Of a DNA stretch of 64,000 nucleotides, positions 1 to 64,000 are shown one piece after another. A program made the position numbers and the translations under genes. The DNA comes from Podarcis erhardii (lineage: Eukaryota), in assembly GCA_964252035.1 (NCBI GenBank), contig OZ176201.1. The stretch is one strand, 5' to 3'. The stretch's first letter is position 1; the number at the start of each line of letters is the position of its first letter. The notes under the pieces were generated by a model, which saw only the letters and a list, made by a program, of their open reading frames with translations, ran no database searches and was not told where the DNA came from.

Positions 1-2075
1 ACTGCTTCCAATGAGAGCGAAGGGTCCGGCAGCAGATCCATGTGAAATAATATAGAAAGGGTCCAATTATATAGGTGAGGGGCTTAGAGGTGGTCACATT
101 TTAGCAACAAAATAGGCATGTGGGTGAGGAACGCAGACCCTTTCCCCATCGTTATCTTCCCTCTGTAGCCCCTCGCTGTTATTTCTCTCCTACGCAAGAC
201 CCTTCTCATATCGGAGCTTAGCTAAGGGAGAAAAGCTGTGTGAGGAACAGACAATTGGAACAAACTTTTATTCGCCAGCATGATACGATCAAGATGGATG
301 TATCAAAATGACTGAACATTTTTAACTCCTCACAAATTCAGCACCATGTGTCTCTTAATTTAGGTGCGTCAAACTTGGGCTAGGGAGACCCAGGTTCAAA
401 TCTCCACACTGCCATGGAGCTAAGTTGTTGACTGTGAGCCAGTCATGGTCTTTCAGTGTAACCCACCTCAAAGAGTCGCTGTGAGGATAAAATGGGGGAG
501 GGAGTGGTGTTTGGGAGGATAGTGATGTATGGTCCCCTCTCTGGACCATCTTAGTCTAGGAAGCTGAGGAAGAAGTGAGCGAGAGCACCATCTTGGCCCA
601 TGCTTCAAGCCCCCTTAGGTCAGTGAGAAGCCTGTGATCCCCCCGTTGTTCTTGCAAGCAGATTTAGAGGCCTTCACAAACAAAAATCTTCCACATTGGG
701 CCTTCACATGGTCATAAGGAACTTTTCTAAAGCCTTGAGCCCAAATGAAAACCGGAAATTGATAAGGATGAGCTGAATATATTATTATGCCTGCAGCTTG
801 GGGAAAATCCTCATGTGCAAGAACAAATATTTCAAGCTTATGGTTTCTGGTGGAAACTCAGGTCATGTTGTGAGTGATTCTACAGCTGGGCCTCAGGCCA
901 GAACAAATAAAATAATCAGCAAGCCACTTACAAGCCTCTTTGTTGACTATTCCTAGCTTTGGAAAGCTCCTATACATTTGCTGTTTCATTGAGTAACTTG
1001 AATATCATGCCTATCTTGTTGCTAAATGAGAGCCCTGCCAGCTACTTGCTTGAGTGAACTGAACTCACACAAGCAAAATATGTTTACTGGTGCTTAGAAT
1101 GGCCTCATTAAAAGCAACCATTTAAATGTGGGTATGTAAAATATACAGTTCTTATTTATGACGACAATTCTGTGAGGGTCTGTCACTATTATTCCCCGGC
1201 CCTACCTGACACACAGAATCTAACTGGAGAGGCACTAAAAATAACAATAATAATCGTCTTCTTAATTCTCACAAAGTTGCTGATAAATTTTCATGAGGAC
1301 TTTTGTAATTTTTTTAAAAAAGTGACGTGGAAATGTGGAGAAAGAATTAAAAAATGATAAACTGAAACATACCAACTGGCTCACTGCAAGCTGATGGGGG
1401 CGGAGCTCTTCTTTTCTCCAGGCTTAGGAGACAGGTCAGGTCTCACCTCTGTCACACTAAGCTTTGGAGACTCAAAAGCAGAGAAGAGCCATATTGCCTT
1501 CAAGTTTCTCTGAAGTCCAGTGTAAGGAAACTAGACCCCAAATATCATTCATTTTGTGTTGTGTCAGGCAGCTGCCTAACTCAAGAGAGGGTCACCACTT
1601 GTGACTACACAGTTGTGAACTGCTACATAGGAACTATGTGAGTGAGATCTTTTGGCACGCCCAGCACCTTACTGAGAATCAGTGTCTCTTGTTTACATGT
1701 TCTCTTCTTACAACAGAAGAGGGAAAAAGCAGACCAGAGCCTTCCGGTGGCCAGCAACGTGTAACATTTTATTTCTTTGGTTTAAAATACCTACAACAGT
1801 GCTACTTCATTGGACATGTGTACATTACTTAGTTTTGCACCAGTTTAGACAACTCCCCCACCCACTGGACTGAGCAATCCCCGTGTTCTTTGTTGTTTGC
1901 AGTGTTAAGCTCTTCTGCAATATCTTCCCCCCCTCCCAGCCAATGTGAATCTTCTCAGTGGATCCAAAACATCCCCTGATGCTTCTAAAAGCAACAGTGA
2001 TATATCTAGGCTACACATATGCGAGTGACGCCGGCACAGACATGAGGACGAGCTTCCACAAGAGTCACCTGCTGG

Positions 2076-2135
2076 TTACTTTTCTTCCCCACAAATGGCT
2101 AGCAAGGCTTTGCGGTAATCTCCAGAGGTGTCCTT
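2076..2135 (-). CDS. ANXA6: ANXA6 last coding exon ([19 protein letters not shown])
   Basis: tttttgcag| acceptor, TAA at 2078-2076; candidate AATAAA on the minus strand at 1768-1773. Confidence 0.95.
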   Translation of the reverse strand, partial: KDTSGDYRKALLAICGEEK

Positions 2136-5100
2136 CTGCAAAAAGAAAGGAAGACAAAATGAAAACCAGAAATGCCTACAAGTGATCAGCCTCACTGGTA
2201 AACCAGAGGATATAGAAACTTAAAAATGAACTTTTTAAGGCAATTCCAACATGTGTCTTTTGATGTATCTACACTGCAGCCTTTAAATGGATTTAACTAT
2301 CATTACTTTGTGCCGGAGAAGCCTCAAACTACTAGGACTCTTTAGCATAAGCCGTAACTATTAAGATAGCATAAAATGATATCATTTCTTAATGTGGATG
2401 TTATATTTCCTTTAGCATCTCCTTAATGTCGTTTGCTGGTGAGTTATTCTTCAAAGAAACCTGAAGGGCCGCTTTTGAAGGTTACAGTTCATTCTCTGTC
2501 TAGGAAAAAGCCCAGGTAATTTTGAAAATGTACAAGCACATTGATCAGGCATCTGCTACTCATAGCAGCTGTCTGATTAGATGCTATCGTGGTAAAGCAC
2601 ATATGACCATACGCGTCAAATTTTAGTCTACGGTTGTTCTTACAGGAAGACACATCTCTATGGAGGAAATTCTAATGGTGTGAAGCAGTCTTACTATGAC
2701 TGCACATTCTTTTTGCCACCTATGCTTGGGTGGAACATTCACGTGGTATGAACAGGCTGCTGTGAGTACAACCAGTCGAAGATGTACATGAAACAAATCA
2801 TAAAGGTCAGCACAGCTCACTGCACACAAACATGAGGTTCTGGTTCTGGTTTTTGTGCTGGCAAAAACCAGAACCTCTCATTACCTCGATCATGTGATAG
2901 AGAGATTTGTCATAAATATCCCAAAATTCACGCCGGATGTTGAGCAGATCAATTTCACTCCTTGAGACAATAATCCTGATAAGAGTTCGGTCGTCTGTGC
3001 CAGCACCCTTGGGAGATCAAAAAACCAGTAAGAATTTATTTATTTTTTTAAAGAGAGAGCAAGGGCAGGAAGTGAGGGGACTTTCCCGCACATTGCTATC
3101 AGCAAAATATTTTGAAAAGGTGGCAACAAGCTCTATCAACCAGATAGTTGTTTACAGTGATACTTGGCAGATGGTAGAATGGGAGCTTCATGCTCTGTTC
3201 TGCTAATGAACATCAGCATTGAGAGATGAGCTGGTGCTGGGCACATTCCAATGCCGCCTCAGGTTGCTGCTGCTACCCCACTCAACCTCTTTAGAGCAAA
3301 GCTCTATATTTGAAATGGGAGAACGATGCAAGCCTTTAGCACTGTGACTCTCATTGCTGCATCTGTTTCAATGACAAATTCTCCAAATTGACTCCCTTCG
3401 AACAAGCAACAAACTATTTGCTGAAGGGGCCTCCTGATTGTTTCAGTGAATCACAAGCAGGAATTAGCCATCCCTGGCCTTCTCAAATGCAGGTCCGTTC
3501 AGGAAACCACCCCAACTCCTACTTTGCAATCAGATGATTATTATTGTAATTTAAAAGCTTCTGATCTAGCCTTCCCTTTCCTGGTGAGAGTCAAAACAGC
3601 AAAGGGAATGTAGTTTTTACCTTCATGGACTTGTACAGCTTGTCGGCAAAGAAAGCTTGCTTGTTCTTGACACTCCGCACTTGAAAGAAAGAGCAGTGCA
3701 ACATGAAAACATTGTACAGGAAGCCCCATCTCAAGCAACCCCCACACCCATGTTTTTAAAGAACTACGGTGTCTCAGGTTGCTTTTTTGGTTTGTGTGTA
3801 GAAAGAAAGGAGTGGAGAGGAAAAGACAGCTCTTGGAAAGCACCCCCCCCCCAATTACTGTATTGAATGTCCAATTTGGTTGACAGGGTGGGATAAATGG
3901 TTCATGTTTGCTGTCTGGGTCAATCACAGATGGATGTAGGTTTCTAGAGCCCAGGTTTGCAAGCAGAGGGCTCTAAATGTATAGTGTGGTTGCCTCATCT
4001 CCATTAAAGAAAAAACCCATAAATATTTTTTGAAAAACTGCACATGATTCTGTTGTTTGCAGTAGGAGGAAAGCCATATGGATGGTTGGGTAGCCACTTC
4101 CTGCTCTGTGAGGGAATTGCTAAATTTAAGTGTGCAAGGATGTTGCAAAATGTTTTAACTATGCAGCAAGGGGCAATGCATCCAGCTGGTGTTGCTTCTC
4201 TCATGACTGTTCTCCAGGCTTCTTGTCTATCCAGCATCCTTCTCTGGACACCACTGGAGGGGATCTCTGGGTCTGCAGTGAATTCAACAGGCCCACTAAC
4301 ACGCTACAAGATGACTAGAGAAGCAGCCATTGAAGAAGCCACATTCGAGCTCAGTGGTGGCAAAGCTCGCAGCGGGTGGCGGCCATTTCCTGTTAGTCTT
4401 GGTGAAGGTACATTTTTAAAAGTCTGTTCAGGAGAACAAGATTGCAGGCAGGTCAGCAGCCTGAGGGAATCAACATACTGCAACCAAGCAGAAAGTCGCT
4501 GATAAAGAGAGGTCGTGCTTGAAGCCTCTAAGACCTATATGACATACTGCTGAGCCATGCCAAAGGTTACAGTGTCAGTGAGATCCTATTCACTGATTCT
4601 ATCTAACAGCCAAGTCTCAGCCAAAGGTGTTTGAAATCTGCACAGCAATCTCCAAGAGCAAGTTTCTAGCTCTCAAAGCTGTACAAAAAAAGGCCGGAAA
4701 CATGCATACAAATGTTGGTAAAGGTGCATAGTGTACCAACATAAGATTTCAGCTGGTTAGGAGGCATCCCACATACCATTCCTTCCTCAGCAGGCCAATA
4801 GCTAAGTCCCCACTGGATACATAGCAAGTCACCCATATAGCCTCTCTTAGACATTAATACCATTCACTGGAATAGCTGAATTCTGTGAAACACTTTATTT
4901 TTATTATTTTTATTTATTAAATTTGTATACTGCCTATACCCATAGATCTCAGGGCAGTTTACAACATAAAATTACAATTACCAGCCCACACATTTTTTTG
5001 CAAGTGGAATACAACAGGAAATTTAACTAAGGCCAGCTTGCTTCATCTCAGGAATATTATAAAAATTTGGTTGACTGTTGAGGTGAACTAGTTGCAAGAG

Positions 5101-8100
5101 CAAGTTCGGCAGGGCAAGGTTTGCTGAAGTCCACACTCAATGTGCAAGGAAAGCACAAGCCTCTTTTTTTTACGCCCGTGCAAGAGACACTCACCAATGG
5201 CTAAAAAGACGTCACGCACATCTCCAGACATCCGCTTGTTGATGGCATGTGCCACATCATGGTTCGTCATCTTAACAAACTCCTGGAAGACTACAAGGAT
5301 TGAAGGTAGAGAATAAGAAATCAGAACCCTCTACGGCTTTGGAATGACCTAAAAGCTAAGCTAGGGAACTAGCCAACTGTCCTCAGTGAGCAATGGGACT
5401 GGCAACAGCAGTGTCATAAAACTGCTATGCCCTTAGTCCACTTCTACAGTGTGTTAGGCAAGGTCAAGTATGTCCAAGGGCGATTAGGTGCTGCCACAGG
5501 GAAGTATCAAATATCAAGATGTTCTACAGAAAAGTACAGTTAGTGAAACAAACCTCCTAACCCTGAATTCCATCAGAGGAGCAGGAGAATTTCTTTCTTT
5601 CTTTTTTGTAGCACAACAATTGCATCAGCAGCCTCTTTCCTTCAAAGCCCCTGAGGAGGTAATAGTTGCCCTTTTCCAAACTACAATAACACGGCCTGAG
5701 AAAGGTCAGGTCAATGAGTCTGCATCTAGGCACGGGCTCCACAACATTCAACAAACACACCACTCCCTCCCTGTTTACCTCTCCGGAGCTGGGGGTAGCT
5801 CTGCGTACACAAGATGGTCATGAAGCGTGTCTCCAGAGATGTCGAATCATCACCGGAAACATCGGACAATTTCTGCGAAACCAAAGAAGATTGAAGGGAT
5901 GGGGAAGAACAGCAAAGGATACAGGCTAGTGAAATATTTTCCTTTTGATTCCTGAGAGCCTATATACTAGTGCATTCCTGTAAGAAGGTTGCTATGTATT
6001 CTTCTATTAATATGGCAGCAAAGATTGTGAAAGCAGTTCAGCAAAAGCTTCTGTGACTATTATGAGAAGGCTGGCAACAAGTAGAAGTCTGCCCAAGTAG
6101 GATTCTCTCTCCAAGTGTACTAAACATATTGCCATTTGAGCTGATCCAGTGAGAGATCACCATCAGGCTCAAAAAGGTTCCATGTGACTATGACTGAGAG
6201 ACACTCCCTAATCATTAGGGCTCTGACAGGCCTCTCCATTTGGCCTGCAAGGCTGTTTTGGTTAAGCCACATATTGGTCCTACACAAGGAGGCATATAGG
6301 ACATCAAGTGTGGGGCAGGTAACAAGATGCAGGTGGGCTAAAAGGGGACTGTAGTTGATCGGAATACCTGAAAAGTCCCATGCAGGGCACTTTGCAAGCC
6401 TTGACAATCCACTTTTTGTTGGAGGTTTGCAGAGCAATGTGCCTTTGCCCACATGCGGCAATGATGTCAGGTGACTGACTTGTCAAACTTGGCCTGTGGT
6501 GGTGAGGGAAATGTGGCAAGCCAGACAGATCCAGTTCCCCACTCCTGGCCTAATGGGTCTATAACAGAAGACACCCCTCAACCTCGAGAAGCTTATGAAC
6601 ACCTCAAGGCTATATGTAACTCTAACATCTTTTCCTACCCCTAAACAGACAACTCAGCTGGTTTTTAAAAATCCTGCCACAACAGGTAAAAAAGGAGGTC
6701 ATATTTTGCATCGTCACCTGTGGGACATTAACACACAGAAATAGCAACCATTTCTTCCCAAACACCAAAAAAGGTTGCGTGAAACTGCCTTTTGACAATA
6801 AATACATGCAACAATGCAATGACAATTCATCTTCCCATGTGCTTCATATGTAGTGAGAAATGTACAGCACAACTAATGGCACTCTTATGTTTTGGAATAC
6901 TTAGCAGGTCACTAACAATTTCCCAATTGCTTTTAATTGTCCTCCCTGTGCAGTTAATTACCTAGTTATTATGCAAACTTTTGACATTCTCTGCTCCTCT
7001 CTGGGTACTTTGAGAAGCATACCCCCTCCCTTGCCTTCCCAGTTTTGCAGGCGAGAAGTCATGCCTAAATAAGCCAACAGTAGATTTTTTATAATTTATC
7101 CTCCCCCACTACTGTAAGGGAATGTTTTCAGGTTATCTTTGGTTGGAGAGCCAGATGAATACAGGCAGTAGGGCAGGCCCAACAGCCAGTGAGATATGGG
7201 CTAAGATGGGTTTGGCAAACCTCTGAGTGGCCATGTGCCCAACTCTAAGCAAAAGACATTCCTCCCTTTGAAGGGCTGTCAAAGGACAGTTTGCTGTTTT
7301 AAGAGCTGACCAACATAAGCCTACTTTAAAAGGTAAAGAGCCCAAAAAAGGAAAGCAGGAGGAGCCTTGAAGCTGCCCATTAGCTGTTAGCAGCTGGACA
7401 GCAATGTGAGTCTGCACAAAGCTCACCTGGCCAGTCTTCCCACTATGGCAAGATGTATTGCACTTCTATTTAAATCTTCAGCAATTTTGCATCTATATGT
7501 ACATATAAATTACCAAATGCACATTTTGTGCGAAGTCACATCCTCATTTTTGACGGTGCACAAATGGTCACTCTAAAAAACCTTCCTGTGGTTTGGAAGG
7601 CACTGTTGTGTGAGTCCACCCCATGAGTCCTGAATAAAGTGTCAAACAACAAAAATGGCAGGCACTCACCAGGGTTTCAGCAACAACCTGACAACAGAGA
7701 GAAAGAGGGAGAGAGAGAGGAAGGCAACAGGGTCAGAGATAGGCCTGTGCAGCACTTTCTTAGGATTTCATAGATTAAAAACAGGTCATTCTAATCTCTC
7801 AAGCCAAGATCTTCAGGCTCCTGAAAAGTGGCAGCAGATTCATTTCTCAGACCATGTGCAGCCTTTCAGATATTTTTAAGTGTCCAATTAAACGCCTAAA
7901 CGAAAAATATATCCCTTTGTTCAGAAAAAGTGTATCTGCCAATGCTCAGATGTGGAAGAGGGTCAAAAAGAGAATGGAAAAGGAAAGGGAAACATATCTG
8001 CAAAGGACCTTTGGCCTGGGGTAAAGAATGTTCTAATCACATACACATGCACACATACGCCCAGTTTCGCAAGACTTCAAGAACACAAGGTCTGTGCCCC

Positions 8101-11100
8101 AAGGAGCTTCCAGAGAGGGGGGACAAGCCAAAGATGGACCAAGAATTGTGGGGAAAGAGAACATTCAGCACTGGAGCAGAAATTAGAAATCTAAGGCAAA
8201 GGGGACAGGAAGATGAGAGGGGCTTGGGTTTTGTATATGGCAGGAAATAATAATAGTTCTGGTTGATGGGGCGGGGGGTGGGGGTGGGGAGGAAAGCGAC
8301 ATGCCAAAATAATTCTGCTTGCAGTTTCAGTATGCCGATGTGACATCTATGTAAGNNNNNNNNNNNNNNNNNNNNNNNNNNNNNNNNNNNNNNNNNNNNN
8401 NNNNNNNNNNNNNNNNNNNNNNNNNNNNNNNNNNNNNNNNNNNNNNNNNNNNNNNNNNNNNNNNNNNNNNNNNNNNNNNNNNNNNNNNNNNNNNNNNNNN
8501 NNNNNNNNNNNNNNNNNNNNNNNNNNNNNNNNNNNNNNNNNNNNNNNNNNNNNNNGATGAGTCATGCCTAAAACAGTAAAGCAATACAGGTCCTATTAGA
8601 AACTATTATATATTTATTTATACCCTGACTTCCCCCCAACACAACTCCAGATAAAAATAGGGACCACAGAAAATACAGGAAAAATGAAGCCAAAATCCTG
8701 TTAACGTCACAGTAATTTTAAATTCAAATGCGCAGAAGACAACTGTTGAAGGACACATACCAAATCCCTTCATAGCATTATAGAGGGCCTCAGCATCCTG
8801 GTTGGCATCAAAATCTGGATAATCCTTCACTGAACCCCTGTATCTCCCAGCCTAGAAACAAAGAGAAAAAGACAATGAGGCTGTTACCAATTAGGCAGCC
8901 CGATAAGGAAACAATATGCCATGTGCAAAATGTATACAATGATGGCACGTGGGAGGGCATGTCCAGCAGCTGCTCCACACTTGTGGAGTTCTTCCCCCTG
9001 AAGGATTTCACCACAGCCCAGAACAGAACAATACAGACTCCGAAGCAGCCAGGTTTCAAGTTGCATCAGAGCACAGGTCAGCCAAGGTGGCTTAGCTGGC
9101 GTGAGCCAACAGATATTCTTTAAGCTGCCAAGGCCAGACCTAGGTAGGCATTTTGGAACTACGGTGTTTGCCTCCATACTTTTGGAAATCTGAGAACCAA
9201 AATGTATGGCAAGACTACATCTGGTAACACCTGTCAGGGTTAACCTTTGCAAAGTAGATTTGATGTTGAGGCAGAGGTATTTAGACTGTTCAACGCATAA
9301 ATGAAACCACAATGGAAGTCAGTGGCAGAGCACTGCCCTTGAGCCTTTGATGTTCCATCGCAAGGACTGAAAGGAAGGATGCCGGAAGCTCAAGGCCAAA
9401 CAAGCCTTCCCTATCTCTGATCATGGTGCTCAGGTTGTTTCGGGAGAAGACTATCACCTCCCACAGTCAGAAAGTTGTGCATCATCTTTCAACGTACCCC
9501 ACTAGACAAAGACTTCCTAAAAACTATTTTGGCTGCATGCAATACAGTTACTTTCCTTTTCACATGTGGGGCTATGGCCAGTGTTTGGCCTCATATATGT
9601 ATGGAATCATATGGGGAAGCCTGTAAAAAATGGTTTATGGACCTAGCACTGGTTTCCATGGCTGCAACTGCCACATCCATGGGAATTCCCATGCTCCTTC
9701 GTGAGTCACAGGTTCAGAGCTTCTCATGCGGGGAAGAAAATAATGGTGGAAAATGGGCCCCTAGATTTTGAAGAAAGCTTAAGAGATCTGAATATCCTAA
9801 CTGAACAGGCAATTCTTGAAATCAGTTTCTCCTTATCCCTTCCCCCACACCGATGAGTCAGTCTGGCTTCCTGACAGATGGCCAGGGCCCTTGAAGTTAT
9901 TAATAGAGGCGCTGCTCTGCCCAGAATTCTGCTCTTCTATTCATATTGCCAACTTGGTCTCACAATGACAGTTCCCTACTTGCACATCCACCCCTCTAGA
10001 AGTATCAATGCACAAGGAGCTGAGGCACTGCTGCCCATCCCACACTAATCTCTCTGGAAGAACCTTCTGAAATATCTGTCCTGAGATTCCAGGACTTATG
10101 ACACATCACTTCACAATTATTCCTCTTTCTGGAGAGGGTTGGGAGAATGCTCTCATGTAACAAGATGTGAGAATGATAGATGTCATCTTCCCAGCATCTC
10201 CCACACACATACCCAACTGGTTGTTCAGAGGGAACAACCTTTGCAAACTCTATTTACATCTAGCTCAGGGATTCTAAGACTTTCCATCCCCCAGACCCAC
10301 TAGAAACAGCTGGAAATTACTGAGTACCCCCAGTGACAAAATGGCGGCAGACGGGGGCAGTATGGGATAATCCACGGACAATTGCCAACATCAGTTTCTA
10401 CTGATAGCTAATCCATCTTTGGAAATGGCCAAATTTATTTGCCAGAGGGCTTTCCTTCCAGCAAGGAGTTGCACAGCTCAGCTTTCCTCAAGCAAAGTAA
10501 AAGACATTTGCTGTGAGGATATTGTGACTCACCCTTCTCATTTAGGCAGATTTTGCTGATCCGGAAGTGTTAAGAAGGCTTCCCAGCTCCACATCGCTTT
10601 CCAAGTATTTTTTACTCATTTCCGGTGGCTTTAATCTCCCATTCTCCTTTCGCACTGAACTGGTGCTTTTTTCCCCCTGCAACCACCACTTTCCTTCACC
10701 CTATACACTCACTTCCTCCTATAGCAGTGTCCCTTGCTTATCTACTTCCTTTCTATTCCCAGTTTATTATTTAACCACCACCTTTTCCCTCACCTTAATT
10801 TCCTTTAATACCCCCCTGACTCTTTGCCCTCATCCCCCCTGTAACCTCTCTGGTCCTGAACACCACTGAAATGAGTTGCTGGTGCTGGCATGGCAGGAAA
10901 GTGAGGAGGCACTGGGCAAGAAGTGGTTCTGGTAGGTCCTGGCTCACTGCTTGACGAACACAGACCTAGAGGATTTCAATCGTGTATGGATCACCAGGAA
11001 ATGCAAAAGGAAAAGGAAAACCCACCCTCGAGAGTTTCCAGAGTCACATGTGCCATGCGATATGTCCCTGAACAAATCCGTAAATAACTGCCTCGCCCTC

Positions 11101-12934
11101 AAACTGGGAATTGGAAATCTTGTCCCCAGGGTCCAAGTGCAACACACAGCCTTATTACGTTACACTAGCTCTATGAACTGTACCAGATCTCTGGACTGGC
11201 TGTACAAAAAGTGAAGGTCACGTTGATACATCCCAGCATTACTTCCGCAAAAATCACTTGCATGTAGGGAAACCACATAAACCTATGATAAGTGGATCAC
11301 ACTTCCTCCAACAGAGCCCAGAGCCTGTTACAAAGCATAACAGCTAAACTGCATCAATAAATAAAAACCAATACGAAGCTAAAATACTGCCCTTTCAAAC
11401 TGAAAAGATCTGGGTAAACAGAAATGTCTTCAACAATAAAGGGGACAGGTGCAACTCCAAGGGGAGACGGTTGGGACTAAGACCTGGGAGAGCAGGGTTC
11501 AAACCCCCACTCCGTCATGAAACTCATTTGGTGACCTTGGGCCAGTCACCATCTCTTAGCCTAACCTACCTCACAGGGTTGTTGTGAGAATGAAATGGAG
11601 AGGAGAACCACATGTACACCACCTAGAGATCCTTGTGAGATAAAGCTGGTATATAAATGTAATAAATAAATTTATACAAAGAAGGCCTTTTTTGCTCCTG
11701 CTCAGGGTTGAGATGGGATAAGACACATTTTCCCAGCTGCTAGGAAAGCACAACATGCCTAATAGTCCAGCTTTAAGAAAAGGCATGTGACAACAAATGT
11801 GTAACAGCACATTTGTTGAACTAGAAATTGACTGGGAAACCATCTGGAATAAACAGATTCTCAGGAAACAGAATCTGCATGACCTAAGCAGCAGCTTCCA
11901 AGTCTTATAGTTTTGGCGTTCCATTTTCATGCATTTTTAGAAACGGATAAGACTCCCCAAAGTGCATCTGTGCTTGTCACAAGATCAACACAGATTCCCG
12001 TAACTTGAGTACAGAATGTCCTCTTTGTGCCATCCGTATGTTGGGTTTTTTTTAAAAAAAAACCATCACCTGCCACAGAAAAGAGACTGTGTTAAGTTCT
12101 TAGGCACTATTATTCTACTGCTGACAGATGCCCCATCTTTTTTGGCCACAAAGTTAGGCCTTTTGTTTAGCATTCAGCTGTGCTTTAACAAATTTCATTC
12201 CATCGTTTCATTATTCAACAGAATTACAAAAAATAAACAAAACTACAAAACCCAAACCCTACACATTATAACATTATGTTATAATACCAGCTTGGTATGG
12301 GGAGCAAAAAAAGAAAAAATACCTCCAGCTACAAGTTTGAGATACTGGAATAAAAGTTGGTATGCATCTTTGGGAGTTCCATTACTTATTTTCATGTTTC
12401 AGCAGCAACATGCCCCAATAACTGATTTTCAAGGATATAAACTGTATTACTATGCAGCATCTCCCTTGCCATGCACTCAGATCTCAGAATGAAAACTAGC
12501 ATGCTCATTTATGAAACTTAATCAACCCTCATATTCATATACAGGGGCGGAGGGAGAAGATGGTACTACTGACAAAAGCAGATAGTATCTTAAGCAAGGC
12601 CTCTTGAACGTTATGTTTTGGTTGTAAGTTACTTAACCAAAGAACACCAGACAAACAAATTAGTAGATGCTAGTGGTTCAGGGTGCATCTACCAACTGAG
12701 TTCCACAGTCCATAGTTCCCCCTTGTCCTTGCTGATCCATATCATTGATCGAGGAAGTGGTGGGCAAGCACTGACTGCACAATCTGCATGGCTGTCCACA
12801 TATGGAGCCAATGCCCACTATTCCATCAACTTTAAGCATTTCCCGTTTCTGAAATTGCCATAGATCTTTAAAGGGTCTTTAACTTTCAGCCTGCAAATGT
12901 CTTTTTGTTTCCATCTTTGGAAAGAGCGTTAGGC

Positions 12935-12993
<59 letters not shown>

Positions 12994-15900
12994 ACTGCAT
13001 GACAAGAATTGCCCCCTGGAAGGTGTGCCAAAAGCAGCAGCTGTGTGAGGCTTCCATTGGCACCTGCTCTGGGGGATAGACTCCCTGAAATATTTATCAG
13101 GGCCCCAGAGCTATTCAAAGTGCATCAGAGCAAAGTTGGGGGGATGCCCACTGTGTGCTGTCAGAATAATTTTCTGAGTGTGGGGAGTTTCTCCTGCATG
13201 GCAGCTTCTGGGTTCTAAACATATGAAGTGCCAGGGTGCTTTTTTTTTGCAGCTTGTCACCCTGTGTGTCAATTAACTAACATAGCATAAACAGGGCCAT
13301 CTATAGAATGAAGTAACATGGTATTTTTTATTAATTTAAAAAATGCCACCAAGAAACATATGACAATGGGCCAGAGATGGAAATGCACAGGAACCCATTG
13401 TTGCAGAGTACCAGAAAGGATTTTGAAGGTCCATTCAATTATCTCAGACTACACTTGCACCTGACTAAGCTTAGGCTGCAGTTTTTTCCAGAGAGATAAA
13501 TGAAGATTCACTGCTAGTGGTGTATACACTAATATCACTTCCATCTCTAGAAAGTAGGTTTATTCAAGGTTTTGCTGTTTCTAAAACCTACAGCTCACAG
13601 CCCCTTTTTAAAGCATGGGCCAGCCTTTGACTACCTGATTCTCTCCAGCTGCTTTGGACTACAACTACCATCAGCCCAGTGACCCAATCTAGTAGGCTTA
13701 GGCTCTATTGCCCTTTAGATGATGGGTGGTACAGCTGAAGCCTTCTTTCCCTTGCCAATGCCAGGTTCAGCCCAAGGCATGCTTTCCAAGGTGCAGAATC
13801 CATATAGTGTCCTCACTCACCCTGCCCAGCTCACTGATGTCCTTTCACTGCCAACTGGTAAGCTACATATTGCTGCTGGTGTAGCCCAGTTAAATACATT
13901 TAATAAACTGTAATAATGCATCACATTAAGAGACATTCAAACCTCAACTGTTCCACATGTACAAATGGTACAAAGCACTTGTTCTTCTATTTCCCCCCAG
14001 AAGGCATGCCACTATGGTGATGCAACGTAGAATGAACTGTCTCAGAACACATTAAACCATGGGAGTCTTTCAAATTATGCCCACACGAAAAGAAGAGAAA
14101 TTCACAACTGCTGGCATCCTTTTTATGGTGAGAGTGTTCATTTAGACTCAGAACCAAAGCATGTGTGAAAAAGAGCCTGGCCACATCATCCAGCAATACC
14201 CACTGGCCCATCTCCCCTGACCAATATCCTCTGCATGACAAAAAAAAATATTATTAAGTACAGTACCAAGAGAAAGTCAGTTAAGTAGTATTACATTTAG
14301 ACTGATTTCACACACAGATGTCTGGCACTTACTGATTTCACAACTCAGGAGATCTTTAAATGTCATCCTAGCCATGCAGGGGCCAGCTTTCTGGAAGCAG
14401 CATCCTTGTTGCTTGCATAATATTTAAGTGACCGAATCATGCGCAACCCAGTCAGGTCACTGGCAGCCTCACTCCTGTGTCCAAACAAAACAAATTCCTT
14501 CCAGTAGCACCTTAAAGACCAACTAAGTCAGTTCTTGGTATGAGCTTTCGTGAGTTGGTCTTTAAGGTGCTACTGGAAGGAATTTGTTTTGTTTTGACTA
14601 TGGCAGACCAACACGGCTACCTATCTGTTCCTGTGTCCAAGTTGTTTAATCATTACTCCAGCAGCCACCCAGGCAAAAGCAGCTCCCACACATCTCAGGC
14701 AATGTTTCAAGGAAGATTTCACTTCAGATTTATTTAACATGGCAACCCCCTCTCTTTTTTCAACTTTTTAAATTTTGGACTGATTCTGTTCACAATGCTG
14801 AAGGCGGTTGTGGTTCGAGGACCCGACCCCCGCGAAGTGAAATGAAGACACAGGGACACGTGATATAAGGTTAATGGGCTAGAAAAGGCCACAACTTTAT
14901 TGATTACAGCAATGAAAAGGTATTGGCTTAGGCATTGGATCACGAAACAAGTGGGTTTATTCACCAGGGGTTCATCACCTGTTGATGATAATCCAACTAT
15001 AGGCTCACCCCTGATGTCACCGAGGGTCGTGCCATGGCCTCCCGCCAAGCAGGCTTCGGACGGAATACACGACCGCCAGATTCCTTTAACGGAATACCCC
15101 TAGAAATTGAAGGCATAGGCGATGGCCACACCTAGCACTTCGACACACCACAACACATTATTCCAATGCCTAACCTACCCACCAATACCACAAAAAGTTG
15201 TGACAATTGCTACGAGGTAGGCGAAAAAACCAAAAAGCCGAATGCCAAATGGAAAAACTCCTATCAGGCCCCCCAGGCAACCGGGGCGACCAACCTAAGG
15301 TCCATAGCAAGGCCAATGACCTAAGCCCTAACTCGAAGGGAGTGGAGGGTGGGTGACTCGCACAGGACGACGAAGAGAAATGAGGCCGGGGAGAGAGGCT
15401 GGCGCTGCAGCATAAAGGCTGCTGGACACGCCCCCCATGGCACCTGGTTGGACGGCCACTGGGGGGGGGGCGTGAGCGCCAGCCAGGTGAGCTGGAGGCA
15501 GGGGGCAACGCCCCCTGCTAGGAGCGGTGTTCGGGCTCCCGCCCACAACCACTCCCCTCTCTTTCAGGGAGGAGAGTCTTTCCCAGCTCCTTATTTGAAA
15601 CAGCACTTGTAACGAGTAGCCCAATTAATGAACTCGCTGCTCCTCCTTTTGCAGCCCTACTGCCTCTTCTCAGATGCCCCCACAGCAAACACCTAAAGCG
15701 GTGCAGCACTCAGAACAAGGCCTCAACTCAGCCCCTCAATTAAGATGCCCTTGAGGCCAAATATCCCCTAACACAGGCTTCCTCAACCTCAGCCCTCCAG
15801 ATGTTTTGAGACTACAGTTCCCACCATCCCTGACCACTGGTCCTGCTAGCTAGGGATCATGGGAGTTGTAGGCCAAAAACATATGGAGGGCCCTAACACA

Positions 15901-16358
15901 TCTGCTATGGAAGCCTCTAGAAATCTGAACTACATCTACTTTTATTGACTGAACGAACAGCGCTCCTCTCTTCCCCCCTATTCTGCTTCATTTTCTATTC
16001 CCCCCAGCTCACTCATCCTACTCTGCACTGTAGAGATTTCATTTTTGGAGTTTAGTATACATCTGCTTTTTGTTTAGCTCCAACGCTGGCTGCAGGAGGA
16101 AAGAATGTAAACTGTGCTCAAGATCGTATTCTCCGAAACAAACCACAGCTGCAAGGGGAAAGATTTGTTCCTTCACTCCTGATATCAAAAGCCTGAGTGA
16201 CCTTCCCTCATTAGCATGGTGTTGCAAGATTAGAAACAAGAGATGCCCACCTAGGTTATCACACCAAGGCAAAATTGTCAGTATGGTGGTTGTCACCAAC
16301 CTGAAGTATCTTAATTGAGCAGGAACTGAAAATGCCTTACCTTTCCGCTGCTTGACAT
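2076..16358 (-). CDS. ANXA6: Annexin A6, spliced CDS (coding exons 2, 3 and 21-26 by human numbering; exons 4-20 missing at the N gap)
   Basis: Exons 16341-16358, 8761-8851, 7670-7687, 5779-5872, 5195-5290, 3621-3679, 2885-3007, 2076-2135, all GT-AG. Peptides match annexin A6 repeat 1 and repeats 7-8, including the ANXA6-specific 6-aa microexon. Confidence 0.96.
2885..3007 (-). CDS. ANXA6: ANXA6 exon ([41 protein letters not shown])
   Basis: 123 nt, annexin GxGT motif, ctcccaag|...|gtaatg. Confidence 0.96.
3621..3679 (-). CDS. ANXA6: ANXA6 exon ([20 protein letters not shown])
   Basis: 59 nt, ctttcaag|...|gtaaaa. Confidence 0.95.
5195..5290 (-). CDS. ANXA6: ANXA6 exon ([32 protein letters not shown])
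   Basis: 96 nt, ccttgtag|...|gtgagt. Confidence 0.96.
5779..5872 (-). CDS. ANXA6: ANXA6 exon ([31 protein letters not shown])
   Basis: 94 nt, tttcgcag|...|gtaaac. Confidence 0.95.
7670..7687 (-). CDS. ANXA6: ANXA6 18-nt microexon (VVAETL)
   Basis: ctctttctctctgttgtcag|GTTGTTGCTGAAACCCTG|gtgagt; equivalent of human VAAEIL. Confidence 0.9.
8356..8555. other. Assembly gap (200 N)
   Basis: Run of N between ANXA6 exons 3 and 21. Confidence 1.
8761..8851 (-). CDS. ANXA6: ANXA6 exon 3 ([31 protein letters not shown])
   Basis: 91 nt, tttctag|...|gtatgt; annexin repeat-1 start. Confidence 0.96.
11461..11670 (+). mobile_element. Older tRNA-derived SINE
   Basis: ggttcaaacccc box B, gtgaccttgggccagtcac core, taaataaat tail. 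Related decayed copies at ~365-545 and ~63071-63180. Confidence 0.7.
12934..12993. repeat. (CAA)20 microsatellite
   Basis: Perfect 60-nt trinucleotide run. Confidence 0.98.
14485..14628. mobile_element. Penelope-like element fragment with inverted terminal segment and 12-bp TSD
   Basis: Perfect 40-bp inverted repeat 14485-14524/14553-14592; TSD TCCTGTGTCCAA at 14473-14484 and 14629-14640. Family assignment is from recognition of the motif, not from a search. Confidence 0.7.
14796..15653 (-). mobile_element. CpG-rich LTR-like insertion in ANXA6 intron 2
   Basis: Abrupt GC/CpG rise, AATAAA on the minus strand near 14896-14901, imperfect TG...CA inverted ends; no TSD found and boundaries are approximate. 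Confidence 0.45.
15774..15892. mobile_element. Palindromic hAT-type MITE (family of 28612)
   Basis: Near-identical to 28612-28748 (ccagatgttttgagactacagttccca...tgggagttgtagg). Confidence 0.8.
16341..16358 (-). CDS. ANXA6: ANXA6 first coding exon (MSSSGK)
   Basis: ATGTCAAGCAGCGGAAAG|gtaagg: 18 coding nt with a strong donor, phase 0, joins the exon at 8851 in frame; same length as human MAKPAQ. Confidence 0.8.
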
Positions 16359-16654
16359 GACTTCTGGATCAGTGTTAACAGAAGATGTGGTGGATGCTAC
16401 ATAACAGAAGAAAAGGAGATATATTAACCATGTGGATGCCCCCCCCCAATCCTTTAATTTTATTACCCCAATGGACCTAAACTTCAGCATACTTCGCAAA
16501 GAAAACACAAGAAGCTGCTTGGTCCACCCATCTCCAACTATACTGAGAGCACGTCTCTAAGAATACATTTCTGCCTCCCAGTAGTAACAATAAACCACGA
16601 TGAACAAAACTGTGGTACAAAATAAGTATTCTAACTGCTTTATAATACAATGAA

Positions 16655-16655
16655 T

Positions 16656-16682
<27 letters not shown>
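16655..16682. repeat. (CA)n microsatellite
   Basis: Seen directly. Confidence 0.95.
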
Positions 16683-16686
<4 letters not shown>

Positions 16687-17320
16687 ATTTAACACAAAAC
16701 GACAGTACATCTTCTAGGAAAAGTCTAAACTCACTTAAATGTGCTTTCACTTAAATGTGCCATACTGAAGATATCAGGGGTGGAACCTGGGGCTTCTGCA
16801 TGCAAAAGGTGTGCTCCAACACTGAACCATCCTCAGGGGATGCTCCTATGTAAAATTCACCCTTTTTGGGAGGGAGATATATTGAACTTTATGGTACATT
16901 AGAAACTGGCCCCTACAGCACCACCCACCAGTTTCCCTGCAAGATCATCCTTGGGCTGGGCTTGGTGAACATCACAGCTCTCAGCCACAACTTTGACGGC
17001 GGAGGGAGGGAGGAAGGCCCACATTAAAAGATTGTGAGCGCAGTCCAGATCGCCAATGAGTGGAGGCATTCCAGCTAGTAAAGATGTACGCGAGCTCCTT
17101 GCAGACATCTCATCTCTGCACTGCGGTCTGTCTACTGGGCTGAGTTCCAGTAAGAAAGTAACCCTTTAGTATTCGGGAAGCATGCTACAGAGTACCTAAA
17201 GCAAGACAAAGGAGCCAAGGGCTGCTTTGGGCATTACGTTTTAATATGTGCTTTCGAAATATTTCTTACAAACACATAATTTGGGCATGCAGTAAGATGT
17301 GCACACACCACAGCGTAAAT

Positions 17321-17558
17321 CAGGGGTCAGCAAATTTTTCGGCAGGGGTCCAGTCCACTGTCTCTCAGACCTTGGGGGGTAGGACTATATTTTGAATAAA
17401 AAAATGAACAAATTCCTATGCCCCACAAATAACCCAAGATGCATATTAAATAAAAGGACACATTCTACTCATGTAAAAACATGCTGATTCCTGGACCGCT
17501 GGATTTAGAAGGTAATTGTGCTGGATCCGGGCCCCGGACCTTAGTTTGCCTACCCATG
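17321..17558. mobile_element. hAT-type MITE
   Basis: TIR CAGGGGTCAGCAAA/TTTGCCTACCCATG; TSD GCGTAAAT/GTGTAAAT. Confidence 0.8.
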
Positions 17559-20500
17559 GTGTAAATCGTACAAGTACATAACAAGGACACCTGCCATTAT
17601 ATATGGGCTCTGAGTGGTGACACCAAGCTTTGTTTCTCCATGTCCTCAGAAGCAGTTTGCTGCATGAGGTAGAGCCACTGCACTCGTTTCCCATCTGCTT
17701 ACAAGGAAGGAGAGGGGTAGGGTGGTGGTGGGACTGGTGTGGTGCAAAGACCGGCTGGTCACAGCAGTAACCACCTGATTAGATTACTGCAGTGGGCTCT
17801 CCATGAAGCTGCCCTAGAAGATGGCACAGCAGTAGCAGCTAGTGCAGAATGTGGCAGCTACCAGTAATCTCATATAGAACCCCTGTATCCATACATTCCT
17901 GATGTGCTGGGGGTGGGGAGTTTGTTTCCCATCTGCATCCCATCGCCACATAAATTGGAGACATGGGAAAGAGCCAAGTGACACATCTGTTACAGAATGG
18001 CCCTCCCTTGAAGGCCCAGATAACACTAACATTGGGTATATTTTGCACCAAATTAAAATCAGAGTGAGGACAATACAACCTGCCTTCTCTTTGCTGCTAC
18101 ATCACACAGCTGGAGGGGAAGGGGCTGGGGAAAGGGAATAGTGCCAAGCAAGAGTGTGGTCTCTGATTACAGTAAGTTGAACAAATCCTTTGCCTTGTTC
18201 ACAGGCCCCACTATGAAGGACTATGAAAAGGTAACCTGCCTCTTTGCAGCTTTGGAAACACAGCTGCAAAGCCAGGGATGCTGTTTCAACTTATTCCTAG
18301 TTGAAGGCTACATACATAGAGATTTGTACATGATCAGTGTACTAACACTTCATCATTTATCCTCGCAGACCCTACAAAAGCTGGAATATATTGAACAAAA
18401 ATCAGTGTGAAAGGGAACACATTGGGAATGCTGATGGTTCTGAGGCTAGATACGAGGTGGGGAAGCTTTTCAACCTGAGGGAAAAAATGGATGCAACCCT
18501 CACTTTTTATCGTAGGTTACATCCCAGCAGCAATGCAGAAAGGCAGAGGCTTCTACACAAGCACACATACCACACTGCCTTGCTTCAGGCAGGCGAGAGG
18601 CACTGTGTCACAGTTCAAGGACACATTGCAGCCACACAAAAGTACTCAAAGAGGATGTGGCCTGGGGAGGGGCCCAGGGGAGATGAACAGAAAGCAACCA
18701 AGACAAGATCATGAACAGCAGCAACTGACACACACATCCATGGCTAAGGAGAAGGGCCTGTGGGAGGGGCATATCCATGCAATACTTTAGCCTGGATCAA
18801 CAGCCATTCTGCACCTCAGTGTTTCTAAGAGCTAAGAGGACACAGTCCTATTGCTCTTAGTAGAATCTTAGAACGCTGTGGTTATGACAGTAATGCTTAT
18901 TTGGCAAAATTTATACACTGATGGATTGCTTTTTAAAAACAAAATCTTAACATTGTGGTGTACACGAAGCCTGCCTCATTTCCTGTCCCAGTACCCAAGG
19001 AGCTCACATCCGGTGTGTGCAAAATTTTGGGTGCACCGTGTATAAAGTCTCCAGATTGAAAGTTTGCTTTCACCCTGCCATGAAAATGAGATTTCCCCCC
19101 TCCATCCTAGGGCCAAGGGAGTGGGGGGAGATCACATACATTCAGACAAAAATGCACAGAATAATGACAGGAGTGAAGGGTGGCAAGCATACTTTGATGA
19201 CTAATAACTCTACTTCATTTGACTCTGGAAAGAACAAGTGATGGGTACACAGTTCTTAGCCCAGACATTTTGTACTGACTCAAAATAAGAAGGGCACACC
19301 AGTACCAACCCCCCAAGTTTGTGCAGTGCTAGGTTTCCAAAGAACTGCAAGGTTTTCCCCCATCTCTGATGATGGTGTCATTTTGTCTCTATGACAATAG
19401 CTTTTAAAGAACAAACAGACAAAGGCATTTACAACCAGCGGACTTCAGTTGCCTAAAAGCAAACAGACACTATTGAATGGAAAAGTGGTGAAAGAGAGTA
19501 CAACAAGCAGCAAATGCTTAGTTCTGTAACACATCTAAGGGTGGTCAGTAAGAAGAAATTCAATTTGTGCAAAAATGAGGCCTATATGCCATCCCTGAAA
19601 ACTGCTCTTCAAGCCTAGCATCTCAGCCTTATTGCATGTGCATGATAAAATGTTCCAGTTAGCAGAAGCACTACAGCATTCTGTAGTAGATGAAGCTTCT
19701 GGACCAGCTGTAAGGGCAACTACAGGAAGAGAGAATTACAGTAACCTAATATTAAGGTTACCAATGGATGGATCCCTCTGCCCAGGAATGGTCATCACTG
19801 GCAAACCAACTGAATCTGGTAAAAAGGTTAGGGAAGGCCTTTATTTTGCAGGAGCTTAAAAGAAAAACATTTTGAAAACACCCCATGACAAATGATTTAC
19901 TAGAGCGAATGAATGAGATTGCAATGCATCCATGTCTCTGAATGGAAAACAGAATGAACAAATAGCCTGTTAACATTTTGAGAACTGTTAGAATCTCTTG
20001 AGGAAGCTGCAAGGTAGCCTGTTCTCTTCTTTAGTGGCTTCCTAAAAACTGCCTTGCCTTCTCCACTCTTGAAAGAGTATGCCTGGTGGGTTAGACATAA
20101 AGGCAGCTTGCTCACGCGTCTAACCTTTCCTCACAACAGCTAGAAATCTGCATTTTCAGGTATATATTTTCCTGCTCCAAAACAGCATGAGCTGAGGGCT
20201 ATTTTTAAACACTGTAGGCAGTATGCTGTGAAGGCAGTTATTAAGCACTAACACTCACACTGTAGCCTGCATCAGAAACATTTCATTCCCAATTTAAACA
20301 AATGGCCTATAGCAGAATCCAAAAACATCTATTCAGAAGAAAGCCTCACTGAATTCAATGAGGTTTATTCCCAGATAGGAGCATAGAACAGCAGCCTAAA
20401 AGTCATTCCAGAAACAATATGGCACAGGCAAGCCCCACCCAGTCCGAAGGAAATAAGGGCTTTTACAAGGCTGGGTAGATCTCATAGCTGCAACACACAT

Positions 20501-21304
20501 CTTACATGTGTCAAGGGCCTTCCTTTAAGACCCCAACATAATGGAAATACTTAGGTTCTCAAAAACAGCACAATCCCATACATGTTTATGTAGAAGTAAG
20601 ATCCACAGGAGGGCTTACTCCATTGTGCAATTGCCTTCAGGGTTGAAGAAGACTTAAAATCAATACACGAAACAGACTAAAAGCAAAATATTTTAAATGC
20701 TACAGTTTGTGCTCACATGATTTTTGAGAAACGACTCGTGACTATTTAAGCCTTAGCTCTCCAATCCTATTTTTGTTCAGGATAATACATACGTTCCATT
20801 AAAATTAGATCAGAAGTCACAAAAATGGTCACTGCCCACACCTAAAAAAGAAAAAGCCCCAATCATTTCTATGCGCTTGGACCCAGCCCTGCTGGGACAT
20901 GATTTTCAAATGTAACTAAACAGAGCATCGAAATAGCAGTCTTCTAGCCTCCTGCAACTTCTCATCAAGACAGAAATCATATATAAAACTTTGCTCATAT
21001 TTTATGAATTAAGAAAAGCAGAAATACCTCCCTCCCCACAGGAAAATCGGTTTAAACTTTAAACATATGCCTAACATTTTATGCCAACATGTGTTTTGGG
21101 GGGAGTGGGTTACTTTGGAAAAAAGATTCTTACATTATTGATTTGCTACCATTTTCACTCTCTGGGTCCATAGTGCCAACATTCCTAATAGCATTTCGCC
21201 TTACAAATATGGATTAGCGTTATGAATACAGCTTTGGCGTGGTGCTCAACTTCTTCTGCTCCTACGCTGCATCTACTGGTGTGCAAAGACTGTAGAGAGA
21301 CAGA

Positions 21305-21417
21305 CATGGGCGTAGCCAGGGAGGCAGGGGGTATCTGCCCCTCTAAATCCATCAAAATCAATACAAATCTGAGAGCCCCCACAAAGCCTGCCCCCCCCAA
21401 TCCTGGCTACGCCCATG
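21305..21417. mobile_element. hAT-type MITE
   Basis: TIR CATGGGCGTAGCCAGG/CCTGGCTACGCCCATG; TSD GAGACAGA/CAGACAGA. Confidence 0.82.
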
Positions 21418-21939
21418 CAGACAGACAAGACAGACAAAACCACCACTGCAGCTCAATCCAAGACTAGTATTTGGGGCAGTGCTAGAAACTGAGATAGAAA
21501 AGCTAGGAGCGAAAAGGCACTAGGTTTTCAGTTGCCACAACGATACGTCTCCACGATTGCAAAGCAAATGAAGACAAGATGGGGAATTTAGCTAAAAATG
21601 GAACCAGTGTTGTGCACAAAAGACAAGTCCTTTCAGAACAAAGACGCCATCGAGTGCCAAAGCAGCCTAAAGAGATGGGGCTGCAGTTTCACCCCAGCAA
21701 AAGTAGAAACTGAACCTCTTTGACTCAAATAGATCAGGCAGTTTGCCCAAACTGGATCTGCCCGGGCCACACCCACCGGCTTCTACAAAGAGCCAAGTCA
21801 CTGAAAACTCAAGGCAAGTTTCCTAGCTAGTGAGGCGCTTGTATTATGCGGCTCCTGAGGGCTTGCATTGCAAAGCAGAAAGCCATACTTCTTAAGAGAG
21901 AGAAAGTCTGGCTTTAAACGGGCAACGAAAGTGAGTGAA

Positions 21940-22415
21940 GAGATACCAAGGAAAGATAAAAGACTGTTTATGTATGCAACAACAGCGGCTAGAATTCTTT
22001 TAGCCCCCAAATGGAAAGAACAAGAAGTAGCAACGAAAGAAGAGTAGCAGTTGAAAATGATGGACTTTGCAGAGCTAGCGAAGTTGACGGGGAAAATCCG
22101 AAACCAGCAGGATCAAAAGGACTGATGTGAATTTATACGATATTTGAAAGATTCTTGTCAAGCAATTAACATCCCTAGCAGGGCTGACTGAAGACTTGTC
22201 GTGAGAAATAGTCTCCCTTTTTATATTTATTTAAACTTTGAGGTATTTTGTAATGAGTGCAACTAGAACTGGAAAACGTAGACAATGCAATGATATAAAG
22301 GTTAATTTTGAAAGCCACGAGGCGGGAGGGAAGGAGGTCCATGAGCGGTAAAGTGAATCATAATGATGTGTTTGTATATTATTAAATGGAAAACTAATAA
22401 AAATTATATCAAACA
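21940..22415 (+). mobile_element. 5'-truncated L1-type LINE (ORF2 C-terminus, 3'UTR, A-rich tail)
   Basis: IPRKDKRLFMYATTAARILLAPKWKEQEVATKEE*QLKMMDFAELAKLTGKIRNQ with an in-frame stop. Confidence 0.75.
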
Positions 22416-22539
22416 AATAAACGGGGAACGAAACGCAGCACCACACCATTCTGACGGGATCTTGGAAGGAGGCGAATGTATTCCTTCCATCTCCCCCACC
22501 TCACCTCACCCCGCTGGCCTTTCCCAGCAAGCTAGGGCT

Positions 22540-22960
22540 GCCCCCGTTTCTTGCCCCCCGTTTTTAACTTACTTCACGGGCACCAGGAGGCCTCTTCTGC
22601 TAGAGCCGTTAGGAAGAAGCGCCTCCGTCGGTGCGCAGCCAGGCCGCGGGGCACGCGAGACGCCGGAGGAAAGGCTGACCTCGAAGCGCCGCAGCTGTTT
22701 CCTTTCCCTCGCCTCGGCTCCGCTCGAGTAGCGACGTCACGCGCTCCGGAGCCGCCCAGTCCCGGGCTGACTCCCTCCCTCCTCCCGCCCGCCCGCCCTG
22801 GCCGCCTCCTCAGGTGGGCGACGGAGCGACGCCCGCTGCAGAGGAGGACCTTGGCTGACGCAGGCGCCGCAGGGAGGGGGGAAGGGGGGACTCCCCAAAT
22901 GGGGCCTCGTTTCAGCTTGCATCTCTCTCCTGCCAGACGGTAGCGGCTGGATCACCTTGG
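22540..22960. promoter_or_regulatory. CpG island, probable promoter and non-coding first exon(s) of ANXA6 (-) and possibly the SLC7A2-like gene (+)
   Basis: GC- and CpG-dense stretch. CRE-like GTGACGTCGC (minus strand, 22731-22740), GC boxes, candidate donors GAG|gtcagc (minus, exon end 22680) and CAG|gtgggc (plus, exon end 22813). Confidence 0.7.
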
Positions 22961-23160
22961 CTTGGGTGTTAGCAAAGGGAGGCAGAAGGGAGTTACTTAA
23001 GGCTCAGGTTTATGCGCATTTACGTGGGAATATATTCTGGCGCACGCTCAGATTTACTCCTGAGTAAACGTGCATAGGAGGCGGTTGCGCTGCTGCTGCT
23101 GCTGCTTCTTTGGCGATCACTCGTAGCCGAGTAAGATTGTCTTCCATGAACCCGGTTTTA

Positions 23161-23240
23161 ACAAAATAAAAAACTTCCAGTAGCACCTTAGATACCAACT
23201 AAGTTTGTTATTGGTATGAGCTTTCGTGTGCATGCACACT
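23161..23240 (-). mobile_element. Penelope-like element terminal fragment (same family as 14485)
   Basis: Shares ttccagtagcacctta.a.accaactaag...ggtatgagctttcgtg with the 14.5-kb copy. Confidence 0.65.
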
Positions 23241-23360
23241 GCGGAGGCCTTTTCTGGATCCACATGTCCTTCCAAAGTGGGGACATTGGTTTCTGGGCGG
23301 GAGTTGATCACGGTGTGGATTTGCCAAGCCTGCCTTCCGCTTAGCACGTTTCTCCCTTTA

Positions 23361-23587
23361 CAATGGTACCTCGGGTTAAGAACTTAATTCGTTCTGGAAG
23401 TCCGTTCTTAGCCTGAAACTGTTCTTAACCTGAAGCACCACTTTAGGTAATGGGGCCTGCTGCTGCTGCCGCGCCACAGGAGCACAATTTCTGTTCTCAT
23501 CTTGAAGCAAAGTTCTTAACCCGAGGTACTATTTCTGGGTTAGCGGAGTCTGTAACCTGAAGCGTCTGTAACCCCAAGGTACCACTG
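23361..23587. mobile_element. Tc1/mariner-type MITE
   Basis: TIR CA(G)TGGTACCTCGGGTTA/TAACCCCAAGGTACCACTG, TA on both sides. Confidence 0.85.
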
Positions 23588-25457
23588 TATTTGGCCCTTA
23601 GGCAGAGGCAAGGAGCTGTATCAGTGCCCCCTGTCCCCAACTCCTTGACAGCTCAGTCACCACTTCACACTCTGGGCGATCTTCCCAGAGCCTAAGCGGC
23701 ACCATTCCCCCCTCCTGCCTCCCCCCCCCATGCTGTGCCGCTGCGCCCCCAGGTGAGTGTATAAGGGTGCATCCTAAAACATCATAGTTGTGCACCTAAA
23801 AAAAGTCACGTGTTAAGTCATCCTAAATCCCATTTCATTGTTTTTAGTGGGATATGCAACCTGATCCTATGCTTGTCCTCCCTTGCCCAGCAAGTCGTGT
23901 TTTGTTCACTAGGGAAGTTGAAACCATAATGCTGTTTTAGTCATGGCATTAGTAACTTTTGCTGTCAAAGGTTGAGCTAGACCTACACAAAGAGCAACCT
24001 TAGGAACGCTCACCATTTAAATGCATTCAGTAATTGTAATTGGGACTGGCATCGGCACCTGGCAGCCTTGGGCAGCTGGGTCTAGTCCCCATTTTAATTT
24101 CCACAATGTTTCCAGTGTAGCGTCTCTCTGGTGCCTAGGAGGTGGCCAGACTTGGCTGCCTAGTGCTCCCACTGCTTTTCTAGCCTGATAATAGCAGAGG
24201 TGGAAGCAGATCCTAGGAACAAACGAAGAAAGGAGCAGAAGAAGAACACAAGGGGGTCGTGTGGCTCACATCCAGAACAGCTGCCATGAAACATAACCAT
24301 CAGGCCATATATGGCAAAAATAGAGATTGACTTTTTCTTTTCTTTTTTATCCCACTTGGAACAGCTTCTTGTTCTTGCTCGGTGAGATATGATCTCTCAG
24401 CAGTTTTCTTAAGCAGCTTTCCCTGAAAAAAGAAGTGTTACAAAGCATAATATATATATTAAAGTCTCATATAGCATATGCTTCTCCTCTGTTTTCTGAA
24501 CACTGGGATCTGCAAACTTCAAGGCCCTTTTCAGTGTGAAAGGCAGCCATTTCATGCTCATAGCCTACTAACTGGGAAAAGCTCCCCCTGTGCTTTTCAG
24601 GGTGGCTTTTGTTAAACCAGTTGAACATGAGTGCTGGAGCGGGTGATAACCCTATTCATCATGAGCCGAACCCTGGAACAGGAAACTCAAGCAGATCTCT
24701 GTCAAGATGACATATTGCAGGCACCACTTGCCTTCGCTTCACTTTGCATAGCAGCTGCAACACAAGCTGTTGCCAGAGACACCCAGGCATGCTCACTAGC
24801 CCCCAAACAGCTGCCCAGACTTGCTACAATGGAGTCCAGAGACACGATTCCCTTACCATCACTCTAGACATTTCCAAAAAGTCAAAAAGGCCTGACTGTA
24901 TCAGTATTCTTTTATACACTATTTTTGCCAGTGCAGTTTGGCAACAGGGTCCAGGAGTCACGCAGCCTGATCTTATGTATGACTACTCGGTGAATAAGCA
25001 CCAATGGATTCCAGGGGATTCAGATGTGATCATTCCCAGGTAAATGGTAATGTAGCCTTCTTGACCAAGGTTCAAATGTTCCAGAATTCACCTTGAATTG
25101 CCTTTCTAGTTATTCTAACAGAACAACATGAAAGGCTTTCATATAACGGTGATATTGTTTATAGGATCAAAGCAGACAGCACAAGACAGTTTATTATTAT
25201 TTATTATATTTACATGGTGGTGGTTGTTGTTTTACACTGAAGTGTCTTAAAGTGACTTACATAACAAGCAATGAAATAAAAAAAAAATGCGCATGCATTT
25301 TCGGACTCTCTCCAGGACTGCAGTTTTCAGAAAGCCTCAAAGTGCTTTTTCAATGAAAACTACAAATGAACCCTTTTTGTAGATTATTAGGTAAGGCAAG
25401 TCTGCAACCTGCTGGTCGAGGCAGGAAGAGCAAATGACCCATATTTCCCAGTCAATA

Positions 25458-25695
25458 CAGTGGTACCTTGGTTCTCGAACTTAGTCCGTTCGACTCCCAA
25501 AACCGTTCAAAAACCAAGGCACGGCTTCTGATTGGATGCAGGAGCTTCCTGCACTCAATTGGAAGCTGCGGAAGCCGCGTCGGACGTTCGGCTTCCGAAA
25601 AACATTTGCAAACCAGAATACTCACTTCCAGGTTTCCATCATTCGGGAGCCAATTTGTTCGACAACTAAGCTGTTCAGGAACCAAGGTACCACTG
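25458..25695. mobile_element. Tc1/mariner-type MITE, second subfamily
   Basis: CAGTGGTACCTTGGTTC...GAACCAAGGTACCACTG, TA flanks. Confidence 0.85.
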
Positions 25696-26696
25696 TATCT
25701 GTTTGGGAGACTGTAATGCTTCTTTATACATGTCATTTCTTTTTGCCTTTGGGGACCATTTTCTGCAACCATTTTTATCATGGTTACCTGTTTCTAACGA
25801 CTGATGTCATCTCACCCCAAATTAAAACTTTGCATGCATTTACACTGATAAAGAAATCATCACTTGTAAAATAAGCAAAGCAGTGTCTTCCCCTTTTGCG
25901 AGGCCAACATGTTGGTTAACTGTGATGCAGTTTCACAAGGCGTTCCACGGTTTCTTTTTGCTTGCAAGTTACACCCTTTCATTGGCTGGGGTGATACTCA
26001 TATTTGTTGACATAATCTGCTGTGTGATGGGGAGAATTGTGTGAGATGAATGTGCAAGACAATCAGTGCTTTGTGAATAACTGCACACGTTTTCAGACTG
26101 CCTTCTAGAAAGCAAAACAAAATATTGGCCTCAAAGCTGTGCCTTATTAACAGCATTCTACCACAGCTTGGCCACCAAACATAACATGCTGAAAGTCGGA
26201 ACAACTGTTATGCTACAGCAATTACAGCTCTACTCCCAAACGAACACCTTTCAGTTTAAAATAGTATACTTTAGAGTTTGATTCGAGAACCCTGGGGGCC
26301 TGATGAAAGACCAATCAAGGCTACAATCCTAAAATGTATTAGTGAGGAGCCCCACTGAACACCTCTGAACCTTCAGCCACATACTGCCCTTCATATGGGG
26401 GATGCACACATTGTAGAATCAGATGGGAAGACAGTCATCAGGTGTATCCAGTCATGTGGTGAGACATGTTTGCTCATTCTACATGGGTAGGTGCCGGCAG
26501 GCGTCATTATCTGGTATATATTTCCAAGGCAGGCAGCCTTTCATTTTGTGGAAAGCACAATGGGAAACTTCAAAGTAACTGCAACAAAAATAACATGTGG
26601 TTCCTCATCCTTAGAAATGTATCCTGATCAATATAGAAAGCCTACCAAGATATATCCAAAACCTACCAAGTGGGCAAAGGCCACTATTTTGAAATA

Positions 26697-26938
26697 CAGT
26701 GGTACCTCGGGTTAAGTACTTAATTCGTTCCGGAGGTCCATACTTAACCTAAAACTGTTCTTAACCTGAAGCACCACTTTAGCTAATGGGGCCTCCTGCT
26801 GCTGCCACGCCGCTGAAGCCCGATTTCTGTTCTTATCCTGAAGCAAAGTTCTTAACCTGAAGCACTATTTCTAGGTTAGCGGAGTGTGTAACCTGAAGAG
26901 TATGTAACCTGAAGCATATGTAACCCAAGGTACCACTG
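26697..26938. mobile_element. Tc1/mariner-type MITE (same subfamily as 23361)
   Basis: CAGTGGTACCTCGGGTTAAG...AACCCAAGGTACCACTG, TA flanks. Confidence 0.87.
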
Positions 26939-28344
26939 TACCAGAATTATTGTTGTTACTCTGAGTGAAATGAACTTTGAAGTGCCAGATAAGGGCGTTT
27001 AAAAACAAGAACAACAACAACATCGAACTGATACAAAAAAGATTAGGAAAATAAGAAACTGGAAAAATAAAAATGGCAGATTCGCCCATCCCCACCCCAA
27101 TGCCCTTTTCTCCTTTTTAAAATTTACTTGATCCTATTTTGCTTAATGCCTCAACTCCACTCCTTGCACATATGCTGCCAAATGCTTCCATTCACATTCT
27201 CAAAAGCCTCACCCTCTATACGCCAAGGGGAACCGAGGTGGAGAGAAAAGAAGATGGAGAGAGGACAAATTTGTTCAAAAGGGATGGGAGCCCCTATGTC
27301 CCGCCAGCCTGGGCAATCCTCAAATGTCAATTAAAGCTTTCCAACAGAGCACTGAGCCGCTTTGAATTTGCATGCAGCCGCAGGAGTGATTTGGAAACTG
27401 TTGGGGATGGGGTGGAAATCTGTATAGGTTCCCCATGACTAAAGTGGGGAGAGGAGGGCAGAGGTGGGTGGTCGGAGAGAAAGAAGGTTGGGCTACACAT
27501 CTTATGAAATGCATTCAAATGAGGCAGAAACAAACCCACACAGTGACTCTGGATTTGCCTCCCTCCCTGCATTTCTGACTCTCAGCATGGAGCTGGTGCA
27601 AGTGTCTGGAAAAAGAGCAAAAGTAAGTAGATTAGTTTACAAACTAAGGCCTGGGTGGGGGCCAAGAGGCAAGTCATGCTTTTGCAATTCAATTTTGCCC
27701 TGCAAAAGTGCAAAAAGTGTGCAAAAGCACAATTTTCAAAAGTGTGACAAATGTGAGGAGAAAAAAACCTGAACATAGGAATTGGGAAAAGGGCTGGAGT
27801 AGGACAGAGGTGTCCTCCAAGAGAGGAGAATGATTCATTGAGAACTAAAACAAGCAACAGTGAGTACTGAAGAAGCACGTTTTGAAAAGGGAAATCCTGA
27901 TAAGGGTAAGTGAATGATATTGTAAATTAATGACCTGAGTGTAAGTGCATGATTTTGTTGATTTAAAAGCAACACCTGGTTGGTGCTGTGTTATAATCTA
28001 TGGTGAAAATGCTTTCTTGTCATTTTAGTTTCACATACTAAGAGAAGTTTGTGCATTGCCTTACAGATTTGCAGTTACATCTGTTAGCTGAATAATAATG
28101 CACATCAAAATTGGGATGGGGTGGGGCTAAAGAAAGGAATTCATGAACAGAAAATGATAGTAAACTGCAAGGGCCAGCTACGAAATGATTTTAGGCAGTT
28201 TCCAAATTAAGCTGGAATCCCAGAAGGGTTAGGATGCAGTGCACAGCCAGCCCATGGGGCAATAGCCAATGGACATTCCATGGACAGCCAGACTTAATAT
28301 CTGACAGAGGAGGCAGGAAGAACAACATAGAGACATGAGCTGCC

Positions 28345-28918
28345 CTAATCAAACTAATGGAGTATGCTGAAATGGCCAAATTAACTGGGAAAGTTCGAAA
28401 TCAAGACCATAACAAATATAAAGAAGAATGGAAAATGTTTATTGCTTATGTACAAAAGCATTGTAAGGAAATTAATACACTAGCAGGATTTTTTAAACAC
28501 TTTTAAGATTATGGAGAATATTTAAATTTGGAGATAATCAAAGATACAGTAAAGATGTTATTGACATGCATAAATTAAGACAATACAAAGGAACCAGAGG
28601 AGGGAGTAGAGCAGGCTTCCTCAACCTCAGCACTCCAGATGTTTTGAGACTACAGTTCCCATCATTCCTGACCACTGGTCCTGTTAGCTAGGGATCATGG
28701 GAGTTGTAGGCCAAAAAACATCTGGAGGGTCGAGGGTGAGGAAGCCTGGAGTAGAGGGAAGTCGAGGGATTTGAGTAATTCCAAAACATGGATTTCATAC
28801 TATGTGAATACAGTTGTTTGAAGTTTATTTTATTTTATGTTTTTATTTTTACTTTAATGTGATGGTTTTGTTTAATTGTGAAAATTAATAAAAATATGTA
28901 TAAAAATAAGAAGAAGAA
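28345..28918 (+). mobile_element. 5'-truncated L1-type LINE with 14-bp TSD
   Basis: KLMEYAEMAKLTGKVRNQ...EEWKMF...CKEINTLAGF; A-rich tail; TSD AGACATGAGCTGCC at 28331-28344 and 28919-28932. Confidence 0.85.
28612..28748. mobile_element. Palindromic hAT-type MITE nested in the L1 3'UTR
   Basis: TIR CAGGCTTCCTCA.../...TGAGGAAGCCTG; perfect 8-bp TSD GAGTAGAG. Confidence 0.88.
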
Positions 28919-31259
28919 AGACATGAGCTGCCTTACAGTTTATATTCTTTTTATTTAAAATTGTACACCACAGCAATATGTTTAAGGAACAGTGTTAGAG
29001 AAATAATTTTTACCAAGAGACATCCAGTGTCATACAAATGGACTTCCCTCGGCTCTCCTCCCTCTGCACTCAGCTTTGAAACAACCACGTTCAGAATTCT
29101 GCAAGCTGGAGAACTTTCCCTCACAGATGCATTACAATGCGGAACAGTCTGAAGTTCACTGTTAGAATGTTATGTCCCAGGAGGCAAATGTGTGTTCTGG
29201 GGACATTTCTTCGCAGACTTTTCTCTGTGGGTGCTCTGTAACTGTGGATTACCTTCCATTTGAGGATTCATTGGCCTCTGTCCTCCCACCTATTCACCTT
29301 TCTTTCTAGGCTGGCCACCAGTTATGTTATCTAACTCAAAACTCACATCTATTCTGAGTCTCTGGCACATTAGGCAGAATCTGTGGTGTGTAATATATGA
29401 AGGAATGATATGGTCAGCACCCTGTCTCATCTCATTTGATTTCTCCACTTCAGTGGATCCAGTCCCCAGTTATGTGCCAGCTCTTCTGTCAGAGTACGCC
29501 AACCACCTCAGGCAACACATGCTGAGGGACAGTGACTGACGCTCCTTAGGTGTTCCTCCTGGTTGTCTTCTTGCATTGGAAGACAAATGTTGGCCTGTCC
29601 CAAACTCTCAGAACTAGCCATTACAGAAATAAAATTCAGTAATGAAAGAAGGCAGCCCAATTGGCTTCTGTGCATGGAATGGTGAGGGTGCCATCTTGTC
29701 CTCCGTCTTGGGCAGAAATTTTTTTTGAATTGGCTCTGGAGCAGCCATGATTGTATAGTGGTTAGTGCTCTGCATTGTGGATTGGCCCTGGAGCCTGCCC
29801 ATATACCAAACCAGCAATTTTCAAGAGTAATGAATTGTCCTGCCAATTTGCAACAAAAAACGAATTTCCATAGCTCCTTAACTCTCTGCTAATTGCCTTC
29901 ATTTGCCTGTCTCCTCCCTTCCACCTCATATATGGGTGGGAAATAGCCTTTAGCTAGTGTGATTATAATTTATCTAGGAAGACTTGGGTGTTATTTTTCA
30001 GGTGCAAGGTAATAATACTGGCTCCAAATTGAAAAGTACCCATTTATGTCGGTAGTGGTGGTGATGCAGATCCAAAGATGGGTAGAGGGTTCTCAGCATG
30101 GATGAACTGGAGTGTAGTAGTCATTGTGTTTCTAAGATGTGTGAAGCAACAGCTCAAGATTCCACTAGGTCACCCAGCAACTTTAATTCAGTGGCAGTCA
30201 ATGTGGTATCCTCCAAATTTTGTTGGGCTACACCTCCCATCAGCCCTTGACGATATGACCAATGCCCTGGACGGTGCAAGCTGAGTCCAACATCTGGAGG
30301 GCACAGGATCAGTTGCCCCTACTCTAAACCCTAAGGAATATGCAAGCCATGTGAACAACTAACCTTTTCATATGACTGCAAATAATTTCATAGTGAATTG
30401 CTTTGTTGTCAGCCTCCAGACTCACAGAAAGGCTATAAGCAGCAGATTATCAGATTTGCAGAGGAACAGCCTCTTGGATCCAAAGTTGCAGAGAGGTCCT
30501 AGAAGTAACATGTAGAAGAAAGGAATGTAGCACATTTTTCACAGCCAATGTGAAATGATATTAAGGTGGCAAGTGCTGTGGGAAGAGCTTTAGTCTGAAA
30601 GCCATAGCCAGGGATATCCAAAAGCTGAAATATGTTTAGATTGTACTTAAGAAAACTTAATTCCCAGGAAGTTTGTCCCATTGGACTCTGAACTGTATGA
30701 AGGATTACCTACAGAGTACTACTGTTTCAGGGATGTAGAGCTGGATGCAGAGCAGATAAATCTGCTCTAGTTTTGTGGGTTCAGAGTAATTTTTTCCTCC
30801 TCCTTTCCTTTCCACCACAAGGAAAGTCATGTTTCAGTCTAAGTGCACAGGGAATCAATCATTCAATGCCTGTATAGATCATGAATCAAAACCATTTTGC
30901 TATTGCAGACTATGGGTGACTGGTTGGTCCTTGAACTAGTTGCATGTTAGTTAATATCATTGGGGGAAAGTCACCCTGCGATGGTCTGAACTGAACCCCT
31001 GATGATAATGCCGTTTAATCATGATAGTGCCGTTTCTCTGAAGAAAGAGTTTCAGCCATTGGAGAGTGTTGCATTTTAAGACCGTGACGAATATGCTTGC
31101 TGGAGGGATATTTTGCTTGCTATTTCATTCTCATGGACCTCAAAGGTCATCCAGTCCAAACCTCAGCCGAGGCAGATTGTCAGGAAGGTTTGCTGCTGTT
31201 GTTACTGTTTTTATAGTCGCACCAGTGTTTATGATATCTCTGGATTCTTTCTTTTTCAG

Positions 31260-31635
31260 ATGTCAGTCTCGGATTCCGTTCTCTCCTTCTATCAAATGGT
31301 TTCCCGTAGAAAAAGAATAACAGCCGGTGCCTGTAGAGAATCGAACTTGCGTCGCTGCCTTTCCACCTCGGACTTAGTGGCTCTGGGTGTGGGCAGTACG
31401 TTGGGTGCAGGGGTGTATCTCTTGGCAGGGGAAGTAGCCAAGACCAGCGCGGGCCCCAGTATCATCATTTCCTTTTTGATTGCTGCTCTGGTGTCCATCC
31501 TGGCAGGACTGTGTTACGCTGAGTTTGGAGCCCGGGTGCCTTTGACCGGATCAGCTTATCTCTACAGCTACATAACAGTTGGAGAGCTGTGGGCATTCGT
31601 CACCGGTTGGAATCTCTTGCTCTCCTATATAATTG
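31260..31635 (+). CDS. SLC7A2-like coding exon 1 (MSVSDS...WNLLLSYII)
   Basis: 376 nt from ATG, donor |gtatca; TM1-TM3 CAT motifs. Confidence 0.95.
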
Positions 31636-34600
31636 GTATCAACAAGTTTTGGGCTTCTGTGTTTTGACATCTACCATGTGGTTTCATTGATAAGCCAGAG
31701 AGATGGGCCTAAGAAATAATAACTAGGCAGGCAGAACTTTTTTTAAAAAAAGTTGATGTGAGTTGAATTTGTAGCTCAGAGCATGCAAAAGGTTCCAGGC
31801 TCAGACTCTGGTATTTCCAGTAAGACTGTGAAAGGTCCCATTTTTAATCCCTGGAGCACTGTTGACAGTCAGAGAAGGGTCTAAGGCAGCTTCATGTGAA
31901 TGGTTCCGACAACCACATCCACGCATGCCCATTTCATCATTGGAAAACTTGCGTGGCATTCAACTAAGTTTTTCTGTTAGTGCAAGGATTAGTGCTAGGG
32001 CAAGGGGATGTGTGCCCCCACACTATCCCCAGATCTTCTCTGGAGGCTTGGGAGAATCTGCAGAACAAATTCAGGGGAGAGAACCAGAGAACGTTCTGCT
32101 GCAGAAGGAGAAATCCTTGCACTGACGGACTGTTCACCTAAGCACAATGTTGAATGCAACCCCTAGACTACACACAGTGTGGATGCAAACAAATGCTGCA
32201 TCTCCTGTCAAGAAATGATCCCCTATTTCTTTTGGGCCTCAGGGTATTTAGTCTGCGGTTTTCCAGTGATGTGATGGGCATGAGAACTTCCACTACCAAT
32301 TGTTGGCAGCCAGTCATTTATTCATTTGAAATAATGATTAGCACAAAACCATGAAGAATCCATATGTGAATACAAAATGTCAGTAGAGCAGAATAGGTCA
32401 GTATACACTTATTTAACATGACCACCCTCCAATTTGATACAGTGACAGGACATATCTCGTGCAGAGGGGTTTTTTTTACTGCAAATAATGTGGTCATTTA
32501 AGACACATATTTATCTGGCACATTTTGTACCCAGCCCTGATCCAATGAAGGTCAGTATAGAAATGTTTTGAATGATAAAATAAAATCCTATCAATGTCTG
32601 ATAACTAAAAGTTGCTGCTCATTTGACTTCCATGGGAATCTTATATGATAGGAGAGCTTCCACTGCAAGTTCAAATCACGGTGGGTGCATCATTCCCAAT
32701 TTGCAAAAAAGTGGGTTGAGTGATAAGCTTTTTATTTTGTACTTGTTATTTGACATAACATAGGTGATGTGTCGTCTGGACTGTCAAAAATGCAGTGTTC
32801 CCTATAAAAGCAGGATGAGCGTAAAAACAGCCCCCCCCCCAATAAACTGAGATGAGAAGACAGAATGAGGAAAAAAAATTATGCAGCCAAGGGGTGAAAT
32901 GGGCGAACACAGAGGCAAGAAGAAAGACATGCTCTTTGTAGTGTCATATATAATGTATGTGCTGCCCACACAGCAGTTTAAGGCTGACATACTTCCTTTG
33001 AAAGAGAGTGCTAAAAGGGCACAGCTTCATAGTACACAATGGACATCTTATACCTGAGAATGCTGCTGTTTCGCATGGACCATCAGAGGTTCATAAGCCT
33101 TGAAAAGCTGATACTTTATACCTGCGTACATAGAACAGTACATAGGGCCCTGCAATATCCCTCATTTTTAAGGTTCAATGTACTGTACCCATATTTGGCA
33201 GTGTTATCTTTAAATTGGCTGATTCTCTACAGGTACCTCCAGTGTAGCCAGAGCATGGAGTGCTACTTTTGATGAGCTCCTGGGCAAACGGATCGGCACC
33301 TTTTTCAGCACCCATATGGCCATGACCTCTCCAGGACTAGCTGAATACCCTGATATCTTTGCTGTTTGCCTCATTGTCCTATTGACAGGTATGCTTGTAC
33401 TGATTTTTTTAAAAAAACTATTGTAAGGATCCTTGAAACCCACCCTGTACCAATTTTATTGGAGATTGCCCATTAAATTTATACATGCAAGGAGTTTTTC
33501 CCTTCCCACCATGGACTTAATGCAACGCTGACAAATTGGTTTTGAATAATGCTAGCATCTCAGTATAGTTTCCAAACCCTGTAATTGTCACCCACAGTAG
33601 GGTCGGGGGAGAAATTAACTTGGGTTTGCATTTAGCTTACCTAATTCACATTTTCAGAAACAATAAGCCCAATTCTGAAACAGTACCCAATTTGCACTTT
33701 CTGAAGCCATTCATGAGCACAGCAATCCTTTGAAATTCACACTTATTCAAATTTTGCACTGCAGTTTTCAGCCAAGTAATGTGAATAACAAAGTGTGTAT
33801 ATAAATACATACGCATGAATGACAATAACATCCAAGATGCATTATATATGGGAAAATTGCCTTGCAAAAAGGTAAAATTGCATATAAAAATGTTTATACT
33901 AGGAAAAATTCTCGCAGAAATGCTTATTAATTTTCCTGAGAATTTCTTCTTAAAAGACATATGCAAACTTGTGGGAATGTGGCAATCTGAATTTAAGATT
34001 GGAAAAATGAGAAATGGAGAGAAACCAAAACTGGCCTATTCACCCATCCCTACCGACAGGTCTTTTGCATTTACTCTGTTACTGTCTTTCTTGTTTCTGC
34101 TGGACTTGCCACTTGTTCTTTAACAGTTCTCCGTGGTTTCAAGCTAGGGTCTTTCTCAGCCTTACCTGAGCTTGCCAAGAATTGAACATGGGACCTTCTT
34201 GATGCAAAGTCCAGTAGTAAAGGACTAGAGGACATGCTTTGTGGAGCCAGTGTGGTGTAGTGGTTAAGAGCGGTAGACTCATAATCTGGTGAACCGGGTT
34301 CGCATCTCCGCTCCTCCACATGCAGCTGCTGGGTGACCTTGGGCCAGTCACACTTCTCTGAAGTCTCTCAGCCTCACTCACCTCACAGAGTGTTTGTTGT
34401 GGGGGAGGAAGGGAAAGGAGAATGTTAGCCGCTTTGAGACTCCTTCAGGTAGTGATAAAGCAGGATATCAAATCCAAAACTCTTCTCTTCTTCTTCTTCT
34501 TTCCATGCAGAAGGTCCAATATTCAATTCTTGGCAAGTTCAGGTAAGGCTGGGAAACACCCCTGCTCTCAGGGTATGCTCTCAGGGTTTTCCATATGGTA

Positions 34601-37600
34601 GCAGCAATTGCTCATATCTACTGTACTTTGCAAAGGACACTGCCTCAGGCCTCCATCCATAATAGTTGTGAGGCCCAAGCAATGAGACATTGTATCCGTT
34701 GACTCCTTAGGTCTTCTCTCAGCTGGGGTAAAAGAATCAACCACAGTGAATAAAGTCTTCACAGCTGTCAATGTGCTCGTCCTTCTATTCATTATAATCA
34801 GTGGATTCATCAAAGGGGACCTGAAGAATTGGAAGATGAGCAAGAATGATCTGTTAATGACTGCTACCCTCAGATTTAGGTAAGAGAATGGCTACACAAG
34901 CTCTTGGGCTGCAGTAAACACAGGCCACGCGGGTTATATTTCTACAGAGGTTACAAATTATTTAAATATCTATTTGCTGTCCTTTCATGAAATCCCCAAA
35001 CAGCTACCTGACTTTGCCTAATGATAGGACAGATCCATGCCCACCTACCATATTCCTGCCTCCTTTGCTGTACTTGTCTACCAACTATATCCAATCAGAT
35101 CCTTCTGACATTGACTTCCTTTATGTCACCTTCCTTGACAGGAACCAATCCGGCAATGGAACTTGGGACTTTGGGGCTGGAGGGTTCATGCCCTATGGCT
35201 TCAGTGGGACCTTAGCTGGAGCTGCTACCTGCTTCTATGCTTTCATTGGGTTTGACTGCATTGCGACTACAGGTAAGCAAGAAAGAAGACAATTACAAAA
35301 TGTCCATGATTGATAACCGCATCCGACACCTAATAAAGAAAGGAGAAAATATCTATTCACCTCACAAGGGAGCCAGTTGTTATTAAAGCTCTCCTGTGTC
35401 CAATTCCCCTCCTAAGAGGAGTGGAATGTGTTGTGACTTAGGCGTTGCTGTTGTTGGAACAGAAACCCATAGGCAATCCTTTTGGAATAACCAAAGCACC
35501 ACGTAAATCTTTGCTTAATCTCTACAGTGACAGGTTAACCATACTCATGTGAGACAATGTGTGGATTTTAGAATGGTGTGACTTCTTGTGTTTATGTTTA
35601 CCAGGGGAAGAAGTAAAGAACCCCACAAAAGCCATCCCAGTGGGGATTGTTCTCTCTCTGCTCATCTGCTTCTTAGCCTATTCCGGTGTTTCAGCTGCCT
35701 TGACCCTGATGATGCCTTACCACCTTTTGGACACCATGAGCCCTCTGCCAGTGGCTTTTGAATACAATGGATGGAGCATGGCCAAATATGCTGTGGCTGT
35801 GGGGTCTCTCTGTGCTCTGACCACCAGGTAAGGACAGGATGTGCAATTTTCCCCATGCTTGCATTTTAAGGATATAAGAAGAGCATTGCTGGATCAGACC
35901 AAGGGTCCATCTAGCCCAGTAGTCTGTTTCCAGCAGAAGCCAGAGAGATGCTTCCAGGAAGCTCATATACAGAGCATAGAAGCAACACCCCTCTTCCCCA
36001 TTGTTTGCTCCCCAGTTAGTGATATTTAGAGGTTCTGTTTATCTAACATGATACTAATTGACCTTGATAGACTGGTGCTCTATGAAGTCATCTAATTCAC
36101 TTCCAGGGCTGTCACTGTATCCTGCAGCAGTAAGTTTTATAAATTAATGGTACCTTTTGTACCTTTTGGATCAATGTAATTAGCTGACCCCACACTCTAG
36201 TATTATAAGGGAAAAACACAGTACCAGTAATCTTCCCTCTCTCATTTTCTCTCTCTCTATAATTCATAGTTTCATAAAACTCTACTATCATGTCTGCCCT
36301 TGGATCCTCTTTCTACAAAGCTCTGGTCCTCTGGGTCATAAAGATTTCCGTTTTATGATGGTGATAATCATAACATCTCTTTGTGTATCAGGCATGTTTT
36401 GTGCACCAGCTACCAAGGTGCAAACGTGATTTCACTCATGAGCAGAGATGGAGCTTTGGGGTACAATGAACTCCTAAGGCATTGCTTTGACCTCAAGATC
36501 TACAGATCTACACCACTCTGATAATAGCAATTAATAGTTTTAAGACTCATTTCGACTGAAGCAATAGGAAATCCTGGAAATTTGTTCTCTATGCTTGATA
36601 AAGGTCTGCTTTATTGTGTGTAATGCAAGGTCTCTTGTACATCTTGTTGTACAAGAGTCGGGTAAAGAAAAGGAAGAAGAGGCTATGATCTTGAGAATTT
36701 TCTTCACTTTCTCTGCCTTCTTGTGTAGCTTGCTAGGTTCTATGTTCCCGATGCCACGGATTTTATTTGCTATGGCCAGGGATGGACTCCTCTTCCAATC
36801 TTTGGCCAAAGTGAGCAGCCGACAGAGCCCAGTGATTGCAACTCTGGTGTCTGGAGCTGTTGCAGGTATGCATGGAAAAAGGCTCTAACATTGACTAGAC
36901 CTCAGAATGAACCTGCCAGTAGACAATGGACTAAGAATCTTACTTTGGACTTGATCTAGTTTAAATATGAAATAAGGAACCTAAGAAGACCCCTGCTGGG
37001 TCATATTTGGGTGCACACATAGTCCAAAGCAAGTATGGTCAACATTGTGTCCTCCAGATGTTGTTGGACTCCAATTCCCATCAGCACCATTCACTGTGGT
37101 CAATTGTCAGGGATGATGGGATTTGGAGTCAATAAACATCTGGAAGGCACCATGTTGGTTTTCCCTGCTTGAAAGCAATACTAGTTGCTTTAAAAAATAT
37201 GTCTAGAAACGGGACATTAGGCTAGCATTTCAACACGGAGCAGGTCAGCCTGTGGGACTGAATGTTAGACTGCAAGAGTTCCTTGACCTTCCCCATGCCA
37301 GAATCAGGTGGATTCCAAGGTGTATCTCCATATGCTTATAAAATGCAAGCTTTTCATTAGTGACTAGGGCCTGTTTCCCTGCTTGCTTTGCTCACCAGCA
37401 TTATCTATTCCCACAACCCCACAACCCTCCCACCTCAACCCCTTCCTCCTCCCTTCACACTTGGCCAACTTCTCCTGCTGCTTTACCTAAACATCTCCCA
37501 TCTATCCCAGGCATAATTCCTCGCTTCTCCTTGATCACATCTCCATCCTCTGGGTCCCTCTTCCTCACCTTGCCTTGGCTGCCTCCTGCTCACCTGCCTG

Positions 37601-40600
37601 CATCACCATCCTCTTGTTCCTTCCTTCTCTCCTTGCCCTGCATCTCTGTCATCTGGATCCCTCCTCCTCTCTTCTCCTTTCTTGCTCCACCTGCCTGCCT
37701 GATGGTCTGGCAGCTCATCACACTGAAGTTCACAGTGCCACTTGTCTGTGACTTCCTTATAATTTTATATATTAGAGAGAAACAGAAAGAGACTCCAGCC
37801 AATACTCTAACACCTTCTCCTCATGAAGAATGAATCCATCGAGCCATTTTTGTGGTTCCTTTCTAATATTGTCTTGGATTGAATAAGGACAAGGTAAAGC
37901 AATCATTTAAATGATCCATGTTATAACCTCATATCTCAGTTTCAAGGAGATTGCACTGGAGTGCCACACTGAGCACATGAGAGACCACTTAGGTGTGCCT
38001 TCCACATTTAGCTTGATGAAATGCTATAGCTGACAAAAAAAGTCACTATGGATGGATTTCTTTTCTTTTTCTCTTTTTTTCTAAACAAGATTATGTAAAT
38101 TGCCTCTCTGTCAGGATGCTGCCAGCGGCTCCCAGCTGGTTGCCCAGGAAGTAGAAGGACAAGGGAAAGTTTCTTACTGTCCTTTTTAATTCAGTATTTA
38201 CAGAGAGAGGCTATAGAACCCAGCCTCTTGGATAATGGTGATGTCCCGAGTAAATCTCCATCCCCCGTCTCTCCCACTTCCTCATCCGTCACTTCTACGG
38301 GTGCTGCTACGTGCCCTTTGTCTTTGAGCTCGTTGCTCTCCTACTTTTAAGGCTCGCCGGGTTCTGGGAGAGGGAGGGGCTGGGATGTTTTCTAATGACA
38401 CCGTGCCAGCCAGCTGCTGTTCCGATTGTGCCTCCTCCTCCTCCTCTCCCATTATTTCCCAACTTTCCCCCTCATCTGTCTCTGAGCTATGACATCCCAG
38501 AAACCACTGTTGTAAATCTATACTGTCTTCCTCTTCCTCCTCCCTGGGAGGATCAGGATGGGGAGGCGGTCTCCACCATTCCTCCTCTGCCCAGTCCCTG
38601 ACACCCTCGTTGAAAGGAGGTCCCCAGGCATGTACTCTCCTTGATGGGAGGGAAGCTCGCTGGGAAAGGGTTTCTGCAGGAGACCATATCTTCATCTATA
38701 AGGCTACAAGAATTAGCAGAAAATATTTGGTGGTGTTTTCTACAGGCCCTCTTCCTTCTTCTCACAGGTTTAATGGCTTTCCTTTTTGATCTGAGGGCCT
38801 TGATTGATATGATGTCCATTGGGACATTGCTGGCCTACACACTAGTAGCTGTCTGTGTTCTTCTCCTCAGGTAATGAGTTGTCCGTTATTTATTTCTCTC
38901 TGATGCAGATATGGAGTGCTCATCATGACAACATCCCATGTAATATAAATGTCATTCCAGAGAAGTAGCTTCATTGGTCTGTTTTACTTTTAAAAAAAAG
39001 AACCTCCCCCTATTGTAGGATAAATAAAACACCTTCTGGAGCTGGCTTATGGAGAAAATGGAAGCATGGCGGTCTTTATTCCAGATTAGTTAATCTAGAA
39101 TACATGTCTGTGACTCTTTCCATTATCAACACTGTCTGCACTCACCACTGGCATGAGAACTCCAATAGGCTACCCCTGATGAAATGCAGGGGAAATCAAA
39201 ATTGGCTGGGTAGAATTTCAAACCATGCTAGACTAGCTTCTATTTTACACATTTTAAACAGCCATACTGACAGTGATGCAATTATTTAGCAGCTGTTTAG
39301 TCTGCTTTGTAGCAATTATCTCCTTGAAACTAGTAAGATATCAGTGGGAACAGCTTTTGGATTTCTTAACCCCACACACAAGTAAATGATAAAAGAACAA
39401 TTCATCATAAAAGAGATTATTCAATCGCAAGGCACAGTCTGCAAGGCCTCCTTGGGCATTTCTTTGTTCAGAATCTTGTTGCATGTGAGTGAATGTCATC
39501 TTTACCTTCTCTGAGGCTTTCTTTGAGCTGGACATTCTTGGAAAGCTTGCACTGCCAAGACCACTTCTACCGTCAGCCAGGGATGCTGCAGATTCCACTG
39601 ACAAAGCTATCTGGACACAAGGCAGATACTAACTGATGTGTTCATTGATGTTTAACTTGCTTTGCAGGTACCAACCTGATCCCAGCTCCCTTGGCCCACC
39701 AGAAAAGAAAGGTCTAAGCAGAATACCTTGGGTGGACATCCTCATCCATCCTCAGATGATCCCGAACCAGAGCTCCTCCACATTAGTGTCCCATTCTGTG
39801 CTTGTCATTGGTGAGTACTGGAGCATCAGTTGGAGGGGGGAAATGCAGTTTGCATTTACAGGCAAACTTGCCTGATTCAGGCTTTGGGAAATGATACCCG
39901 GCCGCTGTAAATATTTGTACTTCTTTGAATTTTGCACTGTATACAAGTTATGCAGTGACCAAGCAATGTATACATCAGTGCATTAGGTAATAGAAAATAT
40001 AAATATTAGGGAAATGCGCTTTGTAAAAAATGTGTATATGAGGCAACTTTGCATTTAAAAAGGTACTATTAGAAGAAAATTCTCACTGAAAAATGCAGGT
40101 GAACTTTCATGAGGGTGTAACAAAAGAAATCATAAACTGATGTGGAAATTGAACTTCAGATTGGAAAAATAAGAAATGAGGTCTTTAAGTTAAGGGAGCA
40201 GGGTGAAACCAAGCAAGGAGCTGTTAACTATAAAGAATCACCCTGCTTAGTTATTACAGGCCTCACTTGAAACAAGCACAAATAACTGGTTCATAACATT
40301 ATCCGGTCAACTGAGCCTTGCCTTTATGATTAGTTCTCTTCCAGTGCACTTGTTGTGGTGCATGGGGTGGTCTTTTGTTCCAGGAAGATGCCCCCTGCTT
40401 CCTCACAGCATGGTTTTCAGAGTCCATTTTCTCTCCAGCTGTCCTAGTCTGCATCACGTGTGTGCTGAGCACAGCAGGACTGCCATGTTTGTTATCTGGA
40501 GGTGCCTGGTGTGTCACCTGCCTTGTTCTCCTCTTCCTGGGAATTCTGGTGGTGTCCCTAATCATCTGGAGGCAGCCACACAGCCAGAAGACAGCAGACT

Positions 40601-42198
40601 TCACGGTAAGGAAGAGACTTCATAATTGACACTGCCTAGCAAGCCTCATGACTATGTTTGACGTGTTGTGAATGTTCACGGGAAGCATGCATCTACCTGG
40701 GAGTAACTCAACACATAGGATTGCACTATAAGGGTACATAGAGAAATTCCTGTCAACAGGGGGTTTTCTGTGTGGGGTGAGATCCACTTCTTACCACCTT
40801 TGTTTCTGACCTGAGGGCTGTTTATCTGCTCCTCATTGTCCTCCTCTTCCCAATGCAGCCTGTGTATTGTATGTGTGTGTGTGTTTGTGTGTGTGCGCGC
40901 GCACGCCAGCTTGACAATATCCTCCTTAAATTGTGGTAAACTGGGCACAGCACTCCAGGTGTGGGAGTACTTTTCTCCCTGCATGCTCTCTCAGAGTTAC
41001 CAAGGGCCATATCAGGGAATAATATTCTTTTTCTAACGTTCATGTCTAATCTCAAATTATCTCTGCACTCGTTTAGGTTCCCTGTCAGCCATTCTTGCCC
41101 ATCCTCAGTGTCCTGGTCAATAGCTACCTAATGGTCCAACTCAGCGGTGACACCTGGCTTCGGTACATGGTGTGGATGGCTATTGGTAAGCCTTTAAGAA
41201 ATGTGCCACAATTCAGGGAACTTCAGGAAATAATAATGATTTGGAAAGTAAGTGTCATCTGAATTTATTATAAGGCAGTGCTACCTAGCTCTTATCAGGA
41301 CTAATACAAGATGGGCATCAGGTTAGGCAGTGCCCTGATCACCACGGTGGGTGTGTTTGGACCCCCTGGTCTTCCTTCTTTTGCCAGGATTAGGCAGCAC
41401 AGCAGCAAAGATGCTGGTCTAGCTGCTGAACCAACCATTGCATTTTCTAATATTTTGCTCCTTCTCATGGAATTGGTTCATGCATACCTGGTGGTTACTT
41501 GATGACTGCAGTATCAGCACTGTAGCACACCTGAGGTGGAGCCAGGCAGCAGGGTATGTAAATTAAATAAAACTGATGTGTTTAAATGGTCCATCATTGA
41601 TCTAATTCTAGAGACAGAGCTTTCACATCACACATCACACTCCAATACAGTGCTTTTCAACAGAGACAGTTCAGATGTTCAACAAGGCAAGTCAGTCAGC
41701 AAGCGCCGAGTAACTAAGAGAAATCAAATTAAATCCATGTATGTGTGAATGAGTTGGTGAAGGAATTTGTGCCTAGAATATGACAGTTACAGAAGAGCAT
41801 TTCATCTATAGGCTAAATCAGGGGTAGCCAACAGGGTGCCTTCCAGACTTTGTAGACTACAACTCCCATAATCCCCTGGCATTGCCCATGCTGGTGGGGC
41901 TGGTGGGAGTTGTAGTCCAAAACATCCGTAGGGCACCAAGTTGGCTAACCTGAGCTAAATGTCCTGATGTGATTTCAAATGAAGGAGCTTTCTCTAATAC
42001 GGATATATTTGTGAGGGGGAGGGTCTATCTGGGGCATTGTTGGTTCACCTTGTCCTCTTATGTGCTGTAGGCTTCCTAATTTACTTTGGCTACGGGATCC
42101 ACCACAGTGCAGAGAGATCCAGCCACCAAGATCCATCCCCAGAGAAGACAAAGCAGGCAACAAGTGACATGGATCCAGCTGTCACCTGGGAAAAATAA
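31260..42198 (+). CDS. Cationic amino acid transporter, SLC7A2 (CAT-2)-like paralog, 613 aa, CAT-2A-type
   Basis: Exons 31260-31635, 33233-33388, 34711-34879, 35142-35272, 35605-35827, 36729-36865, 38768-38870, 39668-39810, 40439-40605, 41077-41185, 42071-42198. Total 1842 nt, all GT-AG, phases consistent, no stops. CAT motifs [47 protein letters not shown] and IYFGYG present. Confidence 0.95.
33233..33388 (+). CDS. SLC7A2-like coding exon 2 ([19 protein letters not shown]...[18 protein letters not shown])
   Basis: 156 nt, GT-AG; lacks the extra residue that SLC7A1 and SLC7A3 have before LAE, as SLC7A2 does. Confidence 0.95.
34243..34502 (+). mobile_element. tRNA-derived squamate SINE (Squam/Sauria-like) with (CTT)n tail
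   Basis: Box A GTGGTGTAGTGG, box B GGTTCGCATCTCC, body gtgaccttgggccagtcac, tail ctcttctcttcttcttctt. Confidence 0.8.
34711..34879 (+). CDS. SLC7A2-like coding exon 3 ([24 protein letters not shown]...)
   Basis: 169 nt, GT-AG. Confidence 0.94.
35142..35272 (+). CDS. SLC7A2-like coding exon 4 ([20 protein letters not shown]...GFDCIATT)
   Basis: 131 nt, GT-AG; N-glycosylation sequons NQS and NGT in the extracellular loop. Confidence 0.95.
35605..35827 (+). CDS. SLC7A2-like coding exon 5 ([16 protein letters not shown]...GSLCALTT)
   Basis: 223 nt, GT-AG. Confidence 0.95.
36729..36865 (+). CDS. SLC7A2-like coding exon 6, CAT-2A-type ([46 protein letters not shown])
   Basis: 137 nt, GT-AG; matches the CAT-2A alternative segment. 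Confidence 0.95.
38109..38603 (-). mobile_element. Putative solo LTR or LTR-like repeat in SLC7A2-like intron 6
   Basis: Termini TGTCAGG...CCTGACA, flanks CTCTC/CCCTC, AATTAAA on the minus strand. Confidence 0.55.
38768..38870 (+). CDS. SLC7A2-like coding exon 7 ([34 protein letters not shown])
   Basis: 103 nt, GT-AG. Confidence 0.95.
39668..39810 (+). CDS. SLC7A2-like coding exon 8 (RYQPDPSS...SHSVLVI)
   Basis: 143 nt, GT-AG; begins with the conserved RYQP. Confidence 0.92.
40439..40605 (+). CDS. SLC7A2-like coding exon 9 (AVLVCITC...[15 protein letters not shown])
   Basis: 167 nt, GT-AG; IWRQP motif. Confidence 0.93.
41077..41185 (+). CDS. SLC7A2-like coding exon 10 ([36 protein letters not shown])
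   Basis: 109 nt, GT-AG. Confidence 0.95.
41819..41952. mobile_element. Palindromic hAT-type MITE
   Basis: TIR CAGGGGTAGCCAAC/GTTGGCTAACCTG; TSD GGCTAAAT/AGCTAAAT. Related copies at ~37040-37170, ~42296-42430, ~43750-43860, ~46495-46600, ~58805-58935. Confidence 0.8.
42071..42198 (+). CDS. SLC7A2-like last coding exon ([13 protein letters not shown]...VTWEK*)
   Basis: TAA at 42196-42198; candidate AATAAA at 43378-43383. Confidence 0.94.
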
Positions 42199-44258
42199 CT
42201 CTGTGGTGTGGAGCAACTATCTTCCCTGGTGAAAGGACTTCATAAGAATGGGATTTCACCCTTCCCTTAACTATCTATAGATGTGTCTATTTGTAGCACT
42301 CCAACCTGGTGCTCTCCAGATGTTTTGGGCAACAACTCCCATCAGCTCTGGCCAGCGCAGCTAAACTTGCTGGGATTGATGGGAATTGTAGTCCAAAACA
42401 CCTGGAAGGTATGAGGTTGAGGAAGGCTACTCTTGAGCGATACAAATAATTGGATACTCACAGTTAAGTAATGCATGCAATTCATATCCATTGGCTGAGC
42501 TGGTGTAGCATTGTGGCTGAGTTCACCAAGCTAAGTTACTGGAAGCATGGAACAAGGTTTGCTGGTGCAACGGGACCTTTCCCTACCCCCTAAATCTGCT
42601 CTGCAGAGTTTGGGGAAGCCACGGAACAGGTTTAGCATGGACCAGGGGGAGAAGTCCCATTGCACAAGTGGATCTTGTTCTGTACCCCCATTTAGCATGG
42701 TTTCGTTAGACAAGCTACAGTTCCCACAGCTTTGCTCCTCGCCTCCCCAAATCTGCATTGTGGGGATAATGGCAATAGCAGTGGCACATCTGGTTGTGCA
42801 GGCTTATAAGCCATTCAGGAAGTATCCCTGCTGCCCAGTTGGCATTGGCCTTCCAAGGTATGGAGAGTAGCTGAGCTGGCAGCAGAGACACCTCTGATGG
42901 GCCACATCCCGTCACTCCCTCATGTGATTCTAATCACATGGGGGAAGCTGAATATCCAAAGGGAACTCCATCTAGAGCCCAGCACCAAATACACACACTT
43001 CATAAAGGCAATCAAATGGATGGCAGACCCGGCCTATACTTGGCAACGGGTGTTTCCTAGGGCTACCACTTTCCAGTGAGGCTGAGCAAAAACCTGGCTG
43101 GACATACTGTACCTGACAAAGAGAAGGACCTCTTCTTCCTCATGTTCCAGAGAGGGCAAAGCTGGGCACTGTAGTTTATCCCAAGTTTATGCACAACAGA
43201 CCTCTGTCTTCTACTGCTCATCCAGTTTTGCTTGCTGAAATTTGAAATGTGCTTTATCCCGCAGAAGTGTCTGTAATTGTCCATTCCTTGGGGTTTGGGA
43301 GCAAACAATGCTAAAGTTGTGACAAACTTTGTTTAGACCATCTGTTACAAATTCCCCATTTTCACTCATCTAAAACTAATAAAAAGGAACTTTTATTGTT
43401 GTTATCATTTATTATCTTACTATTAATTGATAAAAGTCGCAGCTTATTGATTGAATCATGCATGTGCATGAGCTAATTTGCTCAAAAGCAGGTTGCTTCA
43501 TGTGCTTTAGTATCACAGGTTTCCCTGAAGTTACTCGCAGAATGGTGGCGCAACATTCCATTATTTACTTCAGTCTGTTGCTTGTGATGTGCCAAAAAAC
43601 TTTTCCTGTATTTTTTTGTAACCATTGCCCCATCAATTAATGAGCAAATATATTGCTACCATTTAGCCCTCTGTTCTATTCATGCTCATTACCATTACAA
43701 ATACTGACTTTGGGTGCGTCCAGGTGTCATTCTAATGGTTTGTTTTAGACCAGGCATGGCCAAACTTGGCCCTCCAGCTCTTTGGGGACTACAACTCCCA
43801 TCATCCCTAGCTAAGAGAACCAGTGGTCAGGGATGATGGGAATTGTAGTCTCCAAAACATATATATCTATATCTATACACATAAAGTTTATAAACAGTGA
43901 AGGGTACAAATCAGTTTTTTAATGGGGGGGGGGGATCTGAAGGTTCTTTTTTTTATCTGGTCAAGTGGAAATCCAGATAAGAAACAGGGGCGGGATTCAC
44001 CTCATTGAGTCCCGTCAGAGTAAGCCCTCCTTCACTTGCTAAAAAAGGAATTTCCCTTGCCTCCACCTGTACCCTTCTGTACCCCAGATTGGCTCTGGGT
44101 GGTCAGGGGTGTGATGGAAGGAGAGGGAGGATCGTTCCATCTGGCCAGCTGCAATGCTTGCAACAACAAGTTGTTCACCATAGTGTGACGTTTAATTTTA
44201 CCTTAGATACTTATGTCCCAGACTCCCAGTTGTATAGTCACAGCAATATACTGGTAAG

Positions 44259-44259
<1 letters not shown>

Positions 44260-44292
<33 letters not shown>
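44260..44292. repeat. (TG)n microsatellite
   Basis: Seen directly. Confidence 0.95.
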
Positions 44293-44294
<2 letters not shown>

Positions 44295-45320
44295 CAGCGT
44301 AACTCCAATTTAAGCAGAGTTTAAGACAGATTTACCAGTTATATGTGCATAATATGTCCAGTATATCAAAAGATCTGCCATAAGACATTCACTTTAAAGA
44401 TGCTGTAAAGCATTCATATTTTAATTTCTTTGTTACATTTGTAGACTGTCCTTTCTTCAAGGATCTCATCTTAGTATTCAGAGGATCTGATGAATATCTG
44501 CAGCTTTACAGCATCTCTGGAGCTGTACTGGGAGGAGGAGGGTGGGAGAATTTTGGTTCAATTCCTATCTGGTCCAGGGTTCCTGAAACAATGCGTATCC
44601 TAAAATGCAGCTATATATTAGTGAAAGTAACATAGAAGAAATGCATCGAATTAGGGGAAATTGCTTGGGGGAATAGTATATTGGGCAAAATATACAAAAA
44701 TGTGTCTCACTATGAGAAATTCAAACTGAAACTCTGAGAAATTTCTATAAGGACTTTTAAAAATAAACAAATCTCATAATGATGTGGAAATGTGGATAAG
44801 TGAGTATTAGAGAAATGAAGAACTGAGAAAACAGAAATGAAGAGACTCTTCCATCTCTAATGGAGAGAGGCACTGGTCCTCGCCTGAGCTACTTTCATTA
44901 AACCTAAGAAACATCAACTACTTTCTCTGCCCGCCCCCCGCTGCTTTCTGTGGAATGCATCTGAAAAGGGATCAGCCATAATATTTTGTAATTGGAAATT
45001 GTGGGTTTTAAGCCTGGAGCGCGTCTGACAGAGTGCTGCACTGAATAGGCCTATTCACCTCCCCTGTAGGATCCTGACCCCTTGCGGCATTCATGTGTGA
45101 AAGGGGTTTTGTTGAAAGGCGCAAGCCATGAGTTTGCTTTGCTTTGAAATCTCCTTCCTACCCCATACTACCCACCCCCTTGCCTTCCCCGCCCACCAAG
45201 GAGAACACTTTGGTGTGAGATTTCTTCTGAGCTGTGGAAGTTGCAGCAGCACGTAGCAACTTCGCCACTTGTAAACGGGCTGTGCAGAGACATATTTTCT
45301 TGTCTCTGGTTCGTCCCAGG

Positions 45321-45375
45321 ATGAATTTCAAAGTGCTGGCTGTTTTGAGCTGTTTCACCCTCCTCTTTGTTTGGG
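45321..45375 (+). CDS. PDGFRL-like exon 1, signal peptide (MNFKVLAVLSCFTLLFVW)
   Basis: 55 nt, ccaggATG, strong donor |gtaagt. Confidence 0.88.
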
Positions 45376-48300
45376 GTAAGTCATGTTTTCCTTTGTCCTT
45401 TGTCCCTCTGTGTTCCTACGATTCCCCTCCCTTCTCTAGCAGAAAAATAAAAGTTAAAATGCTCAGGGCATTTCTCCATTTCCCGCACAAGGAATTTCTT
45501 GTGGGGAGCATGAACACCCACAGCCTCTCATTGCTGCCGTACACCAGGAGCCAATCTGGGGTAGAGATCAGCTCCTGAGCTTTGACCTGGTCTTGGACTA
45601 GATTGCAAGTGCAGATTTCCTACATGTCCAAACAACTGGGAACACTGCTATAAATATGGGAAGGGTAGAGGCGTACCTAGGCTCCTTTGCACCCTTGGCA
45701 AGGAGCTGTATTGGCACCCTCCTACAGAAAATACCCACTCTACCATAATAATCACATTAGAAATTACTACATTTTACAGGACCCAAATACTTGAAGCTTC
45801 CAGAGTTAGGGCAATTTGAGGAGGAAGGGCAAAACAACCCCAAATACCTTTGTGTTGTGGTGCAAGAATGATAGGAAGCTTCTCCCACTTTTAATCCTAT
45901 CATTGCAGCATCACTGTGTTGTCACACAGTGACACTCCATAGTTTGGTAGGTCCTTTTGGGGTATCTGCCCTTGCCCCGAACCAACCTCTAGGTACACCT
46001 CTGGTGAAGGGGCAGACAAGAGAACAAAGCTACTCAGCAAACTTGCAGAATCAACATTCGCCGGAAGATTTGCTGAACATGATATATCAGGACCTTTTGA
46101 GAATGTCATGGTTTGGGTGGACTATGCTTGCAGATACATGCATTTTGCAAAGAGCCCAAAATTTTAATTGAGTTTTTTTAGAGCGGGAGAAATTCATTCT
46201 GCAGGCAAAGATAGGAAGCCTCCTTTAAGGCAAGATGTTCTGTGAACCCCTAGGCTGCCAGCTGGTTCCAGTGCTTGTGGGTCTCATTTGAGCTCAAGTC
46301 CAGAGAAGCAATAGCAGATGGTGTGGTGGGACCAAGGTACTTACCTGACCTCCTGTCAGGTGAGTCGCTGGCTGCTGCTTGCCAGGAGGGGTAAGGTGGC
46401 AGCAAGGTCTGTGGGGTGCAAATGTACCAGTGGAGCCAACTGGGGGCTCTTGCCCATGCATGTGCACCATGCCACCGCCAACCAGGTGCTCTCCAGCTGT
46501 TTTGGACTACAACTCCCATCAGTCCCAGCCAGCACAGCAGCACTGACAAGGGCTGATGGGAGTTGTAGTCCAAAGCAGTTGGAAGGCATGCACTTGGGAG
46601 AAGCTTAATATCTGTTAGTGTATTGTGTACAGTGGTACCTCGGAAGTCGAATGGAATCTGTTTGACTTCCAAAACATTCAGAAACCAAGGCACGGCCTCT
46701 GATTGGCTGCAGGAAGCTCTTGCAGTCAATCGGAAGCTGTGAGAGTCACATTGGACATTTGGGTTCCAAAGAACGTTCGCAAACCGGAACACTCCGTTTG
46801 CGGTGTGTTTGCGGTGTTTGGGAGCCTAAACATTTGACTCACAAGGCATTTGACTTCCAAGGTAACTCTTTGTATTCAATTGGCAATAGTCCTGATAGGT
46901 GTGGCAAGATGACGTTCATAAATAGAAAGTTTAAAAAAATAGGATTGGTGCAAGAGACTGGTGACACCAGCCCTATATCATGTATATATGAAGTGAAGGT
47001 CAAGGCCACTACTGCGATGTTTCATATAAATGTTTATCTTCGTAGCTGAATGCCAAAAAGAAAAGCCTTCCAAAGCTTCGGAGAAGGCAGCCACGAAGGA
47101 GCCGAAAGCCAGTGGCTCCAAATTTCCCAAAGTGCCAAGCAAAAAACTTAAACAGGGGACTCCAAAGTTTCTAAAGAAAAGCCAAGTTAAAGCCACGACT
47201 GTTCCCAGGGAAGGCAAGCCGACCATTCTGACCAGGGCAGTGGCAAAGGGGCAGTTCCAGAAGGTGTCCAACACGCTGGTGCTAAGAGCAGGCGAAGCCC
47301 TCGACTTGCGCTGCAAAGGAAAGACGGTCAAATGGAGATACCCTCCCTACTTGGAGGATGACGACGTGGAGAGGCGACTGCGGTGAGCATATTGACGGCA
47401 ACTGTTTGTGTTGGATAGATGTGACGTGGTCTTGCGTTCAGTGGTGAATGTGCTTATGGATGGAACGTCCCAGGTCTGGAGGGGAAAGCTCTTCCTTGCC
47501 TCATCTTTGCCCTTCTCTCTTTCAGAATCAAACACTTTGAGAGGCACAGTCAGCTGACCGTTGCCAATTCCACCGCGGCAGACACGGGCGAGTACAGCTG
47601 CTGGTCCTTCCAGTGCCGTGACAGCGAGTGTCGTGATGGAGAGGACAAGATGGGCAAAACATTCATCTTCTTCACAGGCCAGGCTTTTTTCTTGGTTTAA
47701 GGCGGTGGGGGGTGGACCTCTTCCTCCCTGCTTCTGGCCTCCCCTTTCCTAGTCATTATTTTCTAATATACTCCCTACACACTTATGAGGGTCACTTGAC
47801 AATACTGGGCAGGGCCAGAAGAAAACTGGGTGGAGCTGCAAATGTGAATATTGTGTCTGTGCAGTTGGCTACTTTTAAACACACTTACAGCACCACCAGC
47901 CATCCTCGGTCCATGCATATTCCATCAGGAGGGTGAGAGGAGGGCTGGTAAATGAAATGGCTGTGGAGGGGGGTGGGTATGGCCTGGAGATTAGTCCAAA
48001 GGTGCCATTTCAAAAGCTGGGAACCCTTTTCACTGAGAGGCAGCATCTTTTTTGACAAATGATCGCATGTGGATTTTATAGAGAGGCTATAGATGACAAT
48101 AATGTATGGCCCTGCCCAGGAGAAAATGCTGTCTCTGCACATCCAAACGCCCCTTTCTGTTTTCCCCTCAGACCCTCAGGAGCTATTTGTGCCCACAGAA
48201 GATTACTATGAAGTGATTCAGCTGCGTACAAACCACCCCACCCTCCTGCCGTGCCAGGTGACAAATCCAGCAGCCAAAGTGACGCTGCACCGGGAGTTCC

Positions 48301-50141
48301 CCCCTGAGAAAGTGCTTGTGGATGGACTAGGCATCTCGTATGATGTGAAGAGGGGCTTCATCATCCACCGCCCACAACCTTCCCATGCTGGCTCCCTCTT
48401 CTGCATGGCCAATGTGGATGGAGTGAGGCAGATCTCCACAAAATACATGCTGATTTATGTGAACTGTAAGTTGCCTTAACAATTAATCATCTATCTCTCT
48501 ATCTCCCAAGTGTGTGTATGTGTATAAGAGAGAGAGGGAGAAAGAAAAGTCCACCAATCTGCTTGCCTTTTTCATTTTAATGTTTTTTAAAACTCAGCTT
48601 GTCAAATTCAGATTAATTCAGCCCAAACTGTCCCAAAAGGGTATGTGGCTGCTTTAGAGATAAAAGAAGTTCATCTCATCATCAAACAGTTCCATTCTTT
48701 TGCAAAAGGGAATGTGACTATGAGAATGCAGGTGTGTTCATTCTATCCAAGGGATGTGCTTATGATCAGGGAGATTCAGTCATGCCGATCAAGGAAAAGG
48801 AGTCTTGGTTTGCTGACCACAGGTTGCAAAGGAATGCTCAAAACTGTTTCTAACCTAATTTAAAATGATTTATATACAACTCCCAGGCAATCAGGACCCA
48901 GGCAGAATCTGGGAAAGCCTGTGGGAGGTATTGTCACTTTTCATAATGTCCACTGAATGAGGCCTTTTTCTCCAGGCAAGAAGTGATTCTGATTCGGCAG
49001 GGAGTTGGCGGCACCTATCGAAGTTTAGAGTCATTATTCTAGGTGACACCTTGATGCAAATCTTTGCCCATTGCTGGACTTGCACAAAGGCTACCAGTCA
49101 GATTCAGAAGGCTTCACAGGCAAGGCCTTGTCGCAGAGCATCACTAAGGCCAGAGAGAGTGTGGGAGAGGCCTCAGACTCAGGATCCACTGCCCCATTTC
49201 CATTCAGCCTGTGCTCCAAGTGGGAGAACTGTAGAATTTCGCCATGCCATGCCTATCTAACAACTCCACAAGGAGCAATGGGGGAGTGGCAGGAACTGAT
49301 GCCTATATGCTGGTTTCTTTTGGTGTGTGTGTTTTATTTCCAACTCTGCAGATCCTTCTTCAGTTCCCAAGCCAGCTATCAGAGCTTCAGTGGCCTCCTT
49401 CCATGTTGGAGACAATTTCAATGTCACCTGCACTGTCTTTGGGGAACCAGAAATTGCTGTTGATTTCACGTGGGAATATCCAGGACAGCAAGTAGGTAAC
49501 AGGTTGCTGATGGGGTGAGTGGGTGTGGGATAAGAAAAGTGGCTTGTACTGTAACAGTATGGGTCTTTTAAGCCCGTCTCCTTTCCTGCTGATCTGTGGA
49601 ATTTCCCCCTTAGAAAGTGAACAAAGGCTAGCCCAACCCACAAACCTAGCCAATGAGGGTGTACAAAGCCAAGCTGAATAATGATTGGCCTGACCTCCTC
49701 AAATGAGTAGGCCAGAATGAAAACATAAATTGTTCCTCTGCAGATAAACACCAGGCAACCTTGTCATGCGGTTTGCTTGCACCTGAATAATTTCCAAGTT
49801 ACAGGAGTGGGTGCCGCTAGAATTCCACACACTGGGAAAAGCCACTGCTAAACTCTCTTGTGCACTGACTGCCATGTGCTCTGCCATGTTTCTCAAATAA
49901 TGCCCTTCCTCACTTTCAGATTGGCAGACCACCCTATGTTCGCGAACGCACAGATTTGGTGCGGCGTGGTGGGCAGGTGCAGCAGGAATCTGAGAGCATC
50001 CTTTACGTTGATGAAGCACGTGCTGTGGATGATGGTTTGTACACCTGCACTGCTGAAAATCTGCAAGGAGGCACTGCAGTGTCCACCCGCATTCGCTTGG
50101 TTCCAGCCTCACCAGCCCCAAAGAAGGCAAAGTCTGGGTAA
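45321..50141 (+). CDS. PDGF receptor-like (PDGFRL) paralog, secreted Ig-domain protein, 399 aa
   Basis: Exons 45321-45375, 47046-47382, 47526-47677, 48172-48465, 49352-49491, 49920-50141 (1200 nt, phases consistent; intron 3 donor is GC). Signal-peptide-like N-terminus, three Ig-like segments (ADTGEYSC, LPCQVTNP...LFC, NVTC...DDGLYTCTA), no transmembrane or kinase segment. Confidence 0.93.
46630..46867. mobile_element. Tc1/mariner-type MITE, second subfamily, decayed right end
   Basis: TA+CAGTGGTACCTCGG; internal aaccaaggcacggc...ctgattgg...caggaagc shared with 25458. Confidence 0.75.
47046..47382 (+). CDS. PDGFRL-like exon 2 (Lys-rich segment and start of Ig1)
   Basis: 337 nt; GQFQKVSNTLVLRAGEALDLRCKGKTVKWRYP resembles PDGFRL. 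Confidence 0.93.
47526..47677 (+). CDS. PDGFRL-like exon 3 (IKHFERHSQLTVANSTAADTGEYSCW...KTFIFFT)
   Basis: 152 nt; only a GC donor at 47678 gives the required phase 1. Confidence 0.9.
48172..48465 (+). CDS. PDGFRL-like exon 4 (Ig2)
   Basis: 294 nt, GT-AG; ELFVP...LLPCQVTNPAAKVTLHREFP...YDVKRGF. Confidence 0.95.
49352..49491 (+). CDS. PDGFRL-like exon 5 (Ig3, first part)
   Basis: 140 nt, GT-AG; NVTCTVFGEPEIAVDFTWEYPGQ. Confidence 0.95.
49920..50141 (+). CDS. PDGFRL-like last exon (Ig3 end and basic tail)
   Basis: 222 nt, DDGLYTCTAENLQG, TAA at 50139-50141; ATTAAA at 50273-50278. Confidence 0.94.
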   Translation: MGRPPYVRERTDLVRRGGQVQQESESILYVDEARAVDDGLYTCTAENLQGGTAVSTRIRLVPASPAPKKAKSG

Positions 50142-51353
50142 CTGCCTCTGGTCCTGCACTGCTGAAAGTCCAGGTCCTACTGGAAATCCAAAGACTAGAG
50201 GCGGCCATCAAAAACCGAGGGATAAACAGTTGCCTTCTTTTATTTTGTCCTTTACCCTTTCATGTTTGACTCATTAAAGTAGCACAAATCTTTTTGAAGC
50301 AGAGGCAGAGTACCTTTTTGCTCGCAGGGATATTGTGAAAGACAGGAAAACGCTCAAAGATATTCATGACTATTGCCAGAAAAATGTTATCTTGGGAATT
50401 CTGGCTCTGTGTGAACATCTTCATTCACAGGGTCAAACAAGATTATTGAGATCTATGATCAGATCTCACCTCTCTTTAAATGTTATATATATCAGCCTGG
50501 AGAGACTCCAGACGGGATTGGGACCATTTGTCTGGTTACGGACGGTTAACCCTGCAATTTTCCCAATTTTCCCTGCCAGCAGCTGTATGCCCTATTACAG
50601 CATATATGCGTGTACATGCAACAGTAGTTTCGAAGGCAGATACGCATGAGCAGAATTTCAGTAAGTAGGCGATTTATTTTTTAAAATTCCCCAGCACTAC
50701 AGTCCAAATCTGTATTACCCACATCCATATCTACCCCGTAGGTCCTATTGGACAAAATGTAGAGCTGGGAGTTCTTGCCGTCTCATCTGCTCTGGCCCTT
50801 GTGGAGATGGTAAAACCTTTATCAGGTAGCAATATGCATCACTGAATGCTTCTTAAAAAAAAAAAAAAGGAAAGGAAAAAAGGCCTTCACAAAGAAAACT
50901 TAAGAGAGAAAATTAGAGGTAGAACAACCAGAGATTTTCCGGAAGGCACTGAAGGCATTTTGGCAACATCAGTTTATTTTATTTTATTTTTGTGACTTTA
51001 CCCAGTTATTTATGATGTCCATTTTCATCTGTACTTCTTAACTGGTTCTAAGTAACAAGTTCCAGGGTGCCTGATTTTCCTCTCTAGGTCTAAGTAGCCA
51101 ATTTTAGGTGCAGGCCCAGTGATTTTCCACTGAACTGAAATGCTCTTCACTATAAAGTTTTTTACTAGAGGCTGCAGAGTCTTCAGAAGCATCACCCATC
51201 AGGGAAGGGTGTTTAAATTCTTTGGCTTGGATCCAAGTGTTCCATGTGTGTAGCAGTGGGCTCCTATAAACCATCTCCCCAGACTAAATAGCCAGATGGA
51301 GAAGTCAGGGCTGTGTGTACACAGTTGTGCAGGTCCCAAGCATGTACTCAGAT

Positions 51354-51506
51354 CAGTGGCGTAGCGTGGGTTGTCAGCACCCGGGGCAAGGCAAGTAATT
51401 TGCACCCCCTAACCCGTGGATTTTAGCACTCGAGTGCGAGTGCGCCCCCCCAGATGTTGCACCCGGTGCGGCTGGCCCCCCCTGCACCCCCCACGCTACG
51501 CCACTG
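51354..51506. mobile_element. Young hAT-type MITE
   Basis: Perfect TIR CAGTGGCGTAGCGTGGG/CCCACGCTACGCCACTG; perfect 8-bp TSD ACTCAGAT. A related fragment starts at ~61978. Confidence 0.9.
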
Positions 51507-51672
51507 ACTCAGATGTCCTGCTTAATTCAGAAGGCCCCACCTTCTATTGCATATGTGCAGGACCATAGCCATAGGAAGCTTGCAGTTACATGTTGGGAGG
51601 CGACTGAGAGAACAGCTTTCAGTCTCCCCCTCCCAATTCTCATGACCTCCCCACCCCACTTTCTGCAAGAGC

Positions 51673-51698
51673 ACACACACACACACACACACACACAC
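51673..51698. repeat. (CA)n microsatellite
   Basis: Seen directly. Confidence 0.95.
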
Positions 51699-53015
51699 AA
51701 CATTGTTGCCAATGTCAGCATCACCCTACAGTCCCATAATCAGGAAAGAAGGATATGTACCAGGGGACCAAGAAATAAATCAAGAGGTTATGAGGATGGC
51801 AGTGAAGGAGGCCAAGCATTCCCCCCCCCCTCATAAAGAACAAGTATACTTCAGAAATGGGAGGGAAAGTACATTTCATTCATTTGTACGCTGCAAGAAA
51901 TTACATTCATTTTGCAACACTGGAAAATTTCCACCAGCCGCCATTTTACAACTTTCTCATGCTATTGCAGCAGGCTGAATAATATAATAATAAAACCTGT
52001 TATCATTAAGTGAACAAAAACACAAAACACCCTTCCCTGTTTGCTAACATAGAAATGAGAGCGCCAACGCCTGGATCAGATCCCCAAACTCTCATCAAAA
52101 TAAGCACCCTCCTTTCTTAATAACTGTAAACAGAGCTCCTGCCCTTTGTCTCCTTCGCTAAGGCGTACTTCACGTATTTCATTAGCCAGTGATTTCAAGG
52201 TGCACTTCTATGACGGAGGCCGCAATCCTCTACACACTTACCTGGGTGTAAGAATCAGTGAACTCAAGGGGGCTTACTTCTGAGTATACACTTTTAGGCT
52301 TACCCACTGGCTGCCTTGCAAAGTATTGAAAGCTGACATAAGTAATGGAGTGGGCCCTGTATTCTTCTGAAAAATAAGTGAGAGGTTTTATTCCTTTCAT
52401 CCTTTATTGGCCTGCTTCCAGCTCTGATTCTGGACTGGGCGGTTGAAGGCTTACGGTAAGAAACACCTTGCCTGATGGTGGCCACTACAACGGGTGAGTC
52501 AAGAAAACCAGCTCAATAGATTGAAAGAGCCACCTGGTTAATGCTACTCTATGCTATTTGTATCACCTCCTAAAGGTGCCTGGCAGGGTTTGGATCTGGT
52601 GTCAACTTTGGCTCCCTTCACTGGGACTGCAGAGCCATTGGGGAGTTTCTCTCCTGAGAACTGTTGGCTCAGAAGCCTTCCTCTTCTGTGCTATGTGCTG
52701 CTTCACTTCCAGGAAGAGTTGGCAGAGGTGCCTCTGCAGGCTGTCTCAGGCCTTCGAGTGCTCTGGGCATTATGCCTCTGAATACCAGTTGTTGGAAATC
52801 ACAGGTGGGCAGAGTGGGGTTGTGTTCATGTCCAGCTTGAGACTTCTCACAGGCATCTGGCTGACCACATGAGGACAGGATGGAGGACTAGATGGGCCAT
52901 TGGCTCTACATTCTTTCAGCTGGCTAGAGGCAACCCTCCAAAAAGTGTTGTTATTGCCCTTTTCCCCCTCACAAGTCCTCTGAGACATACAGTACAGACC
53001 CAGCACTATGGTCAC

Positions 53016-53360
53016 CAGGGCCGTCTTTAGCAGATGTGGCGCTGGGGTGCAAATATCCGCCCAGTGCTCCCAAATTACCACGGATGGTGTTGGGGTGGCC
53101 ACCGTAGCTGCACACTGCCAGCCATGGGAGGCCGGAGCAACTCTCCCCCATGCCGCTGTGGGAGAGCGATCCCCGCAGAGGCTTGGGAGGGAAGCTGCGC
53201 GCCTGCTAGCCTTATGGTTGGCGGGGCGCAGCTGGCGGGTGTGCAGGGAAAGGGAAGGCTGCCGGCAAAGCTGCACAGCTCCCCCACTTGCTAGGGTGCC
53301 CTAGAGAGGCTGGCGCCCTGGCGTGACACACCACTAAGCTCTATGGGAAAGGCGGCTCTG
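53016..53360. mobile_element. hAT-type MITE, GC-rich
   Basis: TIR CAGGGCCGTCTTT/AAAGGCGGCTCTG; TSD ATGGTCAC/ATAGTCAC. Confidence 0.8.
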
Positions 53361-53783
53361 ATAGTCACATCTACATCCTATGTTCAACCCATTCTTACAC
53401 AAGTTTTTGTGAAGAATCCTGGGAACTGTAGTTTGTTAAGGGTGCTGCTGGTTACCATAGGTCTGTGTGGCCAGCACCTTTAACAAACTACAGTTCCCAG
53501 GATCCTTTGGCGAAAACCATGGCTGTCGTCCAAGAGTGCTTTAAATGTATGGTGTGGATAGATCTCAACTTTTGGACATCTTTGGGAAAGGGTACATTGG
53601 TGAGGCTCCGTGGTCCCAATAGCGTACAACAGCAAAACAAGAAGAATATTTACCTTTTCCCAACCCCTGCTGCCACTACAAGCGACACATAACATGCTCA
53701 GCAGTGCTTACTCTCTGAAGAAGTGAGTTGTTCAGGGAGAGGGTGAGCAACCTCCTTGTATTCGCAGGGCTATATGAAGTTTC

Positions 53784-53980
53784 GTCTGAGGAAGAGCATA
53801 GCTCAGTGGTTGAAAACATCTACTTTACATGCAGTAGATCCCAGGTTCAATCCTTAACATCTCCAGGTAGGTCTGGGAATGGTTCTACTTCGAGGGCTGC
53901 TGCCGGTCAGTGTAGACAATATTGAGCTAGATGGACCAATGGTCAGACTTATTATAACACAGCTTCCCAAATTCTTTATG
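53784..53980 (+). mobile_element. tRNA-headed SINE with LINE-like 3' part
   Basis: agcatagctcagtggtt...ccaggttcaatcc followed by gctgctgccggtcagtgtagacaatattgagctagatggacc. Confidence 0.7.
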
Positions 53981-56380
53981 CCAAGTCGGATTACTGGTCC
54001 ATCTAGTACATATTGCCTATTCTGACTGGCAGCAGCTCTCAGGTAAGGATCTTTTCCATTCTGACTACCTTTACCTGGAAACTGGGATTGAATCTGGGAC
54101 CTTCTGCATGCTTGTGCTTTTCGACTGACACAATAGCCCTACCCCCATGTCTTAGAATCCCTTTAGCAGCACTAAGGCCAGATCAGAAAAGTGCTGGCTT
54201 AACTACAGTACCAGAAACTCGGTCACTTCGATTATTTCCACCCCCTCTGCCAATTCCCTAAAATCCACACAGAATTTGCTTCATAACTTACATAATAAAT
54301 GCAAAAGAGAGAGAAAATCACTTTAAAAAAATAATAAAGCGGGTGAGAGGTTTTCACCAGCACACACATATGAGATATTTACTGTGATCACTAGTTAACA
54401 GTTTCTCACTCCCACTTATCATCACTCTGTCTTACACTAGTGACAGATTTTCCAACTGATACCATACCGAAATTTTGTGGAAAGCCTCAATTAGATACAG
54501 CGTTATTACAAGCTTGTTGTGTTTCTCCAAGATAAAACCATTTCACCGCTGCAGACAGAGCTGCATTATATGTGAGGAACAACAAATAAAGGTTTGCCAA
54601 GACTGAGGGTTGGGTGGGATCCACTTGTTGGTTGCCTGAATGATGATTTCAGGAACTGAACACGTTAGCAAACAAACGTCACTGTCGCCAAGCCATGCTG
54701 CAGAAGCAGAACCCACGCCTTTGAGTTAGGCCTCCACAGCTTGCAACCCACTGGCTGTGACGCAGCCCACCGGATGTGAACAGTCTCCTAGTTTTGTCAT
54801 CTATCGGGTACTTCAAAAATGGGTGTGCGCATGTGTCTGTGGGAAACACCTGGCTGACCACCAGACACAGCCGGTGGGGCTGCGTTCGGCTGGGTGGCCC
54901 ACACGTTGCGGAGATCTGTGTGATGTTCTCTCAAGGCACCGGTTTTTCCTGAGCATCACTACTGCGATGAGCCACTGTTTTTGCACTACATGCTACATTT
55001 ACATACACAGTACAAACCACCGTTTCCACGCAGGGAAGTATAAAATGCTTCTTGATTAGAATCAAGACATTTTACATGCCCTTTGTCTCAATTCAAATCA
55101 TCTTTTCTTTTTTAAAAAACAAAAACCCATAAAACAACCATTACGTGCACCTGCTATCTATTTAGCCTCTAGTTTCTCCAGCCTCGAGCAACTTCCGTTT
55201 CTCTGCAACTACTAGCACTGCTTCATCACAACCAGTGGAGGGCACCATCTTCCTTTTCAGCTTCTCAAGAAGCTATATTGCTTTTTTAAAAAAGAAAAAA
55301 AGAATCCCTTGGTTTCCAAAGGCTTGCAATTTTAAGGCCGTTTCCAATCTGTTGCTTTCTAAACTGACAACTCATAAAAGCAGGCAAAAATACCTTCTAT
55401 TGAAAAAATATTTTTTTTGAAAGGAACCGAGCCCAAGGAGGTGCCTGTTCAGTTCTCTCCCAAGCCGTGTCAGCAGCTGCTTATCTGATGCAGCAGTTTC
55501 AACACGGAAATGATGGCAGCCATGTGGGCAGGGATTGAACACATCATGGAGGAGGGTATGTAGAAAAGATTATGGTCATTGAGCAGAGAAAATGACACAG
55601 CAGAGTCATTTTCTGGAGAGAGAGAAAGTTCTCCCAGCAACGCAGGAGCTGATAAGTAGTTCCTCTGTGACTGGGTGAACATCTAGAATGCACCTCAACC
55701 ACAGAAGTTTGTATCCATATTGTTGCCCGAGTTCTCCAAAGTTTTGCATTTAGGAATCAAAATGCATGCTTGTGGTCCGATCTGCCTCTTCCAGCTCAGA
55801 CCAAAACAGTTGTGGGCATGCAAACTCTGGTTCCTCCAAAACCTGGCAGATGAAAGGACATTCAGATCTGGGCCTGTGCCTTCAAACTTTCATTGCCTCT
55901 CTTCTATCCTATGGCTTCTTCTCAGCTACAGCTTTTTCTACTGAAATCTTAAATTATGGGTCACTCGGATTCCCACCGTATCTCTGCCATTTCCTTCATG
56001 GCCGAATATATATGAGGTAGCAAGTCTTGCTACCTCCCTGAGGGAGCGGGGTGGGGCAAGACCCATAGTAAGTGCTTAGTGGCATACACAGAAACGTCTT
56101 GGCTAGCATTAAAGCTGACCTCTTTTGTGTGTGGGGGGGTGAGGAGTACCCCCCTTATTCCTAAGGCAGGCCAGTTCAATCTCTTCAAGTGTCACAAAAC
56201 AATGAGGCCACCTATGGGAGAAAATCAAAGCACACAGAACCTCCGGAACCTTCCTTGCACCCGAGTGCCACTCAGCATGAGAGTTCTAGGTCTAGTCAAC
56301 AATGGAGAGGCCTAGAAGAAAAGGAAGGAGCCACCTCGCCCCTCCCTGCCCCACCCCAGTCTTTCTGGCCTATCCGAATG

Positions 56381-59300
56381 CTACGTAGCGATGAGTGTTG
56401 CCTCCGTGGAGATAGGGAACGGGTGGGGAGAGTCGCCATTCAGCACTCGGTACAGCAGCTCTTCCTTCTCCCGGTGAGCTTGCGCTCGCAGCTGCGACTC
56501 CTTCTCCAGGGACTCGCGGAGAGTGAGGAGCTCGTCGGACAGTTGCCTGCAGGGCAGAAGCACAGAGTCAAATGACTTTGGAGTCCTAAAACTGGTGGAG
56601 AGGCTGGTGGGGCCAACTTGGACTTGTAGCAGGCAACTGCGTTTGCCCTAGTCTTCATCCCCAACTGTTTGCTGCTATGAAGACAGGAGGGAAGACTCCC
56701 TCTACTGAGATCAAAATGACAATCACAACACCACCAAGTGGGGCCTATGGGGAGGGAAAAGTCCATATTGGTGCCAAGCTTTGTGGAGGGACCAAGCTCC
56801 ATTCAGGCCCCGGGGGGAGGTGAAGAGATATGCCTCCCCTTCCATAGAGCCCCTGCTTCCCATAGGCTGTCTTCACAATGGGAATCAGGCTCCCTTGCCC
56901 CTGTAAGTCAAAATGAACACATAGCAGGCAGCTACGCATCTTAAGAGAGTGGCCCTCAGTTTTCATCATGAGCACTTTCTCACCTCTGTCAAACGAAGTG
57001 GGAAGATGTAATACTGTGGGGAAATGTAATGGTATTGAAATTGGGTATGGGGAACATGAAATGCACACACTACAAATGTTCAGAAAAATGCTTTTATAAA
57101 CCACCAAAGACTNNNNNNNNNNNNNNNNNNNNNNNNNNNNNNNNNNNNNNNNNNNNNNNNNNNNNNNNNNNNNNNNNNNNNNNNNNNNNNNNNNNNNNNN
57201 NNNNNNNNNNNNNNNNNNNNNNNNNNNNNNNNNNNNNNNNNNTCACAATAGCACACTGACACAGGAAGTTGAGCAGGAAGCACATCAGAGAAGAGGTCTT
57301 CTCTAGCACACAGATTTGCTACTATGGTAGCTGGTTTGGCACTGCCACAACTATGCTGTCTGTGCTGATCCTATCATCATTGTTGTAATTATTATTTTGA
57401 TTTATAGGGTTTCTTACCCACCCTTCTCTAGAAGGCCCAATGGTGGGTTACAACAATATAAAAACACAATTATTAGCGTCACTTAGAACAATGTACAGTC
57501 TCTGGTTGGCTGCATCTGATTATGCAGGACAAGCACACTGAATCTAGGTCCTGACCCATAGGCTTTCACTGGGCCCTCTTTAGGTGCACCGTCCCAAGGG
57601 CCCTTCACCAAGGTGAAGTGGGAAATAGATGCTTACTGCAGCTGAAGGTCTCACCTTGTCACTGCCATGTGGTTCTGCATCCGAACTTGGAGATCTTCAT
57701 TCTCCTGTTGAAGGGTTTTAACTTTCTCCTCGAGCAACAAATTTCTCTCCATCTGTAAGCAGGCCAAGGGTGTGATCAAACACCAAATGCAATTGCAACA
57801 CAGTTCACCCCAGCTGCAGGTATTCCACGCATACAATAACATCAAGAAATCTCCCAATTAGGTATTTTAAAACTTTGTAGGAATATGTCCGCATGGAACC
57901 CCCTTCTTATTAAATAAGTTGGAGGTTATGTCACTCTGGAAAGTCTGCAAGAGGCACCAAACGTGGTGTCTGCCCTGTCTCTGATTGCTATGGCAATGTA
58001 GGCTTGTATGTAGTCTGCCAATTCAGGTTCATGTATCTCTTTTAGTTCAGAGCTATCTACCCATATGATCCATCTACCAAGAAGAACTTCAGTAGTATAG
58101 CAGAACCCTGGTTTGTTTTTCAAGAGAGTTGTAGTTGCCCAGCTCACTTCACAAGCAACTGAGCTGCAGTGGTGGCCATTTTGGGCCAGTAAGCATTTTC
58201 TGAACATGGAATTGCTTCCGTCAAACACAGCCATGCTCCATTCACCTAGATGTTTCTTCCCACAGACCTTAAAGGATTAATACACCTATAATCAAGCTTT
58301 GTCTTTAGAATACTCTTTGGTCCACTCCAGACATCCTTAATCCATGATGATTTGTGCTCATGATACTACCAGGAGAGTTTAATCCTTTCCTTTCTGCTGT
58401 GGTCCCAACAAAAATTCCCCACCTGAAGTAGCTAGTTGCACTGGAAGGGGTGTTTCCACACTGGTGTTGATGGGAGTTTCCCTCCCAGGATAATAGCTTC
58501 CAAGAAAGTGGCCAATATTGTTGAGATAGTAACAGAATGGGGAAGCATATGAAATGAACCCCAAGTCTTCTCATGCATTATGCTCCTAATCCCAATTAAA
58601 AGAACATTCCCCACAGCTGCTATCCACATTTGATCTCACAATCGTGAATTTCAATCAAGACACTTAGCACTGTGTGTAATTTGGCCCTGGTCTTGGATGT
58701 TGGTCTTGCTGGGGGGTGGGGGGGCGGCGGTGCAGTTTAAAGGCCAGGATGCAGGACTTGGAATGTGTTGTCTTCTGCAGGAAGCCACAGAAGTCTGGCG
58801 ATCAAGGTTCTGAAGAGCTTTTGGCCCTTCAGATGTTATTGGGACTCCAACTCCCATCAGCCCCAGCTGGCATAGCTAATGGTCAGGGATGATGAGAGAT
58901 GTCATACCCAAACAACTGGAGGGTCACAGGTTCTCCATCCCTGCTCAAGAGAAAGTGTTTGTGGTACTCAGAAATTAGCTAGTTTTGAATGGCAGACCAC
59001 AAGGTCCTCTGTGCAAGACCCCCACCAAGTCTTAGGAATAGCTATGAAAATGAGTACATTGAACCCACCACTGTTTCCAGGTTGAGCAGCTTTTTGTCCA
59101 AGTTGTGAATGCGTTCATTCTTCATCTCAATGACAAAATGTAGACTCTCTAGTTCCTGTTCCCAGAACTGGCTGGGACTCCCATAATCCTAGAAAACAAC
59201 AGGGGAAATGTCAAAATGCACCCTCAACTAGAAAGCTGGCAAAGCAGAGAACCTCATTAGCAACAACAACAACAAAAACTTATACCCCACCCATCTGGCT

Positions 59301-62300
59301 GGGTTTCCCCAGCCACCCTGGGCAGCTTCCAGCAAAATATAACAATTCTTCAAATATTAAAAGCTTCCCTAAACAGGGCTGCCTTCAGATGTCTTCTAAA
59401 AGTCAGATAGTTATTTATTTCTTTGACATCTGGTGGGAGGGCATTCCACAGGGTGGGCGCCACTACCGAGACTACATCCAGGGACTCACTGTCTCCTCAG
59501 TCATGTGAGAGACTAGGCCTACAATTCTAAATCCTATGGTTGAGAATAAACTCCATGATTAGAATTGCACTACAAGGGCTAATTTGGTCATGCAAGTACA
59601 TTATTCAATGACTTAGAGATTAGTGAGTGCACCCCCTTCACTGGGAAGCGCTGCATTGAACAATATTCTCCTTGTGGTGTTTTGTTCCATTACAACTGCT
59701 TTCACACATTCAAGTCATCAATCTATGTTGCATTCATTGGGTGAGAGATCAAGTATTGCTTTCACTTGTAGAGGTGTCAAGTGGACTTTATTTGTGCTTA
59801 TGGTACGACAATGCCAAATGGATGCTTAGAACAGAAGTAGGGGTAAGCACTCTCCTCTTTCCCATTTTCCTGTTCAATAAGCATTGTTCTTTGGACCCAT
59901 ACATTGGCCTAGTTTGCACATCACACTAAGGACTCATCCACACTTCCATTTGCCCTGCTGCTTCCTCTTGGAAAATCCACTGCTTACTGCCAAATCAGAG
60001 CAAGCATCTATCGTATTTAGAGCTAATGAGTGCGTTTTCCATGGGATCATGGAGCAAAGGCAAAACTGCTTGGACCAGTTCCTAGAAAGCATGGGAAAAG
60101 CAGAGAACCACTTGGACCTCTGCTTTCCAAGCATGGGACAAGCATAAGTGTGGACAAGCCCTAAGTTGAACCACAACTTAGCTAGGATGCACAAGCAGGG
60201 ATTATCATGGTTGCTCTGCTCCTTCCTGGTTTGTTTTGCTACTATGCTGAGCTAAGCTATGGCTTGGCTTAGCAGGTTTCCTGAAACCAGGATCATGGTT
60301 TAGCTCCCCTTGACAAACCACGAGCCAAAAAGCATAGTACAGGCTTTGGTTCCAACTTAGGGTTAGTCTAGAGAGAGCTAAATAAGTCCCAGTTCAGAGG
60401 ACACACTAAGCCAATCCATGGCTGAGCTCAAGAATGATCAAGGAGGAGCAAAGCAGCCACGATCTCCTCACACATGGTTTTATGTTAAACCATGGTTTGG
60501 CTTAGCATTACATGTAAACTATGCCACCCATCATTGTCTTTGTTTTCCCAGTAGTGAGAGAAGGAGGTAACATCTATGTCTTCATTAATAAACAGGTGGA
60601 GAAATCCCATCTAACTGATCGTGGCTGGTTTTGTTTTTTGGCACCTGGATGTGTTTCTTATAATCTCTGCTCAGGATTGACTCTTCCACCCGTTTCATTT
60701 TCTCTTGGAAGGACTTCATCTGGGAACTCAATCTGTCTACAGTCTCCTGGAGAAGAAATATGAGGCAGAATAAATCAGTGCTCCAGCAAGCTTACTGACC
60801 CGACCACCCTGAGCACGTGTGAACTATTCTGTATGCATTAATAACATTAATTTTAGTGGGTTTATAGCTAGTAGCAGATATAACTCCTAATGGCCAGGTA
60901 GCTATTAAATCCAGCAGGTCCCAGCCAGGATGACCCGGAATTATAAGTCCACAAAATCTGGAGGGAACCATGTTGGCTGCCTCTGACTTGGAGCAATTAC
61001 AGAGTGGCAGCACCTGCAAAGATGACTGGGACTTTTGGTAGGATTCGGTCAGGAGCACTTTCTCTTTGTCATGTGCTTTCTGGAGTTCTGCAAGAGAAAC
61101 AACAGACTATGGTCAGAAGAAACCAGTGGGAGACACAAGCCCTGCTCCAATCTAGCCAGGGGTTCTCTTCCATACAGAGCTGAGTACTAACACATCACAC
61201 TGTTTGTCTCAAGAGTATATTCAGAGAACAAGAAGGACAGAACGTGAATGGAACTCAGTCTTGAAATCTTTGTGGTCATGTCTCTCTTCCCTCATTTGCA
61301 CGTACCGGTAATTCTAAGCCAGACCAAATGAGCAAATCCTGCACTATCTCTCCCAGACAAACTACAAGTGGCAAAACCACAATTTCAACATGTGGTCTGC
61401 CTGGAGAGAGCTAAACCAGATGATGGGACACTAAGCCAGGCCATGCCTTAGAGCAGCACAGCAGCAGAAGGACTAGGAAGGATTCTCGCATTCTCTCTCT
61501 CCCTCTCCCTCCTTCTGACAGAGATGCTCAGCATTTAGACAGAGAGGAAGTGAAAAATTAAATAAGCGACATGGAGAGCCTAAAATGAATATGGAGTACC
61601 CAGCAGAGAATTGAAGCTTAACAATGGAAAATTGATTTAGGAACATGTTACAACATGGCATTGCTGAATGGCAGGGTGGAAAAAGTAGAGTCTCATGGAC
61701 ACACAATATTTTAACAGTGGTGTTGTCTTTTCTTGCAATGCATCTATGACCAAAGTATTTCCAGAGGCCACAAATTCATTAATGACACTAACATTTAGTA
61801 GCTGGGAGCCGAGCACTTGGCGTGCCATTATTTCTGTAATCCCTCCTCTGGTCATTCACTTTCCTCTAGGCACTTGCTGTCTTTATTCCTTTTGACAATC
61901 TACTTCCCAATTTGAAAATTCTTCTCATCATACTGCAGGGAGGGCACTTTCTTTCCCCATCCATGTTGCTGCTACTACAGTGGCGTAGCATGGGTTGTTG
62001 GTGCCCAGGGCAGGCAGGGCAAGTGAGAGGGTGAACGCAGCCCGCATCCAACAGGCTCCTTGCCCACTGCTTCCATCTGCCTGCCCACTAGACCAACCTG
62101 CCTGCTGCCACACCTCAGCTGCCAGAGCTTCATGCCAGTCATGGGGGTGCCTGGTTGCACCCCCTCAAAAATGGTCCCCCTGCCCCCCACGCTACACTTT
62201 TGCCACTTTTGAAAAGGGGAAGCAGATTGTGGTGAGTGGGGCACAGCAAGGGAGCCATGAGGAGGCAACAACAGTTCTGGGAATGCCCGTGAACAAGTTC

Positions 62301-62741
62301 TTTCATACCTGGCCCAGTAGTGCTACAATGCCAACATAAAGCTCACCAAGGGAGGGAGCAGAAGTAACTTCACCAATATTTGCTGTAGAAATGAGTTTCC
62401 AAACAGCACGTAGATTAGGCCTCCATCACCAGGGTTGAGGGTCAGGAGCGGCCTACTCAACACTGTAGTGAGATTTGCATACCATAGCGCAGGGGTGGGG
62501 AAACCGCAGTTCTCCATATGATGTTAGGTACTGTAGGAACTCCCATTGTTCCTGACTGTCCAACGACATCTGGAGGACCACAGGTTTCCCAAGTGCTTTG
62601 ATGCAAATGGAACAAAGCTTACATATTTTGCAAGCAGGTTTTTTGGCTCTCACCTTGGAGTCTCTCTTCCTGTTCTTTTTTCAGCAAGTCATGCTGCTCA
62701 GAGAGTTGTTGCTTGCATTGTAAATCCTTCTCCTTTTCTAT
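56381..62741 (-). CDS. CCDC69: Coiled-coil domain-containing 69, 3' six coding exons (5' exons not found, probably beyond the window end)
   Basis: Exons 62654-62741, 61014-61087, 60645-60746, 59069-59188, 57655-57752, 56381-56546, all GT-AG and in phase. Peptides DYGSPSQFWEQELESLHFVIEMKNERIH and EKEELLYRVL...TEATLIAT* match CCDC69. Confidence 0.96.
57113..57242. other. Assembly gap (130 N)
   Basis: Run of N in the last CCDC69 intron. Confidence 1.
59262..59470 (-). mobile_element. LINE (L2/CR1-like) 3' fragment
   Basis: (AAC)n tail followed by tttataccccacccatctggctgggtttccccagcc...gccttcagatgtcttctaaa; family call from recognition only. Confidence 0.55.
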
Positions 62742-64000
62742 CTGTGGGTGGGGGGAAGGCACAGGCAATATTGCAATATTGTTAACAAATAATACTTTAC
62801 TGCCAGCATTCTGCATGATATTTCACATCTCACACAGAGGAGTTTACATCATTTTAAGGCTGGAGACAGGCAGCCGTGTTCAAGGGGCCTGATTGAGAAA
62901 CGCTAGCAAGAAGCATTGTTTACTGACTGCGGTGTCCGCACAGTGAAGCCATTCCCTTATTGCTTCTAGTCAGAGGGTGGGCAGGTCTCTGAAGCATGAC
63001 AATAGCGGCAAAACCCCATTTGACGTGAGACTATTGCAGGGCATGTCTACACCTCATGGGAAGAAACAGAGTGGTGTAGTGAGTGGACCATCAGTCTTGG
63101 ATTGAGAAGTCAAATCTCTGTTCAGCCAGTGACCTTGGGCCAATCACTATCTCTCAGTCTATGGGATGGTTGTAGAATGTGAATATCAAGATGGAGGTGG
63201 GGGCACTCGTGGTTGCAATTTTGAATGCCTCAGAAAAAGATGGAGTTAAAACTAATAATTTGATCACGATGATGGTGATGATGGTGTCACCTTCATTTCC
63301 CCCCCATTTCCCCCCTTTCCTCAGGCTCCATATCAAACTGGAGAACTGGAATATGGGAATATGGCAGAAAAAGAAAGAACCTGGATGTCAAGGATGTGAT
63401 CATATGGCTAGAGTTGAGTGTACATATGCAGCCCTATCTTATATATGTTTACTTATTCCAGTGATATTTATTCCCAAGTTAAGTGTGCAGAGGATGGCAG
63501 CCCTGTGGTACAATCCTACACATGTCTGCTCAGAAGTAACCACCAATGAGTTTTAGGGGATTTATTCCCAAGTTAAGTGTGGAGTGAGAGAATATTCACT
63601 GTACGTCACTTTAAATTGTCATAATATGCACATATATTATGGCAAGGACCATAAGAATGAGCATTCAGTGAAAGGAATAGATGCTCTCCTACATCTGCAT
63701 ACCGCTGTTGAACATTGGAAATGGTGGCAAACTGTGTTTCAGGGAAGCTTGTCTACCTTGCCAGTTTTCTTCTTGACAAGGCCGCGATGGTCTTCCAATG
63801 CATCACCTCAGTGTTCTCTGAAGCACAGTTTGAATTCCACTGGCCTGTCGGTGATTTGGGAGGAGGTTCTAGCACCTGTTTCCTCCCCCTTTTCTAAGTG
63901 GTACATTCCATTCTAAAGGCATTGAACTATGCAGATTCTAAAACTATTGCCTTGTTTCTTTAAACGGGTTCTGAATTCTTGTATGGAGATCACCACATCC

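Follow-up and report, generated by a model that had tools for sequence, protein, structure and literature searches.

Ancient paralogs of SLC7A2 and PDGFRL between ANXA6 and CCDC69 in Podarcis erhardii: a sister of the SLC7A2/PDGFRL/MTUS1 block, probably from an early vertebrate genome duplication

Two intact genes lie between ANXA6 and CCDC69 in the lizard Podarcis erhardii: an ancient paralog of SLC7A2, here called CAT2L, and a second PDGFRL-type gene, here called PDGFRL2. The window that we analyzed is a stretch of 64,000 nucleotides (GenBank assembly GCA_964252035.1, contig OZ176201.1), with DNA about 94% identical to that of Podarcis muralis. The window contains all four genes, in the order ANXA6(-)/CAT2L(+)/PDGFRL2(+)/CCDC69(-) (Table 1). 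We regard it as likely that this order is ancestral for bony vertebrates and that the block arose as a sister of SLC7A2/PDGFRL/MTUS1 when the genes were duplicated as a unit, probably in 1R/2R, with differential losses thereafter. A sequence-only reading of the same DNA had pointed to the two genes and to their mirror-like arrangement; the open frames, order, and strands that it described are confirmed here.

Table 1. Coordinates of genes, exons, and the assembly gap in the window
Feature	Position	Strand	Basis or detail
ANXA6, partly represented	2088..8842	-	phmmer vs PDB; tblastx vs chicken ANXA6 locus
ANXA6 N-terminal coding exon	8756-8842	-	
ANXA6 C-terminal exons	about 5729-5959, 5193-5291, 3618-3680, 2882-3010, 2088-2135	-	
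CAT2L upstream alternative first coding exon	27587..27622	+	12 codons from ATG, then GT donor
CAT2L, ancient SLC7A2 paralog	31260..42198	+	spliced model, 11 coding exons, 613 aa
CAT2L exons 1-6	31260-31635, 33233-33388, 34711-34879, 35142-35272, 35605-35827, 36729-36865	+	
CAT2L exons 7-11	38768-38870, 39668-39810, 40439-40605, 41077-41185, 42071-42198 (with stop)	+	
PDGFRL2, second PDGFRL-type predicted secreted Ig protein	45200..50383 (mRNA, at least)	+	spliced RNA contigs
PDGFRL2 coding exons	45321-45375, 47046-47382, 47526-47677, 48172-48465, 49352-49491, 49920-50141 (with stop)	+	
CCDC69, 3' six coding exons	56381..62741	-	tblastx vs chicken CCDC69; splice contexts
CCDC69 exons	62654-62741, 61014-61087, 60645-60746, 59069-59188, 57655-57752, 56381-56546 (with stop)	-	
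Assembly gap, 130 N	57113-57242	.	intron between last two CCDC69 coding exons

Three consecutive gene pairs are paralogous between the two regions and stand in the same order and on the same strands. The trio CAT2L/PDGFRL2/CCDC69 has the order and strands of the window in P. muralis, echidna, and kiwi, and its mirror image, SLC7A2(+)/PDGFRL(+)/MTUS1(-), is found in Varanus. Fused database models also record the adjacency of the CAT and PDGFRL genes: one from an agamid, and one from a sturgeon that joins the SLC7A2 pair. The third pair depends on the relationship of CCDC69 to MTUS1, stated in the sequence-only reading and supported by the Pfam families MTUS1_CCDC69_CC1/CC2 and by the literature (PMC11621681). 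Single CCDC69 exons of the window gave no Pfam match because the pieces are too short; the family assignment is made through the collinear P. muralis gene, which carries both domains (PF27558/PF27559). More generally, close orthologs (P0171, P0282, P0177) served as stand-ins for the spliced proteins of the window in database comparisons.

The flanking genes are incomplete. ANXA6 was recognized by phmmer against PDB structures, with positions 8621-8851 matching residues 7-43 (E = 1e-16) and positions 2810-3016 matching residues 611-656 (E = 1.5e-41). The 5' exons of CCDC69 are absent from the window; relative to the 309-aa P. muralis product, about 94 N-terminal codons are missing. The assembly gap has flanks that map to positions 21734 and 21865 of the P. 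muralis locus, 130 nt apart in contiguous sequence, and in chicken the two CCDC69 exons matching its neighbors are directly adjacent, with no exon between them. The gap touches no coding sequence, and no reading frame is affected. A search of the window against Rfam detected no RNA family.

The age of the transporter pair was assessed in a maximum-likelihood tree of CAT proteins. SLC7A2 (clade A, support 100/99) and the clade containing CAT2L (clade B, 94/93) are sisters (A+B, 86/84); each holds both ray-finned fishes and tetrapods, and clade B evolves faster than clade A. The values for clade B and for A+B are good, though short of maximal. A duplication after the fish-tetrapod split is rejected, because the AU test against a tree uniting sarcopterygian A and sarcopterygian B sequences gave p = 0.00016. 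The tree and the test together show that the transporter duplication is older than the divergence of ray-finned from lobe-finned fishes. A search for representatives with CAT exon 1 returned mostly exon-sized fragments, and full-length matches alone were usable. Jawed vertebrates enter the tree through bony vertebrates only, and lamprey, SLC7A1, and SLC7A3 through single long-branched sequences with unsafe placement, which makes the link to 1R/2R indirect. The PDGFRL family likewise falls into two clades (100/100 each), both following the species tree and each spanning lungfish to amniotes, with the window gene in clade L2. This tree has no outgroup; being unrooted, it would, taken alone, be equally compatible with fast divergence after a duplication in the stem of the lobe-finned lineage.

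The account that best fits these observations is that the three-gene block would have been duplicated as a unit before the ray-finned/lobe-finned split, which would pair CAT2L, PDGFRL2, and CCDC69 as sisters with SLC7A2, PDGFRL, and MTUS1, respectively. The most likely event would be 1R or 2R, the early genome duplications of vertebrates, and it is from the structure of the block and its age that we infer such an origin. The strongest competitor, in our view unlikely, is a regional (segmental) duplication of the three genes in the jawed- or bony-vertebrate stem, with no whole-genome duplication involved. What the data show directly, an age greater than the fish-tetrapod split and the joint copying of three neighbors, would fit this scenario; the data contain no tie to genome-wide paralogy, and PDGFRL2 was unseen in ray-finned fishes among the best 120 of 501 matches. 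However, there is a third related block, since SLC7A1 stands beside MTUS2, an adjacency named in the sequence-only reading and stated in the literature (PMC7584565; MTUS2 at 13q12.3, PMC11621681). At least three paralogous blocks on different chromosomes are the expected product of genome duplications. A further point against a segmental origin comes from a teleost, where CAT2L lies beside kinesin and ANAPC8 genes, away from ANXA6, PDGFRL2, and CCDC69; these neighbors would resemble the KIF20A-CDC23 pair at human 5q31.

The human 5q, 8p, 13q, and X regions would be related by paralogy. On this background, the origin by genome duplication can be extended to a fuller scheme, which we offer tentatively and with somewhat less than even confidence. 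CAT2L, at the 5q33-equivalent position, would be the fourth member of a 2R quartet with SLC7A1 (13q12), SLC7A2 (8p22), and SLC7A3 (Xq13), within the four-fold paralogy group that includes ParaHox and the class III/V receptor tyrosine kinases. SLC7A2/CAT2L, PDGFRL/PDGFRL2, and MTUS1/CCDC69 would then be second-round sisters, like PDGFRA/PDGFRB and KIT/CSF1R; PDGFRL would be a pre-2R, ectodomain-only offshoot of the kinases; and mammals would have taken the block apart in steps, with the therian stem losing CAT2L and the placental stem PDGFRL2.

We consider it very improbable that the three gene pairs were duplicated independently and that their common order is coincidental or was assembled secondarily. 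With an unrooted PDGFRL tree, the three duplication ages are not demonstrably equal, and this would suit independent events; but they would hardly yield three consecutive genes with the same order and strand in both blocks, or CAT-PDGFRL adjacency kept in both blocks (sturgeon, agamid, echidna, kiwi). Gene structure speaks against them too. Exon boundaries, as mapped, coincide within each pair: each of the 10 introns of CAT2L has its counterpart at an exon boundary of SLC7A2, and four of the five junctions between the six coding exons of PDGFRL2 fall at exon boundaries of PDGFRL (the signal-peptide exon of Varanus PDGFRL being unmapped).

The names given by NCBI, "cationic amino acid transporter 2-like" and "PDGF receptor-like protein," would suit genes that had been duplicated recently from SLC7A2-PDGFRL in lizards or sauropsids, or a translocated copy, but this possibility is refuted. 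Both outcomes that would have undone the sequence-only reading were looked for and did not occur: 1:1 orthology with SLC7A2 and PDGFRL fails, as the genes lie in separate clades, and nesting within the lizard genes is rejected by the trees and by the AU test. CAT2L falls outside the SLC7A2 ortholog clade, with Podarcis, Lacerta, and Zootoca each having a separate SLC7A2, and both PDGFRL clades are represented, by one gene each, in at least 10 of the species sampled. Orthologs extend from ray-finned fishes and lungfish to monotremes, and identity to the lizard paralogs is only 65% for CAT2L and 40% for PDGFRL2. The true SLC7A2-PDGFRL locus, whose separate existence the sequence-only reading had called for, is present elsewhere in related lizards, namely as an SLC7A2(+)/PDGFRL(+) pair on another chromosome in Lacerta agilis and within the Varanus trio.

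CAT2L has an open frame of 613 aa in which every intron is GT-AG, and 600 of the 613 residues (97.9%) are identical to P. muralis P0171. The upstream alternative first exon joins the acceptor immediately before position 31260, and its 12 residues are present in the P. muralis model. CAT2L exons match the Pfam models AA_permease (PF00324) and PF13520, and the P. muralis ortholog carries these two together with the CAT-specific C-terminal domain PF13906. Read on that ortholog, the combination of permease core and PF13906 places CAT2L in the CAT subfamily (SLC7A1-4, SLC7A14). The glutamate of TM3 that corresponds to E107 of mouse CAT-1, where it is needed for transport (PMC7584565), is kept as E109 within the motif VGELWAF. 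From its sequence, CAT2L is predicted to carry arginine, lysine, and ornithine as a facilitator of system y+. It shares fold and domains with SLC7A2 (CAT-2A/CAT-2B; human 8p22), and both are followed downstream by a PDGFRL-type gene and then, on the opposite strand, by a gene of the MTUS1/CCDC69 type. Whereas SLC7A2 has two mutually exclusive exons 6, CAT2L has a single one, of the CAT-2A (arginine, low-affinity) type, and the loop between TM8 and TM9 is predicted to be fixed in the low-affinity CAT-2A form. CAT2L also differs in its shorter C-terminus (613 versus about 658 aa), its compact gene (11 kb), and its faster evolution. Of the words sampled from the CAT2L locus, 5-12% are present in RNA runs, an exon-sized share. 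Positions 36573-36635, considered as an alternative exon 6, gave a match at chance level (E = 0.6) and were rejected.

PDGFRL2 has six exons, an open 399-aa frame with a signal-peptide-like N-terminus, and one GC-AG intron. All five splice joints were confirmed in contigs from RNA runs of a close relative, among them one 1538-nt spliced contig spanning all six exons. The product is 97% identical to a P. muralis "PDGF receptor-like protein." The Pfam domain VEGFR-1-like_Ig-like (PF21339) is found on an exon in the window, and the ortholog carries PF22854, PF21339, I-set, and Ig_3. The PDGFR/VEGFR-type Ig-like domains and a reading frame that stops after the last Ig domain, leaving neither a transmembrane nor a kinase part, fit the PDGFRL family, and the protein should be secreted, with Ig-like domains of the type found in PDGFR/VEGFR ectodomains. 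Like PDGFRL (human 8p22), PDGFRL2 has a signal peptide followed by VEGFR/PDGFR-type Ig-like domains (PF22854, PF21339) and lies downstream of a CAT gene. Unlike PDGFRL, it begins with a longer N-terminal arm rich in lysine and ends in a basic tail, and its gene is much shorter (4.8 kb versus 29 kb for Varanus PDGFRL). The dN/dS ratios against P. muralis are below 1 for both genes of the pair (0.17 for PDGFRL2 and 0.38 for its partner). Both lizard genes appear to be functional. The idea that either is a decaying pseudogene or a gene-prediction artifact, for which we found no support and only two irregularities to cite (the GC-AG intron and the faster rate of clade B), is refuted by the open frames, the spliced mRNA, the dN/dS ratios, and conservation across bony vertebrates from fishes to mammals.

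Proteins named "CAT 2-like" occur in snakes, lizards, tuatara, alligator, birds, frogs, salamanders, lungfish, and platypus, as well as in sturgeon, croaker, and reedfish (P0027, named "Zgc:175280"). The PDGFRL2 group comprises squamates, turtles, gharial, kiwi, all three amphibian orders, lungfish, monotremes, and marsupials. Its distribution is unlike that of PDGFRL: marsupials and monotremes have PDGFRL2, the chicken locus lacks it, and no ray-finned fish with it appeared among the best 120 matches. Under the duplication of the whole block, these patterns would reflect differential loss: lizards, kiwi, and echidna would have kept all three genes, and ray-finned fishes CAT2L (zebrafish zgc:175280). 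Chicken, which has ANXA6/CAT2L/CCDC69, would have lost PDGFRL2, of which no remnants were detected in the chicken and croaker loci. Platypus has CAT2L and PDGFRL2 together, whereas the pair seen in opossum and Tasmanian devil is PDGFRL2/CCDC69. CAT2L has apparently been lost in marsupials, judging from 10 kb of sequence on the upstream side of PDGFRL2 in Tasmanian devil, where no remnants of CAT2L were detected. Placentals would have lost both genes; to our knowledge, the human ANXA6-CCDC69 interval contains neither. Loss in mammals thus appears to have been stepwise, because echidna keeps the full trio and marsupials, which keep PDGFRL2, apparently lack CAT2L.

The sequence-only reading expected the locus to add a CAT ohnolog and a second PDGFRL. 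As paralogs the two genes stand, but they are not new: both are annotated in many genomes, by NCBI under uninformative names, and the novelty is modest. Zebrafish zgc:175280 (chromosome 5; expressed in adult intestine more than in kidney) has been listed as a second SLC7A2-type gene (PMC7584565). It and the "CAT 2-like" genes of NCBI are CAT2L orthologs, and reedfish P0027 groups in clade B. Our literature search found no paper on the block, on a PDGFRL paralog, or on SLC7A2/PDGFRL/MTUS1 paralogy, and none recognizing zgc:175280 as an ancient paralog retained outside placentals. The result clarifies naming: many non-placental genomes have two "PDGF receptor-like protein" genes, together with a "CAT 2-like" gene that did not arise recently from SLC7A2. 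Comparative and expression studies that took CAT2L or PDGFRL2 for orthologs of human genes would be led astray, for example studies of arginine transport in chicken or zebrafish. The two genes reveal no new kind of gene or mechanism; they may serve as natural experiments, CAT2L as a transporter fixed in the predicted low-affinity CAT-2A form and PDGFRL2 as a second protein of its type that may help explain the function of PDGFRL.

The block is also a small, clean case in which the joint duplication of neighboring genes was followed by losses that differ among monotremes, marsupials, placentals, and birds. It resembles the hidden ohnolog crh2 (PMC9353778) and the losses of sox15 (PMC8244163), in which an ancient duplicate persists in sauropsids, amphibians, and basal mammals and has disappeared from later mammalian lineages, and which were likewise recognized by synteny and phylogeny. 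Unlike those cases, two adjacent genes are involved here, with different points of loss in mammals, and the third, CCDC69, has been kept by all.

The sequence-only reading had placed intact CAT-2-like and PDGFRL-like genes between ANXA6 and CCDC69, and the gene models, open frames and spliced RNA bear this out: we refer to the SLC7A2-like transporter gene as CAT2L and to the second PDGFRL-type gene as PDGFRL2. CAT2L was assembled with a close homolog as a guide; all its introns are GT-AG, its frame is open over 613 codons, and 600 of the 613 residues are identical to those of its P. muralis ortholog (P0171, NCBI "cationic amino acid transporter 2-like"). The P0171 model has 12 extra N-terminal residues, encoded by an upstream exon that is followed in the window by a GT donor, with an AG acceptor immediately 5' of the main model. 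Single exons match Pfam AA_permease, and the TM3 glutamate needed for transport is retained at position 109. Exon 6 belongs to the CAT-2A type, matching the 2A-type exon of Lacerta SLC7A2 at 35/46 positions and the 2B type at 30/47, and no second, alternative exon 6 was found in the window. The arginine in its AMARDG motif occupies a position tied to low affinity (PMC7584565). By its sequence, CAT2L would thus be a low-affinity system y+ carrier that lacks SLC7A2's splice switch.

Features of the window (coordinates in nucleotides)
Feature	Coordinates	Strand	Remarks
ANXA6	2088-8842	-	exons match solved ANXA6 structures, residues 611-656 and 7-43
N gap	8356-8555		200 N
CpG island	22500-23000		GC 0.67, observed/expected CpG 0.79
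Repeat copy	25500-25623		
CAT2L upstream exon	27587-27622	+	12 residues
CAT2L	31260-42198	+	11 exons
CAT2L exon 6	36729-36865	+	single
Repeat copy	42301-42428		
PDGFRL2	45200-50383	+	six exons
Repeat copy	46337-46909		PDGFRL2 intron 1
PDGFRL2 intron 3	47678-48171	+	GC-AG
CCDC69	56381-62741	-	six exons; chicken gene comparison and splice contexts
N gap	57113-57242		CCDC69 intron
Stretch without P. muralis match	57803-58612		CCDC69 intron

RNA-run contigs from a close relative, at 95-99% identity to the window, cover PDGFRL2 as one spliced molecule. Four of its introns are GT-AG; the third is GC-AG once three ambiguous letters are assigned, a joint backed by the same contigs. Joining the exons yields an uninterrupted frame of 399 codons, and the product is 97% identical to the P. 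muralis "platelet-derived growth factor receptor-like protein" (P0282). It begins with a hydrophobic, signal-like segment and carries a lysine-rich arm and Ig-like domains, with one exon matching Pfam VEGFR-1-like_Ig-like (2.7e-17). Judged from this layout, PDGFRL2 may be secreted and bind a ligand or matrix via its Ig domains and basic arm. Copies of interspersed repeats in the region are 77-78% alike, and the one in intron 1 draws very high RNA-contig depth from other genome sites.

Both genes appear to be alive. Over the whole CAT2L locus, of which exons make up ~16%, 5-12% of sampled words were found in RNA runs of several related species. The dN/dS values against P. muralis, resting on small counts, are 0.17 for PDGFRL2 (17 synonymous, 10 non-synonymous changes) and 0.38 for CAT2L exons 5-11 (5 synonymous, 6 non-synonymous); long evolutionary conservation is the stronger argument. 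A search with the snake ortholog identified CAT2L in snakes, lizards, tuatara, alligator, many birds including chicken, frogs, salamanders, lungfish and platypus, and cluster look-ups added two fish members, one from a croaker and one, named "Zgc:175280", from reedfish. Identity to the lizard protein separated the PDGFRL-type matches of a profile search into two groups. The PDGFRL2 group (58-87%) comprises squamates, turtles, gharial, kiwi, caecilians, frogs, salamanders, lungfish, echidna, platypus and three marsupials, and the ordinary PDGFRL group (40-46%) comprises fishes, amphibians, reptiles and birds. At least 10 of the species sampled are represented in both groups by one protein each, under an identical NCBI name. 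Both genes are already in public annotation, with uninformative names.

The neighborhood is conserved as well. CAT2L(+), PDGFRL2(+) and a 309-aa gene(-) matching Pfam MTUS1_CCDC69_CC1/CC2 are consecutive in P. muralis, and the same trio, ending in CCDC69(-), is found in echidna and kiwi; in platypus, CAT2L is followed by PDGFRL2. In chicken, the order is ANXA6(-), CAT2L(+), CCDC69(-), with just 649 nt and no PDGFRL2 relic between CAT2L and CCDC69. Opossum and Tasmanian devil have PDGFRL2(+) and CCDC69(-) with no gene call upstream, and tblastn found no CAT2L trace in the 10 kb upstream of PDGFRL2 in Tasmanian devil. In the croaker (Collichthys lucidus, L006), CAT2L lies beside genes for a kinesin and for ANAPC8 (CDC23 type), as identified by Pfam domains, a pair that presumably resembles human KIF20A-CDC23 on 5q31. 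In human, we take ANXA6 and CCDC69 to be immediate neighbors, and SLC7A2(+), PDGFRL(+) and MTUS1(-) to be consecutive. Varanus has this mirror trio, with a 1292-aa MTUS1-type gene(-), on another scaffold. In Lacerta agilis, SLC7A2(+) and then PDGFRL(+) lie on a 75-Mb chromosome, and lacertid CAT2L is on a 124-127-Mb one; true SLC7A2 is also present in Podarcis and Zootoca. Two database models that fuse a transporter with the downstream PDGFRL-type gene, P0177 for CAT2L and PDGFRL2 (the agamid Phrynocephalus forsythii) and P0239 for SLC7A2 and PDGFRL (the sturgeon Acipenser ruthenus), are annotation errors, yet they record adjacency. Within both gene pairs, exon boundaries match wherever mapping was possible. 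The proposed identity of order and orientation between the two blocks holds, as the Varanus mirror trio and the trio of P. muralis, echidna and kiwi demonstrate.

Translocation of the 1:1 orthologs of SLC7A2 and PDGFRL is contradicted by the distinct SLC7A2-PDGFRL locus in Lacerta and Varanus and by separate clades in the trees. In the CAT tree (IQ-TREE, LG+C20+F+G4), true SLC7A2 from cat, narwhal, turtle, birds, Varanus, Anolis, Lacerta, Podarcis, sturgeon and teleosts forms clade A (100/99). Its sister (86/84), clade B (94/93), unites the window's CAT2L with sequences from sturgeon, reedfish, croaker, lungfish, amphibians, platypus, alligator, birds and squamates. Dog SLC7A3-like, pipefish SLC7A1-like, two lamprey and four invertebrate sequences fall outside, on long branches and in an unsafe order. 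This span of clade B, from fishes to platypus, also speaks against a recent lizard duplication. The best tree uniting lobe-finned A with lobe-finned B is rejected by the AU test (lnL difference 48, p = 0.00016), and the SLC7A2/CAT2L duplication therefore predates the fish-tetrapod split. The PDGFRL tree falls into two clades, both supported at 100/100 and tracking the species tree, linked by a branch of ~1.15 changes per site, with ray-finned fishes on the PDGFRL side only. This tree cannot be rooted because it has no outgroup, and the age of the PDGFRL/PDGFRL2 split is one that we infer.

CCDC69 (5q33.1) is known to be paralogous to MTUS1 (8p22) and MTUS2 (13q12.3) (PMC11621681), a kinship that the shared Pfam domains also reflect, and SLC7A1 and MTUS2 are adjacent from fish to mammals (PMC7584565), both in line with the sequence-only reading. 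The latter study describes zgc:175280 (zebrafish chromosome 5; adult intestine, kidney) as a second SLC7A2-type gene and gives no evolutionary reading. Our literature search turned up no publication on a second PDGFRL gene or the CAT2L/PDGFRL2/CCDC69 block. The block represents an ancient duplicate that some mammals no longer have, a sound but ordinary case; its origin probably lies in the vertebrate genome duplications, and CAT2L and PDGFRL2 would have been lost in placentals.

The window is 64 kb of vertebrate DNA, collinear with the P. muralis chromosome at ~94% identity, and has two N gaps. Of ANXA6, it holds only the N-terminal coding exon (residues ~7-43) and exons for residues ~535-673. 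Some 490 codons are missing, and the first gap falls exactly between these two parts; it probably conceals most of ANXA6 or marks a mis-join. The CpG island between ANXA6 and CAT2L is probably the ANXA6 promoter. The second gap falls outside CAT2L and PDGFRL2, in the intron between the two final coding exons of CCDC69. Its flanks are 130 nt apart on the P. muralis chromosome, equal to the count of N, and in chicken the two flanking exons adjoin directly in a continuous protein; the reading frames are independent of this gap. In the window, CCDC69 is short of ~94 N-terminal codons relative to the 309-aa P. muralis product. A stretch of ~800 nt in a CCDC69 intron has no match in the collinear P. 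muralis sequence and reflects an insertion here or a deletion there.

Follow-up and report, generated by a model that had tools for sequence, protein, structure and literature searches.

A CAT-2-like transporter gene of Podarcis erhardii with a single A-type exon 6, predicted to encode a low-affinity carrier

We consider it likely that the Podarcis erhardii DNA analysed here (64,000 nucleotides of contig OZ176201.1, assembly GCA_964252035.1; hereafter the window) carries an expressed and intact fourth vertebrate cationic amino acid transporter (CAT) of the y+ type, which is the sister of SLC7A2, has an A-type exon 6 only and is predicted to be low-affinity. The gene is annotated in databases, while its function and evolution are unstudied. 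Among papers on zgc:175280, on the "2-like" transporter name and on SLC7A1-3 together with genome duplication, we found none that describes a CAT-2-like paralog; zgc:175280 is listed once, in a table under SLC7A2, with adult expression higher in the intestine than in the kidney (PMC7584565).

In a homologue-guided splice model, the gene consists of 11 coding exons separated by ten introns, all of them GT-AG, and its 613-aa ORF begins with the ATG at 31260 and ends with the stop codon 42196-42198. Because this ATG directly follows a splice acceptor, at least one 5′ untranslated exon lies upstream. The segment that distinguishes CAT isoforms is encoded by coding exon 6 (phase 1), which is bordered by AG and GT (...tgtgtag/CTTGCT... 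at 36729 and ...TTGCAG/gtatgc after 36865) and translates as [45 protein letters not shown]. Both the borders and the translation bear out the 137-nt exon and the peptide given in the initial annotation. The features of the locus are as follows.

31260..31635, + strand: coding exon 1 (splice model; ATG directly after the splice acceptor)
33233..33388, + strand: coding exon 2 (splice model)
34711..34879, + strand: coding exon 3 (splice model; RNA joint)
35142..35272, + strand: coding exon 4 (splice model; RNA joints)
35605..35827, + strand: coding exon 5 (splice model; RNA joints)
35828..36728, + strand: intron 5, 901 nt, without a B-type exon (profile search; DNA comparison against shuffles)
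36729..36865, + strand: coding exon 6, A-type segment comprising the end of TM8, intracellular loop 4 and the start of TM9 (borders, translation, RNA joints on both sides, profile scores)
36866..38767, + strand: intron 6, 1902 nt, without exon-6-like sequence, with interspersed repeats
38768..38870, + strand: coding exon 7 (splice model; RNA joints)
39668..39810, + strand: coding exon 8 (splice model; RNA joints)
40439..40605, + strand: coding exon 9 (splice model; RNA joint)
41077..41185, + strand: coding exon 10 (splice model)
42071..42198, + strand: coding exon 11, including the stop codon (splice model)
47030..50138, + strand: downstream PDGFRL-type gene with Ig domains, in the same orientation (ORFs; matches to sturgeon and platypus neighbours)

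Runs of N occupy positions 8356-8555 and 57113-57242 of the window.

Exon 6 encodes Arg at the position of Arg369 in human CAT-2A (motif AMARDG), and its loop is one residue shorter than that of CAT-1 and CAT-2B, with 11 instead of 12 residues between DGLLF and the next Pro; the B exon of Varanus SLC7A2 accordingly measures 140 nt. Passages of PMC5803215 that cite Habermeier 2003 report this Arg and the missing residue as determinants of low affinity. Both have been kept from teleosts through to birds and platypus: among the 113 orthologues whose motif is readable, about 110 combine Arg with the 11-residue spacer, while the remaining three have Gln, seen in two birds, and an unchanged spacer. 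These orthologues, to which the window adds a lacertid copy, include zebrafish zgc:175280, a bichir member also named Zgc:175280, and NCBI 2-like models from reptiles, birds, amphibians, platypus, lungfish and sturgeon, all with an A-type segment.

The closest known system is CAT-2A, the low-affinity, liver-type y+ carrier produced by the sister gene SLC7A2. The two share the position and length of the exon, the Arg, the shorter loop, the core motif [12 protein letters not shown] ... VS.RQSPV and a PDGFRL-type gene downstream. They differ in that SLC7A2 splices in the second of two mutually exclusive exons, whereas the CAT-2-like gene has one exon, and in that human CAT-2A is longer, at 657 aa (PMC7584565). 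Since there is a single A-type exon, every transcript should encode the Arg together with the shorter loop. By analogy with CAT-2A, a low (millimolar-range) affinity for Arg, Lys and Orn is predicted, and CAT-2-like probably makes only a low-affinity carrier.

It is quite possible, on the other hand, that the A-type sequence does not bring low-affinity function and that, in the CAT-2-like background, transport is of the ordinary high-affinity y+ kind or has intermediate kinetics. The mapping of the determinants is confined to human CAT-2A/CAT-1 chimeras, and the "constitutively low-affinity, high-capacity" carrier of the initial annotation extrapolates from these two residues in those backgrounds. 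In the bacterial homologue GkApcT, Arg coexists with micromolar affinity, and R334E moves the IC50 only from 2 to 0.4 µM (PMC5803215), although the effect of Arg there is in the same direction and the CAT-2-like gene has kept both mapped determinants. Arg occupies the Arg369 position in a plant vacuolar CAT as well as in GkApcT, both of which have the longer loop, so that Arg alone is no derived mark of low affinity. The vertebrate A-type novelty is the one-residue deletion and not the Arg. The B-like residues at the entry to TM9, which are described below, also speak for this reading.

Scored against profiles built without 2-like sequences, exon 6 received 92.3 bits from the A-type and 82.7 bits from the B-type profile, a margin of only about 10. 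Seven positions of the segment favour A and five (8, 36, 41, 44 and 45) favour B, in this departing from CAT-2A and following CAT-2B/CAT-1. The A-type core spans positions 11-33, with Q32 and S33 seen in A exons only, while the residues at position 8 and at positions 36, 41, 44 and 45, which lead into TM9, are those of B-type or ancestral sequences. Invertebrates, too, have most of these B-like flank residues. Exon 6 thus reads as a mosaic of an A-type core and B-type or ancestral transmembrane flanks. The gene had been described as fixed for the CAT-2A-type segment; this stands for the single exon, the Arg and the shorter loop, but does not extend to the flanks.

The same two exon versions recur throughout the family. 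Varanus SLC7A2 has both, B followed by A, 296 nt apart, and both occur in CAT-1 of sharks (the A-type protein is P0405), chimaera, Amia, paddlefish and teleosts. The teleost genes slc7a1a and slc7a1b have Arg and Glu versions of this exon, 6a and 6b (Fish Physiol Biochem 2020, PMC7584565), and an extension of the CAT-2A/2B paradigm beyond SLC7A2 has already been proposed in that paper; unlike the CAT-2-like gene, which has the Arg version only, they keep both exons and a splicing switch. Tetrapod SLC7A1 and SLC7A3 belong to the same family and fold and likewise have a single exon 6, as at the gecko CAT-1 and Chanos CAT-3 loci, but are fixed for the B-type with Glu and the longer loop. The 2-like loci of alligator, platypus and sturgeon contain the A-type exon only. 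In lampreys, A-type exons occur (for instance in the gene P0062), and the locus L003 has a B exon only. That sharks and ray-finned fishes carry the pair in CAT-1 and that lampreys have A-type exons indicates a pair older than the gene duplications. The proposal that the A/B pair predates the duplication and that its splice forms were divided among the paralogs agrees with this distribution, and the CAT-2-like paralog appears to have lost its B exon.

It seems unlikely that the A-like state of exon 6 arose by convergence or gene conversion, that is, that the exon is a B-type descendant or a B/A hybrid in which the Arg and the deletion are secondary. The five B-like positions would fit such an origin. 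In a tree of the exon alone, built from 39 columns after removal of the Arg/Glu and indel columns, the backbone was not separated and none of three hypotheses was rejected: on these 39 columns, the p-AU was 0.28 for placing the 2-like exon with B exons and 0.39 for all A exons as one clade. Against convergence and conversion stand the seven core positions that favour A, the A-exon-only Q32 and S33 and the unique one-residue deletion common to A exons. Besides, an A/B pair is found in SLC7A2, the sister, as well as in CAT-1, the outgroup, which requires an A exon in their common ancestor, and flank states that are also found in invertebrates can be retained ancestral characters.

The database name "CAT-2-like" and the PDGFRL-type gene that follows, as it does near human SLC7A2, might suggest SLC7A2 itself, or a copy duplicated recently in this lineage, with a B exon that escaped notice or was deleted not long ago. 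This is very improbable, and is refuted by the gene tree, the profile search and the comparison of intron DNA.

With the "cationic amino acid transporter 2-like" of Podarcis muralis, the window protein shares 97.7% identity. This orthologue matches Pfam PF13520 (AA_permease_2; 1.1e-47) and PF13906 (AA_permease_C; 2.4e-23). Among PDB entries, CAT-1 matches best (E 1.8e-221). In ungapped HMMER alignments to 5OQT/6F34, the GkApcT positions E115, A119, D237, V317 and M321 correspond to S, G, D, S and S here, as in mammalian CATs, which is consistent with cationic substrates; at the I234 position, mammalian CATs have Val and the present protein has Ile. The roles of the binding-site residues in GkApcT are described in PMC5803215.

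In the gene tree computed without exon 6, the 2-like proteins form a clade (support 100/98) that includes lungfish, sturgeon, bichir and teleosts and is the sister (100/99) of the SLC7A2 clade (97/89). CAT-1 pairs with CAT-3 (96/94), which gives the topology ((CAT1,CAT3),(CAT2,2-like)). A first tree with one long invertebrate outgroup had left SLC7A2, 2-like and CAT-1+CAT-3 as a trichotomy, which disappeared once the sampling was widened by another outgroup, by sharks and by further lamprey genes. Squamates carry both genes: Lacerta agilis has a distinct SLC7A2 (P0477), and the Thamnophis 2-like protein is about 55% identical to Varanus CAT-2. The separate sister clade, the lacertids' own SLC7A2 and the single exon all agree with the initial view of the gene as a paralog of SLC7A2 rather than SLC7A2 itself. 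Judged on these comparisons, it belongs to a clade of its own, called CAT-2-like in databases and zgc:175280 in zebrafish.

Both paralogs have a PDGFRL-type gene as their downstream neighbour: it follows 2-like in the window, in sturgeon and in platypus, and it follows SLC7A2 in Varanus. The exons of the window copy match those of the genes beside 2-like in sturgeon and platypus (48-74% identity), and none matched the Varanus SLC7A2 locus (L001) at E<=1e-3, this locus covering only the first 6 kb of the neighbour gene. An annexin gene upstream, as at the alligator locus, was not found in the window. At the scale of local synteny, the tree and the PDGFRL-type neighbours are those expected of a 2R ohnologue, with a duplication older than bony vertebrates and a co-duplicated neighbour. 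No cartilaginous-fish 2-like gene was found, so a date before the divergence of sharks and bony fishes rests only on the placement of the chimaera SLC7A2 inside the SLC7A2 clade.

A second exon 6 was sought with A-type and B-type peptide profiles in all six frames of 30000-43500. Exon 6 itself was recovered at E 5.5e-32 (A-type) and 1.5e-25 (B-type), and there was no match beyond it, the next best having E 0.69. As B lies upstream of A in SLC7A2, a B exon would be expected in intron 5. When both flanking introns were aligned by Smith-Waterman with the B and A exons of Varanus SLC7A2 and with the gene's own exon, the scores were 23-26, no better than for shuffled introns (means 22-24); the positive controls scored 85 and 93. 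Three very weak profile matches (E 2-6) had raised a frameshifted B-exon relic at 36342-36685 as a candidate, which we rejected as noise, its DNA resembling the Varanus B exon no more than shuffles do. Both searches were thus negative, as the earlier reading of no intact alternative exon in either flanking intron had it, and 30000-43500 holds no relic of a B exon either.

Transcripts support the splice model, which recovers the junctions 35827>36729 and 36865>38768. These two joints, whose inspection in RNA had been proposed, are present in contigs of four RNA-type runs from three studies with three organism labels, where the skipped stretches measure 901 and 1902 bases and are bounded by GT..AG. 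Exons 4-9 are spanned by one contig of 1490 nt and exons 3-9 by another of 1755 nt, exon 6 being included in both. The contigs show exon 6 only; they are assembled sequences, from which rare isoforms can be dropped. One contig (X3, 4334 nt) departs from the window sequence at 36846, 19 nt before the end of exon 6. Within intron 6, contig depth is very high at about 36889-37286 and 38083-38679, with many loose ends, a sign of the interspersed repeats there. That the locus is a degenerating or inactive copy has a negligible probability: nothing was found in its favour, and it is refuted by the intact ORF with ten GT-AG introns, the spliced RNA in four runs, and conservation across bony vertebrates with intact binding-site residues.

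The history that we propose for the CAT-2-like gene would begin with an ancestor that had two mutually exclusive versions of exon 6, B upstream and A downstream. The SLC7A2/2-like pair would then have arisen, together with the neighbouring PDGFRL-type gene, before the divergence of bony fishes, most simply at the second vertebrate genome duplication. Afterwards, the CAT-2-like gene would have lost the B exon and kept one A-type exon. Only tentatively, with not quite even confidence, do we go further and suggest that it is the fourth 2R ohnologue of the y+ carriers and has been, since before the ancestor of bony vertebrates, a dedicated, splice-independent carrier of Arg, Lys and Orn with low affinity and high capacity.

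On the proposed history, the family offers a clean natural case in which the splice forms of one ancestral gene were split among daughter genes after duplication: A only in 2-like, B only in CAT-3 and tetrapod CAT-1, and both in SLC7A2 and fish CAT-1. The A-type loop with a B-type entry to TM9 makes the protein a natural chimera for separating the determinants of affinity from those of trans-stimulation, and the kinetics of such a mosaic of A core and B flanks could differ from those of CAT-2A and CAT-2B alike. An unstudied, predicted arginine carrier is present in fishes, amphibians, reptiles, birds and platypus. While platypus keeps the gene, the orthologue lists examined contain none from therian mammals, and this absence matters for arginine, urea-cycle and nitric-oxide physiology where it is modelled from mouse and human. 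If therians did lose CAT-2-like, alternative splicing of SLC7A2 would be their sole source of the low-affinity transport mode.

Exon 6 of the transporter gene (36729–36865, plus strand, 137 nt, phase 1) is preceded by AG at 36727–36728 and followed by GT at 36866–36867, and its translation in phase 1 is a peptide of 45 amino acids. A stop-to-stop ORF scan revealed ten more transporter exons on the same strand, and a homologue-guided splice search fixed the junctions of the gene as follows.

31260–31635, plus strand, coding exon 1
33233–33388, plus strand, coding exon 2
34711–34879, plus strand, coding exon 3
35142–35272, plus strand, coding exon 4
35605–35827, plus strand, coding exon 5
36729–36865, plus strand, coding exon 6
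38768–38870, plus strand, coding exon 7
39668–39810, plus strand, coding exon 8
40439–40605, plus strand, coding exon 9
41077–41185, plus strand, coding exon 10
42071–42198, plus strand, coding exon 11 including the stop codon

Each of the ten introns is of the GT-AG type, and the model yields the same 613-aa ORF that the initial annotation had proposed. Because the ATG lies immediately 3′ of a splice acceptor, a GC-rich stretch at 22400–23100 (GC 0.51 in 22001–24000), about 8 kb 5′ of the ATG exon, may represent the promoter and a 5′ untranslated exon.

Four of 11 low-share sequencing runs, presumed to be RNA, were compared with 34700–40650 (three studies, three organism labels). Within this interval their contigs omit precisely the predicted introns. 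They join 35827 to 36729 (901 nt skipped) and 36865 to 38768 (1902 nt skipped), both with GT..AG ends, as expected from the initial annotation. Exon 6 is included in single contigs of 1490 nt (exons 4–9) and 1755 nt (exons 3–9); being assembled, such contigs demonstrate the presence of the exon 6 form, not the absence of rare forms. The remaining joints inside introns 5 and 6 fall in high-depth repeats. Interspersed repeats of intron 6 (36889–37286 and 38083–38679) reach a contig depth of about 1000 and carry numerous loose ends and non-canonical joints in all four runs. One 4334-nt contig of run X3 fits exons 3–6 and departs at 36846, 19 nt before the end of exon 6, with a GT after the departure point (36846–36848) and about 3.1 kb lying elsewhere. 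Possible causes are an alternative donor, a junction with sequence past 40650, and chimeric assembly.

The exon 6 peptide matched 632 proteins at E ≤ 0.001 among 1.84 billion representatives. A word search seeded with a full-length match, the Thamnophis "cationic amino acid transporter 2-like" protein (P0028), recovered proteins of this 2-like name from snakes, lizards, tuatara, alligator, many birds, frogs and salamanders as well as platypus, lungfish and sturgeon; the bichir member carries the UniProt name Zgc:175280. Compared with the Podarcis muralis and Zootoca entries, the window protein shows 97.7% and 91.8% identity, respectively, so the window derives from a lacertid lizard. The Podarcis orthologue has the Pfam domains AA_permease_2 and AA_permease_C, and its closest solved structure is CAT-1.

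To place the gene, a maximum likelihood tree of 40 proteins with two invertebrate outgroups was built under LG+C20+F+G4 with the exon 6 columns removed. The 2-like clade (100/98) and the SLC7A2 clade, chimaera included (97/89), are sisters at 100/99, which bears out the view that the gene is an SLC7A2 paralog. CAT-1 (99/98) and CAT-3 (100/100) are sisters at 96/94, and the cyclostome genes have a basal placement without resolution. An earlier one-outgroup tree was unresolved, yet compatible with this one. The arrangement ((CAT-1,CAT-3),(CAT-2,2-like)) is the shape predicted by two rounds of genome duplication. Lacerta agilis also has an ordinary SLC7A2 (P0477), so lacertids carry both genes. 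A literature search found no paper addressing how the 2-like clade functions or evolved, and a trout study merely counts four "cat2" paralogs. Since its models are public and named, this is an annotated but unstudied paralog.

Does the gene contain a second exon 6? With heuristics off, A-type (CAT-2A-like) and B-type (CAT-2B/CAT-1-like) peptide profiles matched only exon 6 among all six-frame ORFs of 30000–43500 (E 5.5e-32 and 1.5e-25), the rest having E 0.69 or worse. In the SLC7A2 of Varanus (L001), the B exon (19765–19904, 140 nt) lies 296 nt 5′ of the A exon (20201–20337, 137 nt), so the place to expect a relic is the 901-nt intron 5. When both Varanus exons and exon 6 were aligned locally, as DNA, with introns 5 and 6, the scores were 23–26 versus means of 22–24 and maxima of 32–36 for shuffled introns; exon-against-exon positive controls scored 85 and 93. 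Thus, the flanking introns hold no intact alternative exon, as initially reported, and no relic detectable by these searches.

The exon had been described as an A-type segment, and this stood for its core. On profiles rebuilt without any 2-like sequence, it scores 92.3 bits for A and 82.7 for B, and A is preferred by 3.5–14 bits in all 15 orthologues tested. It has the A state at seven discriminating core positions of the peptide (11–13, ILF; 17, Arg; 28–29, VS; and 31), shares the one-residue deletion of A exons, and carries Q32 and S33, which are seen in A exons only. Five flank positions (Met8, Ile36, Ser41, Val44, Ala45) follow B instead; as several of these states also occur in invertebrates, they may be retained ancestral characters. 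An exon-only tree, from which the Arg/Glu and indel columns were dropped (39 columns left), gave a backbone without resolution. Constraining all A exons together cost 3.0 lnL (p-AU 0.39), constraining the non-2-like A exons together, with the 2-like exon falling with B, 4.8 lnL (0.28), and joining the 2-like and CAT-2A exons 1.1 lnL (0.45). None of these three constraints is rejected, and the A-type assignment rests on diagnostic characters and the gene-tree argument.

Across about 240 exon 6 segments we compared the key residue with the spacer from DGLLF to the next Pro. An 11-residue spacer pairs with Arg (rarely Gln, once Gly) and a 12-residue spacer with Glu, Asp, Lys, Ser or Asn; the sole exception, Gln with 12 residues, belongs to the B exon in the SLC7A2 model of a teleost, Scleropages (P0226). 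All 2-like orthologues with a readable motif have 11 residues, with Arg in about 110 and Gln in three. Gln occurs in the A-length segments of penguin and crane 2-like proteins (P0255, P0258), and Danio slc7a1b (CAT-1b; P0431, P0433) has Asn instead of Arg in a segment of A length. Both substitutions are natural variation at a reported determinant of affinity. Models that wrongly join both exons run B then A, in SLC7A2 of monitor, cobra, stork, whale, cat and several teleosts and in CAT-1 of paddlefish and a cyprinid. In a Petromyzon CAT model (P0161), a segment of about 210 residues is tandemly repeated within the protein (about 385–585 and 585–800) and the B exon appears twice; this probably reflects an artefact of the model or the assembly.

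The affinity of CAT-2A is lower by about ten-fold and trans-stimulation is absent; what sets it apart from CAT-2B maps to the TM8–TM9 loop (PMC5803215). That source confirms the determinants named in the initial annotation, the Arg (Arg369) and the missing residue (Asn381) (Habermeier 2003, as cited there), and reports five-fold higher affinity for R334E in the bacterial homologue GkApcT. In ungapped alignments (5OQT/6F34), the window-type Arg falls on R334, and S, G, D, S and S fall on E115, A119, D237, V317 and M321. Because these five residues are those linked to arginine recognition in mammalian CATs (PMC5803215), a cationic substrate range is well supported by homology for the predicted carrier. 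At the GkApcT Ile234 position (exon 4, 35142–35272), the window and Podarcis have Ile (YAFIGFDC), and mammalian CAT-1 and a snake 2-like orthologue have Val. Since GkApcT and a plant vacuolar CAT combine Arg with a longer loop, Arg may be the old state. B-length segments of invertebrates have Asn or Ser at this site. Glu would be the change defining the vertebrate B type, and the one-residue deletion would be the true A-type novelty. By analogy with CAT-2A, low affinity of the 2-like carrier is somewhat favoured. The literature search yielded one expression record for the clade, a table entry giving intestine above kidney for adult zebrafish zgc:175280 (PMC7584565).

Two further features lie 3′ of the gene.

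47030–50138, plus strand, PDGFRL-type Ig-domain gene (ORFs; matches to sturgeon and platypus neighbours)
56381–56563, 57651–57857, 60585–60731 and 62619–62816, minus strand, coiled-coil-like ORFs

In the window, sturgeon (L002) and platypus (L004), 2-like is followed by a PDGFRL-type gene on the same strand; such a gene also lies 3′ of SLC7A2 in Varanus. The window's Ig exons are 48–74% identical to the sturgeon and platypus neighbours, and gave nothing at E ≤ 1e-3 against the first 6 kb of the Varanus neighbour. As a gene of this type adjoins both transporters and the Ig exons match the 2-like-linked copies, duplication apparently copied the two-gene block as a whole. The sturgeon locus (protein P0219, flagged UNVERIFIED_CONTAM) contains two copies of exon 7 and, besides its exon 6, a further partial copy of that exon's 5′ end (10739–10786, 13972–14079, 14676–14783), which reflects either local duplication or an assembly artefact. 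The alligator 2-like gene has a 675-aa annexin gene upstream in head-to-head orientation (L005:1–953, minus strand); the first 31 kb of the window yielded no annexin exon.

The exon pair also occurs in CAT-1. A-type CAT-1 isoforms are present in catsharks and other sharks (in Scyliorhinus, A-type P0405 and B-type P0417 on one contig), chimaera (A-type P0442, B-type P0375), Amia and teleosts, and two distinct lamprey genes have A-type exons (P0393/P0062; P0419/P0472). A 2020 paper describes exons 6a and 6b of teleost slc7a1a/b as alternatives and ties them to the CAT-2A/2B paradigm (PMC7584565). With the pair in both CAT-1 and SLC7A2, and 2-like sister to the latter, the common ancestor must have had both exons, and the pair is older than the gene duplication, as first suggested. 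The 2-like lineage would then have lost the B exon and kept A. Because the sturgeon, alligator and platypus 2-like loci hold an A-type exon only, this loss would be old; alligator intron 5 is only about 150 nt. The gecko SLC7A1 and Chanos CAT-3 loci hold the B exon only. This supports the proposed partitioning of splice forms among paralogs, with A alone at 2-like loci and B alone at these two.
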